A DNA stretch of 64,000 bases from Candidatus Firestoneibacteriota bacterium (GTDB lineage Bacteria; Oederibacteriota; D2-FULL-39-29): positions 3,727 to 67,726 of the forward strand of contig CAITEH010000052.1 of the NCBI GenBank assembly GCA_903891415.1, written 5' to 3'. The notes under the pieces were generated by a model. The model was not told the origin of the DNA. It ran no database searches and was given only the letters and a program-made list of their open reading frames with translations. Made by a program: the position numbers and the translations under genes. How positions within the stretch are numbered: the first letter of the stretch is position 1; every line of letters starts with the position of its first letter. This document shows positions 1-64,000 of this stretch, piece after piece.

Positions 1-1
1 A

Positions 2-868
2 GCTCTGGTAATAACAGGGATAGCACTGGCGGTATTTGGCGGCATATTTATATTCTATTATTTAGAGAACAGCGAGGAGCCGGAGGCAGTGCCTGCCAGC
101 GGCCCCGCACAGGAACGGGCGTATTATGATCGCGCGGAAAAAGCTCTTTTTTTGTGGGAAAAAGCCGGGAAAAAAAATGAAATTGAAAGAGCGCTGGCGG
201 AGCTCAGGGAAAAAAATATAGGAAAGCTCAAAGCCGAAAACCCCTACGTGGCCAACATGCTCGAAGGGGCGGGAACCGCCAAACCCGGACTGCCGGCAGA
301 AATAGAAACGGGTGCTGAAAAGAAGAAACTGATCAGAGCGGATCTTTTTACCTGTGCCGGCAGGCAGTTCTACGCGGCCCATTACAGGGGCGTTAAAGAA
401 AAAGAGCTCCGGTATTACGAGGATACGGATAAAGGCCTTGTTGAAATAAAACTTGAGGGCATGCTTCCCGCGGCGCTTTACGGCTTTAAAACGATAATGT
501 TCTCAAAAAATGATATCCCGGTCCTTGTCGCGATGATGTTCGCAAGCGATGATTCCTGGAGCACGCGTAATTTTTACATGATCGGCGCGGAAGGCAGGTT
601 CGAAAAAATATATTCTTTTGAAGGGTCCTGGGTGGAGGAACGCTACGCGGATCTTGACGATGACGGGATCCTGGAAATAATATTGCAAAGGCGGCTCAAC
701 ACGGCGCCGGAAGGCGCGGCCGAAATAATAAAAGAACTGAAAGCCAAGAACCTGAGCGGGTATAATGCGATCTTTTATGAGCATGAAATAATAAAATGGG
801 ACCCGAAGAATAAGAAAATGGTTAAGGCAGGCGCGATAATTAAGGCCGACTTTTCCCATAAGGAGTAA
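2..868 (+). CDS. Membrane-anchored hypothetical protein, 5'-partial
   Basis: Frame of ORF 89..868 is open back to base 2 and reads ALVITGIALAVFGGIFIFYY (TM helix). It contains an FG-GAP/VCBS-like DLDDDGILEI motif. Confidence 0.7.
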   Translation, partial: ALVITGIALAVFGGIFIFYYLENSEEPEAVPASGPAQERAYYDRAEKALFLWEKAGKKNEIERALAELREKNIGKLKAENPYVANMLEGAGTAKPGLPAEIETGAEKKKLIRADLFTCAGRQFYAAHYRGVKEKELRYYEDTDKGLVEIKLEGMLPAALYGFKTIMFSKNDIPVLVAMMFASDDSWSTRNFYMIGAEGRFEKIYSFEGSWVEERYADLDDDGILEIILQRRLNTAPEGAAEIIKELKAKNLSGYNAIFYEHEIIKWDPKNKKMVKAGAIIKADFSHKE

Positions 869-870
869 TT

Positions 871-1653
871 ATGCCTGAACTACCGGATCTTGAAGTGCTG
901 GCCGAGAATCTCGATAAGCTTACGGGCGGTAAAAAGATAAAAAAAGTTGTTGTCCTGAAAGATAAGCCGGTACAGCCCTTGCCGCCTGCTGAGTTCATCT
1001 CCTTTGTTGAAGGAAAGATAATCAAGTCGGTAAAACGGACAGGCAAACAGCAGTTATTCACCTTTGATGACGGCAATACCCTGCTTGTGCACCTGATGCT
1101 GCACGGAGAACTACATTACCTGCAAGCAGCCGAGCCATTACCTGCCTATGCGGTAGCGGCTTTTTATTTTGCCGAAAATAAAGTCCTTGTCTTTAAGGAT
1201 CATACCCAGTGGCTGAAACTCCGCCTTAATACCCAGGGAGAGTCCGTGATGGACCCGGTAACCAAAAAATTTACCCTGCAGTTTTTCAGAAAATTGATAC
1301 AGGATAAGCCGAAAAACGCGGTTAAGGAGATACTTCTGAACCAGGAAAATATTACCGGTATCGGCAGTGCTTATGCCGATGAGATCTGCTATAATGCTAA
1401 AATAAGGCCGCAGGCCTGTGCCGGGGACCTTGAAGAAAAAGACATTAAGCTCCTTTTCCATGCTGTTGTGGACACGCTGAAGGACGCTGTTAGAAAGATA
1501 AAAAAAGGTATGGCCGGGAATATTACAGGGGAGTTTACGGAGCATTTTGCGGTTCACGGAAAAAAGAAAGGCAAGTGCCCTTTGGGCCACAAGCTGGAGA
1601 CGGTAAAAGTGGGCGGCAGGGGCAGCGAATATTGCCCCATTTGTCAAAAATGA
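871..1653 (+). CDS. mutM: Fpg/Nei family DNA glycosylase/AP lyase
   Basis: N-terminal PELPD, RTGK lysine, H2TH LLNQENITGIGSAYADE, C-terminal zinc finger with GGR. Confidence 0.88.
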   Translation: MPELPDLEVLAENLDKLTGGKKIKKVVVLKDKPVQPLPPAEFISFVEGKIIKSVKRTGKQQLFTFDDGNTLLVHLMLHGELHYLQAAEPLPAYAVAAFYFAENKVLVFKDHTQWLKLRLNTQGESVMDPVTKKFTLQFFRKLIQDKPKNAVKEILLNQENITGIGSAYADEICYNAKIRPQACAGDLEEKDIKLLFHAVVDTLKDAVRKIKKGMAGNITGEFTEHFAVHGKKKGKCPLGHKLETVKVGGRGSEYCPICQK

Positions 1654-1771
1654 CGAAGTACGAATGACAAATGACGATATAATGAAAGCGGGTCAAAGAG
1701 GCCCGCTAATTTTGGAATAAATAATGCTTAGGAAGAATATATTGTACTTCGTAATTCGTGCTTTGTACTTA
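1648..1771. repeat. Inverted heptamer-array cassette
   Basis: Left arm AAATGAC GAAGTAC GAATGAC AAATGAC (1648-1675). Right arm GTACTTC GTAATTC GTGCTTT GTACTTA (1744-1771). Central hairpin AGCGGG..CCCGCT at 1687-1707. Confidence 0.75.
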
Positions 1772-1802
1772 CATTGTCAGCAATGGGGAGCTATTAACTA
1801 AG

Positions 1803-2771
1803 ATGAAAGTTAGCCGCAAACCAAGTATTATTATCACCATGGGGGATCCTGCCGGGATAGGCCCTGAAGTCGTATTAAAATCCCTCAAGGAAATTGTTGA
1901 ATTTGCCGACCCAATTGTTATCTGCGACTATGAGTTCCTCCGGAAAACGGCTAAACGCCTGCGGCTAAAAGTCCCTGATGTTTTTTATATAGATATGGAA
2001 AATATCGGGAAGAAAAAAATAATTCCTGGGAAAATAAGCGCGGTTTGCGGAAGAGCGTCTTATGAATATATAGAACTGGCCGTCCGGCTTGCCCGGGAGA
2101 AATTGGCGGAGGCAATTGTGACGGCTCCCATCACCAAAGGATCTTTTCACGCGGCAGGCATAAAATACCCCGGACATACCGAGATGCTGGCCGGTCTTAC
2201 AGGCACAAAAGATTACGCGATGATGCTCACCGGTGACCGTCTCAGGGTCGTGCTGGTCACTATCCATACTTCTCTTGCAAGCGTTCCCGGGCTTATTAAA
2301 AAAGAAAAGATCCTGAAAAAAATAACTCTTACCGCAAAATGGCTGAAAAAATACCTGAAAATAAAGCGGCCCGTAATAGCCGTTGCCGCCTTGAATCCCC
2401 ACGCGGGAGAGGGCGGTATATTCGGCAAAGAAGAAGCAAAAGAAATAATTCCCGCGCTAAAAGCCGCGCAAAAACTCAAGGGAGTTAAGGTCCTCGGCCC
2501 GGTCGTTCCCGATATTCTTTTTTATAAAGCCATGAAAGGCGCCTATGACGCGGTGGTCTGCATGTATCATGACCAGGGCCTGATACCGCTTAAAATGGTC
2601 GGCTTTGAAACCGGCGTAAATATTACCCTGGGCCTCCCTATCATACGTACCTCTCCTGATCACGGAACCGCTTATGATATAGCAGGGAAAGGCCTTGCTG
2701 ACCCGGGAAGTTTTATAGAAGCCGCAAGAATGGCTGCCCGGCTGGCCCAAAGTGAAGAGCACCTCAAATAA
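1803..2771 (+). CDS. pdxA: 4-hydroxythreonine-4-phosphate dehydrogenase PdxA
   Basis: ITMGDPAGIGPE, TAPITK, GHTE, LNPHAGE, MYHDQG and RTSPDHGTA motifs. ATG 1803 after GGGGAG chosen over GTG 1758. Confidence 0.95.
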   Translation: MKVSRKPSIIITMGDPAGIGPEVVLKSLKEIVEFADPIVICDYEFLRKTAKRLRLKVPDVFYIDMENIGKKKIIPGKISAVCGRASYEYIELAVRLAREKLAEAIVTAPITKGSFHAAGIKYPGHTEMLAGLTGTKDYAMMLTGDRLRVVLVTIHTSLASVPGLIKKEKILKKITLTAKWLKKYLKIKRPVIAVAALNPHAGEGGIFGKEEAKEIIPALKAAQKLKGVKVLGPVVPDILFYKAMKGAYDAVVCMYHDQGLIPLKMVGFETGVNITLGLPIIRTSPDHGTAYDIAGKGLADPGSFIEAARMAARLAQSEEHLK

Positions 2772-2790
2772 TTTCCGAATTAATTCTCTC

Positions 2791-2900
2791 ATCTGTGCGA
2801 TTCCACCACAAAGCGCTGGTGGATTTCGCTTCACTCAACTCTCTACCCATCCCTGCCCGCCGGTCTTTTTGGAGGGTGTGTCATCAGGCCACAAAGGCCT
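2791..2900. repeat. Truncated copy of the CACAGAT/ATCTGTG element with one CCACCA..TGGTGG palindrome
   Basis: 2791-2838 matches 51478-51525 at about 43 of 48 nt. TGTGTCATCAGGCC (2877-2890) is the exact reverse complement of 51338-51351. Confidence 0.8.
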
Positions 2901-2911
2901 CATTTTGGGCA

Positions 2912-2940
2912 TTGTTTTTTAAGCCAATCTAATATATAAT
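2912..2940 (+). promoter_or_regulatory. Sigma70-type promoter of nrdR operon
   Basis: TTGTTT (2912-17), 17 nt, TATAAT (2935-40). ATG lies 8 nt downstream with no SD. Confidence 0.5.
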
Positions 2941-2948
2941 AATCCTAT

Positions 2949-3398
2949 ATGAAATGTCCCTTTTGTAATTTTAAAAATGATAAAGTACTTGATTCGCGTG
3001 AAAGTAAAGACGGTAATTCCGTAAGACGGCGCAGGGAATGCCTTAAATGCTCCAAGCGTTTTACAACTTATGAGCAGGTGGAAAATATAATGCCTGTGGT
3101 CGTGAAAAAAGACGGCAGGCGTGAGACCTTTGACAGGTTCAAGATACTTAATGGAATAAAAAAAGCGTGTGAAAAACGGCCGGTTTCCATGGCGGCTATG
3201 GAAACAGTTGTACAGGATATAGAAAAAGCCGTGCATAACCGCATGGATAAAGAGATAAATGCCAAAGATCTTGGCGACCTGGTCATGGTGCAATTAAAAA
3301 AACTGGACCATGTTGCGTATGTGCGCTTTGCTTCCGTTTACCGTCAATTCAAAGATATAGGAGAATTTGTAGACGAAATAAAGAAGCTGCTTGGATGA
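2949..3398 (+). CDS. nrdR: Transcriptional repressor NrdR
   Basis: MKCPFC, RRRREC..C..RFTTYE, ATP cone, YVRFASVY. Confidence 0.97.
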   Translation: MKCPFCNFKNDKVLDSRESKDGNSVRRRRECLKCSKRFTTYEQVENIMPVVVKKDGRRETFDRFKILNGIKKACEKRPVSMAAMETVVQDIEKAVHNRMDKEINAKDLGDLVMVQLKKLDHVAYVRFASVYRQFKDIGEFVDEIKKLLG

Positions 3399-3414
3399 AG
3401 GGGGTTCTTGAACT

Positions 3415-5127
3415 ATGACAGTCTCAATGAAAAAGAAACTGGCGCAGATGCTTGTAGATGAAGGTATCATTTCCGACAACCAGCTGCAGGAAGCTCTGAA
3501 AGAATCAAAAGTCCAGAATGTCCGTCTCGAACAGGCCATTGTCAAGCTGGGTTATATCACCGACGAAGTTCTTATGGCTTTTATGGGCACCCAGATGGGT
3601 ATTCCTACCGTTAATCTCAGCGATCACGGGGAGATCGACCCCAATGTCGTTAAACTCCTTCCGGAAAATGTCTGCCAGCGGCAGATCCTTGTGGCGATCT
3701 CTAAAAAAGGGAATAACCTTACGGTCGCGATGTCGGACCCTTTAAATGTTTCCGCAATTGATGACATCAGGTTGATGACCGGTTTTGAAGTGACTCCTGT
3801 CTTATCAAGTGAAAGTGAAATTAAAGCGATGATCCAGAAGATCTTCAGCAATACCACGGCTGAGATGGAAGAAGTGATGAAGGACCTTGAGAATGTTGAA
3901 GATGTGGAACTTATGGCGGCCGAAGAGGAGATCGACGCGGCCAAGCTGGCGGCCGCTTCCGAGGACGCGCCCATTGTTAAACTTGTAAACGCGATGCTTA
4001 CCCGCGCTATCGAGGAAAAAGCTTCCGATATTCACCTTGAAATTTATGAAAAGATAACCCGGCTGCGCTACCGCATAGACGGCGTGCTCCATGAAAAAAC
4101 TGCGCCCCCGCGAAAAGTTTACGCGGCTCTGGTTTCCCGTTTAAAGATCATCTCCGAACTTGATATAGCGGAGAGAAGGCGTCCTCAGGACGGCCGCTGC
4201 AAAGTAAAAGTTTCCGGAAAAGAAGTTGACATGCGTGTTTCCGTGCTGCCTACCGGTTTCGGTGAAAAGGTGGTTATCCGCGTGCTTGATACTTCAAATT
4301 TACAGCTGGACCTTAACCAGCTGGGTTTTGAACCGGATATCCTGCAGCTTTATAAAAAAAATGTTGACGCGCCTTACGGCATGATCCTGGTAACCGGCCC
4401 TACCGGTTCCGGTAAATCTGTTACTCTCTTTTCCACGCTTGCGCTGCTTAATTATCCAGACGTTAATATCGTGACCATTGAAGATCCCATCGAATTCGTG
4501 ACCCAGGGAGTAAATCAGGTCATGGCAAACCCGAAAGCAGGGCTTACCTTCGCGAGCGGTCTAAAATCATTTCTGCGGCAGGACCCGGACATTATTCTTG
4601 TCGGGGAGATCCGCGACTCCGAAACCGCGCTTATTGCCATTAACGCCGCCCTCACCGGCCATCTTGTCCTCTCAACTTTGCATACTAACGACGCTCCTCA
4701 GGCCATGACGCGTCTTGATAATATGGGGGTGGAGCCCTTCCTTATCACCTCTTCTGTTATCATGGTCATTGCCCAGCGGCTTCTCAGAAAGATCTGTCCC
4801 AAGTGCAAAGAGGCCTACGAGGTTTCAGCTGAAGTGCTTGAAGATCTTAATATCAAACCGGCCGCAGGGGAAAAAGTTGTCTTCTACAGAGGCCTTGGTT
4901 GTTCCAACTGCGCTAATACGGGCTATAAGGGCCGGGCCGCTATTTACGAAGTTATGGTCATGAATGATGAGATAAGAAAACTTGTTTTAAAACACGCTTC
5001 CGGCACGGATATTAAAAAAATGGCCATAGAAACCGGGCTTGTTACCCTGCGTGAGGCCGGAATAAGGAAAGTCAAAGCCGGGACGACCAGTATTGAGGAA
5101 CTATTAAGGACCACGTCGGTAGATTAG
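3415..5127 (+). CDS. pilB: Type IV pilus assembly ATPase PilB (GspE/PulE family)
   Basis: MshEN-like N-terminus, ASDIH, PQDGR, GPTGSGKS, LRQDPD, CPKC..CSNC zinc motif. Confidence 0.93.
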   Translation: MTVSMKKKLAQMLVDEGIISDNQLQEALKESKVQNVRLEQAIVKLGYITDEVLMAFMGTQMGIPTVNLSDHGEIDPNVVKLLPENVCQRQILVAISKKGNNLTVAMSDPLNVSAIDDIRLMTGFEVTPVLSSESEIKAMIQKIFSNTTAEMEEVMKDLENVEDVELMAAEEEIDAAKLAAASEDAPIVKLVNAMLTRAIEEKASDIHLEIYEKITRLRYRIDGVLHEKTAPPRKVYAALVSRLKIISELDIAERRRPQDGRCKVKVSGKEVDMRVSVLPTGFGEKVVIRVLDTSNLQLDLNQLGFEPDILQLYKKNVDAPYGMILVTGPTGSGKSVTLFSTLALLNYPDVNIVTIEDPIEFVTQGVNQVMANPKAGLTFASGLKSFLRQDPDIILVGEIRDSETALIAINAALTGHLVLSTLHTNDAPQAMTRLDNMGVEPFLITSSVIMVIAQRLLRKICPKCKEAYEVSAEVLEDLNIKPAAGEKVVFYRGLGCSNCANTGYKGRAAIYEVMVMNDEIRKLVLKHASGTDIKKMAIETGLVTLREAGIRKVKAGTTSIEELLRTTSVD

Positions 5128-5140
5128 GAGGTAACGGGGA

Positions 5141-6205
5141 ATGTTTACGATAAATGATCTGCTCAGGGTTTTGTTTGAAAAGAATGCCTCGGACCTTCAT
5201 CTGACTTCGGGAACTTCGCCGGCTTTACGCATTGACGGGGATATTATTACCACGGAACTTGAAAAGCTTACCCCGGAAACCTGTCAGGAACTTGTTTACG
5301 GCGTATTAACGGATGAACAAAAAGAAAAATTTGAAAGAGAGAATGAACTGGATCTGGCTTTCGGCGTGAAAGGCCTGGGCCGGGTCAGAATGAATGTCTT
5401 CCGGCAGCGGGGCGCGGTGGCTGCGGTAATGCGTAACATTCCTTCCAAAATTGCGACTTTCGAAGAACTCGGTTTGCCTGAAGTTGTAAGCACCACCATT
5501 GTAAAGCTCCCCAAAGGCCTTGTGCTGGTAACCGGCCCTACCGGTTCCGGTAAATCCACTACTATTGCCTCAATAATAGATTATATTAACAGTGATAGAA
5601 AAGGGCACATTATTACCGTTGAAGATCCCATAGAATATGTTTATCATCACAAGAACTGCATAGTTAACCAGCGGGAGATAGGTGTTGATACGCCGAACTT
5701 TACCTCGGCTCTACGGCATATACTCCGGCAGGACCCCGATGTCATAGTCATAGGTGAAATGCGCGACCTGGAAACTATACAGGCGGCGCTGACCATAGGT
5801 GAAACAGGGCATCTTGTTTTTGGCACGCTCCATACTACCGATGCCGTGCAGTCCATAAACCGTGTAATAGATGTTTTTCCGCCGCACCAGCAGCAGCAGG
5901 TAAGGACGCAGCTTTCCTTCACTTTACAGGCGGTTCTTTCCCAGACCCTGCTTCCCAAGGCCTATTCCGGCGGGAGGGTCGCGGCAATTGAAGTTATGAT
6001 GCCTAATTCCGCCATCCGCAACCTGATCCGCGAAGATAAAGTCCACCAGGTCTATTCGACCATGCAGACTTCCGGGGAATCCGGCATGATCACGTTAAAC
6101 CAGTCGCTTTTTAATTTATACCAGAAACAGCTGGTTACTTATAATGATATTATGTTTGCTTCTCTTGACCAGAAAGACCTGCAAAGAATGGTCAAAGGTG
6201 TTTAG
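5141..6205 (+). CDS. pilT: Type IV pilus retraction ATPase PilT
   Basis: ASDLHL, GPTGSGKST, LRQDPD, AIRNLIRE signature. Confidence 0.96.
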   Translation: MFTINDLLRVLFEKNASDLHLTSGTSPALRIDGDIITTELEKLTPETCQELVYGVLTDEQKEKFERENELDLAFGVKGLGRVRMNVFRQRGAVAAVMRNIPSKIATFEELGLPEVVSTTIVKLPKGLVLVTGPTGSGKSTTIASIIDYINSDRKGHIITVEDPIEYVYHHKNCIVNQREIGVDTPNFTSALRHILRQDPDVIVIGEMRDLETIQAALTIGETGHLVFGTLHTTDAVQSINRVIDVFPPHQQQQVRTQLSFTLQAVLSQTLLPKAYSGGRVAAIEVMMPNSAIRNLIREDKVHQVYSTMQTSGESGMITLNQSLFNLYQKQLVTYNDIMFASLDQKDLQRMVKGV

Positions 6206-6216
6206 GAGGAAAACTA

Positions 6217-7431
6217 ATGGCTGTATTTAATTATAAAGCGAAAACCGCGGAAGGGGCCGTTATTTCCGGAGTAATGGAAGCCGAGAACGAAAGAGTACTG
6301 ACGGCCAAACTTAAAGGCCAGAAACTGACCCTGGTGTCCTCGGTGCTGGAAAAAAAGAAAAGACTCGCGGGCAGGGGCGGTAAGGTCACAGTTAAAGATC
6401 TCTCGGTCTTCGCCCGGCAGTTCGCGACCATGATCTCGGCGGGCGTGCCTGTCTTGCAGTCACTTAACATTATCTATGAACAGGTCGAAAGCCGTAAATT
6501 AAAAGAATGCCTCGGAAAGATCAGGGAGGATATCGGGCAGGGGCAGACCCTCTCGGACGCCATGGGTAAACATCCTGAAATATTTTCAAATCTCTTCGTG
6601 AATATGGTGAAAGCCGGGGAAACCGGCGGTATTCTTGACGGCATACTGCAGCGTCTTTCCACTTATCTGGAAAAAGCGGACGCGCTCCGTAGAAAGGTTA
6701 AATCGGCGTTAACTTACCCCGTGATGGTGCTTGGCGTGGCTTTGGGCGTTACCGTCTTTCTTATGGTGGCGGTTTTACCGACTTTTAAGACTGTTTTTGA
6801 AAGTTTCGGCTCAAAACTTCCGGCTCCCACGCAGTTTGTTCTGTCTATTTCTGATTTTATGCAGTCCTTTTTTAAACCGCCGCAGGTCTTTATTGAAGCG
6901 GGAGTGGTAGCGGGTGTCTGGTTTCTGCTGAACCGTTATATGAAGACCAGAAAAGGACAGCTCCAGTGGGATGGTATTCTGCTAAAAATGCCTATGTTCG
7001 GTATTTTAATAAAAAAAGTAGCCGTTGCTAAATTTGCCCGTACTTTAGGCACCCTTATTAAATCCGGTGTGGCCATACTTGAAGCCCTTGAAATTACCGC
7101 GAAAACCTCCGGTAACCTGGTTGTAGAAGAGGCCATTATGAAAGCCCGCGCGGCTATCCGTGAAGGTGAAAATATTACCGGGCCGCTTAAGGACGCCGGT
7201 ATATTCCCCGTGATGATAATTCAAATGGTCTCGGTGGGTGAAGAAACGGGTACTATTGATGATATGCTTATCAGATGTGCGGATTTCTATGACGATGAAG
7301 TTGATACTGCTGTCGGCGGTTTGACCTCAATGCTGGAACCTCTTATTATGGCCTTCCTCGGCGTGGTTATCGGCGGTATCGTTATCGCCATGTTCTTACC
7401 TATGTTCTCCATGAGTGAAGTTGTAGGTTAA
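6217..7431 (+). CDS. pilC: Type IV pilus platform protein PilC (GspF family)
   Basis: RQFATMISAGVP, AGETGG, KSALTYP, GEETG, EP..MAFLG. Follows pilB-pilT. Confidence 0.94.
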   Translation: MAVFNYKAKTAEGAVISGVMEAENERVLTAKLKGQKLTLVSSVLEKKKRLAGRGGKVTVKDLSVFARQFATMISAGVPVLQSLNIIYEQVESRKLKECLGKIREDIGQGQTLSDAMGKHPEIFSNLFVNMVKAGETGGILDGILQRLSTYLEKADALRRKVKSALTYPVMVLGVALGVTVFLMVAVLPTFKTVFESFGSKLPAPTQFVLSISDFMQSFFKPPQVFIEAGVVAGVWFLLNRYMKTRKGQLQWDGILLKMPMFGILIKKVAVAKFARTLGTLIKSGVAILEALEITAKTSGNLVVEEAIMKARAAIREGENITGPLKDAGIFPVMIIQMVSVGEETGTIDDMLIRCADFYDDEVDTAVGGLTSMLEPLIMAFLGVVIGGIVIAMFLPMFSMSEVVG

Positions 7432-7446
7432 GAAAAGGACTTTAAA

Positions 7447-8448
7447 ATGTATGCCGGTTCCAAAATTATAGGCAAAGATCTTCGTTTGATCAACAGCAAG
7501 CTTATGTCTATTGCTTCCCGGGCAGACAAGTTAGTGCCTGGAATTAAAAGCCATTTGTTAAGCGGGGGTAAAAAACTACGCCCGTCGCTTTTAATGCTTG
7601 CTTACCGGGTCTTTCGTTCCGGAAATAAAGACCGCTATTTGAAACAGGCTCTTGATTTTGGAGCCGTAATAGAGACCCTGCACAATGCTTCCTTATTGCA
7701 CGACGATGTAATAGAAGATTCCGGTATTAGAAGGGGCCGGCGGACCATAAATTCTCTTTATGGCAATAAAAAAGCAGTTCTTGCCGGGGATCTTTTGACC
7801 GCTTTTTCCATGTCTCTCCTTTACAACCTTAAGAGTTCAAAAACAATAGAAAAAACCCTGCGGCTCTTTGGCCGCGCTGCGCGGGAGCTTGTAAAAGGCG
7901 AAATAGAGGAAGTAACCGGCCTTTTTAAGTTAACTATCTCCGAAAAAGAATATTTTGACGTTATTACCGGTAAAACTGCGGGGCTTTTTATGGCAGCTTC
8001 TGAAGCGGGCGCGGTCCTGGCGCGCGCCGGTAAAAAGCAGACAAAAGCTTTAAAAGAATACGGCCGGCATCTCGGTCTGGCTTTTCAGATCATAGATGAT
8101 ATCCTTGACCTTACGGGAACGGAAGCGGTGCTGGGTAAACCGGCGGCCTCAGACCTGCTCGAAGGCAAATTCACTTTACCGGTTATTTACGCGCTGCAAA
8201 AAGCGGATAAAATAGAGAAAAATAGAATTAAGAATATTATGTTGAATATCCGCAAAGGAAAAAAAGAAGCCGGCGGGGTGGAATATATAGTTGAAGTAAT
8301 TAAAAAATACGGCTGCCTGGATGCGGCTTATGTCAAAGCGAAGGAACAGGTGAATAAAGCTATTTTCGCGTTAGAAAAACTTCCGAAAAATGAATTCAGG
8401 CGCGCGCTCGAAAAAGCCGCTTCTTTTGTTTTGGAACGCGAGCGCTAG
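7447..8448 (+). CDS. Polyprenyl diphosphate synthase
   Basis: GGKKLRP, LHDDVIED..RRG, KTA, FQIIDD..D, GK...SDL.EGK.TLP. Confidence 0.92.
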   Translation: MYAGSKIIGKDLRLINSKLMSIASRADKLVPGIKSHLLSGGKKLRPSLLMLAYRVFRSGNKDRYLKQALDFGAVIETLHNASLLHDDVIEDSGIRRGRRTINSLYGNKKAVLAGDLLTAFSMSLLYNLKSSKTIEKTLRLFGRAARELVKGEIEEVTGLFKLTISEKEYFDVITGKTAGLFMAASEAGAVLARAGKKQTKALKEYGRHLGLAFQIIDDILDLTGTEAVLGKPAASDLLEGKFTLPVIYALQKADKIEKNRIKNIMLNIRKGKKEAGGVEYIVEVIKKYGCLDAAYVKAKEQVNKAIFALEKLPKNEFRRALEKAASFVLERER

Positions 8449-8479
8449 TTAAAATAAAAATTATGAAGGAGAAAAAGAA

Positions 8480-9649
8480 ATGGATATCAAGTCAAAACTG
8501 AATATGAACGTAATTAACGCCCCCATGTCGGGAATAAGAAAGATCTCGGATATGGTCATGCAGATGAAGGATGTTATCAGGATGGACCTGGGAGAACCTG
8601 ATTTTGATGTTCCTGAACACATTAAAGAAGCGGCTATTTATGCCATAAAAAGCGGTTTTTCCCATTACACTCCCGGTCCCGGAATTTTGGAACTTAGAAA
8701 GGCCGCGGCTTCCAGGTTTAAAAATGATAACGGCCTGGACTATGACCCGGAAACGGAGATCACGGTCACGCAGGGCGGTGTCGGCGCCATATATTCCGCG
8801 CTTCAGACCCTGGTCAATCCCGGGGATGAGGTGATCGTTTCTGACCCGGTTTGGCCTGTCTACCTCGGGATACTTGGAATTCTGGAAGCAAAGCCGGTAC
8901 TTGTCACGCTTAAAGAAAAAGACGGCTTTAATATGCTGCCGGAAGAAGTTAGCAGGAAGATCACCTCTAAAACCAAGTGCATTGTAATAAACAGCCCCAA
9001 CAATCCGACGGGCGGGGTTATGACCGAAGAGAATATAAAAGCCGTTGCAAAAATAGCCCGGGAAAAAGGAATATTTGTTCTTTCCGATGAGTCCTATGAA
9101 AAACTTATTCTCGGCGGAAGAAAACATCTCTCGATAGGGTCGCTTCCCGGCATGCGCGACCTGACGGTTACGCAGTTTACTCTTTCAAAAACCTACGCGA
9201 TGACAGGGTGGAGAATAGGTTTTGCGGTGGCGAACAAGGAGCTTTCCGCGGGTATAAGAAAGGTTTCGCTCTATACAATTACCCATGCAAACTCTGTCGC
9301 GCAAAAAGCGGCGGTCGCGGCGATAAACGGCCCGCAGGATTGTGTCGCAAAAATGGTACAGGCCTTTAAGGAGAGGTCCAAGATCCTTGTGGACGGTTTA
9401 AATGCCACCGGCAAGATCACGTGCATACAGCCGGAAGGGGCTTTTTATGCTTTTGCAAATATTTCCGGGCTGAAAATGAAGTCAGAAGAATTCGTGCTTA
9501 GAATGATAAAAGAGGCCGGGGTCTCGGCCGTAAATGGTTCTGCTTTTGGCGAAAGCGGAGAAGGTTTTGTCAGATTCTGTTTTGCTAACTCGCATGAAAA
9601 TATCCGGGAAGCGGTCAAGAGGATAAGCGCGTTTACCGCTAAACTCTGA
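8480..9649 (+). CDS. PLP-dependent class I/II aminotransferase
   Basis: GEPDF, NSPNNPTG, SDESY, SKTYAMTGWRIG, GAFY. Confidence 0.93.
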   Translation: MDIKSKLNMNVINAPMSGIRKISDMVMQMKDVIRMDLGEPDFDVPEHIKEAAIYAIKSGFSHYTPGPGILELRKAAASRFKNDNGLDYDPETEITVTQGGVGAIYSALQTLVNPGDEVIVSDPVWPVYLGILGILEAKPVLVTLKEKDGFNMLPEEVSRKITSKTKCIVINSPNNPTGGVMTEENIKAVAKIAREKGIFVLSDESYEKLILGGRKHLSIGSLPGMRDLTVTQFTLSKTYAMTGWRIGFAVANKELSAGIRKVSLYTITHANSVAQKAAVAAINGPQDCVAKMVQAFKERSKILVDGLNATGKITCIQPEGAFYAFANISGLKMKSEEFVLRMIKEAGVSAVNGSAFGESGEGFVRFCFANSHENIREAVKRISAFTAKL

Positions 9650-9697
9650 TCTTAAAATTTGCAGCATAGGCCCTGTTACAGGGCCTGGGGGGAATAT

Positions 9698-9877
9698 ATG
9701 GGCAATATAGGGTTACCTGAACTGGTAGTTATCCTGGTTCTCGCTCTCTTGATCTTCGGCGCCGGAAAACTTCCGGAGGTCGGAAGATCCCTGGGCAATT
9801 CTATCAAAGAATTTAAAAAAGCAATGAAGGATGACGCTCCGGATACCGGCAAAGCTTCAAAAAAAGCCAAGAAGTAA
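9698..9877 (+). CDS. tatA: Twin-arginine translocase TatA/TatE
   Basis: [32 protein letters not shown] 9698 after GGGGGAA. Confidence 0.93.
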
Positions 9878-9891
9878 GTGAAAGTGTGGAA

Positions 9892-10009
9892 GGTGCCGGG
9901 AGAGGATAAGTAAGGGCTTTTCCTAATACCTATCACCCCGAACCCAGAACCTGCGCTTTAATAGGTATAACCATGAACCATTCATGCTTCAGGTTCATGG
10001 CCCTGCACC
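9892..10009 (+). ncRNA. Candidate structured leader RNA (four-way junction)
   Basis: Manually paired P1 9892-9900/10001-10009, P2 9903-9924, P3 9926-9968, P4 9971-10000. No match to a riboswitch class I recognise. Confidence 0.35.
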
Positions 10010-10035
10010 CGGAAACGCGTGGTGCGGGGTTTTTT
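10001..10035 (+). terminator. Intrinsic terminator immediately upstream of the kinase RBS
   Basis: CCCTGCACC / GGTGCGGGG stem with inner CG-GAAA-CG, then TTTTTT. AAGGAG follows at 10038. Confidence 0.7.
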
Positions 10036-10051
10036 ACAAGGAGAAGTGTTT

Positions 10052-11539
10052 ATGTCCAAACAAAAAGGTTATGTGGCTTTTGATCTCGGAGCTGAGAGCG
10101 GCCGCGGGATCTACGGGTACATAAAAAACGGGAAAATAAAACTCGAAGTCCTGCGCCGGTTCCTGAATGAACCGGTTGAGCTTAACGGCACGCTTTACTG
10201 GGATCTGCCTTTCTTTTTTAATGAGCTTAAAAAATCTATTATGCTCTGTGACCCGTCGCTCAAGAAAAAAATAAGCAGTATCGGGATAGATACCTGGGGC
10301 TGTGACTATGGCCTGCTTGATAAAAAAGGAAATCTTCTTTCTAATCCGGTACATTACCGGGATAACCGTACCAAGGGTATGATAGAAAAATTCATGAAAG
10401 CGGCCGGCCGGGAAAAGATCTACGGGATCACAGGCATTCAATATAATTTTTTCAATACCTCCGTGCAGCTTTTCGCGCAGCACCGGAAAGATCCGTCCAT
10501 ACTCAAGAGCGCGGCCACGCTGCTTCAGATGCCTGATCTTCTGGGTTACTTTTTTACGGGGAAAAAGGCCTCCGAACAGACCATTGTCAGCACTTCCCAG
10601 CTTTATGACCCCGGGAAAAAGGATTGGTCGCCGTATCTATTAAAGAAGGCCGGGGTACCTGCGAAAATAATGCTTAAACCCAAACCGGCGGGAACAACCC
10701 TCGGGCCGGTCAAGAAAGATATACTGGAGGAAATGGGGGCTGCGAAGATCAAGGTTGTCAGTGTGGGCGGCCATGATACGGCAAGCGCCGTGGCGGCAAC
10801 ACCGGCAAAAAGGGGTACCAACTGGGCCTATTTAAGTTCCGGTACCTGGTCGCTTATCGGTATAGAGACCGAAAAGCCGGTCATAAATGAAACCACGCTT
10901 GCTAATAACTTTACGAACGAAGCCGGAGTTTACAACACCAACAGGCTTATTAAGAATGTCATGGGGCTCTGGCTGATACAACGCTGCAGAAAAAAATGGA
11001 TGGATGACGACCGTAAGGAACTAGCCTACCCGGTCCTGGTGAAAGAAGCAGAAAAAGCAAAAGGCTTCAGGGCTTTCGTAGACCCCAATGACCAGAGTTT
11101 CTATTCTACTCCCGATATGCCCGGGGCAATTAACGCTTTTCTTAAAAAGACCGGGCAAAAACCGCTGAAAACGCGCGGAGAGATCATCAGATGCATCATG
11201 GAAAGCCTGGCTTTTGAATACAGGGCCAGTATAGAGGTGCTGGGAAAACTAAAAGGCAATAAAATAGAAGTATTGCATATACTTGGCGGAGGATCGCAGA
11301 ACGGCCCTCTTTGCCGGTATACTGCCGATGCCTGCGGAATAAAGGTGATCGCGGGTCCGGTTGAAGCCACGGCTCTGGGCAACATTGTGGTCCAGGCAAT
11401 AGTTTCAAGAGAGCTAAAGGACCTGGAACATGCCAGGGCGCTTATTAAGAACTCTTTCCCGCTCAAAGTCTATCAACCCGCGAATAACTCCGGATGGGAT
11501 GAGAACTATTCAAAATTTCTTGGTTTGAAAAAGGTATAG
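10052..11539 (+). CDS. rhaB: Rhamnulokinase/fuculokinase family (FGGY) sugar kinase
   Basis: FDLGAESGR, IDTWGCDY, HYRD.RT, GHDTASAV, LSSGTWSL, FTNE.G, GGGSQN, GPVEATA.GN. ATG 10052 after AAGGAG. Substrate uncertain. Confidence 0.85.
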   Translation: MSKQKGYVAFDLGAESGRGIYGYIKNGKIKLEVLRRFLNEPVELNGTLYWDLPFFFNELKKSIMLCDPSLKKKISSIGIDTWGCDYGLLDKKGNLLSNPVHYRDNRTKGMIEKFMKAAGREKIYGITGIQYNFFNTSVQLFAQHRKDPSILKSAATLLQMPDLLGYFFTGKKASEQTIVSTSQLYDPGKKDWSPYLLKKAGVPAKIMLKPKPAGTTLGPVKKDILEEMGAAKIKVVSVGGHDTASAVAATPAKRGTNWAYLSSGTWSLIGIETEKPVINETTLANNFTNEAGVYNTNRLIKNVMGLWLIQRCRKKWMDDDRKELAYPVLVKEAEKAKGFRAFVDPNDQSFYSTPDMPGAINAFLKKTGQKPLKTRGEIIRCIMESLAFEYRASIEVLGKLKGNKIEVLHILGGGSQNGPLCRYTADACGIKVIAGPVEATALGNIVVQAIVSRELKDLEHARALIKNSFPLKVYQPANNSGWDENYSKFLGLKKV

Positions 11540-11542
11540 CAT

Positions 11543-12211
11543 ATGAAAGCAGGAGAAAAAAAGATGTTAAAAGACCTTATCGCCGCGGGAAAAAAACTGG
11601 CGGCAAAGGGGATCGTAGTCGGGCCCGGGGGAAACTTAAGCATCCGGACCGGCAAGACCATAATTATCAAGAAATCCGGAGCCTGTATGGAAGACGGGAC
11701 CGGGGCCTCATATATGGAAGTGGAGCTTAACTCAAGAAAAGCGGTTTGCGGCGCAGGTAAACCTTCCTGTGAAACCCCCATGCACACCGCTTGCTACAAA
11801 ACCAGGCCCGAGATAAAATGTGTCATGCATACACACGGGCCCTACGCCCTGGGTTATAGCATGCAAAATAAACCTTTGAAGTCATTTTTCCCGGACCATA
11901 CGACCGTTATCGGTTCGGATGTTCCCGTCCTGAGTTTTGAATATCCTTCCAGCGAAGAACTGGCGGCTAAGGTCGCTAAGGCCCTCAAAAAATACAACGC
12001 GGTCATACTGCAAAACCACGGCCTGCTTACGATCGGGGAAAATGTTGATGAGGCGTACTACCGGACCCTGCTAATAGAATCTATTATAAAGGCCGCCTTT
12101 ATAGCAAAGGCCTTCGGCGGGGTGAAACTTTTGAGTCCAAAGCGTATTGCCGTGATGGATGGCTCGGATGAAGGCGCCTACAGAAAAGAGATGGTAAAAA
12201 AAAGAAGGTAA
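11543..12211 (+). CDS. Class II aldolase/adducin family protein
   Basis: GGNLS, KPSCE.PMH, HTH, LQNHG zinc ligands. Confidence 0.9.
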   Translation: MKAGEKKMLKDLIAAGKKLAAKGIVVGPGGNLSIRTGKTIIIKKSGACMEDGTGASYMEVELNSRKAVCGAGKPSCETPMHTACYKTRPEIKCVMHTHGPYALGYSMQNKPLKSFFPDHTTVIGSDVPVLSFEYPSSEELAAKVAKALKKYNAVILQNHGLLTIGENVDEAYYRTLLIESIIKAAFIAKAFGGVKLLSPKRIAVMDGSDEGAYRKEMVKKRR

Positions 12212-12212
12212 A

Positions 12213-13469
12213 ATGAAGGTAAAACTCGATTACGGAAAAAAAGGGCTGGTAATTGACCTGAAAGGCAGAAAACCTGTAAAATTATTTGCGATGAAAAACT
12301 CAAAACCCCTGTCCGGCCCGAAGAAAAAGATAAAAAAAACATTATTAAATCCCCTCGGGAAGAAACCGCTTTCCTCCCTGGTCAAAAAAACCGACAGGAT
12401 CTGCATAGTTATTTCTGATAACACCCGTCCGGTACCCAATAAAATTATCCTTCCGGAGATATTGAAAGTCCTTAGAGCCGCGGGAGTTCCTGAAAAAAAC
12501 ATTTTTATTTTAATAGGGAACGGCACTCATTCTGCTTTGAATGACAAGGCAATAAAAGAGCTCGTGGGAACGGGAATAGCAGGCAAATACAGGGTCTTTA
12601 ATCACAACTGTTTTAACAAGAAAAGTCAGAAGTATCTGGGCAGGGCGGGGAGAGCTGAACTTTGGATAAATAAAAAATATTATGAAGCGGACTTTAAGAT
12701 CGTTACCGGTTTTATCGAACCGCACTTTATGGCGGGATTTTCCGGTGGCAGAAAAGGTGTTTGCCCGGGGATTGCCGGTTATGAGACTATTAAGACCTTC
12801 CACTCGGCAAAATACCTGGCTTCGAGATACGCCGTCTCCGGAAATATCAAGAACAATCCCTGTGATAAACTCGCGGAAGCCGTCTCAAAAAAAGCAGGCG
12901 TGGACTTTCTTGTTAATGTTACCTTGAACAGCGAAAAAAAGATAACCGGAGTTTTTGCCGGCGATTGGAAAAAAGCGCATAAAAAAGGCATGAACTTCTG
13001 CCTCCGGCATGTCAGAGATACCGTAAAAAAACCTCTTGATGTCATAATAACCAGCGCGGGCGGGTACCCCCTGGATCGCAATTTTTATCAGACAGTCAAA
13101 GGCATCGTCGGCGCTTCCGAAGTGGTAAAAAAAGGCGGGGAGATAATAATAGTCTCCGGCTGTTCCGACGGCGTCGGCGGCAAAGATTTCAGAGAACTGC
13201 TCGAGGGTCTTACCTCACCGCTGGCTTTTCTGAAAAAGATATTCGGCAAAAATTATTTCCGCGCCGAACAATGGCAGGTACAGGAACTGGTCAAGGGGCT
13301 GTTAAAAGCAAAAGTAAAACTTTTCACAGAAGGCCTCTGCCTCGAAGATAAACACCTCTGCAAAGTAAATATTGTAGACGACATAAACCGTGAAATAGCA
13401 TTAATACCAAAAGGTAAGACCATAGGTGTGATCCCGAACGGGCCGTATATCTTAACGAAGTTAAGATAA
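12213..13469 (+). CDS. larA: Nickel pincer (NPN)-dependent lactate racemase LarA family
   Basis: SDNTRP, GTH, EPHFMAGFSGGRK, HS, GGYPLD.NFYQTVK. Confidence 0.9.
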   Translation: MKVKLDYGKKGLVIDLKGRKPVKLFAMKNSKPLSGPKKKIKKTLLNPLGKKPLSSLVKKTDRICIVISDNTRPVPNKIILPEILKVLRAAGVPEKNIFILIGNGTHSALNDKAIKELVGTGIAGKYRVFNHNCFNKKSQKYLGRAGRAELWINKKYYEADFKIVTGFIEPHFMAGFSGGRKGVCPGIAGYETIKTFHSAKYLASRYAVSGNIKNNPCDKLAEAVSKKAGVDFLVNVTLNSEKKITGVFAGDWKKAHKKGMNFCLRHVRDTVKKPLDVIITSAGGYPLDRNFYQTVKGIVGASEVVKKGGEIIIVSGCSDGVGGKDFRELLEGLTSPLAFLKKIFGKNYFRAEQWQVQELVKGLLKAKVKLFTEGLCLEDKHLCKVNIVDDINREIALIPKGKTIGVIPNGPYILTKLR

Positions 13470-13483
13470 ATTAAATATAGTTT

Positions 13484-13680
13484 ATAAGGTTTTTAAGGTT
13501 CATAAAGTTTGTAAAGTCTTACATTAGGGTAGTATTGAAAGAATGTTTTGTAGTTGCTCGATTCATCGAGCCGCTCAATGAATTGAGCAACTACAAAATA
13601 ATTTACTGCATAATATACTTCAACGATTGTGGAACGTTACAAACTTTACAAACCTTATGAACGCACGTTATGAACTTATT
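13484..13680. repeat. Inverted nonamer-array cassette containing a REP doublet
   Basis: Left ATAAGGTTT TTAAGGTTC ATAAAGTTT GTAAAGTCT. Right GAACGTTAC AAACTTTAC AAACCTTAT. Homologous to 15693-15832 and 42911-43218. Confidence 0.8.
13546..13598. repeat. GTAG-type REP doublet (REPIN-like)
   Basis: GTAGTTGCTCGATTCATCGAGC and inverted GTAGTTGCTCAATTCATTGAGC separated by 1 nt. Perfect 14-bp outer inverted repeat. Confidence 0.8.
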
Positions 13681-13697
13681 TTCCGGAGGAAAATGCT

Positions 13698-14642
13698 ATG
13701 AAACCACAGAACTTTGAAGTTAAAAACGCGAAGATCAAGGCCGCTTTTCAGGAACTCAAACAGAAAGCGCCCGGTAGATTAAAAAAAAGGTTAAATCTTT
13801 CCTGGAGTAACTGGGGGTTTGGGCTTGAAGCTCTGGCTGCTTCGGCAAGAAGGCTCAGCAGGTATAGGGTGCCGTTCATTGAACTTCACGGGAACCATTA
13901 CGGGCCTGACCTTGGTTACAGACCGGCCGAGACCTTGAGGATCCTCAAGGATAATAATGTAAAGGTCGGAGGGATCTGCGGGATGTTTTCGGCTGATAAT
14001 GATCTCTCCAGCAACCGTCCCCTGCAGAGGCAGAATGCCCTTGACTATTTGAAAAGAGAGCTGGATTTTGCATATAAAGTCGAAGCTAAATATATACTTG
14101 TTGTACCGGGAGCGGTGGGAAGGCCGGTACCTTATGACAGCACTGAGTTTGACAGAAGCGTGGAAACCTTAAGGATGGTGGCCGGCCTTTTCCAGAAAAG
14201 CAAAATAAGGGCGGCAATAGAACCGATCCGCGCGGCGGAAGTTAGCTTCATACATACCATCGGGGAAGCAAAAAGATATATAGAAGCTGTTGACCATCCG
14301 GGGATCAGATTTATAAACGGGGATGTTTATCATATGCAGGTCGGGGAAGCTCATATAGGCGAAGCTCTTCTCGAAGCCGGAAAAATGCTGACCAACCTCC
14401 ACATGGCGGACAGTAACAGGTGCGCCCTCGGTGACGGAGCCCTCGATCTGGATACAATAATAATGGCACTTTATCTTATCGGTTTTAATAATGACAGCTG
14501 CTTTTTTACCCCGGAACCTTTGGGGCCCGGAGGCGATCCCTACCCCGCGATGAACGGCAAACCTGATCAGATAATATTGGATACGCTGGTCAAACAGACG
14601 GCGGAGTATTTCAGGGAACGGGAAACGGAATTACTAGGGTAA
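13698..14642 (+). CDS. Ketose 3-epimerase-like TIM barrel (D-psicose/D-tagatose 3-epimerase family)
   Basis: EPIRAAE, GDVYHM, HMADSNR and final EP match the family metal-binding motifs. Confidence 0.8.
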   Translation: MKPQNFEVKNAKIKAAFQELKQKAPGRLKKRLNLSWSNWGFGLEALAASARRLSRYRVPFIELHGNHYGPDLGYRPAETLRILKDNNVKVGGICGMFSADNDLSSNRPLQRQNALDYLKRELDFAYKVEAKYILVVPGAVGRPVPYDSTEFDRSVETLRMVAGLFQKSKIRAAIEPIRAAEVSFIHTIGEAKRYIEAVDHPGIRFINGDVYHMQVGEAHIGEALLEAGKMLTNLHMADSNRCALGDGALDLDTIIMALYLIGFNNDSCFFTPEPLGPGGDPYPAMNGKPDQIILDTLVKQTAEYFRERETELLG

Positions 14643-14765
14643 AAAAAGCCCGTAGATCCTAAGCAGATAGAAATAATCAAATATCTTCATATCGTCGAAA
14701 CTCTGTGCGTAAGAGGAGAATTTCATTAAAAGCAATGAGCAGTATGCTTTTTTTTATGAAATATC

Positions 14766-14820
14766 CATCAACGCTTGTAAGACTTTATGAACTTTTGACC
14801 TTATAGACTTTAGACAATAT
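14766..14820. repeat. Right-arm remnant of nonamer cassette
   Basis: CATCAACGCTTGT followed by AGACTTTAT GAACTTTT GACCTTAT AGACTTT AGACAAT. Confidence 0.65.
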
Positions 14821-14840
14821 TTTTTTATTGGAGGAGAACA

Positions 14841-15692
14841 ATGAGGCTCCGTATTACCGTTGTACTTGCAGTGCTTTTGCTCAACTCTCCTTTTTTTTGC
14901 GCGGACAAGTTCCCGCCGGAAACTCAGGATATCCGGGTAAGATCTTCCCTGGACGGGGATATGCAGCCCTGCGCTTTATTTGTCCCCGGGGATTATAGCG
15001 CGGCTAAGCTCATCCCGCTGGTGGTGATACTTCATTCCTGGGGGTCTGATTATACTCCGAGTAAACCGGTCCTGCTTGAAGCCAAAAGAAAAGGCTGGAT
15101 AGGTATTTGCGCCAATTACAGGGGCGGTAACCAGGGCAAGAATGCCTGTGCTTCGCCGCAGGCGGTCCAGGATATAGTTGATGTTGTAGATTATGCCTGC
15201 AAGCAGTATAACATAGACAAAAACCGCATTTATTTATTCGGGGCTTCCGGCGGCGGGCATATGGCAATGATGATGGCGGGCCGGCACCCGGAGCTCTGGG
15301 CCGGGGTTTCAGAATGGTGCGGCATATCCGATCTGGCAAAATGGTCTTCCGAGCACCGGAGGGGCAAATCACTGTGTACCGATAAAAAGTTTTCTGAAAC
15401 GGTATTTGAAAATTTGAAGGCCATTTGCGGTGGCGTCCCGGGAAAAAATGAAAAAGTTGACAAAGAATATTTTGAAAGGTCTCCGATAAATTTTATCGAG
15501 AACGCAAAAGACCTGAATATTTCTTTTAACCACGGAAAGAACGACGAACTGGTGCCGTATCACCACAGCGAAGATGCGTATAATAAATTGCTGGCCGCGG
15601 GCAGCAAAAAAGCCGTTTTATATTTGCATGATAACCAGCATGCCGCGGACACGAAAAAAGCTTTCGATTGGCTGGAAAAACAGACGAAATAA
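14841..15692 (+). CDS. Secreted alpha/beta hydrolase (S9-like)
   Basis: Signal-like N-terminus, LHSWG, GASGGG nucleophile elbow, HG..DELVP, terminal His. Confidence 0.82.
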   Translation: MRLRITVVLAVLLLNSPFFCADKFPPETQDIRVRSSLDGDMQPCALFVPGDYSAAKLIPLVVILHSWGSDYTPSKPVLLEAKRKGWIGICANYRGGNQGKNACASPQAVQDIVDVVDYACKQYNIDKNRIYLFGASGGGHMAMMMAGRHPELWAGVSEWCGISDLAKWSSEHRRGKSLCTDKKFSETVFENLKAICGGVPGKNEKVDKEYFERSPINFIENAKDLNISFNHGKNDELVPYHHSEDAYNKLLAAGSKKAVLYLHDNQHAADTKKAFDWLEKQTK

Positions 15693-15832
15693 AAAATGTC
15701 TATAATGTCCATAAAGTCTTGTGCTAAGGCAGTAATAGTTATTTTGTAGTTTAAATATTAGTATTCTTCAGCGATTTTTAGACTTTACGGACCTTATAGG
15801 CCTTAGGGACTTTAGACGTTTTATTGGACTAT
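15693..15832. repeat. Inverted nonamer-array cassette with deleted centre
   Basis: Left AAAATGTCT ATAATGTCC ATAAAGTCT starts right after TAA. Right AGACTTTAC GGACCTTAT AGGCCTTAG GGACTTT. Confidence 0.75.
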
Positions 15833-15912
15833 TCCCTGGCATTCCAAAATTCGTACTTTTATTTTATGGAATTTTCTGGTACAATACTTGAGCAGCTTTT
15901 AGGAGGTTTTTC

Positions 15913-16560
15913 ATGCAAATTTACCTTGATACAGCGAATATTAGCGAAATAAAGGAATATGTCGATCTTGGCCTTTGCGATGGTGTCACTACAAATCCGT
16001 CCATACTGGCAAAGGAAGGCAAGGATATTCCATCTGCCATAAGCGCTATTGTGAAGATAGTTTCCGGGCCCGTAAATGTGGAGCCGATAGCTACCGATCT
16101 TGAGGGTATTATTAAGGAAGCCGGGGAATATGCTAAACTCGGGAAGAATATTGTTATCAAACTTCCCATGATCAAGGCAGGGCTGAAAGCCGCCGGAATA
16201 TTAAAGAAGAAAAAAATAATGACAAGTATCACCCTGGTATTTTCTCCATCGCAGGCGCTTATTGCCGCCAAGGCGGGTGCGGATTTTGTTATTCCTTTTG
16301 TGGGCAGAGTGGATGATGGCGGGGCCTATGGCACCGAGATGGTCGGGCAGATAGCGGAGATCTACAGAAATTATGCTATAGCGACAAAGATCCTTGCCGC
16401 GAGTATCCGCACGCCGATACATGTGGTTGAACTTGCGCTGGCAGGGGTGGATATTGTAAGCGTGCCCAAGAAAGTGATAGACGCGATGATACAGCATCCT
16501 TTCACCGATGCCGGGATTAAAAAATTTCTCGAAGATTGGAATAAAAAGACGCAAAAGTAG
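15913..16560 (+). CDS. Transaldolase / fructose-6-phosphate aldolase family
   Basis: LDTA, GVTTNPS, IKLP lysine, PFVGR.DD, AASIR. Confidence 0.93.
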   Translation: MQIYLDTANISEIKEYVDLGLCDGVTTNPSILAKEGKDIPSAISAIVKIVSGPVNVEPIATDLEGIIKEAGEYAKLGKNIVIKLPMIKAGLKAAGILKKKKIMTSITLVFSPSQALIAAKAGADFVIPFVGRVDDGGAYGTEMVGQIAEIYRNYAIATKILAASIRTPIHVVELALAGVDIVSVPKKVIDAMIQHPFTDAGIKKFLEDWNKKTQK

Positions 16561-16573
16561 GAATGGGGGTTGA

Positions 16574-17287
16574 ATGCTCAAGGCAGATCTGGAAATACTA
16601 CTTAAGGTGCAGGAGCTTGATAGCAAGATAGACACAATAAGTGACAGCAAAGCGGAGATTCCAAAACAGCTGAACGGGCAGAAGAGCGCTTTGCAGGCGG
16701 CTCAGGCCGCGCTTGCAGCTTTGAAAAAAGACAGTGACAATCTGCTCAAGGGAAAAAAACTCCAGGAACTTGAGCTGGCGGCCAAGACGGCCGAGATAAA
16801 AAAACTTCAGGAGCAGCAATATGCTGTGAAAGATAATAATTCCTATGCCGCGATAAGACATGAGATCCAAACCCGGCAGGCAGAAGCCGATAAACTGGAA
16901 GAGGTCATAATTACTGCCATGGTAGAAGAGGACACAAGCAAAAAGACCTTTCTTGAAACGCAAAATAAAGTAAAGGAAGAGGAAGGGAAATTAAAGCAGC
17001 TGGAAGCAAAATGCATTGAAGACGAAAAGAAACTTGACGCGGAAATTGATATTATTAAAAAACAAAGAGATGAAGAAATAGCGAAAGTCGGCAATACCGG
17101 CCTGGTAAGAAAGTATGAAGAGGTAAGGGGCAATGTCGGCGGGCAGGGTATTGCTAAAATGCAGAACAACAGCTGCCAGGGCTGCTTTATGAACCTCCGC
17201 CCCCAGGAAACAATAGAAATAATGAAATACGAAAAAGTGATCTTCTGTGAAACTTGCGGAAGGATCCTGTACGCGGAAAAGCAATAA
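16574..17287 (+). CDS. Coiled-coil C4-type zinc-ribbon protein (CT398-like)
   Basis: LQELD..I, long coiled coil, CQGC..L.PQ..CETCGRIL. Sits upstream of rnpB. Confidence 0.88.
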   Translation: MLKADLEILLKVQELDSKIDTISDSKAEIPKQLNGQKSALQAAQAALAALKKDSDNLLKGKKLQELELAAKTAEIKKLQEQQYAVKDNNSYAAIRHEIQTRQAEADKLEEVIITAMVEEDTSKKTFLETQNKVKEEEGKLKQLEAKCIEDEKKLDAEIDIIKKQRDEEIAKVGNTGLVRKYEEVRGNVGGQGIAKMQNNSCQGCFMNLRPQETIEIMKYEKVIFCETCGRILYAEKQ

Positions 17288-17315
17288 AGATCACGGGAAT
17301 TTATGTTAATGAAAT

Positions 17316-17693
17316 TTGGGGACGTGGCGAATAGCCGCTTTCGCCGTTGGCGGAGGAGGAAAGTCCGAACTCCAGAAGGCCGGGATGCCGCGTAACACGC
17401 GGTCGCTTGAAGTTAAAGCTTCAAGTGAAGGAAAGTGCCACAGAAAATATACAGCCCCGTACCACTCACTACGTTCGGGTACAGGGTGATGGTGAAAAGG
17501 TGGTGTAAGAGACCACCGGCTGCCGGGTAACCGGCAGCGCAGGGTAAACCCCATCCGGAGCAAGACCAAATAGGGGGAAGTCAATAAGGTGGTGCCGCCT
17601 GGTTCCCCGGGTAGGTCGCAAGAGGCGCATGGCAACATGCGTCCTTAGAGAAATGGCTATTAGAACAGAATTCGGCTTACGGCCCGGTCCCAA
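17316..17693 (+). ncRNA. rnpB: RNase P RNA (type A)
   Basis: GAGGAAAGTCC (17356-66), GGAAAGTGCCACAGAAA (17430-46), GAGCAAGACCAAATAG, ACAGAATTCGGCTTAC (17665-80). P1 formed by TTGGGGAC / GTCCCAA. Confidence 0.95.
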
Positions 17694-17700
17694 AAAAATA

Positions 17701-17741
17701 CGGACCTTCAGGGGGAAACCCCCGGAGGTCCGCATTTTTTT
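17701..17741 (+). terminator. Intrinsic terminator of rnpB
   Basis: CGGACCT..GGGGG AAA CCCCC..AGGTCCG followed by T7. Confidence 0.85.
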
Positions 17742-17774
17742 AATAACTAATAGCTGATTTCTGATAGCTAATTG
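17740..17774. repeat. Heptamer array (YTRATWR)
   Basis: TTAATAA CTAATAG CTGATTT CTGATAG CTAATTG. Same units occur at 54612-54639. Confidence 0.65.
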
Positions 17775-17806
17775 TTGAGATCTTGATAATTATATGATAT
17801 AATTAT
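17775..17806 (+). promoter_or_regulatory. TA operon promoter with palindromic operator
   Basis: TTGAGA, 17 nt, TGaTATAAT (17798-803). Palindrome ATAATTATAT-G-ATATAATTAT (17786-17806) overlaps the -10. Confidence 0.7.
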
Positions 17807-17833
17807 ATAATAATATAGTGTCAGGGAGGCAAA

Positions 17834-18076
17834 ATGAAAACTGTTCAAGCTATAACTGTTACCATCCCTAATGAACTTGCCGCGGAATTGAACCGTTTGC
17901 AGAAAACGGAAATGAAAAATTGCAGCAGCATAGTGGCGGAAGCTCTAAAGGAATATATCGAATGGCGCCAATTCAAAGGACTGCAGAAGGAAGCTGCTGC
18001 TGTGGCAAGAGCAATAAATGTTTATGATGAAACCGACGTTGAAAGACTTGTGCATGAATATAGAGCAGGGAAATGA
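17834..18076 (+). CDS. Ribbon-helix-helix (CopG-like) antitoxin
   Basis: 80 aa, ITVTIP beta strand plus two helices. 4-nt overlap with the PIN gene. Confidence 0.82.
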   Translation: MKTVQAITVTIPNELAAELNRLQKTEMKNCSSIVAEALKEYIEWRQFKGLQKEAAAVARAINVYDETDVERLVHEYRAGK

Positions 18077-18567
18077 AGAAATTTAAGGTTGTTTTTGATA
18101 CGAACGTCTATATTTCAGCAACAGTCTTTCCCGGGGGCATACCAGAAGAACTCTTAAAACTGGCTTTTTCCGGCGAACTTTTACTCGGTGTCTCAAAAGA
18201 TATATTGGAAGAGCTTTCAAATGTCTATCTTAGAAAATTTCATTTAAACAGCCGGGCTGTCAATGACCAGGTCAAAAGGATCTTGAACAATGCTGAATTG
18301 ATTGAACCGGGTGAGAAGATAACTGCAATAAGATCCGACAAGAGCGACAATATGATATTGGAATGCGCCGTTGCATACGACGCCGATGTAATAGTCTCAG
18401 GTGATTCGCATCTTTTAGAACTGAAAAAGTACAGGAGTATTTCCATACGGAAACCTGCAGATTTCTTGCGCGTGTATGGTTCCCTCGATGAAAAGAAAGG
18501 AAATATTACAGGAGAAAAACGGTCAAAATACCTGGTAAAAACGCGGGGAAGCCGAATCCGCGTTTAG
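18073..18567 (+). CDS. PIN-domain putative toxin
   Basis: VVFDTNV, ILEEL, SDNMILECA, IVSGDSHLL. Confidence 0.9.
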   Translation: MKKFKVVFDTNVYISATVFPGGIPEELLKLAFSGELLLGVSKDILEELSNVYLRKFHLNSRAVNDQVKRILNNAELIEPGEKITAIRSDKSDNMILECAVAYDADVIVSGDSHLLELKKYRSISIRKPADFLRVYGSLDEKKGNITGEKRSKYLVKTRGSRIRV

Positions 18568-18746
18568 AACAATAGACAATAGAAAATTGAAAATAAGCTG
18601 CATTTGAAAACCCGGTATTGCCGGTATGAAAAATAGGTTGCGGAAATTATATTAAACTAAATTAAAAAGAGGTACGGCTTTTGAGTTCGTCCCTCTTTTA
18701 ATTTCTCTATTTTCTATTCTCGGTTGTTCTATTGCTCTGTTCTAAA
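18563..18746. repeat. Inverted heptamer-array cassette with central bidirectional terminator
   Basis: TTTAGAAC / GTTCTAAA outer IR. AATAGAC AATAGAA AATTGAA versus TCTCTATT TTCTATT GTTCTATT. Hairpin AATTAAAAAGAGG..CCTCTTTTAATT at 18660-18703. Confidence 0.75.
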
Positions 18747-20220
18747 AGGGATTTTCCCCTTTGTAAAGAGTGCCCGCGGGCAGGGGATGCGATATTTCTT
18801 TTACCCCGAGCATCTTTACTGCTTCAAATAATGTTTTTCCGCAGTGTTTAAAAGCAAGTGCTGTGTGATGCGGGTACCGGCGGCCGATAAGAATATGCCG
18901 GTAAAATCTATCCATCTCTTTAACGGCAAGGACTCCGATGCTGCCGAAAGACTTCGGATCAATATCAAGGGATTCTCCTTCTGCTATATAGCTTCTAAGA
19001 TCCCCCTCTATAGCGCCCTGTAATCTGAAAATAGTTACAGGCCCGCTCTTAAGTTTTCCTTCCATAGAACCTCTTGTGATATTTGGTTCTGCATCCGGTT
19101 CCAGGAGCCGTTTCATTATTAATTGATATTTAAGGTTCCACCCGTCGAGCAGGCAGGAAGCGGTATTGCCGCAGTGAAAGCCCATGAAAAGGTCTTTAGG
19201 CGCGTAACCGGAAACTTTTTTACCCGCGGCCTTGTACATATCGTGCGGTACCGTGTTATTAATATCCAGAAGTGTTACCGGATAGTCAGTCGCGGTACTG
19301 GCCATATATTCCGAAAGGGCGCCGTAGATATCTACTTCACAGGAAACCGGTATGCCCTGTGCGGCCAGGCGGGAATTATTATAACAGGGGACAAAACCAA
19401 AATACTCCTCAAAAGCCGGCCAGCATTTATTGGCGAAGACGCCGAACTCCGAAGCGCCCAGATTTTCCCGCATGAATTTCTTCAGCGCAACCTCAAATTG
19501 CGCCTGTTTCGCCACCAGGTCAGGATAAATATTTTTCTTTCCGAGTTCCAGGGCTATAGCTTTTGCCGTTTCTTTTACTTCGGGGTTTTTTTCCGCTTTT
19601 AAAAATATATCATACAGGTCGAGTTCGGAATTTTCCATGACCTCGACGCCGATATCGTAAAGTTGTTTGATCGGGGCGTTACAGGCAAGAAAATCCTGCG
19701 GGCGCGGCCCAAAAGAGAATATTTTTAATTTTTTGATTCCGAGCAAAACGCGGGCAACGGGGATAAAATCCGCGATCATCTCCGCTACCTCGCCCGGAGT
19801 TCCTACGGGAGATTCCGGGATATACGGCCGCAGGTGCCTGAGATTTAAATTGTAGGAAAGGTTGAGCATGCCGCAGTAAGCATCGCCCCGGCCGTTGATG
19901 AGATCCTTGCCTGTATCTTCAGCCGCGCCCGCGACCATTACGGGACCGTCAAATTTTTGAATAAGCAGGGTTTCCGGAGTTTCCGGCCCGAAGTTCCCGA
20001 GATAAACGACAAGCGCGTTACAGCCTTTGGACTTGAGCTCTTCCAGGGCTTTTGCAAGATCTTTTTCACTCTCAACAATAGTTCCTATATTGGCAATGCT
20101 GAGCTTTTTCTTTTTGCATTCCTCTGCAACTTTATCCCTTCTTTTTCTGGAGAGCTCAATGGGGAAACACCCGCGGGAAACCGCTATGATCCCGAGCTTT
20201 ACTTCAGGTACGTTGTTCAT
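18742..20220 (-). CDS. L-fucose/L-arabinose isomerase family protein
   Basis: SRGCFP, GNFGPE, SCEVD metal ligands, GFHCGN, YPHH. ATG 20220 after GGAGGA. Confidence 0.85.
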   Translation of the reverse strand: MNNVPEVKLGIIAVSRGCFPIELSRKRRDKVAEECKKKKLSIANIGTIVESEKDLAKALEELKSKGCNALVVYLGNFGPETPETLLIQKFDGPVMVAGAAEDTGKDLINGRGDAYCGMLNLSYNLNLRHLRPYIPESPVGTPGEVAEMIADFIPVARVLLGIKKLKIFSFGPRPQDFLACNAPIKQLYDIGVEVMENSELDLYDIFLKAEKNPEVKETAKAIALELGKKNIYPDLVAKQAQFEVALKKFMRENLGASEFGVFANKCWPAFEEYFGFVPCYNNSRLAAQGIPVSCEVDIYGALSEYMASTATDYPVTLLDINNTVPHDMYKAAGKKVSGYAPKDLFMGFHCGNTASCLLDGWNLKYQLIMKRLLEPDAEPNITRGSMEGKLKSGPVTIFRLQGAIEGDLRSYIAEGESLDIDPKSFGSIGVLAVKEMDRFYRHILIGRRYPHHTALAFKHCGKTLFEAVKMLGVKEISHPLPAGTLYKGENPF

Positions 20221-20317
20221 CAGATCCTCCAATTGACCCGCAAGGCAGGGTCCGGTACTGCAGGTACAAGTTTAATGGAGCCGCTCAATAATTGCAAGGG
20301 AAAAACCGGTTTTTAGG

Positions 20318-20797
20318 TTACTCTAAAGCCAGGGTCAGAAGCAGAGCGGCTATTGTCTTTCCGTCGGTTATTTTTCCGGTTTTTATCATTTTTAAGAGTT
20401 TTTTCCGGGTAAACACCTTAACAGTTATTTTTTCGTCATCATCAAGGTTCATTTTTCCGGGTTTCAGATCTGTAGCCTTGTAAAGATGCATCTTTTCGTG
20501 CAAAAAGCCCGGAGAGGAGTAAAAAGCGGCTATTTTTTTCAGGCGGCCCGGCCTGTAGCCGGTTTCTTCTTCAAGTTCCCTTTTTGCGCAAAAAAGGGGG
20601 TCTTCACCTTTTTTTAGTGTTCCCGCCGGCACTTCCCAGGTATTTTGGCCTATGGCAAATCTTGGCTGATTTACCATAATAACCCTGTTTTTATCAAGAA
20701 AAGGAACAATAACCGCGGCGCCGGGATGCTGGACAAAATCTTTATTCTGCCAGGTGTAAACTTTTATCAATTTCCCAGAAAAACGTAATTTCTTCAT
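20318..20797 (-). CDS. NUDIX hydrolase (ADP-ribose pyrophosphatase-like)
   Basis: HPGAA, EVPAG..K.E.P..CAKRELEEETG Nudix box, SSPG. Confidence 0.92.
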   Translation of the reverse strand: MKKLRFSGKLIKVYTWQNKDFVQHPGAAVIVPFLDKNRVIMVNQPRFAIGQNTWEVPAGTLKKGEDPLFCAKRELEEETGYRPGRLKKIAAFYSSPGFLHEKMHLYKATDLKPGKMNLDDDEKITVKVFTRKKLLKMIKTGKITDGKTIAALLLTLALE

Positions 20798-20804
20798 AAG
20801 AGAA

Positions 20805-20833
20805 ATTTTAGCAAAAAAGTCATATAAAATCAA
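20805..20833 (-). promoter_or_regulatory. Promoter of NUDIX gene (leaderless geometry)
   Basis: TTGATT, 17 nt, TGcTAAAAT, then 7 nt to ATG with no SD. Confidence 0.65.
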
Positions 20834-20841
20834 CTAAATAC

Positions 20842-20899
20842 TTGACAATACGTAGTGGAATGCTATATACTTACAGTGGTTGGAAGTGGAGTAAAGTGG
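20842..20899 (+). promoter_or_regulatory. dcw promoter with MraZ boxes
   Basis: TTGACA (20842-47), 18 nt, TATACT (20866-71). AGTGG repeats at 20875, 20885 and 20895 (10-nt period), plus one at 20854. Confidence 0.85.
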
Positions 20900-20911
20900 A
20901 GGTAAAAGCAC

Positions 20912-21364
20912 ATGTTCATGGGAGAATATAAGCACTCGATAGACAAAAAGGGCAGAATAATATTACCCGCAAAATTTAGAGCTGACCTTGCCGAAAAATA
21001 TATTGAAAAATTTGTGATCACAAGAGGCCTTGATGATTGTCTTAGTGTCTATCCTCTTAATGAATGGAAAGTTTATGAAAAGAAATTAAACGAGCTCTCT
21101 TTTAACAATAGAGATACAAGAGATCTCCTCCGCGACCTTTATTCGAACGCTACGGAAACCATTCTGGACAAGCAGGGACGCATGTTTATTCCCGGTGAGC
21201 TCCGGGCAAAAGTCGGAATTGAAAAAGAAGTTTCCATTATCGGTTTACGAAACATTATTGAAATATGGGCGAAAGAAAAGCGTAATGAATATCTTCTTAG
21301 AGCTAAAGATAAGCCGGTTGAAAGTATTGCCCAGAAACTTTTTGATCTCGGGATCATGAAATAA
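20912..21364 (+). CDS. mraZ: Division/cell wall cluster repressor MraZ
   Basis: MFMGEY.HSID.KGR..P.KFR and second D.QGR repeat. Confidence 0.96.
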   Translation: MFMGEYKHSIDKKGRIILPAKFRADLAEKYIEKFVITRGLDDCLSVYPLNEWKVYEKKLNELSFNNRDTRDLLRDLYSNATETILDKQGRMFIPGELRAKVGIEKEVSIIGLRNIIEIWAKEKRNEYLLRAKDKPVESIAQKLFDLGIMK

Positions 21365-22242
21365 TGGACCATGTTTCAGTGCTCCTTGCTGAAACGGTTG
21401 CCTTTGTAAATGCAAGACCGGACGGGCTGTATGTTGACGCGACACTCGGGGGCGGCGGCCATACCAGAAAGCTCCTTGAAAGCTCTCCCCAAAGCAAGGT
21501 AATAGCCCTTGACCGTGATGAGAAGATCCTGGAACTTACCAGAGAAAAATTGAAAGCTCTTAAGGCTCGTGCGGTCTTTGTGAAAGCGAATTTCAGGGAC
21601 CTGGATAAAGTGCTTGCCGGCCTGCAGGTGTTACCGCGTTCTGTGAACGGGTTTATTTTTGATCTCGGGGTTTCTTCTTTTCAACTCGATGATGGGGCGC
21701 GCGGATTTTCTTTCAGAACGGAGGCACCTCTGGATATGCGGATGGGCGGTGACGCGAAGTATGATGCGGCGGCGCTGGTCAATGAACTGCCGCAGGAAGA
21801 ACTGGAACGCCTGATAAGGGCCTTCGGCGGGGAAAATTTCGCCGGGAGAATAGCCAGGGTGATAGTTGAAGAAAGAAAGCTTAAAAGGGTGGCAACAACC
21901 CTGGAACTGGCCAATATAGTGAGTAAAGCGGTGCCTTCCTTCTACCGCCATGGAAAGCTCCACCCGGCAACCAGGACTTTTCAGGCGCTCAGGATAGCCG
22001 TTAATGATGAACTGGGCGCGCTAAAAGAAGGGCTTGTAAAGGCGGCGGCTTATCTGGCCCGGGGCGGGAGAATAGCTGTTATCTCCTTCCATTCTCTGGA
22101 GGACAGGATCGTTAAAGATTATTTCAAGAGTGACGAAACTCTGAAGGTTATTACAAAAAAACCGGTGGTTCCGGACGATGCTGAGACGGCGGAAAACAGA
22201 AGAAGCCGCAGCGCGAAACTAAGGGTGGCCGAGAAGTTATGA
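21364..22242 (+). CDS. rsmH: 16S rRNA m4C1402 methyltransferase RsmH
   Basis: HVSVLL, DATLGGGGH, DLGVSS, PLDMRM, HPATRTFQALRI, SFHSLEDR. Confidence 0.97.
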   Translation: MDHVSVLLAETVAFVNARPDGLYVDATLGGGGHTRKLLESSPQSKVIALDRDEKILELTREKLKALKARAVFVKANFRDLDKVLAGLQVLPRSVNGFIFDLGVSSFQLDDGARGFSFRTEAPLDMRMGGDAKYDAAALVNELPQEELERLIRAFGGENFAGRIARVIVEERKLKRVATTLELANIVSKAVPSFYRHGKLHPATRTFQALRIAVNDELGALKEGLVKAAAYLARGGRIAVISFHSLEDRIVKDYFKSDETLKVITKKPVVPDDAETAENRRSRSAKLRVAEKL

Positions 22243-22544
22243 AAATAATAGTATCTCTGCTTCTCGCAGTGCTCTTTCTGGTTTTCCTTAATCTGGAAAA
22301 TGTCCGTACCGGCTATGAAATAAACAAGCTCGAAAAAAAGAAGGCGGAACTCGCCAATTATAACAGGGTCCTAAATATCGAAATTTCCAGGCTTAGATCG
22401 CTGGAAAGAATAGAAAATGTCGCCCGGAAGGAACTTAACCTGACCACCCCGGATAAATTTGAAACACTTATTCTGGCGCAGAAAGAAGAAACACCCAAGG
22501 GCTTTTTTAATAAAGCCCTTTCGTTTATTTTGAGCATTTTTTAA
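22239..22544 (+). CDS. ftsL: Cell division protein FtsL
   Basis: TM helix plus leucine zipper ending SLERIE..AR..L. Located between rsmH and the PBP. Confidence 0.8.
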   Translation: MKIIVSLLLAVLFLVFLNLENVRTGYEINKLEKKKAELANYNRVLNIEISRLRSLERIENVARKELNLTTPDKFETLILAQKEETPKGFFNKALSFILSIF

Positions 22545-22559
22545 AAGGGGAGGCCTGAG

Positions 22560-24260
22560 TTGGCAGACAGGATGAAGCTACGCATAGTTTTGGTGTCCTG
22601 GGCCTTTATTATTTTTGGCGCCTGCCTGTTTGTGCGGTTTTTATATCTTCAGATCTATACCGGCGGCAAGCTGGGGGATCTTTCAGACCGGCAGTCAGCC
22701 AATGTGCAGGAGATAAACGCCGAGCGCGGTTTCATCTATGACAGTAAAGGCCGCGAGCTGGCCGTGAGCGTTGAAGTTCCCTCGATCTACGCAATAACTT
22801 ATCAGGTAAAAGATCCTCAGGGTACGGCGGAAAAACTTGCCGGAATTCTAAATATTGACAGGATGGAGATCTTAAAGAAGTTCGCTTCCGGAAAGAATTT
22901 TGTCTGGATAGAGCGCAAAGCGGAATACAGCCTGGGAAAACGGATAAAAACTCTGAAACTTCCGGGGATCGGCGTCGTGCTTGAAACAAAAAGATTTTAT
23001 CCGAAAGGCGCGCTATGTGCCCACGCTCTGGGTTTTGTGAATATAGATGATAAGGGCTGTGAGGGCCTGGAACTTTTTTTTAATGAGTACCTGGCGGGCA
23101 AGAACGGCCGGCTGGTTTCGGTCAAAGACGCAAAAGGCCGCGAGGTGGTTTCCGGTGAAGTTACCTATGAGGCGCCGGTGAACGGGGATAATCTGGTCCT
23201 GACCATTGATGAAGGGGTCCAGTCGATAGCGGAAGAAGAACTTAATACCATCTACGAACAGTATCATGCAAAAGAAGCGACGGCGATAGTTATGAACCCG
23301 GCAACCGGTGAAATACTGGCCCTTACTAACAGGCCGAATTATGATCCGAATAATTTTAAAGATTACCCGCTGGCTGCCCTAAAGAACAGGGCGGTTTCGG
23401 TACAGTATGAGCCGGGCTCCACCTTTAAATCCGTGACCATGGCCGCAGCTTTTTCAGAAAAAGTCATAAACGAAAATGACTATATTGACTGCGAAAACGG
23501 CAAGTGGGAAGTTTACGCTCATATAATCAAAGACCACCTTAAATACGGGGTCATGAATTTCCGGGATGTAATAGCCAACTCGAGCAATATAGGTACCGCC
23601 AAGGTCGGCGTACTGCTCGGAAAAGACAGGCTTTTCAAATATGCCCGTAATTTCGGGTTTGGAGATAAGACCGGGATCACTTTGGGCGGTGAATTAAAAG
23701 GCCTGCTCCGCGCTCCGGAAAAATGGTCGGGACTTTCGGTCTATACGATAGCTTTCGGCCAGGAGGTTTCCGCTACCCCTCTTCAGGTGGCTTCACTTTA
23801 CGCGACGATAGCGAACAAAGGCAAGTTAATGCAGCCCATGATAGTTAAAGCCGTAAAGAGCAAAGACGGCAAGCTGGTAAAAGAATTTTTACCCAGAGAG
23901 GTCAGGCAGGCCGTCTCTCCGCAGGTAGCCGAGAGAATGGTCAAGGTATTAAGAAGCGTTGTTGAAACCGGAACGGGAAAAGAAGCCGGGCTGCCCGGCC
24001 TTTCGATCGCGGGCAAGACCGGAACTTCTCAGAAAATAGACCCTCTGACAAAAAAATATTCCGCGAGTAAATATGTGGCTTCCTTCGCCGGATTTGCGCC
24101 GGTGAATAATCCGAAACTTGTTATCCTTGTGGTCGTGGATGAACCGGATAAGGTGTATTACGGCGGAAGCGTCGCGGCGCCTGCCGTGGGAAAAATAGCA
24201 AAAAGAGCGTTAAGATACCTGGAAAAAAAGGATAATTATGATCTTGTCAAAGCTGATTAA
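22560..24260 (+). CDS. ftsI: Class B penicillin-binding protein FtsI
   Basis: RG.IYD, EPGSTFK (SxxK), SSN, GKTGT. TTG start after GGAGG. Confidence 0.93.
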   Translation: MADRMKLRIVLVSWAFIIFGACLFVRFLYLQIYTGGKLGDLSDRQSANVQEINAERGFIYDSKGRELAVSVEVPSIYAITYQVKDPQGTAEKLAGILNIDRMEILKKFASGKNFVWIERKAEYSLGKRIKTLKLPGIGVVLETKRFYPKGALCAHALGFVNIDDKGCEGLELFFNEYLAGKNGRLVSVKDAKGREVVSGEVTYEAPVNGDNLVLTIDEGVQSIAEEELNTIYEQYHAKEATAIVMNPATGEILALTNRPNYDPNNFKDYPLAALKNRAVSVQYEPGSTFKSVTMAAAFSEKVINENDYIDCENGKWEVYAHIIKDHLKYGVMNFRDVIANSSNIGTAKVGVLLGKDRLFKYARNFGFGDKTGITLGGELKGLLRAPEKWSGLSVYTIAFGQEVSATPLQVASLYATIANKGKLMQPMIVKAVKSKDGKLVKEFLPREVRQAVSPQVAERMVKVLRSVVETGTGKEAGLPGLSIAGKTGTSQKIDPLTKKYSASKYVASFAGFAPVNNPKLVILVVVDEPDKVYYGGSVAAPAVGKIAKRALRYLEKKDNYDLVKAD

Positions 24261-25734
24261 GAATATTAAGGCCCTGAAGATCAACGGCAGAGTGGATATA
24301 ACCATTGACGGGATTTATTATGATTCAAAAAAGACCGGACAAAACGGCCTCTTTGTCTGCGTGCCGGGTTTTAAGGTTGACGGGCATGTTTACGCGGCAG
24401 AAGCCGTAGCCCGCGGCGCGGCGGCTTTGATAATAGAAAAAGACGTGCAGCTTTCCGGGGACAGGGCGGTGACCCTTATTTATGTGAAGGATGCGAGAGA
24501 AGCTCTGGCTCTGGCCGCGGCGGAATATTTTGACCACCCTTCGGATAAACTTAAAATGGTCGGAGTAACCGGCACCAAAGGTAAAACAACGACGGCCTAC
24601 CTGCTCAGGTCCATATTTGAAACAAACGGGGAAAAAGCCGGCTTACTCGGGACCATCAAATATGAATTTGGCGGTGAAACGGTTGAATCCAAAAATACCA
24701 CTCCCGAGTCACTGGATCTGCAGGAACTTTTACTTAAAATGGTCGTGAAAAAAATAGAAACCTGCGTGATGGAAGTTTCCTCCCATTCTCTGGAGCTCAA
24801 AAGAGTCTTTGGAATAGAATTTGATGTCGCGGTCTTTACCAACTTTACGCAGGACCACCTGGACTTTCATAAGACCTTTGAAGCTTATCTTGCCGCAAAA
24901 CTCCGGCTCTTTACCGGCCTGGGAAAAAACAACTTGAAATCTTTTCCGAAAGCAGCGGTGGTAAATCTGGATGACCCGAAAGCCCCCGCTTTTATAGCGG
25001 CCTCCGGAGTCCGGGTCCTGACCTACGGGCTAAACGGCGGTTCAAAAGCCGACGTGCAGGCAAAAGATATAAGAGCCGGGGCGGAGGAACTTTCTTTCAC
25101 TATTTCCTATAAAGGAAAAGAATTCCGCGTGGATCTGCAGATGCGCGGCAGGCACAATGTCAGCAATGCCCTTGCGGCAGCCGCGGCCGGGTTTGCTCTA
25201 AATATTCATCCTGAAAATATTAAGGCAGGCCTTGAAAATCTTAAAGGGGTTCCCGGCCGGTTCGAAGTCTATAACACTCTTTCCGGAGCTTCTATCCTTA
25301 TAGATTATGCTCACTCGCCGGATTCACTGGAAAAACTGCTTCTTTCGGTCAAGGACCTGAAGCCGGCACGTATCATAACGGTTTTTGGCTGCGGCGGGGA
25401 CAGGGACAGGGGCAAACGGCCGCTCATGGGCAGGATCGCGGCGGAAAATTCGGATTTTGCGGTAGTCACCTCCGATAATCCGAGAACGGAAGATCCGTCT
25501 GCTATTATAGCCGAGATCAAGGCCGGAATGAACGGCGGAAATTATATAGATATTCCCGACAGAAAAGAAGCTATAAGAACTGCCCTCGATATGGCAAAGA
25601 AAGGAGACATTGTGGTGATAGCCGGAAAAGGGCACGAAGATTATCAGATAATCGGAAAAGAAAAAATTCATTTTTCCGATAAAGAAGTAGCCGAAGAACT
25701 GCTTGCGGCCAGGGGCTTATGGAAAAGATCCTAG
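24238..25734 (+). CDS. murE: UDP-MurNAc-L-Ala-D-Glu:meso-DAP ligase
   Basis: GTKGKTT, MEVSSH, DYAHSPD, SDNPR (DAP specificity), AGKGHE. Confidence 0.96.
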   Translation: MILSKLIKNIKALKINGRVDITIDGIYYDSKKTGQNGLFVCVPGFKVDGHVYAAEAVARGAAALIIEKDVQLSGDRAVTLIYVKDAREALALAAAEYFDHPSDKLKMVGVTGTKGKTTTAYLLRSIFETNGEKAGLLGTIKYEFGGETVESKNTTPESLDLQELLLKMVVKKIETCVMEVSSHSLELKRVFGIEFDVAVFTNFTQDHLDFHKTFEAYLAAKLRLFTGLGKNNLKSFPKAAVVNLDDPKAPAFIAASGVRVLTYGLNGGSKADVQAKDIRAGAEELSFTISYKGKEFRVDLQMRGRHNVSNALAAAAAGFALNIHPENIKAGLENLKGVPGRFEVYNTLSGASILIDYAHSPDSLEKLLLSVKDLKPARIITVFGCGGDRDRGKRPLMGRIAAENSDFAVVTSDNPRTEDPSAIIAEIKAGMNGGNYIDIPDRKEAIRTALDMAKKGDIVVIAGKGHEDYQIIGKEKIHFSDKEVAEELLAARGLWKRS

Positions 25735-27104
25735 TCAAAGAGCTTGCCGGGTGGACCGGCGGGAAACTCCTTAAGGGAGAAGCTTCCGCCCCGGTAACTT
25801 CTATTTCGATAGACAGCAGGTCTTTGAAAGCGGGCGCTCTTTTTGTGGCCATAAAAGGCGCAAAGTTTGACGGCCATAATTTTGTGGAAAAGCTCGCAAC
25901 GGCAGGCGCTTTAGGCGCGGTTGTTAGCCGGAAAACCCCGGGAATAGAAAAATTGGAAATTACGGTCCTTGTTTCCGATACTACGGAGGCCCTGAAAAAG
26001 ATAGCAGCCGGGTACCTAAAAAAACTTGGCAAAATGAAGGTGGCAGGAATAAGCGGGAGTAACGGCAAGACGACGACCAAAGATATACTCGCAGGTATCC
26101 TCGCGCGCTCGAGAAAGACCCACAAAGCAAGAGGAAGCTTTAATAACAATATCGGGCTGCCTTTGACCATACTGGAAACGGACTCCTCTTTTGGAGCGCT
26201 TGTACTGGAATATGGAACGAACCATCCGGGAGAGCTGGCGGAACTTGTAAAAGTAGCCAGGCCTGACGCGGCCGGTATAACCAATATCGGAACAGCGCAC
26301 ATAGGTAATTTTAAGACCCGGGAAAATATACTTAAAGAAAAGTGGGTGCTTTTGGAAAATTTAAAGGAGCACGGGGTAATAGCGCTGAATGCGGATGATG
26401 AACTGCTGGCGGCAAAAAAAGACGGGTTAAGAAATAAGAAATGCCTTACCTTCGGTACAAAAGGCCGGGCGGATCTTCGAGCGGAAAATATCACGGAACT
26501 TCCCGCCGGCGGGACGGTTTTTAAGGTGGCCTGGGATGGCGCCGCGGAGGAAGTAAAATTTGGCCTGCTGGGGCTTCATAATGTAAGCAACGCGCTTTGC
26601 GCGGCTGCGCTTGCGGCGGGCCTGGGCACCGGCCTTAAAGATATAGCCGCGGGCCTTACAGAATTTAAACCTGCCTCGCTGCACCGGCTGGCGGTAAAAG
26701 AAGTGAACGGCATAAAAATAATTGATGACGCGTATAACGCCAATCCTGATTCCGTTAAAGGGGCGCTCGAAACCCTTAAGGTTTTGCGCGCCGCAAGAAA
26801 ATTTATTGTACTGGGCGAGATGGCTGAACTGGGGGAATATTCCCGGGAATTTCATGAATTAATCGGCAGTGAGGCCGCGGCGGTCAGGCCTGACGGCCTG
26901 GTAGCGGTCGGCAGGACCGGCGCATGGTACAGGTCCGGAGCACTTAAAACCGGGCTGGAGGCGTGTAAAGTACATCTTTTTTCCGATAATGAAACTGCAG
27001 GCGTATTTTTGAAAAAATCCCTTAAGAACGGGGATCTAGTTTTAATAAAAGGCTCAAGAACGGCCGGAATGGAAAAGCTGGCGGAAAAACTGACAGGAGA
27101 GTAA
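25719..27104 (+). CDS. murF: UDP-MurNAc-tripeptide:D-Ala-D-Ala ligase
   Basis: SGSNGKTTTK, FNNNIGLP, DDAYNANP, GEMAELG, KGSR. Confidence 0.96.
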   Translation: MEKILVKELAGWTGGKLLKGEASAPVTSISIDSRSLKAGALFVAIKGAKFDGHNFVEKLATAGALGAVVSRKTPGIEKLEITVLVSDTTEALKKIAAGYLKKLGKMKVAGISGSNGKTTTKDILAGILARSRKTHKARGSFNNNIGLPLTILETDSSFGALVLEYGTNHPGELAELVKVARPDAAGITNIGTAHIGNFKTRENILKEKWVLLENLKEHGVIALNADDELLAAKKDGLRNKKCLTFGTKGRADLRAENITELPAGGTVFKVAWDGAAEEVKFGLLGLHNVSNALCAAALAAGLGTGLKDIAAGLTEFKPASLHRLAVKEVNGIKIIDDAYNANPDSVKGALETLKVLRAARKFIVLGEMAELGEYSREFHELIGSEAAAVRPDGLVAVGRTGAWYRSGALKTGLEACKVHLFSDNETAGVFLKKSLKNGDLVLIKGSRTAGMEKLAEKLTGE

Positions 27105-27107
27105 AGC

Positions 27108-28190
27108 GTGCTTTATCATTTATTGTTCCCTCTTTACAAGTACTGGAGCGCATTTTATGTTTTTAAATATTCAACCTTTCGCGCACTCTACGCGGCCCTG
27201 ACCGCGGCTCTGGTGACTTTTCTAATAGGACAATTTGTCATAAATAAACTGAAACAGCTCAAAGTTGCCCAGCCTATACGCGAAGACGGGCCCCGGACCC
27301 ATCAAATTAAATCCGGCACACCGACCATGGGCGGTATTATAATAATTATTTCAGTGCTGTTCTCGGTCTTGATGTGGGCGAATCTTGATAATGGTTTTAT
27401 CCGGCTTACCCTTTTTACCTTTGTCTTTTTTGCTTTGCTTGGAGGCGCGGACGATTATCTGAAACTGGTACGCATGAATTCAAAAGGTATCTCTATAAAG
27501 ATGAAACTTCTGGGCCAGCTTGCCGGTGCCGGTGTGGTGGTGGCTTTCCTTTACTTCGATCCGGCCAGTGCGGAATTTGCAAGGCATATAAAGGTCCCTC
27601 TGGTCAAGTTTCCGGTAAATCTCGGTATTTTTTATTTTGCGTTTGTGGCTGTTGTTATTATCGGCTGGTCTAATGCGGTTAATTTTACGGACGGCCTTGA
27701 CGGGCTGGCTACGGGATCCCTGCTTTTTACCACTCTGGCGCTTACCGTAGTTGCTTATGTGGCCGGGCACGCCAAATTTTCGGAATATCTCAGGATAATC
27801 TATGTGCCTGACGCTTCAGAATTGGTAATTTTCTGTGCCGCCATAGTCGGCTCCTGCCTGGGGTTCCTCTGGTTCAACAGCCATCCGGCGCAGGTCTTTA
27901 TGGGTGATACAGGTTCACTGCCCCTGGGTGCGGTACTCGGCCTTATTTCCGTGCTGGTAAAGTTGGAACTTCTTCTGGTCTTGATAGGCGGAATTTTTGT
28001 AGTGGAAGCTTTCTCTGTTCTTATTCAGATAGTTTCCTTCCGTCTTTTTAAGAAAAGGGTGTTTAAAATGGCTCCTCTGCATCATCATTTTGAACTGATG
28101 GGCATGCCTGAATCAAAAATAGTAATAAGGTTCTGGATAATCGCTATTTTGATCGCTGTAGCCAGCTTGTCTTTGCTCAAACTTAGATAG
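27108..28190 (+). CDS. mraY: Phospho-N-acetylmuramoyl-pentapeptide transferase
   Basis: K.GTPTMGG, DD, NAVNFTDGLDG, FMGD.GS, MAPLHHHFE. Confidence 0.97.
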   Translation: MLYHLLFPLYKYWSAFYVFKYSTFRALYAALTAALVTFLIGQFVINKLKQLKVAQPIREDGPRTHQIKSGTPTMGGIIIIISVLFSVLMWANLDNGFIRLTLFTFVFFALLGGADDYLKLVRMNSKGISIKMKLLGQLAGAGVVVAFLYFDPASAEFARHIKVPLVKFPVNLGIFYFAFVAVVIIGWSNAVNFTDGLDGLATGSLLFTTLALTVVAYVAGHAKFSEYLRIIYVPDASELVIFCAAIVGSCLGFLWFNSHPAQVFMGDTGSLPLGAVLGLISVLVKLELLLVLIGGIFVVEAFSVLIQIVSFRLFKKRVFKMAPLHHHFELMGMPESKIVIRFWIIAILIAVASLSLLKLR

Positions 28191-28205
28191 GAAACAGGAG
28201 AGAAC

Positions 28206-29588
28206 TTGGATTTTATGGGTAAAAAAATAACGGTGGTCGGAATGGCCAGAAGCGGTATCGCGAGCGCGGCTTTCTTGAAAGAAAAAGGCGCCGTTGTTAC
28301 GGTAACCGATTCCAAAGCGGAAAGCGAGCTCCTGGAGCAAAAGGCGGCTCTTACCGCGCTCGGCGGAATAGAAATGGAATTTTCCGGGCATTCGGAAAAG
28401 GCGCTTTACGGGGCGGAACTCCTGGTGGTTTCTCCGGGAGTCAATACAAAAGAGACGGCTTTTATTTTGGCCGCGGAAAAAGGTGTTGAGATAATTGGTG
28501 AGCTTGAACTGGCGGCGCACTCTATCCGGGCTTCTATTATTGCCGTTACCGGCACAAAAGGCAAGACAACGACTACTACGCTTATCGGCGAGATATTAAA
28601 AAAAGCGGGAAAAAAGACTATTGTCGGCGGGAATATAGGAAAACCTTTAACGGATTTTCTTCTATCGGGAGAGCTGCTTGACGAGAAAGCGTATTGCGTT
28701 GCCGAGGTCAGCAGTTTTCAACTGGAGACCATAAAGTCCTTTAAGCCGGTGCTTGCGGTGATACTCAATATAGGCAGCGACCATATGGACAGATATAAGA
28801 GCCTCCAGCAATATGTTGAAGCTAAAGGAAATATTTTTAAGAACCAGTCCGGTTCTGAGGCGCTGATACTTAATGCCAACGATAAATTTACCCCGCTTTA
28901 TGAGACTCTGGCAAAAAGTAAAATTTATTACTTCGATTCCCAGAACCGTCTTGCGCCCGGGAAGGAAGGGGTGTTTCTTGCGGGAGAGAAGATCCTGCTC
29001 AGGGTGCACGGGGAAGAAACAGAGGTCATGGAGCATAAAGAACTTCTTATAAAAGGAATGCACAATGTGGAGAATGCCATGGTTGCGTGCCTGGCGGCTA
29101 AAATTATGGGAGTTACAGGGCCGGAAAGTTCTTCGGTACTCAGGAATTTCAAAGGCGTGGAACACAGGCAGGAGTTTGCCGGGGAAATTAACGGGGTAAA
29201 GTTCATTAATAACTCGCAGGGCACCAACATGCTGGCGGTGGAAAAATCCATACTCAGTTATACTTCCCCCATAATACTTATAGCGGGCGGGAGAAATAAG
29301 AACAGTGATTTTACGGAGTTAAAGAAAACAGTAGCCGGCCGGGTCAAATACATTGTGGCTATCGGAGAGTCCAGGGAAGAAATTAAAAAAGCTTTAACGG
29401 AAAGTGCTCCGGTTGAAGAGGCGGGTACTATGGCTGAGGCCGTGAACAAGGCGTTCGGTTTTGCGGTTTCCGGAGATATTGTGCTTTTGTCCCCCGGCTG
29501 TGCAAGTTTTGACATGTTCAAAAATTACGAAGAAAGAGGCAGGGTATTTAAAAAAGCCGTTCTGGACCTGAAAACGGCGGTAAAATAA
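28206..29588 (+). CDS. murD: UDP-MurNAc-L-Ala:D-Glu ligase
   Basis: GMARSG, SPGV, GTKGKTTT, GNIG, EVSSFQL, LSPGCASFDMF. Confidence 0.96.
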   Translation: MDFMGKKITVVGMARSGIASAAFLKEKGAVVTVTDSKAESELLEQKAALTALGGIEMEFSGHSEKALYGAELLVVSPGVNTKETAFILAAEKGVEIIGELELAAHSIRASIIAVTGTKGKTTTTTLIGEILKKAGKKTIVGGNIGKPLTDFLLSGELLDEKAYCVAEVSSFQLETIKSFKPVLAVILNIGSDHMDRYKSLQQYVEAKGNIFKNQSGSEALILNANDKFTPLYETLAKSKIYYFDSQNRLAPGKEGVFLAGEKILLRVHGEETEVMEHKELLIKGMHNVENAMVACLAAKIMGVTGPESSSVLRNFKGVEHRQEFAGEINGVKFINNSQGTNMLAVEKSILSYTSPIILIAGGRNKNSDFTELKKTVAGRVKYIVAIGESREEIKKALTESAPVEEAGTMAEAVNKAFGFAVSGDIVLLSPGCASFDMFKNYEERGRVFKKAVLDLKTAVK

Positions 29589-29605
29589 ATTAAAGGGGAA
29601 AACGC

Positions 29606-30718
29606 TTGCAGGACCTGATGCCGCAGAGAAAAAGATATGACGGAGGAGTGCTGCTTACCGCTCTTGTTATACTTTTGGCTTTTGGCACGGTTATGGTCTT
29701 CTCTTCTTCCGGGATCTACGCGAGCGATAAATATAAGAGTATCCACTATTTTCTTATGAAACAGGTCTTCTGGATAGGCGCGGGCAGCCTCGGCCTGATA
29801 TTTTTTAAGAATATTAAATATGAAAAGTTGAAAACGCTCGCAAAGCCATTTTTTATAATATCAGTGCTTTCGCTCTTCCTGGTTTTTGTGCCGCATCTGG
29901 GAAAAGCCGCCGGCGGGGCTAAAAGATGGGTCTCTTTATTTGGTTTTACTTTTGAACCGAGTGAAATTCTTAAACTTGCTTTTATAATCTATATAGCCGA
30001 GGCGATAGAACGCAAGCAGGAATTGATCAGGTATTTTATGCGCGGATTTTTACCCTATGTATTGATACTCGGGTGCGTGGCCGGAGTCCTTATTTTACAG
30101 CCGGATGTCGGGTCAATACTGATGCTGACCTTTGTTCTGGCGCTCATGCTTTTTGTCGGCGGGGTTCGGCTTTCCCATGTACTTGCGGTCGCTCTGCCCC
30201 TGGTACCGCTGGCCTGCATCGTAATAATGAAGGCCTCGTATAGAAGCAGAAGAATTAAGGCATTTTTGGATCCCTGGGCGGACCCGCAAGGCACGGGATT
30301 TCAGATGGTACAGTCCTTCATTGCTTTTGGTTCCGGCGGTATTTTCGGCAAGGGTTTGGGGAACGGCACACAGAAACTCTTCTATCTGCCGGAAGCGCAC
30401 ACGGACTTTATTTTTGCCATCGTCGGCGAGGAAATGGGACTGGCCGGCGCGACCGCTGTCTTACTTGTCTACAGCTTTATTATCTGGAAAGGAATAGAAA
30501 TAGCGCTAAAACTGGATGATACGTTTGGAAAAGTGCTGGCTGTAGGAATTACCAGCTGGATAGGCCTTCAGGCTTTCATAAATATGTCGGTTGTTACGGG
30601 GCTGCTCCCCACCAAGGGGCTTACTCTTCCTTTTATAAGTTACGGGGGTTCGTCGCTTCTGGTCAACATGATGGCCGTCGGGCTGCTGCTCAATCTTTCA
30701 AAACAGGTGAGAAGATGA
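29606..30718 (+). CDS. ftsW: SEDS peptidoglycan polymerase FtsW
   Basis: GAKRW, EPSE..K, QPD.G, LPEAHTDF, GLTLPFISYGGSS. Confidence 0.95.
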   Translation: MQDLMPQRKRYDGGVLLTALVILLAFGTVMVFSSSGIYASDKYKSIHYFLMKQVFWIGAGSLGLIFFKNIKYEKLKTLAKPFFIISVLSLFLVFVPHLGKAAGGAKRWVSLFGFTFEPSEILKLAFIIYIAEAIERKQELIRYFMRGFLPYVLILGCVAGVLILQPDVGSILMLTFVLALMLFVGGVRLSHVLAVALPLVPLACIVIMKASYRSRRIKAFLDPWADPQGTGFQMVQSFIAFGSGGIFGKGLGNGTQKLFYLPEAHTDFIFAIVGEEMGLAGATAVLLVYSFIIWKGIEIALKLDDTFGKVLAVGITSWIGLQAFINMSVVTGLLPTKGLTLPFISYGGSSLLVNMMAVGLLLNLSKQVRR

Positions 30719-31785
30719 AGATATTGATAACTTGCGGCGGGACCGGAGGGCATATATACCCGGGTATCGCTTTCGGGCGGCTGGCCGCAAAAGAAAATGA
30801 AACAGTCTTTGTCGGCGGGATAAATGGCATGGAAGAAAAAATAATTAAGGCCGAAGGTTTCAGGTTCATCCCGATACCGGTAGGGAAGCTTTTAAGGAGC
30901 TTTGCCTTTAAAAATATTGTTAATATGGCAGGGTTTCTCCGCGGAATTTTTGCAGCGCTAAACGTGCTTAAAAGAGAAAGACCCGATGTAATAATAGGTT
31001 TTGGAGGTTATGTTTCGGCACCCATGGTGCTTGCAGGAAAGTTAAGACGGATACCGGTGGCTCTGCATGAACAAAACGCGGTCCCCGGGCTTACCAACAG
31101 GCTGCTTTCAAAACTGGCCCGCCGCGTCTTTGCCGGTTTTCCGGGCGCGGAAAAAGAATTCGGCGCGAAAGGTATTTACACGGGAAATCCGGTCAGAGAA
31201 GAGATCGGAGGTACCGCCAGGGAGGCTGCCCGCAGGGCTTTGAATATAGCGGCAGGAAACAAAGTTGTTTCCGTGATCGGCGGCAGCCAGGGTGCCCGCA
31301 CTATGAATGTGCTTGTCTTTGAAGCTTTGAAAAAACTGAAAACCGGAAGTATCAACGTGCTCTGGATGACCGGTGAAAAAGATTACGCGTTCTATAAGGA
31401 AAAAGTGAAGGAACTTGACGGGGTAAAACCCGAGTTGAAACAATATTTTAACAATATGAACGAGATCTATGCGGCAACCGATGTCTTGATCGCCCGGGCC
31501 GGAGCTTCGACTATCTCGGAAGCCGTCAAGTGCGGCATCCCGGCGATCTATATCCCTTTTCCGGCCGCGGCAAATAATCATCAGGTCTATAACGCGAGGG
31601 CGGTTGCCGTAAAAGGCGCGGCCCTGATGTATGAAGAAGCGGGCCTGACCGGAGAAAAACTCGCGAAAGAAATAGAGCGGCTGCTCTCAAATTCCCTGAC
31701 GCTCAAAGAAAATATTAAAAAACTGAAGTCCGCTGACAGCGCGAAATTGATGCTTGCGGAGCTGAAAAGGATGGCCGGTGCTTAA
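30715..31785 (+). CDS. murG: Lipid II GlcNAc transferase
   Basis: GGTGGHIYP, HEQN, GNPVR, GGSQGA, RAGAST, HQ..NA. Confidence 0.97.
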   Translation: MKILITCGGTGGHIYPGIAFGRLAAKENETVFVGGINGMEEKIIKAEGFRFIPIPVGKLLRSFAFKNIVNMAGFLRGIFAALNVLKRERPDVIIGFGGYVSAPMVLAGKLRRIPVALHEQNAVPGLTNRLLSKLARRVFAGFPGAEKEFGAKGIYTGNPVREEIGGTAREAARRALNIAAGNKVVSVIGGSQGARTMNVLVFEALKKLKTGSINVLWMTGEKDYAFYKEKVKELDGVKPELKQYFNNMNEIYAATDVLIARAGASTISEAVKCGIPAIYIPFPAAANNHQVYNARAVAVKGAALMYEEAGLTGEKLAKEIERLLSNSLTLKENIKKLKSADSAKLMLAELKRMAGA

Positions 31786-33157
31786 AAAAACGTATAAAGT
31801 ACATTTCGTGGGGATCGGGGGTATCGGCATGAGCGGTATCGCCGAAGTCCTGCTTAATTTAGGTTACTCTGTTTCTGGTTCCGACTCAAAAGGTTCAGAA
31901 ATAGTTGAGAACTTAAAAGCCCGGGGCGCGGTTATCGGCCTCGGCCATTTCGCGGAAAATGTCCAAAGGGCCGCGCCTGATGTGGTAGTCGTCTCCAGCG
32001 CGGTGCTGGCGGATAATCCGGAAGTGGTTGCCGCTAAAAAACTGAACATTCCGGTCATACCGCGGGCGGAGATACTTGCCGAGTTGATGCGCCTGAAGAC
32101 CGGCGTGGCCGTTGCCGGAACCCACGGCAAAACCACCACCACATCCATGGCTGCGGTGGTTTTTAATGAAGCCGGCTTGGATCCGACCATGGTAATAGGC
32201 GGCAGGCTTAATGTTATCGGGAGCAATGCGAAACTGGGCAAAGGTGAATACCTGGTGGCGGAAGCCGATGAATCTGACGGTTCTTTCATGCATTTAAGCC
32301 CGGTTATTACTATCGTAACAAATATAGACGACGATCATCTTGACTTTCATCATAACATGGAGAACTTGAAGAACCTTTTTATAAGTTTTATTAATAAGGT
32401 CCCGTTTTACGGCGTGGCGGTCCTTTGCGTCGATGACGGGAATATACGTAGCATACTCGGTTCTCTTGAAAAAAAATATATCACATACGGCATAAAACAT
32501 AAAGCAGATATCAGGGTTGAAAATCTCAAAGAGAAAAAATATGGCAGCGAATTTGAAGTGCTCTACCGGGGCAAGAAGCTCGGGAAATTCACTTTAAATA
32601 TCCCGGGTATCCATAACGTGCTTAACTCTCTTGCTGTTATAGGAGCGGCCATAGAGACCGGGATCAGGCCGGCGGATGTAAAACGGGGCCTCGCGAAATT
32701 TAACGGGGTCATGAGGCGGTTTGAAAAACTCGGAGAGAAGAATGGTATCACGGTCATAGATGATTACGGCCATCATCCCACGGAGATCATGGCCACCCTA
32801 AAAGCGGCCCGGTCCTTAAAACCCCGGAGACTGATAGCGGTTTTTCAGCCGCACAGGTATTCAAGGACCAAGATCCTGTTTGAAAAATTCGGCCGGGCTT
32901 TTAAAGAGGCTTCCCTGGTGGTACTTACGGATATTTACGCCGCTTCGGAAAAGCCCATACCTAATGTTACGGCTGAACTGGTAGCCAATAGTATAAGAAA
33001 TAACGGAAAAAAAGTGATCTACAAGAAGAATAAAGAGGATATTCCCGGCTATCTTCAGGAGATCTGCAAGAAAGGAGATCTGGTCTTGATACTGGGCGCC
33101 GGGGACATACGCAAGACCGGTGAGGAATTTGCCAGGAGGCTTAAAGACAAGCAATGA
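31778..33157 (+). CDS. murC: UDP-MurNAc:L-Ala ligase
   Basis: GIGGIGMSG, GTHGKTTT, EADESD, DDYGHHPTE, FQPHRYSR. Confidence 0.97.
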   Translation: MLKKTYKVHFVGIGGIGMSGIAEVLLNLGYSVSGSDSKGSEIVENLKARGAVIGLGHFAENVQRAAPDVVVVSSAVLADNPEVVAAKKLNIPVIPRAEILAELMRLKTGVAVAGTHGKTTTTSMAAVVFNEAGLDPTMVIGGRLNVIGSNAKLGKGEYLVAEADESDGSFMHLSPVITIVTNIDDDHLDFHHNMENLKNLFISFINKVPFYGVAVLCVDDGNIRSILGSLEKKYITYGIKHKADIRVENLKEKKYGSEFEVLYRGKKLGKFTLNIPGIHNVLNSLAVIGAAIETGIRPADVKRGLAKFNGVMRRFEKLGEKNGITVIDDYGHHPTEIMATLKAARSLKPRRLIAVFQPHRYSRTKILFEKFGRAFKEASLVVLTDIYAASEKPIPNVTAELVANSIRNNGKKVIYKKNKEDIPGYLQEICKKGDLVLILGAGDIRKTGEEFARRLKDKQ

Positions 33158-34014
33158 AGATACAGGAACCTTTAAATAAATATACGACCCTGGGACTGGG
33201 CGGGCCTGCCGATTGCCTGCTTAATATCGGGGATATTTCCGGATTGAAAAGGGTGCTGGAATTCGTAAAAAAGCAAAAATTACCGCTTACCCTGCTGGGC
33301 GGGGGCAGCAATGTATTAATAAAAGACGGCGGGATAAGGGGCCTGGTCGTAAGGTTGAAAGAGGATTTTGCCGGGATAAAAATAAAAGGAACGAAAGTTA
33401 TTTGCGGCGGCGGGGCTATCCTGTCCGGCGCGGTAATTGCTTCCGCGGCAAAAGGCCTGTCCGGCCTGGAGTTTGCGGCAGGGATACCGGGAACAGCCGG
33501 AGGTGCCGTAATCATGAATGCGGGAGCAAACGGCTGCGAGCTTAAGGATGTTGTTAGGCAGGTAAAGGTTATGGATGTAAACGGAAAAATAATAAAATTA
33601 ACACCGGCAAAATGCGGCTTTGTATATAGAAGCTCAAAATTAAAAAGCGGCAGGAATATTGTAATAGAGGTCACATTCGGCCTGAAAAAAAGCACACTAA
33701 CCGGAGTAAAAGCAAAGATCCGGGAATATTTAACAAAGAGGCAGGCGCAGCAGCCTTGTTCCCTGGGTACCGCGGGCTGTATTTTTAAGAATCCCAAAGG
33801 GTTCTCGGCAGGGCAGTTGATAGATTCTTGCGGTTTGAAGGGTAAAAAGTACGGAAAAACGGAAGTTTCCAAAAAACACGCGAATTATCTGTTGAACCGG
33901 GGGAGTTCCTCCCGTGATTTTCTTAAACTTATGGAGACCGTAAAAAAGACGGTTCTAGAGAAAAAAGGTGTTAAGCTGGAAGAGGAAATTATCATTCTGG
34001 GAGAAGACAGGTGA
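33154..34014 (+). CDS. murB: UDP-N-acetylenolpyruvoylglucosamine reductase
   Basis: GG.A, GGGSN, GIPG..GG...MNAG, QP..AG..FKNP, LEEE. Confidence 0.95.
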   Translation: MKIQEPLNKYTTLGLGGPADCLLNIGDISGLKRVLEFVKKQKLPLTLLGGGSNVLIKDGGIRGLVVRLKEDFAGIKIKGTKVICGGGAILSGAVIASAAKGLSGLEFAAGIPGTAGGAVIMNAGANGCELKDVVRQVKVMDVNGKIIKLTPAKCGFVYRSSKLKSGRNIVIEVTFGLKKSTLTGVKAKIREYLTKRQAQQPCSLGTAGCIFKNPKGFSAGQLIDSCGLKGKKYGKTEVSKKHANYLLNRGSSSRDFLKLMETVKKTVLEKKGVKLEEEIIILGEDR

Positions 34015-34952
34015 ATAACGTATTTGCCGGAGACTACGGGCTTTTAAGAAATAAAAAAATAGTCCTGCTTGCCGGAGGTATCTCTTCAGAGAGAAAGATC
34101 GCCTTAAAAAGCAGCGCTGCCGTTGAAAAGGCGCTCCGGAATATGGGCCTTAAGTTTGTGCGTATTGATTTTAACAGCAAGAACAGAAAAGAAATATTTA
34201 CTCTCATAGGCCGGGCCCGTCCGGACGTCGTTTTCCTCGGGCTTCACGGCAGTTATGGCGAAGACGGCTGTATTCAAGGCGGCCTGGATATTATGGGGAT
34301 CAAATATACCGGTTCGGGAGTGCTGGCAAGCTCCATTTCCATGGACAAGCTTATTGCAAAAAAACTTCTGCTCGAGGCCGGCCTGCCGACCCCCGGATAT
34401 TATGAGCATACCGGCGGGGAGCTTAAAATGAAGCTGCCGGTAGTAGTAAAGCCCGTGGACGGCGGTTCCACCATCGGAATAACTATTGTAAAGACGGAAA
34501 AAGAGTTTCAAAAAGCCGTGCGGCTTGCGAAAAAATACTGTTTTCGGGTAATGGTGGAAAAATATATCAAAGGACGGGAGGTTACGGTGCCGGTCCTGTT
34601 CGGCAAGGCGCTTCCGGTAATAGAGATAATACCGAAAACGGCCTTCTATGATTATGTGGCAAAGTATACCAAAGGTATGTCCGACCATATCTTACCGGCA
34701 AGGCTGGGGAAAAAGTTGTACTTGAGAATTTCCGGGCTGGCGGTCTTAACACACAAGCTCCTGCTCCTGAAGGATTATTCCAGGATAGATCTTATGATAG
34801 AAGAAAAAAGCGGGCAGCCCTTTATTTTAGAAGCGAATTCTTTACCGGGGCTGACCGGAACCTCTCTTCTTCCCGAAGCGGCAGAGCACGCCGGGATAGG
34901 TTTTGAGGAGTTGATCTTGAAAATGCTCGCGGGCGCGCTTAGAAATGGATAA
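34011..34952 (+). CDS. ddl: D-alanine--D-alanine ligase
   Basis: GG.SSER, LHG..GEDG, GS, FYDY.AKY, RID, EAN.LPG. Confidence 0.95.
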   Translation: MNNVFAGDYGLLRNKKIVLLAGGISSERKIALKSSAAVEKALRNMGLKFVRIDFNSKNRKEIFTLIGRARPDVVFLGLHGSYGEDGCIQGGLDIMGIKYTGSGVLASSISMDKLIAKKLLLEAGLPTPGYYEHTGGELKMKLPVVVKPVDGGSTIGITIVKTEKEFQKAVRLAKKYCFRVMVEKYIKGREVTVPVLFGKALPVIEIIPKTAFYDYVAKYTKGMSDHILPARLGKKLYLRISGLAVLTHKLLLLKDYSRIDLMIEEKSGQPFILEANSLPGLTGTSLLPEAAEHAGIGFEELILKMLAGALRNG

Positions 34953-35826
34953 CCGGATATTTTTTTCCAAATACCGGAAAAAAGCGGCTGCGGTAAATAT
35001 AAAGACTTACAGGGTAAACGCGGCCGCGAATGTGGACAGTGCCGTTCTAAAAGTAACACGTAAAAAACTTGAACCGGTCAGAAAAATATTTAAATACGCG
35101 GGCCTTATCCTGGCCGCCGCGGCGGGAATTTATGCGGTATATTATGGACTGAATAAGCTCCACACTTCCCCGGATTTTGAGGTGAAGGAAGTCAAGATAA
35201 CGGGTAATAACTATACGAGTAAGAATGAGATCCTGGCTCTGGCCAGGGTGGAGGCAAGAAAGAATATGTTCGCGATCCCGTTAAGCGACGTAAAGTCAAA
35301 ACTTAAGGCGAACCCGCAATTCAGGGAAGTTGCCATAAAAAGGGTCTTTCCCGGGATCGTAGAGATAAATATAACCGAACGGGAACCGGTGGCCTATATA
35401 GGCGCGGACAAGGCCTACCAGATAGACGCGGAAGGAGTTACCTTTCCGGCTATCAAATCGTTTTTCCACGGCAAGCGCCTTTATACTTTTACCGGCACTG
35501 CCGTAAATTTAAGTGATGTCGGCAAGAAAACGTCTTCTTTGGTCTTAAAACAGGCCCTGGCGATGGTGGAAAAACTGGAGGCACGGGCAACGCCGTACCT
35601 TAACGATGTTATGGTAATTGATGTTACCTGTCCGGAGGAACTGGCGCTTTTGATACCGAATACTAAACGGGTCTATAAACTCGGGGAAGGCAACTGGGAT
35701 GAAAAAATAGATAAACTTGTTTGTCTTCTGATAAATTTAAATGAAAGAAAAAAAGAAGTACAGAGCGTTGATCTAAGGTTCCGCGATGAAGCTATCGTGC
35801 AGTTTGGAGCGAATTCTAAAAACTAA
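34945..35826 (+). CDS. ftsQ: Cell division protein FtsQ/DivIB
   Basis: Basic cytoplasmic tail, TM helix, POTRA (ITGN..., R.FP..I.I.ER.P), C-terminal VDLRF. Confidence 0.9.
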   Translation: MDNRIFFSKYRKKAAAVNIKTYRVNAAANVDSAVLKVTRKKLEPVRKIFKYAGLILAAAAGIYAVYYGLNKLHTSPDFEVKEVKITGNNYTSKNEILALARVEARKNMFAIPLSDVKSKLKANPQFREVAIKRVFPGIVEINITEREPVAYIGADKAYQIDAEGVTFPAIKSFFHGKRLYTFTGTAVNLSDVGKKTSSLVLKQALAMVEKLEARATPYLNDVMVIDVTCPEELALLIPNTKRVYKLGEGNWDEKIDKLVCLLINLNERKKEVQSVDLRFRDEAIVQFGANSKN

Positions 35827-35850
35827 ACAACTTAAAGAGGCGGTGGGAAA

Positions 35851-37098
35851 ATGGCTAAAAATGAGAACGAGAAAATAGTGGTCGGGCTGGATATCGGGAC
35901 GACCAAGATCTGCTGTGTGATCGGTGAAGTGAACGATTCCGGCGGGATCAACCTGATAGGTATAGGCAATTCGATATCGCGCGGGCTAAAAAAAGGTATC
36001 GTGGTCAATATCGAATCCACCGTGGGAGCCATAAAGAAAGCGGTTGAAGAGGCCTCGCGGATGGCAGGCGTTGAAGTGGGTTCCGTTTATGCCGGCATTG
36101 TAGGAAATCACGTCAAGGGTATTAATACCGAAGCAGTCGTGGCTATTGCCGGAAAGAATAAAGAAGTTACCAATGCCGATGTGGAAAGGGTCATAGAGGC
36201 GGTCAAGACCCAGTCGGTGCCGCCTGAAAGGGAGGTTATCCATATTATCCCGCAGGAGTTCATCCTGGACGATCAGGACGAGATAAGGGCTCCCATAGGA
36301 ATGTACGGCCAGCGCCTGCGCGCCAAAGTGCATGTAGTAACGGCATCGGTGGCAAGAACGCTGGATATTGTGAGGTCAATAGAAAAAGCCGGCTACTTCG
36401 TTGAAGATATAGTCTTGCAGCCGTATGCTTCGAGCGAAGCGGTACTAACTTTTGATGAGAAAGAGCTCGGGGTCTGCCTGGTGGATATCGGCGGGGGTAC
36501 TACCGATATTATTGTTTTTATTGACGGCGGGGTCAGGCATACTGCCGTGGTCGCGGTCGGAGGTATTCAGGTCACGAATGATATTGCCATCGGCCTCCGG
36601 GCGCCTATTGAAACGGCCGAAGATATCAAGAAAAACTACGGCAGCGCTTTTGCGGGCTCCGTAAGCGAGGTGGAAGAAGTAAGAGTAAAACTGATCGGCG
36701 ACAGGCCGGAGAGAGTTGTCCCTAAAAGAATAATTGCGGAAATAATCCAGCCGAGGATGGAGGAAATATTTGAAATAGTAAATCAGGAGCTTAAAATGTC
36801 CGGTAACGACGGAAAAATTGCCTCGGGAGTGGTCGTAACCGGCGGCGCGGCGCTGATACCCGGAATTGAAGAAGTAGTGGAGAAGGTCCTAAAAGTTCCG
36901 GTCAGGGTAGGGTATCCCCAGGGGATAAGCGGCCTGGTCGAGACCGCGAATTCACCTATGTACGCGACTGCGGTCGGCCTGGCGCTTTATGGCGCAAAAG
37001 CCAAAGCCAGCGGCAAGATTGGCGTAAGGGACCCGCGCCACGGAGGTCTGGAAAACATCTTTTCTAAAGTAAAAAAATGGTTCGGAGAGTTCTTTTAA
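35851..37098 (+). CDS. ftsA: Cell division protein FtsA
   Basis: GLDIGTTK, DIGGGTT, VTGG, C-terminal amphipathic VKKWFGEFF. Confidence 0.97.
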   Translation: MAKNENEKIVVGLDIGTTKICCVIGEVNDSGGINLIGIGNSISRGLKKGIVVNIESTVGAIKKAVEEASRMAGVEVGSVYAGIVGNHVKGINTEAVVAIAGKNKEVTNADVERVIEAVKTQSVPPEREVIHIIPQEFILDDQDEIRAPIGMYGQRLRAKVHVVTASVARTLDIVRSIEKAGYFVEDIVLQPYASSEAVLTFDEKELGVCLVDIGGGTTDIIVFIDGGVRHTAVVAVGGIQVTNDIAIGLRAPIETAEDIKKNYGSAFAGSVSEVEEVRVKLIGDRPERVVPKRIIAEIIQPRMEEIFEIVNQELKMSGNDGKIASGVVVTGGAALIPGIEEVVEKVLKVPVRVGYPQGISGLVETANSPMYATAVGLALYGAKAKASGKIGVRDPRHGGLENIFSKVKKWFGEFF

Positions 37099-37192
37099 AA
37101 ACTCAGCGGGGCGGAAAGCCCGGGAACAATTAAAAAAGCAATTATAATTATCAAAAAGTCCGTCACGGCGGACAAAAAACGGAGGAAGTAAA

Positions 37193-38419
37193 ATGATAGA
37201 ATTCGCAAACGATGCAGGTTTCGCGGCCAACATCAAGGTGGTCGGAGTCGGGGGTGCGGGTAATAACGCTTTGAACCGGATGATAGCGGCGGCGATCTCC
37301 GGAGTTGAGTTCATCGCGCTTAATACCGACGCTCAGCAGCTGAAACGGAATAATGCTTCGGTAAAGATCCAGGTCGGCACCAAACTGACCAAGGGCCTGG
37401 GCGCGGGTGCAAATCCCGAGGTAGGCAGAAAAGCCGCAGAAGAAGACAGGGAAAAGATCCGGGAAGCCCTGGCCGGGGCGGATATGGTTTTCATTACCTG
37501 CGGGATGGGCGGCGGTACGGGGACAGGCGGCGCGCCGGTGGTAGCGAAGATAGCCAAGGAGAACGGAGCGCTGACGGTCGGGATAGTTACCAAACCCTTC
37601 CGGTTTGAAGGCTACAGGAGAAAGATACATTCTGATGCCGGTATTAAAGAACTGTCGGAAACTGTTGACACGCTGCTTACCATTCCGAATGAAAAACTGC
37701 TTTCTATCGTAGAAAGGACTACTCCCATGGTCGAGGCCTTCAATATGGCCGATGATGTGCTCCGGCAGGCGATACAGGGCATTTCGGATGTTATAACTAT
37801 TCCGGGCCTGGTTAATGTGGATTTTGCTGATGTAAGGACCATCATGGCGGAGATGGGCGGCGCGTTAATGGGCACGGGTATAGCTTCCGGTGAAAATAAA
37901 GCCACGAAGGCCGCCGAAATGGCGGTTACCAGCCCCCTGCTTGAGAATGTAAATATAGAAGGTGCCAGAGGCGTGCTGATAAATATTACCGGCGGTCCGG
38001 ATCTCAGCTTGTTTGAAGTTAACGAAGCAACTTCCGTTATTTACGAGAAAGCGGATAAGGAAGCCAATATAATTTTTGGCGCGGTAATAGATGAGAACAT
38101 GAAGAATGAGATAAGGATCACCGTTATTGCCACGGGTTTTACCCCTAAAGCGTCCGAGCCGGTGCAAAAAGTGGAAGAGAAGAACGAAGCTCCCTTAGCT
38201 TCCGAAACAGAGCCTGAGCCTGTGGTAAACGAAATGACTGTTCCGGAGAACATTCCGGAAGCTGTTCCGGTGGCGGTTGAAGCACTGCAGAAAAAACTTT
38301 CCCTGGCTGATATAAAAGTGGAAATAGGAAGCTTGTCCAACCTGGAGGCCAAGGTCAAAGGTTATATGGAAAGTGAAGATTGGGATGTTCCTACTTTTTT
38401 AAGGAAGAAAACTGAATAA
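37193..38419 (+). CDS. ftsZ: Cell division GTPase FtsZ
   Basis: [16 protein letters not shown]-terminal D.PTFLRK core peptide. Confidence 0.98.
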
Positions 38420-38428
38420 GCAGGATTT

Positions 38429-38468
38429 AAAGGCCCCTTCCCGCTAAAGCAGGAAGGGGCCTTTCTTC
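38429..38468 (+). terminator. Intrinsic terminator after ftsZ
   Basis: AAAGGCCCCTTCC-10 nt-GGAAGGGGCCTTT followed by CTT. Confidence 0.75.
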
Positions 38469-38523
38469 AATGCTAGCTGCCGGGACGGACAAGGTTTCCG
38501 CCAGGCAGGAAAAAGGAGTTTTT

Positions 38524-39300
38524 TTGCATAAAACTGTTATATTTTTGTTGATACTCGCCGTAACGGGCTTTTCAGGAGAGGCCTGGTCGATCATTCTTGG
38601 CTATCACCGCATTATAGAAAATCCCGTAAAAGCTCCTGATATAACGGTCAGGGCTTTTGAAGAGCAGATGCAGTTCATAAAAAATAATTATAACATCATA
38701 ACTCTGGAGCACCTGGTAAAATGTATCGTTGAGAAAATACCTTTGGACGCGAACTCGGTGGTGGTAACTCTGGATGACGGGGATAGGAGTTCCTATCAAA
38801 AAGCTTATCCGGTATTGAAAAAACTTAATATTCCAGCCACGCTTTTTCTTTATACTGATTTTTTGGGTAAAGGAGGTTTGACCTGGGAGGAAGCGGTAGA
38901 AATGTCAAAAAACGGTATTACCCTGGGTTCACATACCGTGGCTCATGTCAATCTGACGGAAAAAAAGCCCGGGGAAACTCAGGAAAAATATCTGGAACGC
39001 ATCAGGTTTGAACTTGTGGAATCAAAAAAAAGAATAGAGAATAAGATCGGACAACCGGTGTTATATCTTAACTATCCCTATGGCAGGCATGACGGGACCG
39101 TGGAAAAAGAAGCGGCAGCCGCCGGCTATGCGGCCGCAGTCGGAACATCCTGGGATAGAAATTATGTTTCCAGCGCGGGGCTTTTTAATCTGAAAAGGCG
39201 GCTGATCCCGGGAAAATATAAATTTACGGATTTTGTTGATATATTCAAGAACAGAAGCATTGATAAGTCACTGGAGATAGAAGATGAAGAGTATAGGTAA
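38524..39300 (+). CDS. Exported NodB/CE4 polysaccharide deacetylase
   Basis: YH, TLDDG, SHTVAH, YPYG. TTG 38524 after AAGGAG gives a signal-like N-terminus. Confidence 0.88.
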   Translation: MHKTVIFLLILAVTGFSGEAWSIILGYHRIIENPVKAPDITVRAFEEQMQFIKNNYNIITLEHLVKCIVEKIPLDANSVVVTLDDGDRSSYQKAYPVLKKLNIPATLFLYTDFLGKGGLTWEEAVEMSKNGITLGSHTVAHVNLTEKKPGETQEKYLERIRFELVESKKRIENKIGQPVLYLNYPYGRHDGTVEKEAAAAGYAAAVGTSWDRNYVSSAGLFNLKRRLIPGKYKFTDFVDIFKNRSIDKSLEIEDEEYR

Positions 39301-40303
39301 AGTGTTCGTGACGATTTTGCTGGTACTGCTGGCGGCCGGTGCGCTGTCATATTTCTTATTTTTCCGCGGGGAAAATAAGGAGGCCGGCGCGGCCGCTCCG
39401 CAAAAAATACTTAAACCCGCAGTTTTACCTCCGCAGGCGCCGGTTCCCGGGGAAAGTAGCCCCGTAAAGAAACCGGTACATAAGATCCGCGCAAAAGAAA
39501 ACCCGGCGGCGGCCGGCAGGGAAACCCTTACCGGTACCGGCCCCTGGGTAAAAATACTTAACTATCATGAGATTTTTCCTGAAGCGTATTTAAAAAGCGA
39601 GGATCCGAAAATTAACCGTTTTACCCGGCCTTCTGACCGCCTGCTTATTGTAACCGCGGAAAATTTCGAAGAACAAATGAAATTTCTTGCCGGGAACTAT
39701 AAGGTGGTGCGCTTTTCGGATTTCGCGGAACGAATCGAAAAAAAACAGGCGTATGAAGATAATGCCGTTATAATCACGTTTGACGGGGCGGATGAAACGA
39801 TCTATAAATTTGCCTATCCGGTGCTAAAAAAATACAACCTGCCGGCCACGCTTTTCTTGCATATAAATTCATTGAGGCTTGATAGAACGGCCATGAAGTG
39901 GGACACCATAAAATTATTGCACGAGGAAGGCCTTATGGAAATAGAGTCTCACTCCATTTCTCACCCGCACCTGAATAGAAAACTTAACGGCGAGACGGAA
40001 GAGGCCTATGAAGCCCGGATCAGAAAAGAACTGGTGGATTCAAAAAAAATAATAGAAGATAAACTTAATAAACAGATCCTGTATTTTGCCTACCCGTACG
40101 GCGGCTATAATGCTACTGTTATCAGGCTGCTGAAAGAAAGCGGCTATAAGGCCTCCGTAACGGTTCAATGGGATAAAAACACGGTCTTCTCTAATCCCTT
40201 CGCGTTAAAGCGCCGTGGTGTCTTTAATAATTATACCCTTACGAAGTTCAAGGAGATGTTCACCGCCAATATTAAAGATGACCCCAGAGAATATGCGGAT
40301 TAA
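39284..40303 (+). CDS. Membrane-anchored NodB/CE4 polysaccharide deacetylase-like protein
   Basis: TM helix, Pro-rich linker, NYH, TFDGAD (variant motif 1), SHSISH, YPYG. Confidence 0.85.
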   Translation: MKSIGKVFVTILLVLLAAGALSYFLFFRGENKEAGAAAPQKILKPAVLPPQAPVPGESSPVKKPVHKIRAKENPAAAGRETLTGTGPWVKILNYHEIFPEAYLKSEDPKINRFTRPSDRLLIVTAENFEEQMKFLAGNYKVVRFSDFAERIEKKQAYEDNAVIITFDGADETIYKFAYPVLKKYNLPATLFLHINSLRLDRTAMKWDTIKLLHEEGLMEIESHSISHPHLNRKLNGETEEAYEARIRKELVDSKKIIEDKLNKQILYFAYPYGGYNATVIRLLKESGYKASVTVQWDKNTVFSNPFALKRRGVFNNYTLTKFKEMFTANIKDDPREYAD

Positions 40304-41564
40304 AACATATTTACTTATACTGCTCTCCTTCTTCTGCATCGGCGCGCAGGGTTTAAAGGATAAAATTACTTTTTCTGAGGTCAAGGTGGTTGATAATGGT
40401 ACCCCCAGAAAACTAAAAATATACAGTATTTCCCGCGGTTTTGACACCTACTATCATCTCAAAGGTTTTTGCTCGGCGTATGATATTATTTTTTCCTATG
40501 TTCCCGTAAAGAAGCGGATACTTTTAAACCGCGGCACAAGCTCTCTCCGTCTTACGGTCGGCGCGGAACCCAAACTTAAAGACTGCTATATATTTTCCGA
40601 TAAAAAATATTTTCTTTCCGCGGAAGGCCTGAATTATATTTTAGCCGGGCTTATGAAAGGTTCGGTAAAGGCGGATAAGAAGAACAAGACCCTGGTTATT
40701 TCTTATGAAACAGCAAAAAAGCCGGTTGAAACCGTGAAAAATAAAGCAAACGGAACCGGCCAGGCGGCGGGGCCCTCCCGTATTTTCAGGGCTATCCCTG
40801 TTTTTAAGGGAGAAAAATTCAAAGTGGAACGTATCGTAATAGACGCGGGGCACGGCGGGAAAGACCCGGGCGCGGTAAGCAAAGACGGGCTGCAGGAAAA
40901 ACAATTAACGCTGGAAATAGCGCTCGAGACAGCGCGGATGATAAAAGAAAACCTGAAAAAAGAAGTGATACTCACCCGCAGCAAGGATGAATATATCAGT
41001 TTGCAGGAGCGTACGGCGATTGCCAATAAAAATAAAGGGGATATATTTGTTGCCATCCATATAAACGCGACAACGGACCGTGAGGCCAGGGGCACGGAAG
41101 TCTATATTTACAATACGGAACCGACGGACAGAAAATCCGGAGGAATTGCTTTAAGAGAGAATATGGAATATATAAAAGCCGGCGGTATACGGTCCATACT
41201 GGGCGAGCTGGGTTCAAAATCTAACGATTACCTGAGCATACTTCTGGCGGGAAATATACTTGATAATATGGCGGGCTATGCCAATGTCGAGATCCGCAAT
41301 AAAAATTCGATCTTGCGGGCGCCCTTTTATGTTATAGCGAACGCGAATATGCCGGCAGTGCTTCTGGAAGTGGCTTTTATCACCAACCCGGAAGAAGAAA
41401 GAAAGTTAAGGAACAGTGAGTTCAAAAGCAATGTGGCCCGAGCCATAACTCACGGCATAGAAGATTTTATTAACTCGACAAGTGCTCCTGAACAGGAAGT
41501 TGCGCCGGTTGCCGCGGCAAAAGCGCCTGAAGAGGAAAAGAAACAGGATAATAAAGACCAATGA
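40293..41564 (+). CDS. N-acetylmuramoyl-L-alanine amidase (Amidase_3)
   Basis: IDAGHGGKDPG, E, AIHINA, RAPFYV, PAVLLE..FITN. Confidence 0.92.
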   Translation: MRIKTYLLILLSFFCIGAQGLKDKITFSEVKVVDNGTPRKLKIYSISRGFDTYYHLKGFCSAYDIIFSYVPVKKRILLNRGTSSLRLTVGAEPKLKDCYIFSDKKYFLSAEGLNYILAGLMKGSVKADKKNKTLVISYETAKKPVETVKNKANGTGQAAGPSRIFRAIPVFKGEKFKVERIVIDAGHGGKDPGAVSKDGLQEKQLTLEIALETARMIKENLKKEVILTRSKDEYISLQERTAIANKNKGDIFVAIHINATTDREARGTEVYIYNTEPTDRKSGGIALRENMEYIKAGGIRSILGELGSKSNDYLSILLAGNILDNMAGYANVEIRNKNSILRAPFYVIANANMPAVLLEVAFITNPEEERKLRNSEFKSNVARAITHGIEDFINSTSAPEQEVAPVAAAKAPEEEKKQDNKDQ

Positions 41565-42313
41565 AAAAGGCCTTTATCTGGACGGATCGAGCCGGCGGGA
41601 TTCTGTGTTTTACCTCTCTAAAACCCCTGAGTTATAAAGAAAACAAATTTGAGAAAAACTATCCGGAACTGTTGAAATTTCTTAGGACAGTACCGCCGGA
41701 AAATTATTATGCCAGGCAGATACACGGAAAGAGAGTTCTCCTGGCAGGTCGCTCCGGAACAAAAATTCGCCGTCCTGCCGACGGATTCGCTGCCTTTAGT
41801 CCGGGCTGCATGCTTCTGATATTTACGGCTGACTGCCTTCCGGTCTTTATATACGACGGCGCAAAAGGCCATACCGCGATCACGCATTGCGGGTGGAAGG
41901 GTGCCTATAAAGAAATTGTTTCAAATGCCGTCAGGAAATTAAGAAAAAGAGGTTCGGCATCCCGTGATCTCAAGGTTATACTGGGGCCTTGTATCCGTGA
42001 ATGTTGTTATGAGGTAGATGCACCATTTATTAAGCGTTTTGCCGGAAAATACGGAAAAACCGGGCTTTACAGAAAAAAAGGAAAAAATTATTTTTCCCTG
42101 GCTGATATAGTAAAACTTCAATTGAAAAAACTTGGAATTCCTGCTAGAAATATCAAAGATACAAAAGAATGTACCTGCTGCCAACCCGAACGGTACTTTT
42201 CTTATAGAAGAGACGGCAAAGGCACAGGCAGAATGGTGTCAGGGATAATGATAGAGGCACGGAAGGACGGAGGGGCAGAAGTACGGAAGTACGGAAGGAC
42301 AGAGGAACGGTAA
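41561..42313 (+). CDS. pgeF: Peptidoglycan editing factor PgeF (YfiH/laccase-like)
   Basis: QIHG, ADG, TADC.P, H.GWKG, GPCI..CCYEV, CT.C, FSYRR. Confidence 0.9.
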   Translation: MKKAFIWTDRAGGILCFTSLKPLSYKENKFEKNYPELLKFLRTVPPENYYARQIHGKRVLLAGRSGTKIRRPADGFAAFSPGCMLLIFTADCLPVFIYDGAKGHTAITHCGWKGAYKEIVSNAVRKLRKRGSASRDLKVILGPCIRECCYEVDAPFIKRFAGKYGKTGLYRKKGKNYFSLADIVKLQLKKLGIPARNIKDTKECTCCQPERYFSYRRDGKGTGRMVSGIMIEARKDGGAEVRKYGRTEER

Positions 42314-42380
42314 GAGCAATAGGCTTTAGCTGTTTGCTGTAGGCTGTACATCTGTTCATCTGACCATCTGCTCATCTAGC
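42257..42380. repeat. Octamer-array cassette overlapping the pgeF 3' end
   Basis: Seven units GCACGGAA GGACGGAG GGGCAGAA GTACGGAA GTACGGAA GGACAGAG GAACGGTA. Opposite arm CATCTGTT CATCTGAC CATCTGCT CATCTAGC. Confidence 0.7.
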
Positions 42381-42908
42381 TTGGAGGTGAATATGGAATA
42401 TACTGAACTGATCAAGAAGAGAAGGAGTATCAGGAAATATGACCTTGCTAAGCCTGTATCGGAAGAGCTTGTAAATAAGGTACTGGAGGCGGCGCGGCTT
42501 GCTCCTTCGGCCTGCAATATCCAGCCCGTGCATCTTGTGGTCATCAGGGATAAAAAAATAAAAGAAGAACTAAAAGAAGCCTACGGCCGTGAATGGTTCT
42601 ATACAGCCCCGGTAATTATTGCGGGCTGTGTTGATGTTGACGCTTCCTGGAAAAGATCCTATGATAATTTTAATTCTGCTTTTGTGGACCTGGCTATTGC
42701 TTTTGATCACCTGCTGCTTGCCGCGGCAAATGAAGGCCTGGGAACCTGCTGGATCTGCGCTTTTAACCCTGTCGTGGCAGCAAAACTACTCCGGGTACCG
42801 TCGAATATTAAAGTAGTTGCCCTGACCCCGCTGGGTTTCCCGGCAGAAGAACCTGCAGGCAGGCCCAGAAAAGAATTGAAAGAAATAGTGCATAGGGAGA
42901 AGTACTAA
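42381..42908 (+). CDS. Nitroreductase family protein
   Basis: RRSIRKY, APSACN.QP, GLGTCWI, PLGFP. Confidence 0.93.
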   Translation: MEVNMEYTELIKKRRSIRKYDLAKPVSEELVNKVLEAARLAPSACNIQPVHLVVIRDKKIKEELKEAYGREWFYTAPVIIAGCVDVDASWKRSYDNFNSAFVDLAIAFDHLLLAAANEGLGTCWICAFNPVVAAKLLRVPSNIKVVALTPLGFPAEEPAGRPRKELKEIVHREKY

Positions 42909-42910
42909 AG

Positions 42911-43218
42911 AAGGTCTGTAAGGTCCGTAAAGTCTTAAAGTCCATAAGGTCTTACACTAAGGTGGTATTAAAAGGTGTTTTGTAGTTGCTCGATTTATCG
43001 AGCCGCCTAATCTAATTGAGTAATTACTTTGTTTTGTCATCTCCGGTCTGAGCCAGGGATGACAGGGTTATCAGTAGTATAGTGCAATACTTTCAAGGGT
43101 AAATAATATAATCCCAAAGATTTTAGACCTTACAGACCTTATGGACTTTTGGACCTTACGGACCTTAAGACCTTACAGACTTTAAGACCTTATGGACCTT
43201 AAGACCTTACGGACTAAT
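42911..43218. repeat. Inverted nonamer-array cassette with REP and GTCAT hairpin in centre
   Basis: Five left units (GTAAGGTCC type) and about eleven right units (RGACYTTAY, 43125-43218). REP at 42982-43003. TGTCATC..GATGACA hairpin at 43035-43064. Confidence 0.85.
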
Positions 43219-43251
43219 ATTTTAGATAAATCGTTGTAACAAGGAGAAAAT

Positions 43252-43992
43252 ATGCATGTACTGATCACGGGTGCAGGTGGATTTCTTGGAAAAGGGCTGA
43301 TAATTCCATTTGAGGAAAGAAGTGACAAGCTCCGCCTTATGGATGTAGCTTCGTTCTCCAGCCCGCATGAAACGGTTATCGGGGATGTAGCGGACCTTGA
43401 TACGGTCATGAAAGCTGCCGCCGGCGTTGAAGCCATTGTCATCGCGCACATGGCGCCGCGCACTAATAATGCTTATGATTTTCCTACCAAACCGTTCGAT
43501 ATAAATGTTAAAGGAACTGCGAATCTGTTTCACGCTGCCGTAAAAAATAACATAAAAGCGGTCGTGCTTATCTCGAGCACAAGTGTCATGGAGTACTGTA
43601 AAGGGGATATTCATCCGCACGATGCGCCTCCTCAATCAAAAGGTTATTACGGGCTCACTAAAGTTTGCCAGGAGCTCATCGCCGAATCTTTTGCTCTCGA
43701 ACATGGCATCCGCGTTGCCTGCCTGCGGGTAGGTTATATTGTTGACGGAGACAAGAATGTTGACAAATACGGCCGGAAGATCGAAGAACGTGCCGCGCTT
43801 GACACCGATAGAAGGGATATTGGTGAAGTAGCCAGGCTATTCCTTGAACGGAAGGACCTTGCCTTTGAACGTTTCACTGTAATGAGCGCTCCGGAGGCCA
43901 TGATATCCTGGGACCTGCGTTATACCTGCGAGCGTCTTAACTGGAAACCTAAATATGATTTTAGCTGGCTCCGTTTACCCCCTCAAAAATAG
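43252..43992 (+). CDS. NAD-dependent epimerase/dehydratase (extended SDR)
   Basis: ITGAGGFLG, DV, SS, YGLTK (YxxxK). Confidence 0.88.
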   Translation: MHVLITGAGGFLGKGLIIPFEERSDKLRLMDVASFSSPHETVIGDVADLDTVMKAAAGVEAIVIAHMAPRTNNAYDFPTKPFDINVKGTANLFHAAVKNNIKAVVLISSTSVMEYCKGDIHPHDAPPQSKGYYGLTKVCQELIAESFALEHGIRVACLRVGYIVDGDKNVDKYGRKIEERAALDTDRRDIGEVARLFLERKDLAFERFTVMSAPEAMISWDLRYTCERLNWKPKYDFSWLRLPPQK

Positions 43993-44165
43993 GAAAAGCT
44001 GAAAAAAGGCCGCCGCAGGCAGCCCCTGCCCTTCTGCGCAGTTGCATAGGATAAGTGACAGTCACTCTTATGCAGGGTTTCAGTATAATCTGATTGATTT
44101 CTCAGCTTCTATATTATACAATATTAATCTATTGTGTTTTTGTGTTAATACTGAACGGAGGCCGG

Positions 44166-44984
44166 ATGAAAAAGGCAGATTTAGTAAGCGCTTTACATAA
44201 TAACGGGATAATTAGAGGCACAAAACTCTTACTGCACAGTTCTTACAAATCCATAAATTTTGAAGGCGCGCCGGAAGAGGTTTGCCAGTCCTTTATGGAG
44301 GCCGTCGGTGATGAAGGCCTTCTGGTAATGCCGTCACATAGCCTTAATTTCAAAAATTACCCGGCAACAAAAGGGCCTTATAATCCCGGCAGGTCGCCTT
44401 CCACCACAGGAGCGATAACCGAAGCTTTCAGGAAAATGCCCAGAGTTGCCAGGTCCTTGCACCCTTCGCACAGTGTTGCTGCCTGGGGGAGGGGCGCCAG
44501 GGAATTTGTTAAAGGCCATGAAAAGCTGGAGCCGGAAGGCGCGGGTACACCGCTTGAAAAATTCAGCCGGACGGACGGTTTGATACTGATGATGGGATGC
44601 GGCATAGGGTCCGCGACCATACTGCATGTTGCCGAGTTTATGGCGGAAGTCCCTTACCTGAAAGTACATTATAATCCGGCCTGGGGGTATGAAGCAGAAT
44701 ATATAGATGAAGAGGACGGAAAAGTTAAAACTTATAAATATAACACCGTTCCCGGGTGTTCCGCGGGTTTTCAAAATGCTATTCCCTGGCTTAAGGAAGC
44801 CGGCTTTTACAGGGAACTCTCTTTAAATAAGGAAAGTTCCTGCCTTATGAACGCGGGCGGTTTGATGAAAGTGGCCGTGGAAAAATTAAAACAGGAACCC
44901 TACGCCCTGCTTACCACTGATGAAACGCATATTAGCGGCTGCAATTATTGCAAGCAGGTCCAAAGAATGTCCCGGGCAGTATAG
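44166..44984 (+). CDS. AAC(3)-family N-acetyltransferase
   Basis: LHSS, MPS, TGAITEAFR, RSLHPSHS.AAWG, TILHVAE, GC..GF. ATG 44166 after GGAGG. Confidence 0.88.
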   Translation: MKKADLVSALHNNGIIRGTKLLLHSSYKSINFEGAPEEVCQSFMEAVGDEGLLVMPSHSLNFKNYPATKGPYNPGRSPSTTGAITEAFRKMPRVARSLHPSHSVAAWGRGAREFVKGHEKLEPEGAGTPLEKFSRTDGLILMMGCGIGSATILHVAEFMAEVPYLKVHYNPAWGYEAEYIDEEDGKVKTYKYNTVPGCSAGFQNAIPWLKEAGFYRELSLNKESSCLMNAGGLMKVAVEKLKQEPYALLTTDETHISGCNYCKQVQRMSRAV

Positions 44985-45010
44985 AAATATAATATCACCA
45001 GGAGGAAGTA

Positions 45011-45886
45011 ATGTTTAAACTTGCCGTATTTTCCGATGAAGTATCTCAGGACCCGAAAGAACTGGCGGCTTTCTGCAAAAAATGGAAGATAGAAGCGGTG
45101 GAAATAAGGACCCTCTTAAATAAAGGCCCGCATAATTTTTCCCGGGAAGAGCGCAAGCTGATCAGAAGCGTTTTTAAGGACAACGGAATAAAGGTCTGCT
45201 CCATCGCGAGCCCTTTCTTTAAATGCAACATGGGAGACGCGAAGGAATATAACAGCCATATGGATATACTTAAGAACTGCATTGACCTGGCGGGAGAGAA
45301 CGGCTGTAAGATAATAAGAGGTTTTACTTTCTGGAGAACGGCCATTGCCGAAGAGAATCTTGACCGCGCCCTGGAATACTTTCCGGAACCGGTCAAGCTC
45401 ATAAAAAAAGCGAAAATGCTCCTCGGTATCGAGAATGAACCGGCGACTTTTGTCGGCTGTGCCAGGACCCTGAAGATATTTCTTGATAAGCTGAATTCAC
45501 CGGTGGTCAAAGCTATCTGGGACCCGGGAAATGAGGTCCATGACATTGACGGTATTGCGCCCTTTCCCAACGGCTACCGCCTGGTAAAGGAGCATATCTG
45601 CCACGTGCATCTCAAGGATTCGCTTTATATCGGTTACGAAGGCAAGGCGGAATGCGTCCCGATGGGAGAAGGCGAGGTTAATTACTGGGGCCAGTTCAAG
45701 GCGCTCAAAGAAAACGGCTATAACGGCTATTGCTCTCTTGAAACCCACTGGCGTATAAACAAAGCCGAAATAAAAAAAATGGCTATTGAGAAACCCGGAG
45801 GCGCCGGCTGGTCTTTTGGCGCCAAAGAATCAAGCGACTATTGCATGCGGAATATTACCCGGATGCTTAAATCTCTTAACAAGTAA
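45011..45886 (+). CDS. Sugar phosphate isomerase/epimerase (AP endonuclease 2 TIM barrel)
   Basis: FSDE, IENE, WDPGN, HVHLKD, GEGEV, SLETH. Confidence 0.88.
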   Translation: MFKLAVFSDEVSQDPKELAAFCKKWKIEAVEIRTLLNKGPHNFSREERKLIRSVFKDNGIKVCSIASPFFKCNMGDAKEYNSHMDILKNCIDLAGENGCKIIRGFTFWRTAIAEENLDRALEYFPEPVKLIKKAKMLLGIENEPATFVGCARTLKIFLDKLNSPVVKAIWDPGNEVHDIDGIAPFPNGYRLVKEHICHVHLKDSLYIGYEGKAECVPMGEGEVNYWGQFKALKENGYNGYCSLETHWRINKAEIKKMAIEKPGGAGWSFGAKESSDYCMRNITRMLKSLNK

Positions 45887-45936
45887 AGGTTGACGGTTAT
45901 ATTTTACTGCTTTTCAGGATATTAACAGGGGATCTT

Positions 45937-46893
45937 ATGCCGGAAAAATTAAAAATATTTGTACTGAGCCTTCTATTTGCCGCGGGTACGGCAGCTTCTC
46001 CGTTTCTTTCCGGAGGCGGTTTTCTTGCGCCGCAGGGGAAAAATGATCTGACGGTAAACCTGTCTTACAATCAATACACGGGTTCCACCGACGGTAACGG
46101 CATTTTCAGCAGTTTTGCTCCGGGAGTGTCGCGCCTGGATTATTCAGTCCTTTTTGATCTTAAATACGGCACGGGCAGGGAGAGCGATATGGAGATAATC
46201 CTCCCGTACCACAACCTCCTTTATACGGCGGCCAACGGTTCAACTCTCTCGGCCAACGGCCTCGGGGATCTGGTCGTTATCGGCCGTTCAAAAACCAATG
46301 TTAATAAAGGCCAGCAGGGAGCGCTGGTTCTGGGCCTCGGGGTTAAAGCTCCTACCGGAAAGAGCGTTTTTCAGCTTGATCCGGGAGGGCTGGCTACCGG
46401 GACAGGTACCTGGGATGTCGGCGCTGTTATCAATATGCATGAGCTCAACAGCGGCTTTCTTCTCTATACCGACCTTTCCTGGTGGTATAGGTTTGGTTTT
46501 AATGCCGGAAAATTTAACGGCCTGGATATTTCTTCAATAAAAGCCGGCGAGACCGTGGTAAAATATTCCCCGGGTACACTGCTTAAATATGATGTCGGCG
46601 CGGAATTTGTAATGGCGAAATTTTTATCGCTTATAGGCGAATTGAACGGTGAAGTTTACTATGATAACAAAGCTGAATACCTGAATAGCGGGAGCGACGC
46701 TCTTGCGGACCTTGTCGCGCGGGGTTTGCCGGATTACACGCTTCAAAAAAGTGTAAAGGTAAAAATAATTACGGGGGCTAAAATATATCTTAATGAAAGG
46801 ATCGCGCTTGGAGCAGGAGTGTCAATACCGGTTAACCTGGTAAATGCTTACGGTAATATTACCTGGCTGGCGCATCTCAGATTTATATTTTAA
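45937..46893 (+). CDS. Outer-membrane beta-barrel 'transporter' (MetA/phenol-degradation-like)
   Basis: Signal peptide, GLGD, K.PTG, GTG.WD, alternating beta strands, terminal Phe. Confidence 0.7.
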   Translation: MPEKLKIFVLSLLFAAGTAASPFLSGGGFLAPQGKNDLTVNLSYNQYTGSTDGNGIFSSFAPGVSRLDYSVLFDLKYGTGRESDMEIILPYHNLLYTAANGSTLSANGLGDLVVIGRSKTNVNKGQQGALVLGLGVKAPTGKSVFQLDPGGLATGTGTWDVGAVINMHELNSGFLLYTDLSWWYRFGFNAGKFNGLDISSIKAGETVVKYSPGTLLKYDVGAEFVMAKFLSLIGELNGEVYYDNKAEYLNSGSDALADLVARGLPDYTLQKSVKVKIITGAKIYLNERIALGAGVSIPVNLVNAYGNITWLAHLRFIF

Positions 46894-46905
46894 CGGGAGC
46901 TGTAT

Positions 46906-49593
46906 ATGTTGAATTTACTAAGAAAAATATTTGGTACTAAAAACGAGCGGGAGATCAAGCGCATCAGCCTGGTTGTGGAAAAAGTAAACGCGCTGGAACC
47001 CGCGGTCAAAAAACTCTCCGGGGAAGAACTCAAAGCCAAAACAACTGAGTTCAGAGAACGCCTGGCCGGGGGGGCAACACTTGAGGACCTTCTTCCCGAG
47101 GCCTTTGCTGTTGTCCGGGAAACTGCTGTTAGAACGATAGGCCAGAGGCATTACGATACCCAGCTTATCGGCGGCATAGTGCTGCATGAAGGTAAAATAG
47201 CCGAAATGAAGACCGGCGAAGGTAAGACCCTGGTTGCCTCCCTTCCTATCTACCTGAACGCGCTTTCAGGCAAAGGGGTGCATGTTGTTACGGTCAATGA
47301 TTACCTGGCTGAAAGAGACAGTTTTGGCAAGGGTAATTTTAAAGGCATGGGAAATATTTATTCATTTTTGGGCCTTACTTTTGGCTGTATTAAAAATGAT
47401 TCCTCTAATGAAGAAAGAAGGGCGGCTTATGACGCTGACATAACTTACGGGACTAACAATGAGTTCGGCTTTGATTACCTCCGCGATAATATGGCCACCG
47501 CGCTGGAGGACCTGGTGCAGCAGCGCCCGAAGAACTTTGCCATTGTGGATGAAGTGGACAGTATTCTTATAGATGAAGCCCGTACCCCGCTCATTATTTC
47601 CGGCCCGGCCGAGGAATCGACTGACAAGTATTACCGGGCGAACAAGATAGTTCCGGAATTCATAAAAGAGGCCGACTATAAAGTTGATGAAAAAAGCCGC
47701 ACGGTCGTGCTTACCGAAACGGGTGTCGCCAAGGCCGAAAAGCTGCTTGGTGTGGAAAATATGTTCGAAGGCATAAATATGGACTGGGCGCATTATGTGA
47801 ACAATGCGCTTAAAGCCCATGTGCTTTTTAAAAGGGAAGACCATTATATTGTTAAGGGCGAAGAAGTCCTGATCGTGGATGAGTTCACCGGCCGGCTGAT
47901 GCCGGGAAGGCGCTGGAGCGATGGTTTGCACCAGGCCGTGGAAGCCAAAGAAGGTGTTAAGATAAGGAGGGAGAATCAGACCCTGGCGACCATTACCCTG
48001 CAAAACTATTTTAAGATGTATGCTAAACTCGCGGGTATGACCGGTACCGCGGACACGGAAGCAGAAGAGTTCGCGCATACCTATAATTTGGATGTACTGG
48101 TCATTCCGACCAACAAGCCGATGGTCCGGGAGGACTTTCCTGATGAGATCTACAAGACCAGAAAAGAAAAAATAAAAGCAGTTGTTAAGGAGATAGCCGA
48201 ACTTAATAAACAGGGCCGGCCTGTTCTGGTGGGTACCATCTCCATTGAAAAGAACGAAGAACTCTCCGGCCAGCTTAATAAACGGGGCATTAAACACCAG
48301 TTATTAAACGCGAAATTTCATGAAAAAGAAGCGGAAATAATAGCGGCCGCCGGCGCCTACGCCGGGGTGACCGTAGCCACAAATATGGCGGGCCGCGGTA
48401 CCGATATTGTGCTGGGTGAAGGTGTGGCCGCGCTCGGCGGGCTGCATGTAATAGGGACCGAAAGGCACGAGGCCCGGCGTATAGACAATCAGCTCCGCGG
48501 GCGCTGCGGGCGGCAGGGCGACAAAGGTTCGACTAAATTTTATATTTCACTTGAAGATGACCTTATGAGAATATTCGGCGGGGACAAGATATTTAACCTT
48601 ATGGACCGCATGGGTATGGAAGAAGATCAGCCGATAGTCCATCCCTGGATCTCAAAGGCCATAGAAGGCGCGCAAAAGAAAGTGGAAGGGTACAACTTTG
48701 AAGCCAGAAAGCACCTGCTGGAATATGATGATGTAATGAATAAACAGCGCGAGGTGGTTTACGGGCAAAGAAGGAAGATCCTTGAAGGCGATGACCTTAG
48801 AGATAATATTGAACAATGGATCAATGATGTTCTGGACGGGATGCTGGACGGCTACGCGGCGGAACAGTTATCATCTTTCGAATGGGATCTTGAAAATCTT
48901 AATTTAAGAATGCTGGACATTTTTGGAGTTGATTACCGGCCGGAAAAAGCCGCGCTGGGCGCCATGCGGAGGGAAACCTTAAGGGCCGAGTTCGCGGAGC
49001 GGATAGCCGGTTTTTATAATAAAAAGGCGGAGCACTACGGCAAGTTATTTAAATTCGTTGAACGCATGATCATGCTGCAGACCATAGACGGCAAATGGAA
49101 AGATCACCTGTACGCGATGGATCAGCTCCGGGACGGGATCGGGCTCCGTGCTTATGGCGGCAAAGACCCTTTATTAGAATATAAGAAAGAAGGCTTTATG
49201 ATGTTTACGGAGATGATAGAGCGGATCAAGGAAGACACTCTTCGCATGGTCTTTAAGGTACAGCTCAGGCAAAGTGAAGAAGAAGAAAAGAAAGAGCTGG
49301 AAAGCGCGGTAAGAACAGCCCGGCCGGCCGCGGCAAAAATAAATTACTCGCACCGGGAAGTCAACCAGTTCGGCGCTGCTGAAGAAGCCGCCCGGAGAAA
49401 ACAACTTGAAGCCGGAGCCGGGCAGGGCCAGATGGACGCCATGGGCGGGCGGCTGGGAGAGCGTCCCGAGATGAACCAGGCCCCGCGCACGACACCTATA
49501 AAACGTGATGCTCCGAAAGTGGGAAGGAACGACCCCTGCCCGTGCGGCAGCGGGAAGAAGTACAAAAAATGTTGTGGAATAAATGAAGACTAA
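46906..49593 (+). CDS. secA: Preprotein translocase ATPase SecA
   Basis: [49 protein letters not shown]. Confidence 0.98.
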
Positions 49594-49682
49594 ATTGTTA
49601 TTTTTTGTGATCCGAGAGGAAAAAGAATATATATTCTGCTCCGCTAATTAATTAGGGTCAAATAGAATATTTTATTACAATA

Positions 49683-49718
49683 AAAAACGCCGCAAGAGTG
49701 AATTCTTGCGGCGTTTTT
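49683..49718. terminator. Bidirectional intrinsic terminator
   Basis: AAAAACGCCGCAAGA-gtgaat-TCTTGCGGCGTTTTT between convergent genes. Confidence 0.9.
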
Positions 49719-49723
49719 ACTAT

Positions 49724-51214
49724 TTAAAGTGCGGGTTTAATGGCTGCCCAGTCATTGGGAGTTGTCATTACCCATTCTATGCCGAATACCTCCGCGATCT
49801 TCGCTATGGTCCGCGCGTGGTGGCCTATTCCCAGAGCGAAATGATGCGTCGGGCCTTCCGCAACCCAGCGTTTAAGGAAGGTTCTTACGTCAGGCATAAA
49901 TCTGCCATGCGTGTTTGTATTTCCGGTCGGGGGTATGGGGCGCCTTTCTGAAAGGCCTTCAGCTATTATGAATTTAAACTGTCCGTCAGGTTTTACGCCG
50001 ATAGAAAGCATGGTGATAGGGCCTGTTTTCAGGCTGAATTCCACCCCGGCGCCGGAACCCGGCTTGCCGTGATAGACTTTCAAGCTTCTTAAAGAAGGTT
50101 TTGCGTCGGCTATATTCAAATGATGCGGGCCGTCATGTCCGACCAGTATGGTGTCATTATCAAAGTCTATCGGGTGGAATTCCGCGAAACTCCCGCCTAT
50201 ATCCAGGCGGTCCATGATCATCATGGCTATGCAGTTCTTAATATCATACTCTCCGCACATGGGAAAGCCGGCAGCCGTGAGCAGAGAATTGCCCACTATG
50301 AAGTTGGTGACGAGTTCCCGCATTTTGGAACCGGCTTCTGCTTCGTAGTAATAGGCCAGGCCGTCAAGTTTCTTTTCGTCGATAAAACTTTCCAGGGCCA
50401 AAGCTGCAGCAGCGGCTATTTCAAGATGTTCCGGCCTGAGCTTTTCGGTTATAGGGTCTGACTTGGGAGTGGGTGTATTGAAGAAACTCAGAATACGCTC
50501 CTTCATTTTTTCTATTTTTTTCCGGTCGGGTTCTTTGTAGTATTTCATGACATCATCCGGCTCGCATTGCACGGCGTGCAAACCGAAAGTCCGGGTAAGA
50601 GCCGCCGCATCCGTATGCATATCATACATGGATTCCAGCACATGCCCCAGGTGCCCTATACGGGCTTTTTTTACGTCATGCAGCACTTTTGCGATCTGGC
50701 ACCACTCGGCGACTTCAAGATCGGCTTTTTTATCGCCTTCCAGTATTCCTATAATAACCGGCGGTATTTTTGCGCCCATACGCAGGGCGACATCATTAAA
50801 TTCCGGCACGGAGCAGACATCGTCGTTGCAGAGCTGCATAAAAGTCGAAGCTTTGGTATAATCCATGGCACTGAGCGGCTGCAGTGCTGTCAGAACCATG
50901 GGAACCTGCAGGTGATGTAAAAGAGGCGCGAAGGTGGAAGAGGTGGCATAAGTGACCATATCCACGAACAGAAGGTCAAGGTCTCCGGCTTTTATTTTGG
51001 GGATAACTTCGTACGCGGAAGTTGAATTATCTATCAGCCCGTAATCTGTTACCGTAACACCGTTCTTTTCAAGTTTCTTGACCAAAACCTTTGTTTTTCT
51101 GTTCATTTCCTCAAGGAGCCCCGCGAACTGCGGCCAGTAGGTATAATGTCCCATGCTTATTACTCCCACCCGGGCGGTAAGCGGTTTTCTTCTTGGTATT
51201 CTCAGGTCAGCCAT
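49724..51214 (-). CDS. L-fucose/L-arabinose isomerase family protein (second paralogue)
   Basis: YWPQF, TYATS, CEYD metal ligands, GHDGP, GPTHH. SD AAGGAG. Confidence 0.85.
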   Translation of the reverse strand: MADLRIPRRKPLTARVGVISMGHYTYWPQFAGLLEEMNRKTKVLVKKLEKNGVTVTDYGLIDNSTSAYEVIPKIKAGDLDLLFVDMVTYATSSTFAPLLHHLQVPMVLTALQPLSAMDYTKASTFMQLCNDDVCSVPEFNDVALRMGAKIPPVIIGILEGDKKADLEVAEWCQIAKVLHDVKKARIGHLGHVLESMYDMHTDAAALTRTFGLHAVQCEPDDVMKYYKEPDRKKIEKMKERILSFFNTPTPKSDPITEKLRPEHLEIAAAAALALESFIDEKKLDGLAYYYEAEAGSKMRELVTNFIVGNSLLTAAGFPMCGEYDIKNCIAMMIMDRLDIGGSFAEFHPIDFDNDTILVGHDGPHHLNIADAKPSLRSLKVYHGKPGSGAGVEFSLKTGPITMLSIGVKPDGQFKFIIAEGLSERRPIPPTGNTNTHGRFMPDVRTFLKRWVAEGPTHHFALGIGHHARTIAKIAEVFGIEWVMTTPNDWAAIKPAL

Positions 51215-51265
51215 GTACTTCTCCTTTTGGTCAATAACAGTTTGTTAAATTTAGTTTGAATTTAG

Positions 51266-51295
51266 ATTATACCTTTTTTTTCTTTTCATAATCAA
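51266..51295 (-). promoter_or_regulatory. Promoter of isomerase gene
   Basis: TTGATT, 18 nt, TATAAT on the minus strand. Confidence 0.5.
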
Positions 51296-51342
51296 GGCCC
51301 AAATCCGGCCAAAATTGCAGGATTTTGGCTGGATTTGGGCCT
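51295..51342. repeat. 21-bp hairpin/cruciform
   Basis: AGGCCCAAATCCGGCCAAAAT-TGCAGG-ATTTTGGCTGGATTTGGGCCT, one G-T pair, no U tract. Confidence 0.85.
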
Positions 51343-51667
51343 GATGACACAGATGGGAAGCGAGATGTCACAGATAGGGGCAAAAAGCACAGATTTGCAT
51401 TTCGGGACAAATGAATTATATTTATAGGCCGGCAATTTGTAATTGAAAGGAAAGGAACATAAATTGCGGAAAAAAACATCTGTGCCATTCCACCACAAAA
51501 CGTTGGTGGATTTCGTTCCACTCAATCCACCACAAAGCATTGGTGGATTTCGTGCCACTCAACTCTCTGCCTGTCCGGAGGCCTTCTGAACTATACCTCG
51601 CCAAAGCATTTGGGGCGTTATCTCCCATTTTTATCTGTGCCATCTCCCTACCCATCTGTGTCATCAG
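51341..51667. mobile_element. MITE-like element with 17-bp perfect terminal inverted repeats
   Basis: CTGATGACACAGATGGG (51341-57) / CCCATCTGTGTCATCAG (51651-67), extending imperfectly to about 36 bp. Two tandem 37-bp palindromic units at 51489 and 51526. No transposase. Confidence 0.65.
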
Positions 51668-51678
51668 CCCCGCTGGGC

Positions 51679-51707
51679 TTGTGTTTGTCTGCTATATATG
51701 GTAAAAT
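51679..51707 (+). promoter_or_regulatory. Promoter of thyA-like gene
   Basis: TTGTGT, 17 nt, TGgTAAAAT. Confidence 0.5.
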
Positions 51708-51792
51708 CCTTTGAATTCAAAAAATTGTCTTCAATATCAGTGGAATCTGATAGTTTTGTAATCAGTGGAATCGTTTTAGTAGGGGGGAACAA

Positions 51793-52617
51793 ATGGACGG
51801 AAATATTCCCGTGTTAAGGGTTGAAGGCGAAACTCTTCCGGAAGCGTGGGAGAAAGCGGTAATTACGGCCTGGGAACAGGGTGTAGATATCAAAACGGAA
51901 TATGATAAACCGGGCGATCCTGCGAGCAAAGACTGCACTATGATGCTGGTCGTGAATGACCCGTTCAAAGAACCCCGTATCCATAGGGCTTTTCCGGGCG
52001 GGCTGGAAGATCTTGAAACCTATAGACAGGAAGTAGTTGACGGCATTCATGATCACTGGATCAAACCCGAAGAAGGAAAATGGACCTATACCTACCATGA
52101 AAGGTTCTTTGATTATAAAATTGAAGGCCGCTCCGTGGATCAGATAAATTACATAATAGAAAAACTTTCGCAAAGTTTCTATTCAAGGAGAGCCCAGGCC
52201 ATGACCTGGAATCCTCTGAAAGACCCGCCTTCCTACGATCCCCCCTGCCTGCAGATGCTTTGGGCCAGGGTACAGGAAGGTAAGGACGGAAAGAACTATC
52301 TTAATGTCAACACCATCTGGCGCAGTAACGATGCTTATAAAGCCGCTTTTATGAATATTTTCGCGCTTACCGAGCTTCAAAGGGTGATCGCGGCAAAGAT
52401 AAGCGAAAAAACCGGGAAAATAATAATACCCGGGCGCTATGTCCACTTCGCGAACAGCTTCCATATATACGGCTCTTACTTTAAAGATTTTAAAAATTTC
52501 CTTGAGACAGTTAAGAACAGAAAATGGGAAGAGCGTGTCTGGAATACTGAGTTTGCTGAGCCGTTTTTTGAGATAGGCAGGGAAAAGATAAGGGAAGAAA
52601 AAAGGAAAGGAATTTAA
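51793..52617 (+). CDS. thyA: Thymidylate synthase family protein (archaeal-like)
   Basis: YTY..R, RRA...W, PPCL catalytic Cys, RSND, MN, HIY. Confidence 0.82.
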   Translation: MDGNIPVLRVEGETLPEAWEKAVITAWEQGVDIKTEYDKPGDPASKDCTMMLVVNDPFKEPRIHRAFPGGLEDLETYRQEVVDGIHDHWIKPEEGKWTYTYHERFFDYKIEGRSVDQINYIIEKLSQSFYSRRAQAMTWNPLKDPPSYDPPCLQMLWARVQEGKDGKNYLNVNTIWRSNDAYKAAFMNIFALTELQRVIAAKISEKTGKIIIPGRYVHFANSFHIYGSYFKDFKNFLETVKNRKWEERVWNTEFAEPFFEIGREKIREEKRKGI

Positions 52618-52665
52618 AACCCCGAAGGTCCGGAAGATGAAGTTAAGCCAAAGGAGAGTAGAGAA

Positions 52666-52965
52666 ATGTTTGATAAAGCCAAACAAGCCTATGATATGAT
52701 GAAAAAACAGAGGGAGTTGAAGAAGCATTTGGAAGCGACTATAGTAAATGTCGAAGAAGCGGGCGGAAAATTAAAGCTTTCAATGAATGGAGAGTTTAAG
52801 GCCGTCAGTATCTCGATAGACCCCTATTTCCTGGCCCCGGAAAGAAAAACTGATCTGGAAAATGCCTTAAAAAGAGCTATTTCTAACGGAGTAGGACAAT
52901 CCCAGGCGGCAAGCGCGGGAAAAATGAAGGAAATGTTTAAAGATATGAATATTCCCGGCCTCTAG
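52666..52965 (+). CDS. YbaB/EbfC nucleoid-associated protein
   Basis: K..Q..L....V...GG...L.MNG....SI.IDP..L......LE..L..A. Confidence 0.85.
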   Translation: MFDKAKQAYDMMKKQRELKKHLEATIVNVEEAGGKLKLSMNGEFKAVSISIDPYFLAPERKTDLENALKRAISNGVGQSQAASAGKMKEMFKDMNIPGL

Positions 52966-52987
52966 GCCGGAAAAAAGAGCCGGCCTG

Positions 52988-53308
52988 GTGAATAAATATA
53001 TTGTGGTTTTTGTGACGGTAAAGAGTAAAAAAGAAGCAAAAAAGATAACGGATATATTGTTAAAAAATAAACTTGCGGCCTGTGTCAATGCGGTCCCGGG
53101 GCTAGCTTCGGCCTATTGGTGGAAGGGCAAAATTGAAAGGGCAAAAGAACTTTTGCTGATCATAAAGACCAAAAAAGCCCTTTTTGAAAAATTGACCCTG
53201 GAAGTTAAAAAAGTTCACTCGTATGAAGTTCCGGAGATCATTTCGCTCCCGCTAACCGGCGGTAACAGTAAATATTTGAAGTGGATAGAGCAAAGCGTAA
53301 TTAAATGA
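52988..53308 (+). CDS. cutA: Divalent-cation tolerance protein CutA
   Basis: LAACVN, S.YWWKG.IE, HSYEVPEI, YLKW. Confidence 0.95.
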   Translation: MNKYIVVFVTVKSKKEAKKITDILLKNKLAACVNAVPGLASAYWWKGKIERAKELLLIIKTKKALFEKLTLEVKKVHSYEVPEIISLPLTGGNSKYLKWIEQSVIK

Positions 53309-53330
53309 CAAATATAGCGATAGCAACGCT

Positions 53331-53411
53331 GTCATTGCGCCAGCCTCGCCTAAGCTCATCCAGGCGGGAGGAATCCTTGACCCACCAACGCTTTGTGGTG
53401 GGGCTAATGAC
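53331..53411. repeat. GTCATT..AATGAC palindromic element enclosing a CCCACCA..TGGTGGG unit
   Basis: GTCATTGC (53331) / GCTAATGAC (53403-11). 53381-53402 reads CCCACCACAAAGCGTTGGTGGG on the minus strand. Confidence 0.6.
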
Positions 53412-53508
53412 GAAGCAAACCCGATTTTGTGGGCTCCCTCAGGATAGATTCAGGATTGAGGGGAAAGTAAAACTTAGCTTTTAAGAGATCTTTAAAAAAG
53501 GAGCTATC

Positions 53509-54615
53509 ATGAACGGAAGAGAAAGATTTAATGCCATAACACACTTTAAACCTTTTGACAGGGTGCAGAACAGGGAATTCGGCTATTGGGCTGAGACTCT
53601 TCCGAAATGGGCCGGGGAAGGCCTGCCGGCTGCTATTACAAATGAGGCCGCTGCCAATAAATATTTTGGTTTCGACAAATTTATTGAAGCAAAGATACCT
53701 TTGGGCCTCTTTCCGCTTTTTGAACCAAAGCTGCTTGAAACGGGAAAGGAATACAATCTTGAAATCGACAGCGAAGGTGTTACTAAAAAAGTATTTACAA
53801 GCGGTGCCTCAATGATCCCCCACAATATTGATTACTCGCTGAAAGACCGGATATCCTGGAAGGAATTTAAAAAACGGCTGGTCCCGGGGGCCCATAGATA
53901 CCCGGAAAACTGGAAAAAAACGGTTGCGAAGTTAAATGACCCGAAACGTGATTATCCTGCCGGCTTAAGCGTGGGCTCGCTGCTCGGGGTTCCGCGTAAC
54001 TGGATGGGTTTTGAGAACTGCGCGATGATGTTTTACGATGATCCGGAACTGATGCGCGAAATAGTGGAGACCATGGGGGATGTTATTGTAGGGACTATTG
54101 AACCCGCGCTTAAGGAAGTAAAATTTGACTATGCTGATATGTGGGAAGATATCGCTTTCAAGAACGGGCCTATGATCTCGCCTGAAATGTTCAAGGAATT
54201 TATTATTCCGCAATATAAAAGGATCTCTGCCCTGCTGCGAAAATACGGCGTGGATGTTTGCTGGGTGGACTGCGACGGGGATATTAATTCCCTGGTCCCG
54301 CTCTGGCTGGAGGCGGGCATAAACGGCATGTTCCCTCTGGAAGTAGGCTGTTTTACCGACCCTGTTGCGCTCCGGAAAAAATATGGAAAAGATGTGTTGT
54401 TGTTCGGCGGTGTAAACAAGCGGGAGCTGGCAAAGAGCAAAAAAGAAATTGATGCGGAGGTTAACCGGCTGCGCCCTCTGGTGGAAGGCGGCGGGTTCGT
54501 TCCTCATGTGGACCACAGATGCCCGCCTGACGTTTCCTATGAGAATTACAAGTATTATCTGAAGAAAAAGAAGGAAGTTTTTGGTATTTCGGATTGGATC
54601 CAAACTTTCAAATAA
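53509..54615 (+). CDS. Uroporphyrinogen decarboxylase-family (MtaA/CmuA-like) protein
   Basis: ER..A...F...DR, R.WMG.E, WED.A...GP.ISP, DCDG, GG..K, GG...DH..PPD. Confidence 0.82.
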   Translation: MNGRERFNAITHFKPFDRVQNREFGYWAETLPKWAGEGLPAAITNEAAANKYFGFDKFIEAKIPLGLFPLFEPKLLETGKEYNLEIDSEGVTKKVFTSGASMIPHNIDYSLKDRISWKEFKKRLVPGAHRYPENWKKTVAKLNDPKRDYPAGLSVGSLLGVPRNWMGFENCAMMFYDDPELMREIVETMGDVIVGTIEPALKEVKFDYADMWEDIAFKNGPMISPEMFKEFIIPQYKRISALLRKYGVDVCWVDCDGDINSLVPLWLEAGINGMFPLEVGCFTDPVALRKKYGKDVLLFGGVNKRELAKSKKEIDAEVNRLRPLVEGGGFVPHVDHRCPPDVSYENYKYYLKKKKEVFGISDWIQTFK

Positions 54616-54639
54616 TAACTGATAGTTAATAACTAATTG
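54612..54639. repeat. Heptamer array (YTRATWR) overlapping stop codon
   Basis: ATAATAA CTGATAG TTAATAA CTAATTG. Shares units with 17740-17774. Confidence 0.55.
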
Positions 54640-54694
54640 AATAAAAAATAGTGACGCAAAGGAAGCACTCAGCCGACAGGCCCGGGAGGATAAT

Positions 54695-55213
54695 ATGGTG
54701 GAAAGAAAAGGTGTTGTAACTGCGAAGGGAAATCCTCTTACCTTGCTCGGAGGGGAAATAAAAGCGGGAGACAAAGCGCCTGATTTTACCGTGGTGGATA
54801 ACGAGCAGAAACCGGTTACCCTGAAGGACCTTAAAACAAAAATAAAACTTTTTAGTGTGGTGCCTTCTCTGGATACCCCGGTTTGCGACCTTCAGACCCA
54901 AAGATTCGAAGCAGAAGCCGCGGGCGTGCCCGGAGACGTGGGTATTTTTACTTTTAGTATGGACCTGCCGTTTGCCCAGTCCCGGTATTGCGGAGCGCAC
55001 GCGATCACGAAGTTGAAAACACTTTCAGACCACCGGGAGGCCTCTTTTGGCCGGGCTTACGGAGTGCTGATAAAAGAGAACCGCCTGCTGTCCCGTTCGA
55101 TCTTTATTCTTGACGGTAATAATATAGTCAGGTATGTTGAATACGTCAAAGATATTTCCACGCATCCGGATTATGTGAAAGCGGTCGCAGCTTTAAAACA
55201 AATACCGGTATGA
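54695..55213 (+). CDS. tpx: Thiol peroxidase Tpx
   Basis: KGNP.TL.G, PSLDTPVC, SMDLPFAQ.R.C, L.R. Confidence 0.95.
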   Translation: MVERKGVVTAKGNPLTLLGGEIKAGDKAPDFTVVDNEQKPVTLKDLKTKIKLFSVVPSLDTPVCDLQTQRFEAEAAGVPGDVGIFTFSMDLPFAQSRYCGAHAITKLKTLSDHREASFGRAYGVLIKENRLLSRSIFILDGNNIVRYVEYVKDISTHPDYVKAVAALKQIPV

Positions 55214-55232
55214 AATATTTCAAAGGGGTTTT

Positions 55233-55637
55233 ATGAAAAAGCAATACACTGACCTGCACGCAATTTCGGGAATAAAAGAAAAGATGCCTGCCCTGGAGGT
55301 TTTCCCCAACCAGTATAAGGACTATGTAATAACCATAGAAATTCCCGAGTACTCTTCCATTTGTCCCAGGTCCGGCCTGCCGGACTGCGGCAAGCTGACG
55401 CTGAAATATATTCCCGGAAAATACTGCCTGGAACTCAAATCCCTCAAGTTTTACATCCTTGCTTATAGAAATCTGGGGATATTTTATGAGAACGCGGTCA
55501 ATAAGATACTGGGCGATCTTGTAACTGCCGTGAAACCAAAATGGGCGTATATCAAAGGCGAGTTCACGCCCCGCGGCGGTATCTCAACCTGCGTGGAGAA
55601 AACTTTCGGGAAGCCCGGCCGTCCGGGCAAGGCGTAA
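55233..55637 (+). CDS. queF: NADPH-dependent preQ0 reductase QueF
   Basis: E...CP.SG.PD, ELKSLK.Y, F.PRGG. Confidence 0.93.
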   Translation: MKKQYTDLHAISGIKEKMPALEVFPNQYKDYVITIEIPEYSSICPRSGLPDCGKLTLKYIPGKYCLELKSLKFYILAYRNLGIFYENAVNKILGDLVTAVKPKWAYIKGEFTPRGGISTCVEKTFGKPGRPGKA

Positions 55638-55721
55638 GAGTCAGGCTCGTAAACTGAAAAAACCTGCAATGGGCGGTAATTTCCTGTACGGAAGTATCAA
55701 GATACCCGCGGGATGAAATAT

Positions 55722-56255
55722 TTAGTTTGCGGGTGTAAGAGTGATATTAAGGTTCTGCTTTTTTTCCACCTCAAAGAGCTCATCTTTTAGTTTGCTTACA
55801 GGAACGGCGGCGGGAACGGCTATTTTTATGCGCATGTGAAAGACCGGGGTACCGGAGACCGGAGCGTTGCTTACGCCCGTCTCAAGGTCTTCAACGTTAA
55901 TTTTATTCTTATGAAGAACACCTGTTACTTCATTTACTATTCCAGGGTGGTCCATCCCGAAGGTTTCAATTATGTAAGGAAGCGAGGCTTCTTTAGGCCT
56001 GTCTGCGGGTGCTTTCGTGTCTTTTAGCAGGACCGTAAGCCCGGCAGCGCTCTCAAGATCTTTTATTTCCGCTTTAACTTTTTCAATAGACGAAAACGGC
56101 CCGGAAAAAAGCAGGACCAGGGCAAAATCTTCCCCCATTACCGACATTTTACTGTCCTCAATATTACAGCCGCGCCCGGTAATAAAAGAAGATACCAGGT
56201 TCACTATGCCCGGTTTATCCAAACCTATGGCTAAAAGCACCTTGTAAAATATCAT
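55722..56255 (-). CDS. Tandem ACT-domain protein (GcvR-like)
   Basis: G.DKPGIV..NI.DS.M and second ACT G.DHPGIV..V...L....IN. ATG 56255. Confidence 0.85.
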   Translation of the reverse strand: MIFYKVLLAIGLDKPGIVNLVSSFITGRGCNIEDSKMSVMGEDFALVLLFSGPFSSIEKVKAEIKDLESAAGLTVLLKDTKAPADRPKEASLPYIIETFGMDHPGIVNEVTGVLHKNKINVEDLETGVSNAPVSGTPVFHMRIKIAVPAAVPVSKLKDELFEVEKKQNLNITLTPAN

Positions 56256-56262
56256 TAAATGG

Positions 56263-56291
56263 ATTATATTATATAGTAGTTCCTTTGTCAA
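56263..56291 (-). promoter_or_regulatory. Consensus sigma70 promoter, leaderless geometry
   Basis: TTGACA, 17 nt, TATAAT, then 7 nt to ATG 56255 with no SD. Confidence 0.8.
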
Positions 56292-56320
56292 ATCAAAACA
56301 CGGAAAACGGAAGGGAAACA

Positions 56321-57241
56321 ATGAAAGCGGTAGTTGTAATAGGCAGTTCAAACACGGACATGGTGCTGCGGGCTAAAAAAGCTCCTTTGGGCGGCGAGAC
56401 CGTTATCGGCAGCGATTTTTGCATGATACCCGGGGGAAAAGGCGCTAATCAAGCGGTGGCCGCGGCCAAAGCGGGAGCCGGAGTCATTTTTATTTCAAAA
56501 CTTGGCAGGGATATCTTCGGCGATAACCTGCTGGCTAATTTCAAGAAAGAGGGGCTTGATACGCGTTTTGTTTTCAGGGATAAAACTGAACCTACGGGAG
56601 CTGCGCTTATTACGGTTGATGACAGGGCGCAAAATTCCATAGTCGTCGCTGCGGGCGCGAATTTCAGTCTGCTGCCTTCAGATATCAAGAAAGCAGCAGA
56701 GGAAATAAAGCATGCGGCCTGTATTGTCCTGCAGCAGGAAATACCGGAAAACTCGGTGGCGTTTGCCATAGCCCTGGGAAACAGGTATAAAGTGCCGGTA
56801 ATTCTTAATCCTGCCCCCGCCAGAAAGCTTCCGGTTTCTTTACTCAAAAAGCTCTATATGCTGGATCCGAATGAGAGCGAAACAGAATTCTTAACCGGCA
56901 TAAAGGTCATAAATATCTCCACGGCCAGAAAGGCCGCGGCCCGGCTTTTGGCTTGCGGAGTAAAGCATGTAATAATTACGCTGGGAAAGAAAGGTGTTTT
57001 TGCCTGCGGAAAAGGTTTTGAAATGCTGGTTCCGGCCTTTAAGGTTAAAGCCGTTGATACCACCGCGGCGGGCGACGCTTTTACCGGCGGTTTTGCCTGC
57101 GCTCTGGCGGAGAAAAAAGATTTCTATGAATGCGTTAAATTTGGAAGCGCGGCGGCGGCTCTGGCCGTAACAAAACTCGGTGCCCAGTCCTCGCTTCCGG
57201 CAAGAACGGAGATAAGACAATTCCTGAGCCGTCAGAAGTGA
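56321..57241 (+). CDS. rbsK: Ribokinase
   Basis: GS.N.D, GGKGANQA, GAN, LQQE, NP.PA, PNESE, DTT.AGDAF.G. Confidence 0.92.
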   Translation: MKAVVVIGSSNTDMVLRAKKAPLGGETVIGSDFCMIPGGKGANQAVAAAKAGAGVIFISKLGRDIFGDNLLANFKKEGLDTRFVFRDKTEPTGAALITVDDRAQNSIVVAAGANFSLLPSDIKKAAEEIKHAACIVLQQEIPENSVAFAIALGNRYKVPVILNPAPARKLPVSLLKKLYMLDPNESETEFLTGIKVINISTARKAAARLLACGVKHVIITLGKKGVFACGKGFEMLVPAFKVKAVDTTAAGDAFTGGFACALAEKKDFYECVKFGSAAAALAVTKLGAQSSLPARTEIRQFLSRQK

Positions 57242-57993
57242 AAATATATTCGTATTCCAAACTCTCGACTTTTGAAAACTGCGCTTTTCAATACAAGCTG
57301 CGTTATATTGACAATATTAAAGTTGATAAGGACACCATCGAACGTTTTCTGGGGAACACCGTGCATTCCACGCTTGAATACACTTACCAGAACCGGGAAA
57401 ACCTGCTGAAAAAAGATAAGCCGAAAGAAGCCATGACGGAACTCTTTAATTATTTTTGGCGGAAGGATTATAAAGATTCTATCACCATAGTGAAAAGAGG
57501 TAAAGGCGCCGGGGACTATAAAAGCGCGGGGGCCAGGTGCATCGAAAGATATTTCGACAAGTACTACCCTTTTGATCAGAATAAGGTACTGGGTATGGAA
57601 GAACGCATACAAATAAAGCTGGATGCCGAAGGCAAATATCTGCTGAACGGTATTATTGACCGGCTTGACGAGACCCCGGGCGGCGGGCTTGAGATCCACG
57701 ATTACAAGACCGGCATGAATCCTCCGAGCCAGGAAAAAATTGAAAAAGAAAGACAGCTCGCGCTGTATCATATAGGCGTGGCGGAAAAATACGGCGGCAG
57801 GAAGATCTCCCTGATCTGGCATTATCTGATGTCCGGTATAGAGTTCCGCCTGGAGAAGACCGAAAGCCAGCTGCAGGGTGTAAAAGAAGAAACCATGGGC
57901 GTAATTAATGAGATCGAGGCCACGGAAGAATTCAAGACGCATAAAGGGCCGCTTTGTAACTATTGCGAATATTTTGGCAGCTACTGCCGGTAG
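57238..57993 (+). CDS. PD-(D/E)XK nuclease (RecB/AddB/Cas4-like) with Fe-S cysteines
   Basis: SYS.L..F..C, G...H..LE, E, G.IDR.D, DYKTG, QL.LY, C..C......C. Confidence 0.85.
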   Translation: MKIYSYSKLSTFENCAFQYKLRYIDNIKVDKDTIERFLGNTVHSTLEYTYQNRENLLKKDKPKEAMTELFNYFWRKDYKDSITIVKRGKGAGDYKSAGARCIERYFDKYYPFDQNKVLGMEERIQIKLDAEGKYLLNGIIDRLDETPGGGLEIHDYKTGMNPPSQEKIEKERQLALYHIGVAEKYGGRKISLIWHYLMSGIEFRLEKTESQLQGVKEETMGVINEIEATEEFKTHKGPLCNYCEYFGSYCR

Positions 57994-58090
57994 GCAGGAG
58001 CCTTAAATTCAGGGGTAGTGTCAAACAGTAAATGAAAGATATGGAGAAAAAGGCAGACTTGTGATAGCAGAAGTAGTTATCTGCATGGCT

Positions 58091-58185
58091 TTGTCATCCT
58101 GAGTCGCTTTTTACGAAGGATCTCTGTATTTTAGGTCTAAAAAGCAGGGATGTTTCGCCAAGAGGAAAATGGCTCAACATGACAA
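58091..58185. repeat. GTCAT..ATGAC composite palindromic element
   Basis: TTGTCATCCTGAG / CTCAACATGACAA outer arms. CGAAGGATCTC / GGGATGTTTCG inner arms. Confidence 0.7.
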
Positions 58186-58292
58186 GAAAAAGATGGTGTA
58201 GGCAATTTGAATCCAAAGAAGTGCTTGTAGAAGTGTATGTAAACAGAGATTTACTAAAAGAAGCTTTACAATACCGGCGTTCGGGAGGAGAA

Positions 58293-59690
58293 ATGAGACC
58301 ATTGAAATTGCTGCTGCTAGTATGTGTTCTTGTGTCGTTTATTTACCCCGGGGAGCCAAAAAAAGAGGCTCCGTTATACGGCCTTTATACCTGGGGCAAT
58401 GAATTAAATAAGAACCTTGAGCTTATCAAGGATACGGGTTTCAGGATAATCTGTATGCCGCTGGATGAAAGTGATACCGAAAAAGGGTATAAATGTGCCG
58501 TTAAAAATAACATAGAAGTTGCCGGCATGCTGGTCTGTAACGGATTTGTAAATAAAAATATGGATCTGAAGGGCTGGCGCGAGCTGGTCAATAAAAGCTT
58601 GAGAAGGTTCGGCCCGAACGGCAGTTTTTGGGCTGAAAATAAGGATCTTCCCCCGCGGCCGGTAAGGTTCTATATCATAGGGGGAGAGCCGGGAACGGAA
58701 CTAAAACCACCCGGGGAGATGATGCCTGATGAAGCTTATTATCTGATGCTTAAAGCCGCGAGTGAAGAGATAAGAGGCTATGATAAAGCGGCGAAGATCG
58801 TCGCGATGTCCCCTATAGGCGCTTTCTCGGGGGCACTTTCCCGGGATACCGTAAATACTAAACAAAAAATAATGGGCCCCTACGCTTTTATCAGGGGAGT
58901 GCATAAGTACGGCGGTGCTGCTCTCTACGACTGCATAGATGTCCATCCGTTTACACACCCCATGCCTCCGGATGTGGGCGGGGTCCAGGAAATATTCAAA
59001 TGGCTCAAAGAAGAAACCAAAAAAAACGGCGGGGAAAAACCTATCTGGTGCACGGAGATGGGCTTTCCGCTGTCTTATGGAATGGCCAACCCTTTCTTTT
59101 TTACAAAAGACCAGGCAGCGGATAATTTTGTCAGATTTCTGGCTCTTTGTGCGAGGCACGGCGTGCAAACAGTCACCCTGACCTATCCCGAGGATCAATA
59201 CTCTGTTTCCGGCAGGTATAAGGGTTACGGTATTTACAGCCTGAACGGGAAAATGAGAGTTGCCGCGAAAGCGATAAAATTGATGACGGATCTTTTACCG
59301 GATCCGGAATTGCTAAGTGTAATAAGCGACGGCCAGACTCCCAACCCCGAGCCGGTAAAGTGTTCTTATGAACCGTATAAGGACAGCCCGTATTTCTGCT
59401 ACAAATTCAAGGGCCGGAATAACAGTGAAGTGATAATTGCCTGGACCTCCGGGAAGCCTTTTAGCTATGAGATCGAAGGCCTGAAGGAAAAAAATGTAGT
59501 GTTGTATAACAGAGAACTGCTGGGCGGTGTGGTGTGCGCGGTCAAGGATAACAAGATCAAGATCCCGATCTCCAATGTCCCTATATTTATCTCGAATGAA
59601 GTAACGGACCAGCTTATTAAAAACACCGAGAATTATTTAAAAGTCGGCAAAGATATTAAATGGGCGCCTATTTACGGAGCCGAAGATTGA
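58293..59690 (+). CDS. Exported glycoside hydrolase-like protein (clan GH-A fold)
   Basis: Signal peptide after GGAGGAG, GEP, D.HPF, PIWCTEMG. The ORF-track start at 58179 lies inside a repeat. Confidence 0.65.
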   Translation: MRPLKLLLLVCVLVSFIYPGEPKKEAPLYGLYTWGNELNKNLELIKDTGFRIICMPLDESDTEKGYKCAVKNNIEVAGMLVCNGFVNKNMDLKGWRELVNKSLRRFGPNGSFWAENKDLPPRPVRFYIIGGEPGTELKPPGEMMPDEAYYLMLKAASEEIRGYDKAAKIVAMSPIGAFSGALSRDTVNTKQKIMGPYAFIRGVHKYGGAALYDCIDVHPFTHPMPPDVGGVQEIFKWLKEETKKNGGEKPIWCTEMGFPLSYGMANPFFFTKDQAADNFVRFLALCARHGVQTVTLTYPEDQYSVSGRYKGYGIYSLNGKMRVAAKAIKLMTDLLPDPELLSVISDGQTPNPEPVKCSYEPYKDSPYFCYKFKGRNNSEVIIAWTSGKPFSYEIEGLKEKNVVLYNRELLGGVVCAVKDNKIKIPISNVPIFISNEVTDQLIKNTENYLKVGKDIKWAPIYGAED

Positions 59691-59745
59691 TTTGCCTTAA
59701 CCGGTACTGTCAAACTTCTTGAAAATTATCTTAAAGGAATAATAA

Positions 59746-61080
59746 ATGCCTTTAGTTTCCGTTGTCAGCCTGGGCTGCGCGAAAAATCTTGTGGATTCTG
59801 AAATAATTCTGGGTTCTTTCAGGAAAAGCGGGTTTGAAATAACAGGAGAACAAAGCACGGCCGATTGTATCCTTGTTAACACCTGTTCTTTTCTTTCCGC
59901 TTCGAGGCAGGAAGCGGCGCGGGAAATAAAAAAAGCGCTTAAAAACAAAAAAAAAGGCTCGCTCCTTGCCGTTGCCGGTTGTTTTGTCGCAAGCCATGGG
60001 GAAGAACTCCGGAAACTTTTTCCGGAAGTTAAAATTTTTATCCCTTTTTCCTCAATACCGGAGGCCGGCAAGCTCTGTTTGGAAGCCCTGAAAAATACCG
60101 GAGCGGCGGTCCCTCTCTCCCCGGAAAACAAATTTCTTTATGACAGCGGCATGCCCCGCGTGCTGGCCACGCTTCCGCATTATGCTTATGTCAAAATAGC
60201 CGAGGGCTGTGATAATTGCTGTTCCTACTGCCTTATTCCTTCTATCAGGGGGCATTTCCGAAGCCGCCCGCTGGAAGATATAATTCTTGAAGCAAAGAAA
60301 CTTGCCGCGCTCGGGGTCCGGGAAATAAATCTTATTTCACAGGATACCACCCGTTACGGTGAAGACCTTTACCGCAAGCCGGCTCTTTCAAAACTTCTAA
60401 AAGCGCTTGTAAGGATCAAAGGCGTTGCCTGGATACGTGTCTTATATATGTATCCTTCCCGGGTTACGGACGAATTGATAGAAGCCGTGGGCAAGCTGGA
60501 CAAGGTCGCTCCCTATTTTGATATTCCCCTCCAGCATACTGAAAACAGGATCTTAAGGTCCATGGGAAGAACCTATTTAAAGGAAGATATTGAAAAACTT
60601 TTACAAAAGATAAGAGGCAGGATAAAAAATGCGGTTATTAGAACGACCCTCATTACCGGTTTTCCGGGGGAAACAAAGCAGGAATTTAAGGCGCTGCTTG
60701 AATTTATAGGGCGGGTAAAATTTGATAAGCTCGGGGTGTTTGTTTTCTCAAAGGAAAAAGGTACGCCTGCTGCTTTAATGCCCGGCCTGGTGAGCGGACC
60801 GGAAAAGCTAAGAAGGTTCAAAGCTCTCATGAAAGCGCAGCAGAAGATATCTTTACGATTGAACAAAGAAAAGATTGGGAGTAAAATAGAAGTGCTTGTG
60901 GATACTGTCGTAAACGGCCTGGCAGAGGGGCGGAGGCCTGTTGACGCTCCTGATGTGGACGGCCGGGTGTATTTTCAAGAACGCAAAACGGGCGGCGGTA
61001 TTTTTCCGGGAAAGCTGGTGGCCGTAAAAGTCGTTAAAGCGCTTCCCTATGACTTGCTTGGAGAGGTTTTTGAAGATTAA
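59746..61080 (+). CDS. rimO: Ribosomal protein S12 methylthiotransferase RimO
   Basis: SLGCAKNLVDSE, VNTC.F, CDNCCSYC, QDTT.YG, DAP.VDG. Confidence 0.95.
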   Translation: MPLVSVVSLGCAKNLVDSEIILGSFRKSGFEITGEQSTADCILVNTCSFLSASRQEAAREIKKALKNKKKGSLLAVAGCFVASHGEELRKLFPEVKIFIPFSSIPEAGKLCLEALKNTGAAVPLSPENKFLYDSGMPRVLATLPHYAYVKIAEGCDNCCSYCLIPSIRGHFRSRPLEDIILEAKKLAALGVREINLISQDTTRYGEDLYRKPALSKLLKALVRIKGVAWIRVLYMYPSRVTDELIEAVGKLDKVAPYFDIPLQHTENRILRSMGRTYLKEDIEKLLQKIRGRIKNAVIRTTLITGFPGETKQEFKALLEFIGRVKFDKLGVFVFSKEKGTPAALMPGLVSGPEKLRRFKALMKAQQKISLRLNKEKIGSKIEVLVDTVVNGLAEGRRPVDAPDVDGRVYFQERKTGGGIFPGKLVAVKVVKALPYDLLGEVFED

Positions 61081-61690
61081 ACTGAATTATTCCAATTCAC
61101 TGACTCTTGTAAGAATAATATTTATTCCTTTTTTTCTTGTTTTCCTTTTTGCACAATTTAAATACGGCGCGGCAATAGCCCTTTTTATTTTTATCGTTGC
61201 CTCGCTTACTGATCTCTATGACGGGATACTGGCCCGGGAAAGGAATGAAGTTACCGAATTTGGCAAATTCATGGACCCTATTGCGGATAAATTGCTTGTC
61301 TTTTCGGCCTTTGTTTCTTTTATACAGCTGGACCTGGTCCCCACCTGGATGATTATTGTCATGATGGCCCGCGAGTTCCTGATCACTTCCCTGAGGATGC
61401 TGGCGATCTCCAACGGCAACAAAGTCCTGCCGGCAGAGCAGTCCGGCAAGCACAAAACGGCCTGGCATATTGCCACCATAATAACTATTCTGGTCATAAT
61501 CGCGGCCCAAAGCATTTATAAGGTGAATTTATGGCTTGAATCCAAAGGGCCTGTCGGCGAACATATCTCAGCTTTTATCGGAGCCCTGCCTTATACCTTG
61601 AGTTTCATCTGTGTGGTTTATTCCATTTATTCCGCCTGGGATTTTATCAACAAGAACAGGGGCCATTTTATTGAAAAACATAATAATTAA
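61070..61690 (+). CDS. pgsA: CDP-diacylglycerol--glycerol-3-phosphate 3-phosphatidyltransferase
   Basis: N.LTL.R, TD.YDG.LAR, G.FMDPIADK, ARE, GK.KT. TTG 61070 after GGAGAGG. Confidence 0.93.
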   Translation: MKIKLNYSNSLTLVRIIFIPFFLVFLFAQFKYGAAIALFIFIVASLTDLYDGILARERNEVTEFGKFMDPIADKLLVFSAFVSFIQLDLVPTWMIIVMMAREFLITSLRMLAISNGNKVLPAEQSGKHKTAWHIATIITILVIIAAQSIYKVNLWLESKGPVGEHISAFIGALPYTLSFICVVYSIYSAWDFINKNRGHFIEKHNN

Positions 61691-62141
61691 ACTCCTTGCT
61701 TCAGGTTTTGGAACGGGGTATTCTCCCGTAGCCAGCGGTACCGCGGGAACTCTGGTCGGCGTGGCCCTTTTTTTCCTTTTGCCCCAAAAATATATTTTGC
61801 CTGCGGCCGTGGTCATATTTATGGCCGGGGTTTATATTTCTACTGAAGCCGAAAAACTTTACGGTAAAAAAGATTCGGGAAAGATAGTTATAGATGAGAT
61901 CGCGGGCTATCTGTTCTCCCTGGCTTTTATGCCTCCCGCGGGTTTTGGCTCCCAAAAATGGCTTTTTGCCTCTGCCGGTTTTGTGCTCTTCCGTATTTTT
62001 GACGTATGGAAACCTTTTCCCGCGCGCGGAGCCCAGGAATTAAGAGGCGGGTGGGGTGTCATGCTGGATGATTTGATCGCCGGCATCTATACCAACGCGG
62101 TGCTGTGGCTGCTGGTACTTGCCTTAAAAATGGTTTCTTAA
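61671..62141 (+). CDS. pgpA: Phosphatidylglycerophosphatase A
   Basis: G.G.SP.A.GT.G, D.G.IVIDE..G, FR.FD..KP, GVMLDDL.AG. Confidence 0.95.
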   Translation: MKNIIIKLLASGFGTGYSPVASGTAGTLVGVALFFLLPQKYILPAAVVIFMAGVYISTEAEKLYGKKDSGKIVIDEIAGYLFSLAFMPPAGFGSQKWLFASAGFVLFRIFDVWKPFPARGAQELRGGWGVMLDDLIAGIYTNAVLWLLVLALKMVS

Positions 62142-62692
62142 AGTTTGAAAAGCACCGCCTCCTGCAGGATCTTGCCGTCAAGCGCGTAAACTCTTCCGGT
62201 GGCTTTTTTTCCCTCCAGTTCCAGCATGCCGAACGAGAGCGTATTATTCCGGTGATCGCCTTTTTTTAGATGTCCCGGATTTAAGAAAAGCGTATCGCCT
62301 TTTATCATGGCTTCGTAGAGATGCGAGTGCCCGTAGAGGTAAATGTCCGTCTCGTTTTCTATGGCGATCTTTTTCGGGTCCAAACTGCCCGGCAGGTCTT
62401 CGGGTTCCGGCCTGTCTGAATGCGTTAGAAAGAGCTTAAAGCCGGAGAGCTCCGTGAAAAAACGGTTTTGGATCTTCGGCTCGGTGTATTGTTTTTCATA
62501 AAGCCCCGGCACGCGGAAAACCGTGTCAGAATGTTCAAAAAGAAGGTCCGCGTCCTTATAGGTGTCTCCGAGATGAATAAAACCGGCCGCGCCCAAAGTT
62601 TTTGCTTTTTCAACGGCTCTCCTAAAAAGGCCAAGCTCATTATGGGTATCGGAAAAAACACCTATTATTGTTTTGAGCATTTCATCCTGCAT
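62138..62692 (-). CDS. Metallophosphoesterase (YfcE-like)
   Basis: SDTH, HLGD, TH, YGHSH, NPG. Confidence 0.85.
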   Translation of the reverse strand: MQDEMLKTIIGVFSDTHNELGLFRRAVEKAKTLGAAGFIHLGDTYKDADLLFEHSDTVFRVPGLYEKQYTEPKIQNRFFTELSGFKLFLTHSDRPEPEDLPGSLDPKKIAIENETDIYLYGHSHLYEAMIKGDTLFLNPGHLKKGDHRNNTLSFGMLELEGKKATGRVYALDGKILQEAVLFKL

Positions 62693-63603
62693 TTCCGGCA
62701 GGCCGCGTTACAGGGTTCCAGATGGAACATGACCTCCGTGTTCCTGAGCGATTTTTTAATATCTTTTTCTATATGATGCGTGAGTTCATGCGCTTCCTCT
62801 ACATGCAGGTCCCGCGAGACCGTCAGGTGCAGGTCCAGATACCTGAAAGGCCCTGATTTCCGGCTTCTTAGTTTATGAAAATCCACGAAAGACCCGGAGT
62901 TCTCCTGGATCGCTCTTCTGACTGTCTTTTCCTCTTCCGGCGAGATCTTTGTATCCACCAGGTTCAATATGGAATCTTTAGTTATCTGAAAAGCGGCAAA
63001 AGATATCCAGGCCGCAGTACCTGCCGCTATGAGCGGGTCCAGGTATTCAATGTGCGGGACAATGTCTTTTAAAAGGCTGATCAAAAGCAGGGCCGTAAAT
63101 ACCCCCAGAGAGGTGTAAACATCAGTCCGGAGATGCCAGGCATCGGCATCCAGCGCATCAGATTCCGTTTCTTTGGATATTTTAAACAGGTATCCTGAAA
63201 TAAAATAATTTACTACAGTTGAAACCAGCATTACACCGATGCCGATCCCTATATTGTTTATCTTCACGCCGTGCACAAACTTATCGTAGGCCTCGTGAAT
63301 TATCAGGTAAGCCGCGAAGAAAATAAGCAGGCCTTCAAGAAGAGCGGAAACGTTTTCGACCTTGCCGTGCCCGAAATGATGTTTTTTATCGGCAGGTTCC
63401 GAGGATTTAACTACCGAGTATTTGGCAATAATAGCTGCCGCCAGGTCCAGCCCGGAGTGAATAGCTTCCGCGATTATACTTACGGCGCCGGACATAATAC
63501 CCACCAGGAGCTTTAAAAGCACCAGTGCCAGGTTTGAAATGACCGAAAAATTGGCAGCGAATCTTTTTTTTATAGTTAATGCCGCGAGAGTCTTCTTTGA
63601 CAT
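62665..63603 (-). CDS. Cation diffusion facilitator (FieF-like)
   Basis: AEAIHS..D, HHFGHGK.E, DA.H.R.D, R.R..G, H....H. ATG 63603. Confidence 0.93.
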   Translation of the reverse strand: MSKKTLAALTIKKRFAANFSVISNLALVLLKLLVGIMSGAVSIIAEAIHSGLDLAAAIIAKYSVVKSSEPADKKHHFGHGKVENVSALLEGLLIFFAAYLIIHEAYDKFVHGVKINNIGIGIGVMLVSTVVNYFISGYLFKISKETESDALDADAWHLRTDVYTSLGVFTALLLISLLKDIVPHIEYLDPLIAAGTAAWISFAAFQITKDSILNLVDTKISPEEEKTVRRAIQENSGSFVDFHKLRSRKSGPFRYLDLHLTVSRDLHVEEAHELTHHIEKDIKKSLRNTEVMFHLEPCNAACRKCRMKCSKQ

Positions 63604-63700
63604 AGTAATATATATCACAAAATAATCCGGAAAGCAAAGATAAACCAAACCTGCTCCAATATTCCATCTTTTGTTATTAATTTATTATAGATCCTGCACT

Positions 63701-63741
63701 ATCTGTGTCATCTCATTTGTCATCTGTGCCATCTGCCTTCC
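63701..63741. repeat. ATCTGTG right-arm remnant
   Basis: ATCTGTGTCATC..GTCATCTGTGCCATCTG, same units as 51632-51667. Confidence 0.65.
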
Positions 63742-63750
63742 ATACTCTAA

Positions 63751-63978
63751 TTATCGTTCAGCATCCGCCGTGGCGGAAGTCCCGGATCCAGCTTCATATT
63801 CCGGGACAAATAATACTGTTTCAAAAACCCCTTGATCTATGATAAAATCAACCATCTTAACGGGAGTATGAGGGAGCAAAATGGATACCGGGGAAAAAAA
63901 GGACTCGCGGCCGGAGGGCGTTTTTACCGCCAGAAATATCTTTATATTTTTACTTGTCTGTCTTGCGGCCTTCTTCAT
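63751..63978 (-). CDS. Small hypothetical protein
   Basis: 75-aa ORF in the gap. No recognisable family. Confidence 0.4.
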   Translation of the reverse strand: MKKAARQTSKNIKIFLAVKTPSGRESFFSPVSILLPHTPVKMVDFIIDQGVFETVLFVPEYEAGSGTSATADAER

Positions 63979-64000
63979 CTATCAGCTTCCGGTATTTTGG
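63950..64000 (-). CDS. 3' end of a gene continuing beyond the window
   Basis: Open frame ..PKYRKLIDEEGRKTDK* running from the window edge. Confidence 0.3.
   Translation of the reverse strand, partial: PKYRKLIDEEGRKTDK

Follow-up and report, generated by a model that had tools for sequence, protein, structure and literature searches.

Intergenic arrays of 7-10-nt units as probable gene-less relatives of four-helix-bundle cassettes in a Candidatus Firestoneibacteriota bacterium

What are the arrays of short degenerate units that recur between the genes of the 64,000-nt stretch analysed here (the window), and how did they come to lie there? A first-pass annotation had claimed such arrays at at least 11 intergenic sites, and on direct reading 11 of 11 carry arrays of 7-10-nt units, most of them also detected by TRF. 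An autocorrelation scan of the genome (32-nt window, at least 22 matches) returned 50 arrays of period 7, 9 of period 8, 76 of period 9 and 18 of period 10, against 0-2 per period in block-shuffled DNA, and a motif-cluster caller found 192 arms compared with 4 in shuffles, with about 8 unit families in the genome. The great majority of the arms (177 of 192) lie outside long ORFs, although these make up 89% of the genome and leave only ~11% outside. Where two arms of one family lie within 400 nt of each other, they are convergent (><) in 27 cases and divergent in none, with one >> and one << pair, and the G-rich, C-poor strand always runs from the flank inward into the element; a family-agnostic GC-skew test gave a Fisher p of 6e-8. 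The arrays are therefore more frequent than in shuffled DNA, and their close pairs are inverted. Chance low-complexity sequence in AT-rich spacers, for which the degeneracy of the units speaks and nothing else, is refuted by the arm counts, the 27:0 orientation and a reversed-pattern control of the nonamer triplet (0-1 matches), and we give it practically no probability. The features of the window are as follows.

1649..1681, +, heptamer element (TACGAA/TGACAAA), left arm, whose first unit contains the mutM stop TGA (1651-1653)
1686..1706, +, core hairpin AGCGGG-N9-CCCGCT of the TACGAA element; the C56 and C18 copies have hairpins in this position too
1746..1779, +, right arm of the TACGAA element (CTTCGTA, TTCGTGC and TTTGTAC units), ending just ahead of the pdxA start
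13475..13520, +, left arm of a nonamer element (N9, TAARGTYYR), 5 units, beginning 6 nt past the larA-like stop
13518..13536, +, N9 subfamily B inner motif CTTACATTAGGGTAGTATT, which in same-genus G001 stands ahead of pseudopilin-like cargo genes
13546..13598, +, nested REP-like palindrome (TTTTGTAGTTGCTC...GAGCAACTACAAAA) of a separate repeat family
13613..13680, +, AAATCGTTGAAGGATAT, the N9 inner motif, as a reverse copy, then the right arm (RACYTTAYR units), ending 18 nt 5' of the next start codon
14761..14815, +, single N9 right arm and inner motif ahead of a hydrolase gene, orthologous to the right end of a cargo-bearing cassette of G001
15690..15818, +, N9 element: left arm 15690-15721 (contains the hydrolase stop TAA), inner motif 15761-15777, right arm 15780-15818
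17740..17774, +, lone CTGATAR/CTAATAG heptamer arm 3' of the RNase P RNA terminator; a 1-kb segment bounded on its left by this arm is missing from the site in G001
18565..18744, +, AATAGA heptamer element between convergent genes; left arm opening with the PIN-gene stop TAG (18565-18567), core hairpin 18659-18703, right arm closing in the stop of an isomerase-like gene (18742-18744, minus strand)
42257..42313, +, ACGGAAGG octamer array encoding the last ~20 residues and the stop of a pgeF-like ORF; 24-nt higher-order period
42320..42380, +, two short arrays (TAGGCTG and CATCTGNT), not complementary to 42257-42313
42909..43216, +, largest of the N9 elements: left arm of 5 units (42909-42952) directly 3' of the nitroreductase stop, subfamily-B inner motif 42951-42969, core with a decayed REP-like palindrome, expanded right arm 43124-43216 (10-11 units, higher-order periods 17 and 34 nt)
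51341..51671, +, element with GATGNCACAGAT arms at about 51341-51392 and 51625-51671; inside it, a pair of nested palindromic units of 37 nt (51489-51562)
54612..54640, +, lone heptamer arm (CTGATAR), beginning at the TAA stop of the URO-D-like gene (54613-54615)
63690..63745, +, lone CACAGAT-type arm, reversed; it lies in a divergent promoter region, away from any stop codon

The proposed architecture of a left arm and a reverse-complement right arm holds for the paired elements, but the sites at 14766, 17740, 54612 and 63701 are single arms, and 42257 is no arm pair at all: the CATCTGNT array (42341-42380) is not the complement of ACGGAAGG, and the two are different arrays. Genome-wide, more than half of the arms (112 of 172) have no detectable partner. 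Each end consists of about four degenerate units, 7-10 nt long, in an array, and the interior is interchangeable: it may be empty or contain a hairpin, further small repeats or one small gene (four-helix-bundle or GxxExxY, and pseudopilin-like in the sister species). The arms had been described as planted at stop codons. For the six genes named (mutM, hydrolase, PIN, pgeF, nitroreductase and URO-D) the stop is indeed in or just before the first unit, but throughout the genome both neighbours are abutted, with median distances, on the crude longest-ORF calls behind all placement statistics, of 15 nt from stop to first strict unit and 36 nt to the start codon. The elements thus take up entire spacers. 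Of the single arms, 54 face a stop and 34 a start, only a moderate excess. The pgeF ORF continues through its array as far as 42313, its Pfam match stops at residue 230 of 250, and the tail beyond GRMVSGII is different in four lineages. A better description of the placement is that elements insert after the functional end of one cistron and before the ribosome-binding site of the next.

Comparison with relatives bears on whether these sequences were inserted. At 136 conserved adjacent gene pairs compared between this genome (G000) and G001, arrays are present in both at 8, in G001 only at 18 and in G000 only at 6, the two genomes being unlike at 24 of 32 array-bearing junctions. Array families differ at orthologous junctions of the sister species, as at the URO-D-like junction (54612), where the octamer and heptamer arrays of G001 belong to other families; the G001 ortholog of 51341..51671 has a core of only ~60 nt, and that of 42909..43216 carries a 158-aa pseudopilin-like ORF. 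With G001, at ~80% protein identity, as the sole close relative, recent movement is not documented. The ispA|dxs junction reads TAA|ATG (gap -1 to +1) in 7 genomes of three families and holds inserts of 318 nt in G001, 165 nt in G005 and 236 nt in G002, unrelated to each other and of different unit families. Each insert closes with a decayed second ispA 3' end, which matches the tight junction at 14-15 of 21 nt; this duplication of ~20 nt was seen at one locus, with identities counted by hand, and selection on the ribosome-binding site could in part mimic it. The dxs|nadK inserts lie within the last ~5 codons of dxs, the old dxs end being kept as nadK leader. The comparison of orthologous junctions thus gave filled and empty sites, and a possible target duplication at one locus in relatives but none that is clear at the window elements.

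Similarity among nonamer copies ends at the outer arm ends, and a 17-nt inner motif, AAATCGTTGAAGGATAT, adjoins 23 nonamer arms, always on the inner side and in the same relative orientation. As these arms share the same unique motif, they are dispersed copies. Likewise, a family core, GACGATATAATGAA, adjoins 6 TACGAA/TGACAAA arms. Matches to the phased nonamer triplet were obtained in 10 of the order's 11 genomes (2-135 each) and in 0 of 49 other genomes, and the nonamer family is confined to one order. These observations weigh against the idea that the arrays were never inserted and arose by in-place duplication and slippage of the stop/ribosome-binding-site junction, with small genes landing later. 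Higher-order periods of 17, 24 and 34 nt, taken as recent local amplification, fit it, as do a 7-mer (GTACGAA) and an 8-mer (GTACGGAA) at one orthologous junction, the native pgeF end of G008 (ACGGAAGCAGAGAGG), which resembles the window octamer unit, the native dxs end GTAAGGGG, which resembles the nonamer core, and units that look by eye like pieces of stop codon and Shine-Dalgarno sequence. Slippage would not, however, explain a non-repetitive motif in fixed orientation at 23 unlinked arms, a core common to heptamer copies, the strict inverted polarity or a nonamer family that numbers about 100 sites per genome in a whole order, and we consider it very unlikely, though the resemblance at the G008 pgeF end suggests that some arrays may have been seeded locally.

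The link to stand-alone four-helix-bundle genes (TIGR02436), proposed in the first-pass annotation, was confirmed in this genome, which has one intact and two decayed loci (three genes, four matches): an intact gene at C33:34712-35080 (TIGR02436, 117 bits) with nonamer arms, and decayed copies on C51 and C43 with nonamer and TACGAA arms. It holds across a phylum-level sample too. Four-helix-bundle (PF05635) genes in 19 related genomes had an array at most 300 nt away in 17 cases, on both sides in 10, against a background of 0.09 per equivalent length; G exceeded C in 12 of 14 upstream arrays and in 2 of 16 downstream ones. For GxxExxY the link stood in altered form: short-period arrays are clear at 0 of 29 loci, but CACAGAKG-type inverted repeats flank these genes (11 of 23 above the control 95th percentile). 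Among window sites this type matches only the 51341 and 63701 family; arms of the 51341 type also flank a GxxExxY pseudogene on C36 and locus L214 of G001. Arms enclosing ORFs are thus present in the genome, for four-helix-bundle copies and the GxxExxY pseudogene alike. As for an empty, non-autonomous mobile class, the gene-less copies have arms and inner motifs in common with those that carry genes, but a mobilising enzyme was not found, the search inside and between arms having turned up no transposase, recombinase or reverse transcriptase. Three Y1-transposase-like genes are encoded in the genome and have their own GTAG hairpins as flanks, not the arrays. Hairpins like the REP-like palindrome at 13546..13598 (GTAG) flank the Y1-transposase-like gene on C50, and GTAGTTGCTCGA of this family has 35 matches at one mismatch or fewer.

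The close tie of PF05635 to arrays also raises the possibility, quite unlikely in our view, that an oligomeric protein binds the arrays, each subunit occupying one unit, with the four-helix-bundle protein as the obvious candidate and two oligomers sitting around the cargo. The units combine a conserved core with variable positions (TAARGT + YYR), their number has a sharp mode (3, 4 and 5 strict units in 35, 46 and 5 nonamer arms), as is also reported of other heptamers (PMC4692102), single arms exist, copy-by-copy complementarity would not be needed, and the PDB entries of relatives, 2gsc and 2rld, contain five chains each. Yet about 8 unit families face one intact and two decayed loci, no four-helix-bundle gene was found for the TAGGT, CTGATA, AATAGA and octamer families in an assembly 87% complete, and periods of 7, 8, 9 and 10 nt would require different geometries.

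The suggestion that the arrays are duplex-forming 3' elements of RNA was borne out as to folding potential, with z-scores of -8.7 for the whole nonamer element 13475-13680, -3.7 for 18565..18744 and -5.0 for the TACGAA element, whose right arm is predicted to pair with 1653-1681. Compensatory support is lacking: in permutation tests (p = 0.35 and 0.49) the left and right arms of a copy were no more complementary to each other than to arms from elsewhere, and selection for exact stems is therefore not supported. Host-selected RNA elements, with stems cut by RNase III or another nuclease or stabilising the upstream mRNA, cistrons uncoupled or tuned, and spread by selection for function instead of selfish mobility, would agree with the folding, with the position at cistron boundaries, with the persistence of the nonamer family throughout an order, with the RNase III-cut heptamer stems of the Coxiella IVS (PMC4990558) and with Xanthomonas heptamer repeats, which are reported to be mostly transcribed (PMC4692102). 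We nevertheless judge them unlikely, given the absence of copy-specific compensation, the many unpaired arms, unit numbers that can differ two-fold between left and right arm (42909-43216), the different families at orthologous junctions of sister species and an arm (63690) in a divergent promoter region.

Taken together, the eleven sites are probably complete, half, nested or decayed members of several dispersed families of small insertion elements, and we lean towards seeing them as gene-less relatives of four-helix-bundle (PF05635/TIGR02436) cassettes with the architecture of 23S rRNA intervening sequences (IVS). The relatives compared show that such elements enter the few bases between a functional cistron end and the next ribosome-binding site; the upstream ORF afterwards terminates within the first array units, which are stop-rich because they are C-poor, and the downstream gene retains its ribosome-binding site, which is the original one or comes from a duplicate of the old junction. 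Arrays later expand or alter in place by slippage and homogenisation, as the higher-order periods and the change from 7-mer to 8-mer at one orthologous site show. When co-transcribed with the operon, paired arms would form a long imperfect hairpin comparable to the RNase III-cut stems of IVS.

Several known systems share parts of this organization. REP/BIME/REPIN sequences with their RAYT (Y1) genes are likewise intergenic, often at gene 3' ends, hairpin-forming and arranged as inverted doublets, and Y1-transposase-like genes are present here; unlike them, our arrays are not palindromic units, and the GTAG-type hairpins belong to the Y1 genes and the REP-like family nested in nonamer cores. 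MITEs and foldback elements likewise occur in many copies without genes, end in inverted repeats, have conserved subterminal motifs and cores that vary, can be nested, and are present at a site in some relatives and missing from it in others, but here a cognate transposase-bearing parent was not found, the ends are tandem arrays instead of unique repeats, the possible target duplication (~20 nt) is longer than usual and half elements are common. Intergenic heptamers are described as STRR in heterocystous cyanobacteria, GGGAATC in Xanthomonas and GGGGAYT in Nostoc (PMC4692102) and as heptanucleotide families in Geobacter metallireducens (PMC2700814). They are tandem ~7-nt units with a mode of about four and a strong intergenic bias, the G-rich strand being on the coding side up to 50 nt from a stop and on the non-coding side just upstream of the next ORF, which is the polarity of the arrays here. 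The papers take them as quadruplex-forming or regulatory, report no association with mobile elements and do not tie them to inverted pairs with cargo; the dominant nonamer here is without G-tracts, so a quadruplex is not expected. ORF-bearing 23S rRNA IVS (the S23p IVS of Coxiella burnetii, Leptospira; PMC4990558) differ in lying in rRNA helices, whereas the elements here lie between protein-coding cistrons, are mostly gene-less, have arms that are whole arrays of 7-, 8-, 9- or 10-nt units (~190 arms per genome) and carry other cargo as well (GxxExxY, pseudopilin-like). They are alike in their terminal inverted repeats and long stem, in the tandem heptamers of that stem (GACAGAT in Coxiella), variable in number among strains and cut by RNase III on the IVS side, in an easily decaying PF05635/TIGR02436 cargo and in a mobility that is proposed and unproven. 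On balance, we favour assigning the elements to a class of IVS-like cassettes, as its cargo-less members.

The first-pass annotation had reported arrays of degenerate short units at 11 intergenic sites of the window (1648, 13484, 14766, 15693, 17740, 18563, 42257, 42911, 51341, 54612 and 63701). Direct reading found arrays at all 11 sites and most were also reported by TRF. Its description of elements with paired inverted arms, an arm being a run of 7-10-nt units at an element end, held for part of the sites: four of them are single arms (half-elements) and the two arrays at 42257-42380 are non-complementary. The surrounding genes are ordinary housekeeping genes (mutM, pdxA, a larA-like gene, the dcw cell-division/cell-wall cluster, pgeF, nitroreductase and others), and an Rfam search for known RNA families in the window returned no rRNA and a single feature:

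17319-17695, RNase P RNA (Rfam)

The arrays are real features of the source genome (assembly of 2.5 Mb, 86 contigs, 44.7% G+C; the window corresponds to C52:3727-67726) and share a polarity. As had been expected of genuine elements, they are far more frequent than in shuffled DNA: an autocorrelation scan of the whole genome gave 50 arrays of period 7 and 76 of period 9, where shuffled sequence gave 1-2, and a motif-cluster caller gave 192 arms against 4, with 177 of the 192 lying outside long ORFs although these make up 89% of the genome. Within this one genome, about 190 arms fall into at least eight unit families, TAARGTYYR (the nonamer, with a 10-nt variant), CTAGGTN, CTGATAR, TACGAAK/TGACAAA, AATAGA, ACGGAAGR, GTTGGATG and GATGNCACAGAT; the number of strict units per arm peaks at 3-4 and falls steeply at 5. 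Genome-wide, same-family arms less than 400 nt apart are convergent in 27 cases and divergent in none. In a family-agnostic test an excess of G over C was seen in 51 of the 75 arrays nearer their left gene and in 19 of the 79 nearer their right gene (p = 6e-8), the G-rich strand thus pointing away from the nearer gene independently of family definitions. The inward-reading arm strand contains 11% C and 23% G. By eye, the inward units of all arm families look like a stop codon joined to pieces of a Shine-Dalgarno sequence (TAAGGT, CTAGGTG, ACGGAGGG) and the opposite arms resemble the 3' tail of 16S rRNA (ACCTCCTTA).

The proposal that arrays are planted at stop codons is correct for the six genes on which it was based, where the stop codon is part of the first unit or immediately precedes it; across the genome, arms border both neighbours. 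The first strict unit lies at a median of 15 nt from the stop and 36 nt from the start, from which we conclude that elements occupy entire spacers, and single arms face a stop in 54 cases and a start in 34. We rejected the idea that arms act as a three-frame stop trap, as the mean number of frames closed inward is 1.66 for arms and 1.60 for shuffled controls; their inward stop density is 2.2-fold greater, a composition effect of C-poverty (11% C) rather than a design feature. The pgeF-like ORF (41561-42313) receives its final ~20 residues and its stop from an octamer array, and the tail that follows the conserved GRMVSGII of pgeF differs in four lineages, with a spacer of 3 nt in one related genome (G008). 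Annotated C-termini of genes beside arrays of this kind are not to be taken as native. A practical point for annotation is that the C-terminus and stop of an ordinary gene, as in pgeF, dxs and mutM, can come from an array.

The arms are shared with cassettes that carry genes. A link to genes of the four-helix-bundle family (PF05635/TIGR02436) had been suggested, and the search for ORF-bearing copies bore it out: PF05635 matches lie between array arms on three other contigs of the source genome. The gene on C33 is intact (TIGR02436, 117.2 bits, cut-off 24) and has nonamer arms together with the inner motif, a 17-nt non-repetitive sequence on the inner side of such arms; the copy on C51 is frameshifted between nonamer arms, and that on C43 has one stop and TACGAA arms. 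In a wider phylum-level sample of 61 genomes, which contained 19 PF05635 loci with full flanks, an array of 6-10-nt period was found within 300 nt at 17 of the 19 loci (background 0.09) and on both sides at 10 of them, with the polarity seen in the source genome and a different unit sequence nearly every time. The PF05635/TIGR02436 ORF is absent from all 11 window elements. The same-genus relative G001, a metagenome-assembled genome assigned to Candidatus Firestonebacteria, has nonamer cassettes that enclose paralogous pseudopilin-like ORFs, one at the stop of larA and one at that of the nitroreductase gene; at the orthologous sites the window has gene-less versions that share the inner motif with these cassettes.

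The corresponding link to GxxExxY genes (TIGR04256) survives in altered form: short-period arrays were clearly seen at none of 29 loci, and there are inverted repeats with CACAGAKG-like units, which exceed the 95th percentile of controls in 11 of 23 loci. On C36 a GxxExxY pseudogene has GATGNCACAGAT arms identical in type to those of the window element at 51341, and on C75 an intact GxxExxY protein (124 bits, cut-off 35) is encoded between longer flanking repeats. Two other repeats were noted. The motif GATTCCACTGAT (79 matches at ≤1 mismatch, in tandem at ~25-50-nt spacing) flanks the intact C75 gene and, in the window, precedes a thymidylate-synthase-like gene:

51735-51780 (window), GATTCCACTGAT repeats
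C75:1-300, GATTCCACTGAT repeats
C4:13392-13653, GATTCCACTGAT repeats
C5:113474-113614, GATTCCACTGAT repeats

The palindromic repeat TCCACCACAAAGCGTTGGTGGA (28 matches at ≤3 mismatches, among them window 2802-2823 and 51489-51562 and C38:23601-23862) is a separate family that often forms tandem units of 37-40 nt, up to seven in a row, nested in other elements; its tandem spacing is too short for CRISPR.

The elements have spread as composite copies. In an alignment of 13 nonamer elements, arms and inner motif are conserved whereas flanks and cores are not. The motif AAATCGTTGAAGGATAT (≤3 mismatches) adjoins 23 nonamer arms, in all 23 on the inner side and in one relative orientation, and the TACGAA family has a common core of GACGATATAATGAA plus a hairpin. 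Conserved arms and inner motif, fixed orientation and common core together indicate that the elements are copies of composite sequences, and multiple dispersed copies with terminal inverted repeats and shared internal sequence are indeed present. Their distribution is restricted by lineage: of the order's 11 genomes, 10 contain runs of three phased nonamer units (2-135 each), which are missing from all 49 other phylum-level genomes; a reversed-pattern control gave 0-1 matches. Arrays also evolve in place, as seen from higher-order periods of 17, 24 and 34 nt and from one orthologous junction that has an array of the octamer GTACGGAA in the source genome (C5:110882-111002) and of the heptamer GTACGAA in the relative (C67:28162-28260). 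Here a unit altered by one base has been homogenised along the array.

Filled and empty versions of the same junction, sought among relatives as a sign of insertion, were found. The comparison with G001 covers 377 kb of that genome and 136 conserved adjacent gene pairs; arrays occur in both species at 8 junctions (same family in 5, different in 3), in G001 only at 18 and in the source genome only at 6. The mutM-pdxA, pgeF-nitroreductase and URO-D-redoxin junctions carry other array families in G001, and the element at 51341 has an ortholog there with a different core. The following 1-kb segment is absent from this site in G001, where ~40 nt separate the RNase P RNA from the isomerase-like gene and the toxin-antitoxin-like pair is on another contig:

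17721-18739, whole segment, with the contents below
CTGATA arm
17775-17811, sigma-70-like strong promoter
80-aa ORF and PIN-domain gene, toxin-antitoxin-like pair
AATAGA element

In a promoter and terminator scan of window 1-20000 this promoter, which belongs to the pair, was the sole strong one, and no terminator excess was found. The xylose-isomerase-like TIM-barrel gene at 13698-14642 has a complete nonamer element on one side and a lone right arm on the other; its G001 ortholog (C67:19251-20192) belongs to a different operon and is followed by a nonamer arm that begins at the stop codon. Breaks in synteny between the source genome and G001 coincide with arrays. As for strain-level variation, the nitroreductase protein had no database record and the sole close metagenome contig was identical to G001.

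Insertion at cistron boundaries is a derived state, as is clearest in the ispA-dxs-nadK operon (C39 of the source genome, outside the window). The ispA-dxs junction is TAA followed by ATG with a gap of -1 to +1 in seven genomes (the source genome, G000, together with G003, G006, G007, G009, G010 and G011), and since these span three families the tight junction is ancestral. Three relatives have inserts at this point: 318 nt with nonamer half-elements in G001, a 165-nt TACGAA-type foldback of the family of window 1648 in G005, and 236 nt with octamers and an arm of 10-nt units in G002. The right edge of all three is formed by the last ~7 ispA codons (L-K-E to the stop) in a second, decayed copy that includes the dxs ribosome-binding site and touches the dxs ATG; identity to the G003 junction is 15/21 nt in G002 and 14/21 nt in G001 by hand count, and no copy has internal gaps. 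This copy looks like a target duplication, so that insertion may have duplicated ~20 nt; convergent evolution of a ribosome-binding site could also produce it. No target duplication is evident at the window elements or at dxs-nadK, and a candidate at the mutM end and pdxA leader was dropped because its likeness is inseparable from the arm units themselves. The ancestral dxs-nadK junction is an ATGA overlap or a 2-3-nt gap; the inserts there (361 nt in G001, 87 nt in G002) fall within the final ~5 dxs codons, the array giving dxs a new tail and stop, and G002 keeps the old dxs end GTAAGGGGATAG as the nadK leader. In this operon an ancestral tight junction was struck independently by three different element families.

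Paired arms would form hairpins in transcripts. Predicted folds pair them into long hairpins at 13470-13690 (z = -8.7), 18560-18750 (z = -3.7) and 1645-1785 (z = -5.0). We saw no sign of copy-specific compensation, as arms paired with their own partners gave duplex energies no more favourable than those with arms from elsewhere (nonamer family p = 0.35; TAGGT p = 0.49). Same-family arm pairs spaced up to 6 kb apart enclose metabolic genes only and no transposase, and an autonomous transposase-encoding parent with the same ends was not found in this assembly, which is 87% complete so that absence is unproven. The genome has three Y1-transposase-like genes (open frames of 176-233 aa):

C50:2497-2784, PF01797 match
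C75:11491-11817, PF01797 match
C46:856-1188, PF01797 match

We rejected these Y1/RAYT genes as mobilisers: the C50 gene, read directly, is flanked by its own GTAG-type hairpins, GTAGGTCAGAC and GTAGGTCAGACATTCCTGTCTGAC, and TRF found no arrays directly flanking the other two. The C50 hairpins do not resemble the arrays; they resemble the REP-like palindromes nested in nonamer cores (13546-13598, ~42982-43015), and a REP/RAYT-like arrangement at C50 probably accounts for those palindromes.

The window sites had been proposed as possible empty versions of a mobile class. Kinship with gene-bearing cassettes, dispersal and derived insertion speak for this; the mobilising enzyme was not found. We therefore favour, with some reserve, the reading that they belong, as cargo-less, half or nested forms, to an IVS-like insertion-element class with short-unit arms (IVS, intervening sequence of 23S rRNA). 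A far bolder and in our judgement improbable extension would unite STRR-type heptamers, nonamers, four-helix-bundle and GxxExxY cassettes and rRNA IVSs in one widespread, unrecognised class. Such elements would insert specifically at the stop/Shine-Dalgarno junction between translationally coupled cistrons, and by duplicating ~20 nt of it would let both genes survive; the units of their arms would descend from that junction or be homologous to it (stop plus Shine-Dalgarno-like in one arm, 16S-tail-like in the other), and the arrays would be acted on by a host or cargo factor, possibly the four-helix-bundle oligomer.

STRR-type heptamers have been known since 1990. Tandem heptamers near gene ends in cyanobacteria, Xanthomonas and Geobacter have been catalogued for decades, to our knowledge without an accepted explanation of origin or function, and we know of none for the gene within 23S rRNA IVSs either. 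IVSs are inserted in helix 9, 25 or 45 of 23S rRNA. Unlike the ORF-bearing IVSs, the window elements lie between protein genes or beside RNase P RNA and not in an rRNA helix, and they contain no PF05635/TIGR02436 ORF, whereas their sister copies on C33, C51 and C43 do; like them, they have terminal inverted repeats predicted to form a long stem. In the Coxiella IVS a stem cut by RNase III contains tandem GACAGAT heptamers and encloses a gene of the same protein family (Warrier et al. 2016, PMC4990558). Heptanucleotide families have been listed in Geobacter metallireducens (Aklujkar et al. 2009, PMC2700814). Heptamer repeats of Xanthomonas and Nostoc are reported to prefer four units and to be G-rich on the coding strand, ≤50 nt from or overlapping the stop codon, and no link to mobile elements was seen (Rehm et al. 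2015, PMC4692102). Our arrays are likewise intergenic tandems, with a mode of ~4 units of ~7 nt, the period of 9 in the main family extending the class, and they share the strand pattern of that study, with G-richness on the coding strand behind a stop and on the non-coding strand ahead of the following ORF (PMC4692102). They differ in lacking the four G-tracts of the quadruplex criterion, because GGG tracts are absent from TAARGTYYR, CTGATAR, TACGAAK and AATAGA. With MITEs they share terminal inverted repeats, many dispersed copies and common internal sequence, although no transposase-bearing relative with the same ends was detected; unlike REP/REPIN-RAYT systems their units are not palindromic, the nested palindromes alone being of that type. 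We found no paper on cargo-less armed cassettes of this kind or joining heptamers, IVSs and cassettes. The source genome brings the heptamer-repeat and IVS-gene puzzles together, with gene-bearing and gene-less copies that have the same arms and one family restricted to an order. The ~190 arms, the shared arms, the order restriction and the ispA-dxs-nadK junctions turn the notion of such repeats as insertion elements adapted to cistron boundaries into a testable idea.

Follow-up and report, generated by a model that had tools for sequence, protein, structure and literature searches.

A probable mosaic of interspersed repeats, rather than a conserved sensor RNA, between tatA and a sugar-kinase gene in a Firestonebacteria genome

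The window, by which we mean the whole 64,000-nucleotide stretch of DNA analysed here (contig C52, positions 3727-67726), belongs to a 2.5-Mb assembly that is 86.7% complete; of its named relatives, the closest is a Candidatus Firestonebacteria MAG. On the + strand of the window, a tatA-like gene of 59 codons (9698-9877; Pfam TatA_B_E, E = 2.7e-21) lies downstream of an aminotransferase gene and is followed by an FGGY kinase gene (10038-11539 on the + strand, Shine-Dalgarno sequence included; Pfam FGGY_N and FGGY_C). The kinase gene is the first in a run that continues with genes for a class II aldolase (Aldolase_II) and a LarA-like protein (Lar_N). Its Shine-Dalgarno sequence, AAGGAG, is at 10038-10043 and its start codon is the ATG at 10052, not 10053. 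The spacer separating tatA from the kinase is 175 bases long.

The 3' part of this spacer (10001-10035) holds a hairpin followed by six T residues, which ends 2 nt before AAGGAG, at the coordinates given in a first-pass annotation made from the sequence alone. In the stem, CCCTGCACC (10001-10009) pairs with GGTGCGGGG (10021-10029) through nine base pairs, one of them G-U; the T tract (10030-10035, + strand), which is absent from most members of the repeat family described below, and the dinucleotide AC then lead into the ribosome-binding site. The element has the sequence form of an intrinsic terminator (a G+C-rich stem of 9-11 bp, a 6-nt loop and an adjoining T tract) and a predicted stability of -20.4 kcal/mol on its own (RNAfold), and a simple terminator scan did not list it. 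It looks like an ordinary terminator behind tatA, the transcript of which it would end. The annotation had further argued that there is no space for a promoter behind the terminator and that the sugar operon therefore needs read-through. The first half of that argument stands, and a sigma-70 scan of the + strand from 9000 to 10052 found no promoter for the kinase. The hexamer TATAAC at 9966-9971 was considered as a -10 box and set aside because no -35 partner was visible by eye, and sigma-54, ECF and Bacteroides-type promoter readings of the flanking TCAGTGGAATC units were rejected on a reading of the sequence, as the spacings do not fit.

Upstream of the terminator, the sequence GGTGCCGGG (9892-9900) is Watson-Crick complementary to the terminator 5' strand at eight of nine positions, a match expected by chance in 123 nt of the same composition with a probability of 0.011-0.018. 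We refer to this alternative helix (9892-9900 with 10001-10009) as P1. When the transcript is cut at 10009, the predicted fold is a four-way junction in which P1 encloses three contiguous hairpins (9903-9924, 9926-9968 and 9971-10000), and the P1 pairs have probabilities of 0.74-0.77. The loop sequence ACCCCGAACC (9935-9944) is in turn complementary at nine of ten positions to GGTGCGGGGT in the terminator 3' strand. Thus, the structural elements that the annotation had picked out are all present, and P1 and the terminator stem are mutually exclusive pairings, as in a terminator/antiterminator pair. For the full leader, the terminator form (-59.6 kcal/mol) is favoured over the junction form (-51.2 kcal/mol) by 8.4 kcal/mol, and the fold z-score of the whole leader is modest (-2.24). 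The leader structure is present and nominally non-random; its non-randomness is explained by the repeat-derived origin of its parts, which we describe in the following paragraphs.

Searches against known RNA families gave no match to the leader. The annotation had recognised no riboswitch class, and a search of positions 9000-11000 against Rfam 15 with E values up to 10 likewise returned none in the leader. Over the whole window, Rfam recovered only RNase P RNA, located elsewhere, and six other copies of the repeat yielded nothing credible. A tRNA-like element was also considered; ARAGORN found none in the window.

We found that positions 9969-10029 belong to a family of hairpin doublets of 62-66 nt, of which nhmmer finds 12 full copies in the genome, the one in the leader included. 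The match of the window copy to the family model, R1, scores 77 bits (E = 1e-18). The doublet consists of two inverted 32-nt units. In the family consensus, unit A is CCATGAACC, a loop of 12-14 nt and GGTTCATGG, and unit B is CCCTGYACC, a loop and GGTRCRGGG. In the window, unit A (9971-10000, + strand; CCATGAACC, a 12-nt loop, GGTTCATGG) is the third hairpin of the predicted junction and is recovered as a family member by both nhmmer and cmsearch. Alignments and folds identify unit B (10001-10029, + strand; CCCTGCACC to GGTGCGGGG) as an inverted unit copy that has a 3-nt deletion in its loop and that forms the terminator stem. As the reverse complement of unit B aligns with unit A over its whole length, the doublet represents two inverted copies of a single type of 32-nt hairpin. 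Approximately eight further single units were found in the genome by BLAST, nhmmer and cmsearch, and a unit-level model gives 25 unit matches at 19 places, none of which is in a protein-coding gene and one of which is inside rnpB.

At equilibrium, the predicted fold of canonical doublets is a single long, imperfectly paired hairpin (-29.3 kcal/mol, z = -6.2), and the same holds for a copy in which both loops have changed together (-34.7 kcal/mol). Over 11 copies, pairing reaches 96 and 90% in the two stems and 89% in the loop-loop helix, a few of the changes being double-sided; covariation is seen only inside the repeat units. In the window copy, the loop of unit B lacks 3 nt (GTGAATGGT is reduced to GTGGT), the G+C-rich B stem is fully paired and six Ts follow; this copy consequently folds as two separate hairpins with a U tract (-34.2 kcal/mol; doublet fold z-score -5.3).

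The placement of doublets in the genome is more ordered than purely selfish DNA predicts. Eight of the 12 point in the sense direction, with a start codon 12-34 nt past their ends; another three are reversed and start 9-15 nt after a stop codon or a tRNA. The remaining one is a cluster (C5:113643-113817) in which four tandem A units with a period of 37 nt are followed by a single B. The genes downstream of other copies, labelled from a reading of their translations (the Pfam scan covered the window's own genes only), encode Ldh_2-like, ThuA-like and URO-D-like proteins, the ammonium transporter Amt, a TIM-barrel isomerase and IlvC. These look functionally unrelated to one another and do not resemble a regulon. 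Sequence nearly identical to part of the leader is found at the unrelated loci C38, C83 and C26 (93-97% identity over 37-41 nt). At C38, the copy is in a divergent spacer, on the 3' side of a TTGAAA-17-TATAAT match read by eye, and would thus sit in a 5' UTR.

The remainder of the leader belongs to a second repeat family. Positions 9892-9951 form an inverted heptamer-array cassette built of YAGNACC units, arrays of which (at least three YAGNACC-like units) number 57 in the genome as against 4-8 in shuffled sequences and are often paired in inverse orientation around a core. The right arm of the cassette (9924-9951, + strand; TAATACC TATCACC CCGAACC CAGAACC) is one of these 57 arrays; it falls within the 9926-9968 hairpin and contains the loop ACCCCGAACC. 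Its core (9903-9924, + strand; GGATAAGTAAGGGCTTTTCC) folds as the first of the three hairpins and is homologous to the core GGAAAAAGTAAAGAGCTTTTCC of a copy on C83. The left arm (9892-9905, + strand; GGTGCCG GGAGAGG) is degenerate, holds the 5' strand of P1 and aligns with the C83 left arm, GGTGCTGGG, units of which type are the complement of YAGNACC arrays. The C83 copy occupies an intergenic region (C83:13975-14190) with the same order of modules as the window (left arm, core, right arm, doublet and ribosome-binding site), between genes unrelated to those of the window; segmental duplication was rejected as the cause of the likeness on the ground that the flanking genes are unrelated. The annotation had mentioned, as an alternative to its own preferred reading, a collapsed repeat cassette, and this proved correct, in that the parts of the leader are interspersed repeats.

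The repeat structure also accounts for the apparent switch. Left-arm units (GGTGCYGGG) complement right-arm units (CCCAGCACC), and CCCAGCACC is one base off the B stem, CCCTGCACC. Both complementarities follow from this, because the left-arm units are complementary to right-arm units that are nearly equal to the B stem; the P1 5' strand, GGTGCCGGG, is itself a left-arm unit of the cassette. The same complementarity between left arm and B stem is present in the C83 copy, where no T tract lies 3' of the B unit and hence there is no terminator to control.

We compared the locus with those of related genomes. A relative of the same genus encodes a kinase 83% identical to that of the window in the same aminotransferase-tatA-kinase order, but its tatA-kinase spacer is only 68 nt long and contains neither the cassette nor the doublet; the homologous leader that a sensor RNA shared with the kinase would have led one to expect is thus absent from the syntenic locus. 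R1 found no match in L012 or L074, and near more distant kinase homologues it found one weak match (L075; 18.6 bits, E = 0.005). The doublet itself is widely distributed: a search of 41 genomes with a covariance model gave matches in 17, among them the window's own. Of the other five genomes in its family, four give scores of up to 62-88 bits and the fifth (G003) one of 50 bits, and there are weaker matches across the order. Its sequence is highly conserved across genera, and the doublets in relatives have unrelated flanks. At five syntenic sites, a relative carries the element and the window's genome does not, with both flanks mapping to adjacent genes (for example, G005:C211 against about 36999-37175 of the window). 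The exact A unit was found on 35 contigs from metagenomes; among viral contigs there was no match, and a phage origin of the family was set aside for that reason. Among the publications listed as mentioning Firestonebacteria, no title or abstract opening concerned its repeats.

Units of the family also occur in and beside genes for stable RNAs. A related copy of the 32-nt unit (17455-17486, + strand) forms helix P12 of the RNase P RNA encoded at 17319-17695 (Rfam RF00010, 281.6 bits); it scores 28 bits against the unit HMM and 34.8 bits against R1. The unit forms P12 in several genera, and its presence there varies within one genus. Four units are less than 80 nt from tRNA or tmRNA genes, and two of these start at the encoded CCA, as do the units in two tRNA cases in relatives.

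Taken together, these results make it likely that the spacer between tatA and the kinase gene is a mosaic, specific to this lineage, of two families of interspersed repeats and not a conserved sensor RNA. Its first module (9892-9951, closed by the 9926-9968 hairpin) is a small inverted cassette of YAGNACC heptamer arrays, and its second (9969-10029) is a doublet resembling REPINs, in which two 32-nt hairpin units are inverted relative to each other. With its T tract, the second hairpin of the doublet is shaped like a strong intrinsic terminator, at which the transcript of the aminotransferase and tatA genes would end. Leak-through of this candidate terminator, possibly helped by the transient junction, would then provide for transcription of the sugar operon. 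Since a promoter has no room and an upstream strand competes with the terminator, it is possible that read-through is affected, whether passively or by exaptation. Insertion of the repeats most likely lowered or insulated expression of the operon in comparison with the relative that is without them.

The first-pass annotation had preferred an attenuator controlled by a ligand or a protein, which would amount to a new riboswitch class. A version of this that allows for the repeats would have the leader, although built of repeats, exapted: 9892-9900 would capture the terminator 5' strand co-transcriptionally and close the four-way junction, and a ligand or protein would set the level of read-through by stabilising or dissolving it. 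We regard this as unlikely. Formally, the leader is built like a terminator/antiterminator pair, with a P1 probability of about 0.75 when the transcript is truncated at 10009 and an 8/9 match at P of about 0.01-0.02, and the want of room for a promoter and of a sigma-70-like + strand promoter in 9000-10052 is consistent with it. Known attenuator leaders such as four-way-junction aptamers similarly have a 5' strand that pairs with the terminator 5' strand and closes a multi-helix junction, and a terminator that abuts the ribosome-binding site. Unlike them, however, the window leader is not conserved with its operon, lacks the homologous leaders in which covariation could appear, matches no Rfam class and has arms that are dispersed repeats, every arm of the junction being a copy of a genome-wide repeat. 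The C83 copy has the pairing but not the T tract, the terminator form is the more stable by the margin given above, and the only match to R1 near distant kinases is the weak one at L075. The annotation had itself listed, as grounds for giving up its reading, a lack of homologous leaders and the recurrence of the sequence at unrelated loci; since both were found, the attenuator is unsupported, and beyond the formal alternative pairing the leader shows none of the properties by which a riboswitch was to be recognised.

It is also improbable that the unit or doublet is a family-wide RNA signal, selected by the host, for example as a site of processing or of factor binding or as a means of stabilising 5' or 3' ends. 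Such a signal would be common to mRNA leaders, tRNA and tmRNA trailers and RNase P RNA, and at this locus it would mark a point of processing or termination between tatA and the kinase. The ordered placement of doublets before start codons and after the ends of genes or tRNAs agrees with such a signal, as do the likely 5' UTR position of the C38 copy, the overlap of units with the encoded CCA of tmRNA and tRNAs, the unit that serves as P12 in several genera and the high conservation of sequence across genera. On the other hand, syntenic sites differ in whether the element is present, as does P12 of rnpB within a single genus; one locus shows tandem amplification (C5, with its four A units); and the downstream genes are unrelated. 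In addition, the P12 loop of G001 mismatches the loops of that genome's own doublets, which led us to reject kissing in trans between the P12 loop of RNase P and doublet loops. The analysis turned up no candidate for a protein that binds the unit, and for the GGA-containing twin-unit leaders, binding of the CsrA type was discarded because there is no CsrA gene. We give a similarly low probability to a combined proposal in which the unit is a host RNA module of mRNA leaders, tRNA and tmRNA 3' trailers and P12, read by a common factor as a processing or termination signal, with competition between the cassette arm and the B hairpin giving condition-dependent read-through. Finally, it is very improbable that the hairpins and complementarities are fortuitous in a G+C-rich spacer, a reading with which the modest whole-leader z-score would agree but which is already refuted by the repeat-family matches (E = 1e-18 against R1 for 9969-10029, a doublet z-score of -5.3 and a P1 match at P of about 0.01-0.02).

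If the spacer is a repeat mosaic, the closest parallel to its doublet is found among bacterial REP sequences. REPINs are doublets of REP sequences that form hairpins and are mobilised by RAYT transposases (Bertels & Rainey, PMC3116915, PMC3337134). Like REP, BIME and REPIN sequences (PMC3116915, PMC3337134), the family described here consists of short imperfect palindromes that are almost all extragenic and that as inverted pairs form one long hairpin; it likewise occupies non-orthologous sites, persists vertically across related genera, is occasionally amplified in tandem and can give rise to terminator-like hairpins behind genes. It differs in numbering about 12 doublets and eight single units per genome rather than hundreds, in having 32-nt units with loops of 12-14 nt and in having no linked Y1 transposase, and the window copy differs further from the canonical REPIN-like form in that it no longer folds as one hairpin. 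The likeness to REPINs is in form and dispersal.

The window's genome (G000) contains three Y1-transposase genes, which are flanked by other palindromes. Around 19 Y1_Tnp loci in six genomes, all from incomplete assemblies, no R1 match with E below 0.1 was found within 1.5 kb, and G003 has five R1 matches, counting both strands, and no Y1_Tnp match. The absence of family members near Y1 genes rules out a RAYT link for the available assemblies, and no mobilising enzyme was identified for the family. As REPINs are defined by their cognate RAYT and none is linked here, membership of the RAYT-REPIN class is not demonstrated.

The pneumococcal BOX element, with its boxA-boxB(n)-boxC organisation, and the Correia elements of Neisseria are likewise modular intergenic repeats. 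The doublet family resembles them in its modularity and in the variable number of one module (four A units and one B in the C5 cluster), and also in lying in leaders near start codons as stable RNA hairpins that may alter the expression of neighbouring genes. The comparison is one of build; kinship in sequence is not expected, the phylum is another one, and neither terminal inverted repeats nor a target-site duplication were seen in the doublet family. For the copy in RNase P RNA, there is a parallel in the STRR repeats that Vioque reportedly described in 1997 in cyanobacterial RNase P RNA genes (reference 108 of PMC2858038). STRR units are said to lengthen P12. In both cases, a short genome-wide repeat sits within a peripheral rnpB helix that is dispensable; in the window, however, a single hairpin unit forms P12, rather than tandem heptamers, and the phylum is a different one. 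A canonical terminator also lies 3' of rnpB in the window, at about 17700-17741.

These observations remove a false riboswitch candidate and show where it came from: where a genome is full of short repeats that are complementary to one another, a mosaic of them can mimic a junction aptamer with a terminator and antiterminator. They also document a REPIN-like hairpin family without a linked RAYT in the uncultured Firestonebacteria lineage, one copy of which, judged from its sequence, appears to have been turned into a terminator between unrelated genes. The same-genus relative without the insertion would offer a natural test of the effect of repeat insertion on operon coupling; its short spacer has a TTTT run at the place that matches the T tract of the window.

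The window carries an RNase P RNA gene at 17319-17695 (Rfam RF00010, 281.6 bits), and helix P12 of this RNA (17455-17486, CCCCGTACC-ACTCACTACGTTC-GGGTACAGGG) belongs to the 32-nt hairpin unit family as a full member. Among the related genomes, the unit is also found in P12 of G001, G005 and G007, and the longer P12 insert of G002 contains a B-type unit; in G003, G004, G006 and G012, P12 is short or different and lacks the unit. G003 and G004 belong to the same genus as G002 and G005. The unit looks like an insertion polymorphism within a ribozyme gene.

The spacer between two conserved genes at window 36999-37175 is without a hairpin doublet, whereas G005 has one at the matching place, directly 3' of the upstream stop codon; the two form a clean pair of empty and filled sites.

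Hairpin units directly adjoin tmRNA and tRNA genes at their 3' ends, both in the window's own assembly, G000 (contig positions C4:19774-19805, C6:27730-27838, C50:14150-14212 and C85:71640-71682), and at loci L033 and L036 of relatives. Such adjacency accounts for four of the 19 hairpin-unit sites, and tRNA and tmRNA genes total only 29. For the tmRNA, for tRNA-Gln and for two tRNAs in relatives, CCATGAACC begins with the encoded CCA.

A sense-oriented twin-unit leader lies immediately 5' of the Shine-Dalgarno sequence of many G000 genes, with the pattern AATCAGTGGAATCC-nAAAGnTTTGy-AATCAGTGGAATCG-yTyT..AAGGAGG..ATG. It occurs at window 51737-51773 and at no fewer than 20 other G000 sites (e.g. 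C73:18270-18295, C40:4908-4933 and C55:27466-27491), and its units also form long arrays (C51:4470-4704, C4:13402-13652 and C5:113484-113613). The G000 assembly has no CsrA gene. Many copies of the leader carry the hairpin doublet as an insert precisely between their two units. In some leaders (L095, L107, L101 and G000 C26:4740-4810), the TCAGTG^GAATC unit is itself interrupted by an insert of ~32 nt (TCCACCTTYGGTGAGATCTCGC..GGCGGA), suggesting that one more small element has been inserted here in nested fashion.

Three Y1-transposase (RAYT/IS200-like) genes are present in G000, at C46:856-1188, C75:11491-11817 and C50:2497-2784. A separate set of inverted palindromes brackets each gene (GAGGGACAGCCACC, AGGGACAGCGACC and GTCAGACAGGAATGTCTGAC), and these differ from the hairpin family studied here.

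Between the aminotransferase gene and tatA, at window 9669-9687, lies a small perfect palindrome, AGGCCCTG-TTA-CAGGGCCT, which may be a remnant; it contains the GGCCCTG core found at the A/B junction of the hairpin doublet. The longest YAGNACC heptamer array of the genome, with 17 units, is located just upstream of the window start (C52:2919-3037).

Follow-up and report, generated by a model that had tools for sequence, protein, structure and literature searches.

Organization of the kinase-aldolase-LarA locus

Why should a nickel-pincer 2-hydroxyacid racemase be encoded directly behind a sugar kinase and an aldolase? This arrangement was found in a 64,000-nt stretch of DNA (the window) from an uncultured member of the Firestonebacteria, whose assembly (G000) is 86.7% complete; it was compared with, among others, a sister species of the same genus (G001; genome 98% complete) and an order-level relative (G006). 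An earlier note had read the four genes between positions 10052 and 14642 as a possible deoxy- or rare-sugar route coupled to the racemase LarA. All four predicted genes were confirmed as real by ORF and family profile searches, and the locus comprises the following features:

9698-9877, + strand: tatA, 59 aa, the gene immediately 5′ of the operon (PDB matches to TatAd/TatA, E 5e-12)
9999-10037, + strand: terminator-like GC hairpin with a U-run (fold -23.9 kcal/mol, z -2.3)
10052-11539, + strand: FGGY kinase of the L-rhamnulose/L-fuculose kinase type, 495 aa (FGGY_N and FGGY_C)
11543-12211, + strand: FucA-like class II aldolase, 222 aa (Aldolase_II, PF00596, 155 bits)
12213-13469, + strand: LarA-group nickel-pincer 2-hydroxyacid (lactate-type) racemase, 418 aa (Lar_N and LarA_C)
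13470-13697, no strand: spacer filled with REP-like dispersed repeats (nested palindromes), at which the three-gene unit ends
13698-14642, + strand: xylose-isomerase-like TIM-barrel protein, distantly ketose-3-epimerase-like (AP_endonuc_2, 89.8 bits)
14841-15692, + strand: alpha/beta-hydrolase esterase
18742-20232, - strand: FucI-like sugar isomerase with a Fucose_iso_C domain; a possible ketose supplier, whose synteny extends to the sister species

The kinase, aldolase, and LarA genes, described in the earlier note as abutting within 4 nt, are indeed spaced by 3 nt and 1 nt, respectively, and form a three-gene operon; the TIM-barrel gene lies 228 nt beyond LarA, across a repeat spacer whose pieces recur on >20 contigs of the genome. 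In the sister species, LarA is instead followed by the alpha/beta-hydrolase esterase, with a small pilin-like ORF in between. The ATG at 10052, previously taken as the kinase start, is corroborated by an AGGAG motif 8 nt upstream, by an N-terminus (MSKQKG) that is the same in the sister species, and by the terminator-like hairpin, which the alternative longer frame from GTG-10019 would have to cross. From the end of this hairpin, it is ~7 nt to the ribosome-binding site (AGGAG) and 14 nt to the kinase ATG, both on its 3′ side. No Rfam family matched the leader before the kinase. A dedicated riboswitch at this position was rejected because the leader shows no conservation in the sister species, where the spacer measures 75 nt, and is in part a dispersed repeat, also present on other contigs of the genome.

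The run itself contains no isomerase, lactaldehyde dehydrogenase, or larBCE genes, as had been observed at the outset. Outside the run, the FucI-like isomerase is encoded on the opposite strand of the window, and an RhaA gene is located on contig C18.

Functional assignment of the operon products

Each of the three operon products scores under its NCBIfam equivalog cut-off, and their assignment draws on profile ranking, solved relatives, and conserved residues. The kinase aligns with positions 1-454 of the 454 in the rhamnulokinase model TIGR02627 at 448.7 bits (cut-off 527.95), while the next-best family, the fuculokinase of E. coli type, reaches just 130 bits. Its best solved relatives, which are also its sole PDB matches at E<=1e-20, are the S. 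pneumoniae L-fuculose kinase (4C23, 324 bits) and the E. coli rhamnulokinase (2CGJ, 300 bits). It is the sole rhamnulokinase-type kinase in the genome, and its homologues in other Firestonebacteria adjoin RhaA.

The aldolase has L-fuculose-1-phosphate aldolases (2OPI and 4C24) as its best solved relatives, and alignment to FucA structures recovers the catalytic Glu and the HxH...H zinc ligands (motifs PSCE...H, HTH, and NHG). Among the models of named aldolases, epimerases, and decarboxylases, PRK08333 scored best, at 124 bits versus a cut-off of 267. The protein belongs to a rare, lineage-specific branch with 18 relatives at E<=1e-30 in a search of 5.8 billion proteins. The proposal that an FGGY kinase plus a class II aldolase would yield DHAP and lactaldehyde from 6-deoxyketoses is thus in keeping with the pair found here, a FucK/RhaB-type kinase with a FucA-type aldolase. 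A four-carbon acid-sugar route (OtnK/OtnC/OtnI-like) was also considered, since the aldolase and the TIM-barrel protein weakly match OtnC and OtnI; it was ruled out on the grounds that the kinase is an FGGY rhamnulokinase-like protein, that the scores lie far under the cut-offs, and that the TIM-barrel gene is not conserved at the site.

LarA is the sole LarA homologue in the genome (PF09861, 198 bits; PF21113, 90 bits) and reaches 394.4 bits against the NCBIfam model Ni_dep_LarA, under the cut-off of 460, although this is still its top model (MAR, 331). When the protein is aligned with 5HUQ and among 138 sequences, residues D69, R72, H106, H171, and K181 correspond to D72, R75, H108, H174, and K184 of L. 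plantarum LarA, and H197, Y292, Q293, and K296 to H200, Y294, Q295, and K298. The NPN tether (Lys184), the nickel ligand (His200), and the catalytic His108 and His174 (L. plantarum numbering) are therefore all kept, in agreement with the earlier note, according to which the NPN-binding residues are complete. The same note had offered two substrates for LarA, namely, lactate or a sugar acid. The latter finds no support in the specificity tetrad, F-M-W-Q: according to PMC11770544, lactate racemases show F-F-W-E/Q, and gluconate epimerases E-V-A-H. Three of the four positions fit F175-F176-W358-(E/Q)359, and Met at the second position also occurs in LarA_Ip (from Isosphaera pallida) and in LDH/Etf-linked LarAs, those of LDH/Etf operons carrying FMWE or FFWQ. 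To judge from these residues, the protein is probably a racemase of the lactate/short-chain 2-hydroxyacid type.

The search for the cofactor genes larB, larC, and larE, suggested as a check on this assignment, was successful for two of them in the genome of the window: LarB (293 bits) and LarC, a fused LarC1-C2. LarE was not found in this 86.7%-complete assembly but is present in the sister species, and the synteny with it breaks off ~900 bp before LarE, where contig C51 ends.

Substrate supply and the fate of lactaldehyde

A supply of substrate for the kinase is plausible from the gene content, which combines RhaA, this single rhamnulokinase-type kinase, and rhamnosidase-like (GH78) sequences, which tblastn matched at nine sites spread over eight contigs. 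The subsequent oxidation of lactaldehyde is a different matter. Neither the genome of the window nor the 98%-complete sister genome contains an ALDH other than ProA, an AOR, or an Mo-hydroxylase/Mo aldehyde oxidoreductase, and the step from lactaldehyde to lactate is therefore without a candidate enzyme here; RhaEW is likewise absent from the genome of the window. Fe-ADH and GldA-like reductases are present, so that plain reduction to 1,2-propanediol may be the fate of lactaldehyde. Two individual candidates were set aside: the Fe-ADH on contig C24 is not a FucO orthologue (135 bits versus 523), and a RhaW-like SDR on contig C62 was not accepted as a lactaldehyde dehydrogenase, as it passes the sorbitol-6-phosphate dehydrogenase model and belongs to a different operon.

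On the lactate side, the genome encodes one GlcD-type FAD dehydrogenase, on a contig (C39) other than that of the window, and neither an L-LDH nor LutABC was found, the LDH-like gene being a malate dehydrogenase. For this reason, D-lactate appears to be the only form of lactate that this bacterium can oxidise. The sole Etf pair in the genome adjoins an acyl-CoA dehydrogenase rather than a lactate dehydrogenase.

Conservation and recurrence in other lineages

The kinase-aldolase-LarA order is kept in the sister species, with 82% identity between the two LarA proteins, and in a metagenome contig (L172). The neighbourhood is thus conserved within the genus and not beyond it, the exact three-gene order having been seen in one other species only. 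Neither of the two outcomes named in the earlier note as refuting its reading, a genome devoid of larBCE or a gene order kept in no relative, was obtained.

Related arrangements are more widespread. At the same chromosomal site, G007 has the order kinase-AOR-aldolase, and a contig without genome assignment (L175), whose LarA groups with the LarAs resident at this site in Firestonebacteria, has AOR-aldolase-LarA. In Planctomycetota, the order RhaB-RhaEW-LarA-rhamnosidase occurs, and, together with seven more loci, RhaEW directly upstream of LarA was found at eight distinct loci. RhaEW has been shown biochemically to form L-lactate (Rodionova et al. 2013, PMC3870299). One further metagenome contig (L183) carries aldolase-LarA-EtfB-EtfA-GlcD (D-LDH)-rhamnulokinase. 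In a LarA tree built with FastTree, these deoxy-sugar-linked LarAs fall into at least four clades. The proposal that LarA interconverts the lactate produced is therefore favoured by the comparison with other lineages, while the lack of a recognisable lactaldehyde-oxidising enzyme in the genus speaks against it. Among co-mentions in the literature, judged mostly by title, we found no published account linking a LarA-type racemase to rhamnose or fucose catabolism, and none of the matches listed brought RhaEW together with such a racemase.

Proposed role and alternative explanations

We give about an even chance to the reading that the operon links deoxy-sugar cleavage to lactate racemisation. 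L-rhamnulose or L-fuculose would be supplied by RhaA, and perhaps by the FucI-like isomerase 5 kb downstream; the kinase, by homology, would phosphorylate L-rhamnulose and/or L-fuculose, and the aldolase, on the same grounds, would cleave the 1-phosphate to DHAP and L-lactaldehyde. The L-lactaldehyde would then be oxidised to L-lactate, a step with no candidate enzyme in this genus that relatives would perform with a ferredoxin-linked AOR and Planctomycetota with the RhaW domain of RhaEW, and LarA would turn L-lactate into D-lactate. More generally, LarA may recur as the last module of 6-deoxyhexose (rhamnose/fucose) catabolism, a capacity not described so far and one for which several phyla would have recruited it independently. 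There it would take the L-lactate that RhaW, AOR, or ALDH forms from L-lactaldehyde and convert it into D-lactate, to be used by FAD-type D-lactate dehydrogenases. The operon in Firestonebacteria would be a partly eroded instance of this module, a proposal that we consider equally apt to hold or to fail; for this genome, the missing oxidising step leaves the case incomplete.

It is also possible, though we regard it as somewhat improbable, that there is no present metabolic link: LarA would be a general lactate racemase long resident at the site, with which the kinase and aldolase share a transcript, possibly as the relic of a kinase-AOR-aldolase-LarA operon that lost its AOR, and lactaldehyde would go to 1,2-propanediol. 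In G006-type genomes, LarA lies between aminotransferase and transaldolase genes with no sugar genes nearby, and in G006 itself it is kept at the same site while the rhamnulokinase-type kinase, RhaA, the FucI-like gene, and AOR were not found, which implies a role independent of the sugar genes. The absence of any aldehyde-oxidising enzyme from the genus and the presence of the reductases point the same way, as does a pyruvate formate-lyase gene adjoining RhaA, which fits a fermentative life style. Moreover, the aldolase is just 26% identical to the 202-aa AOR-paired aldolase of relatives, indicating that this module has been replaced. However, the 1-nt spacing and the conservation in two species argue for selected co-expression, and the placement of LarA beside L-lactate-forming deoxy-sugar enzymes has recurred independently in at least four clades. 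Alternatively, LarA might act on another small 2-hydroxyacid made by the pathway, e.g., 2-hydroxybutyrate or L-glycerate, the latter from L-glyceraldehyde released by cleavage of a non-deoxy ketose phosphate. This seems unlikely to us, even though LarA_Ip, the closest solved relative, is broad-spectrum, accepting lactate, 2-hydroxybutyrate, and glycerate (PMC11851776), and Gln at the T359 position, as found here, has been linked in LarAH43 to a preference for glycerate (PMC11770544): LarAs whose tetrad is identical or close to this one sit in lactate dehydrogenase/Etf operons, the relatives of the kinase and aldolase act specifically on 6-deoxy sugars, and the aldehyde-oxidation step would equally be without a candidate enzyme.

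In the earlier note, the TIM-barrel gene was read as a 3-epimerase that would widen the ketose range; by extension, all four genes would form one rare-sugar route, with more ketoses reaching the kinase. We consider this very improbable. The protein is distantly related to ketose 3-epimerases, scoring ~50 bits against the solved enzymes and 78 bits against the psicose-epimerase model NF051856, for which 300 are needed; the name 3-epimerase therefore applies at the level of the superfamily. In a third relative, the aldolase, LarA, and TIM-barrel genes probably share one contig, a grouping deduced only from P0242, P0003, and P0123 each lying on a 10,236-nt contig; P0003 is, with P0004, one of the LarA relatives in the 75-79% range. 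Against this, the 228-nt dispersed-repeat spacer parts the gene from LarA, and it is absent from the kinase-aldolase-LarA site in both the sister species and L172. In the sister species, it is found between a TPR protein gene and ribulokinase-AraD, whereas the copy of this araB-araD cluster in the genome of the window lacks it. Among 61 genomes of the phylum, it was found in this genus alone, yet its product is 70-75% identical to proteins from other phyla, suggesting recent acquisition. The TIM-barrel gene is a recently relocated neighbour, unrelated to the three-gene unit.

If the link between deoxy-sugar cleavage and racemisation holds, it would provide a concrete physiological role for LarA homologues, most of which have none assigned; LarA_Ip, the best studied of the close relatives, has been placed in no pathway. 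The L-lactaldehyde of rhamnose and fucose leads to L-lactate, whereas the FAD lactate dehydrogenases of many anaerobes appear to be exclusively D-specific. With a racemase as the bridge, these organisms could oxidise the three-carbon half of a deoxy-sugar rather than excrete propanediol. The link would also make the degradation of polysaccharides from plants and algae in uncultured phyla depend on a supply of nickel and NPN cofactor.

Comparison with known systems

The operon resembles the phosphorylative L-fucose and L-rhamnose pathways (RhaA-RhaB-RhaD and FucI-FucK-FucA of E. coli; FcsK/FcsA of S. pneumoniae, 4C23/4C24) in pairing an FGGY kinase of the rhamnulo/fuculokinase branch with a zinc class II aldolase for the formation of DHAP and L-lactaldehyde, with an isomerase encoded in the same genome. 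It differs from them in that the isomerase lies outside the operon, the aldolase is of a rare divergent branch, a LarA racemase is the third gene, and the genome is without an AldA or FucO orthologue.

In the Lct system of Acetobacterium woodii, the Etf-coupled lactate dehydrogenase LctBCD operates with the racemase LctF. The same logic, with lactate passing from a LarA racemase to a GlcD-type FAD dehydrogenase, is directly visible in the relatives L183, L049, L057, and others, whereas no Etf or GlcD gene adjoins LarA in the window. The RhaEW pathway (PMC3870299), which converts L-rhamnulose-1-phosphate to DHAP and L-lactate, is similar in its chemistry and in the position of RhaEW 5′ of LarA elsewhere; in the present genome, a stand-alone FucA-like aldolase replaces RhaEW, and no dehydrogenase partner was found.

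The best PDB match of the window LarA is LarA_Ip (LarAH2/Sar; 9EID/9EIA; 315 bits), with which, as with L. plantarum LarA (5HUQ), it shares the two-domain fold and all of the NPN-binding, catalytic, and carboxylate-binding residues. The tetrads differ, being F-M-W-Q in the window LarA, L-M-W-Q in LarA_Ip (L174/M175 from PMC11851776; W-Q from the present alignment), and F-F-W-T in L. plantarum LarA. No genomic context has been reported for the LarAH2 group (Desguin 2020, Table S1), and the window LarA is set apart from both characterized proteins by being encoded in a sugar-kinase operon.

A three-gene kinase–aldolase–LarA unit

An earlier note had proposed a possible four-gene kinase–aldolase–LarA–3-epimerase sugar route tied to lactate. 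The genes were confirmed as observed, but the unit comprises three of them, with the TIM-barrel gene called the 3-epimerase lying outside it.

Features of the unit and its surroundings
10052-11539, FGGY kinase with both FGGY domains
11543-12211, class II aldolase; best solved relatives are L-fuculose-1-phosphate aldolases
12213-13469, LarA (nickel-pincer racemase) with domains Lar_N and LarA_C
13698-14642, TIM-barrel gene
17319-17695, + strand, bacterial class A RNase P RNA (full-length match at 281.6 bits)
18742-20232, minus strand, FucI-like isomerase (496 aa, Fucose_iso_C domain), syntenic in the sister species

The kinase and aldolase are separated by 3 nt and the aldolase and LarA by 1 nt, and tatA (59 aa) lies upstream of the kinase. 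The kinase start at 10052 holds: AGGAG precedes the ATG, the sister species begins with the same MSKQKG, and the frame of the longer alternative from GTG-10019 passes through a strong hairpin and U-run. Over its full length the kinase matches TIGR02627, the rhamnulokinase model, with a score of 448.7 bits that falls short of the 527.95 cut-off, and its only strong solved relatives are the S. pneumoniae L-fuculose kinase (4C23) and the E. coli rhamnulokinase (2CGJ). The aldolase, from a rare branch (18 relatives at E<=1e-30), retains the Glu and all three His ligands when aligned to solved relatives.

The TIM-barrel gene is set apart from LarA by a 228-nt spacer made of palindromic repeats that recur on >20 contigs of this genome. 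In the sister species and on its metagenome contig L172, LarA is followed by the esterase without a TIM-barrel gene between them, a small pilin-like ORF filling the interval in the former. The sister-species copy (L274, contig C67, 5255-6193; 81% identical) is located between a TPR protein and a ribulokinase–AraD pair, suggesting a pentulose-forming role; the equivalent cluster in the present genome (C5) is without it. Among 61 genomes of the phylum the gene was found only in this genus, yet Clostridia, Spirochaetota, Verrucomicrobiota, and Lentisphaerae have proteins with 70-75% identity to it. The family (314 aa) has no curated equivalog and matches solved ketose 3-epimerases weakly (~50 bits). 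REP-like short palindromic repeats occupy spacers 13470-13697, 9969-10010, and 14674-14712, with copies on many contigs; the one before the kinase overlaps a leader proposed as "switchable" that the sister species does not share.

Conservation of the genomic site

A backbone common to the order (pilB-pilT-pilC-prenyl synthase-aminotransferase ... transaldolase-Zn-ribbon ... nudix-mraZ-mraW) encloses an aminotransferase–transaldolase interval of variable content.

Content of the aminotransferase–transaldolase interval
This genome and the sister species: tatA, kinase, 222-aa aldolase, LarA
Relative G007: kinase (46% identical), 594-aa aldehyde:ferredoxin oxidoreductase (AOR), 202-aa PRK08660-type aldolase; no LarA
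Relative G006 type: LarA alone, transcribed divergently from a GH123-like gene
Metagenome contigs L175 and L173: AOR, 202-aa aldolase, LarA (57% identical); transaldolase also on L173

By these contents, both LarA and the kinase are long-standing occupants of the site, and in relatives an AOR–aldolase pair connects the two. AOR and the 202-aa PRK08660-type class II aldolase form a fixed pair, found with the rhamnulokinase in G007 (L137, 6377-8796) and with LarA on L175 (4-2377).

LarA type and cofactor genes

All cofactor and catalytic residues (D69, R72, H106, H171, K181, H197, Y292, Q293, and K296) are kept, as judged by aligning the protein with L. plantarum LarA (5HUQ) and within a set of 138 sequences. 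Urdiain-Arraiza et al. reported that four positions predict substrate, with F-F-W-E/Q in lactate racemases, E-V-A-H in gluconate epimerases, and Lys at the last position in malate racemases (PMC11770544); here these positions read F-M-W-Q, and sampled LarAs from Etf/GlcD lactate dehydrogenase operons carry FMWE or FFWQ. The best solved match (315 bits) is Isosphaera pallida LarA, a broad-spectrum enzyme with L-lactate and 2-hydroxybutyrate as its best substrates (PMC11851776). Taken together, these features argue for a lactate-type racemase as the best reading, despite a score below the NCBIfam equivalog cut-off (394 vs 460).

The search for cofactor genes recovered LarB (293 bits) and LarC, the latter as a LarC1-LarC2 fusion, on other contigs of the genome; LarE was not found at cut-off in the 2.5-Mb, 86.7%-complete assembly, of which the window is contig C52, but is present in the 98%-complete sister species and two further relatives. 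The sister-species larE region can be followed on contigs C19 and C51 of this genome until C51 ends ~900 bp short of larE, with no match beyond, so the absence is likely an assembly gap. On the 2.4-kb contig C79 (L003), a 252-aa DUF116 protein (1555-2313, minus strand) overlaps the larC1-larC2 start and could conceivably be tied to NPN cofactor synthesis.

Substrate supply and the proposed lactate link

The kinase at 10052-11539 is the only one of rhamnulokinase type in this genome, and its homolog adjoins RhaA in other Firestonebacteria. Here RhaA stands alone on C18 (L151, 6126-11031), with pyruvate formate-lyase and its activase just 5′ of it and the kinase and aldolase elsewhere. Rhamnosidase-like (GH78) matches were detected by tblastn at nine places on eight contigs. 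The FucI-like isomerase matches the sulfoquinovose isomerase SftI weakly (85 bits) and is patchy in the phylum, with a copy in relative G015 (67% identical) located 4 kb from another LarA homolog. A small ORF and a PIN-domain gene (17834-18567, + strand), likely a toxin–antitoxin pair, are inserted in the stretch separating this isomerase from the RNase P RNA gene and have no counterpart on L172.

This genome has a malate dehydrogenase as its sole LDH-like gene, lacks LutABC, and encodes one GlcD-like dehydrogenase; therefore, L-lactate would need racemization before oxidation. However, no AOR, molybdenum aldehyde oxidoreductase, or aldehyde dehydrogenase other than ProA was found in this genome or the sister species, the Fe-ADH and GldA-like reductases could convert lactaldehyde to propanediol, and searches of G006, which keeps LarA at the site, recovered neither a kinase of the rhamnulokinase type nor RhaA, a FucI-like gene, or AOR, all of which weakens the lactate link in this genome. 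The best candidate for a RhaW-like SDR acting as lactaldehyde dehydrogenase was rejected, as it passes the sorbitol-6-phosphate dehydrogenase model and sits in another operon. That second sugar operon (L265, C62, 5991-9831, minus strand) encodes a Zn-ADH, the SDR, a 430-aa protein with no Pfam/NCBIfam match, and a class II aldolase. The lactate interpretation of LarA is thus partly supported: the enzyme appears lactate-type and a lactaldehyde–lactate–racemase link is plausible by comparison, but the route is incomplete here, with no recognizable lactaldehyde-oxidizing enzyme.

LarA beside deoxy-sugar genes in other bacteria

The comparison covered 170 LarA loci (31-82% identical) drawn from relatives and from both genome and metagenome contigs. 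At eight distinct loci LarA lies directly beside RhaEW (14-nt gap in two), including L076, with the order rhamnulokinase-RhaEW-LarA-rhamnosidase. Of the eight, all loci with a named record belong to Planctomycetota but one, in a Firestonebacteria genome (L026), whose LarA and RhaEW are transcribed divergently. Locus L183 has the order GH4, class II aldolase, LarA, EtfB, EtfA, GlcD-type dehydrogenase, rhamnulokinase, and the Etf-GlcD-LarA arrangement recurs in many other screened loci. In a FastTree phylogeny, well-supported branches require at least four origins of deoxy-sugar-linked LarAs. A literature search, in which papers on rhamnose and racemase were judged mostly by title, found no link of lactate racemase to rhamnulokinase or rhamnose/lactaldehyde, and a RhaEW–LarA link was absent among the matches listed.

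RhaEW, a bifunctional rhamnulose-1-phosphate aldolase/lactaldehyde dehydrogenase, makes DHAP and L-lactate from L-rhamnulose-1-P, as demonstrated by Rodionova et al., who mention no racemase (PMC3870299). Desguin et al. found no genomic context for the LarAH2 group and had already listed FAD dehydrogenase and Etf as common neighbors of group-1 LarAs (PMC7583248, Table S1). Judged from gene order, these LarA contexts share a common logic: namely, an L-lactate-forming step, LarA next, and often a D-type FAD lactate dehydrogenase after it.
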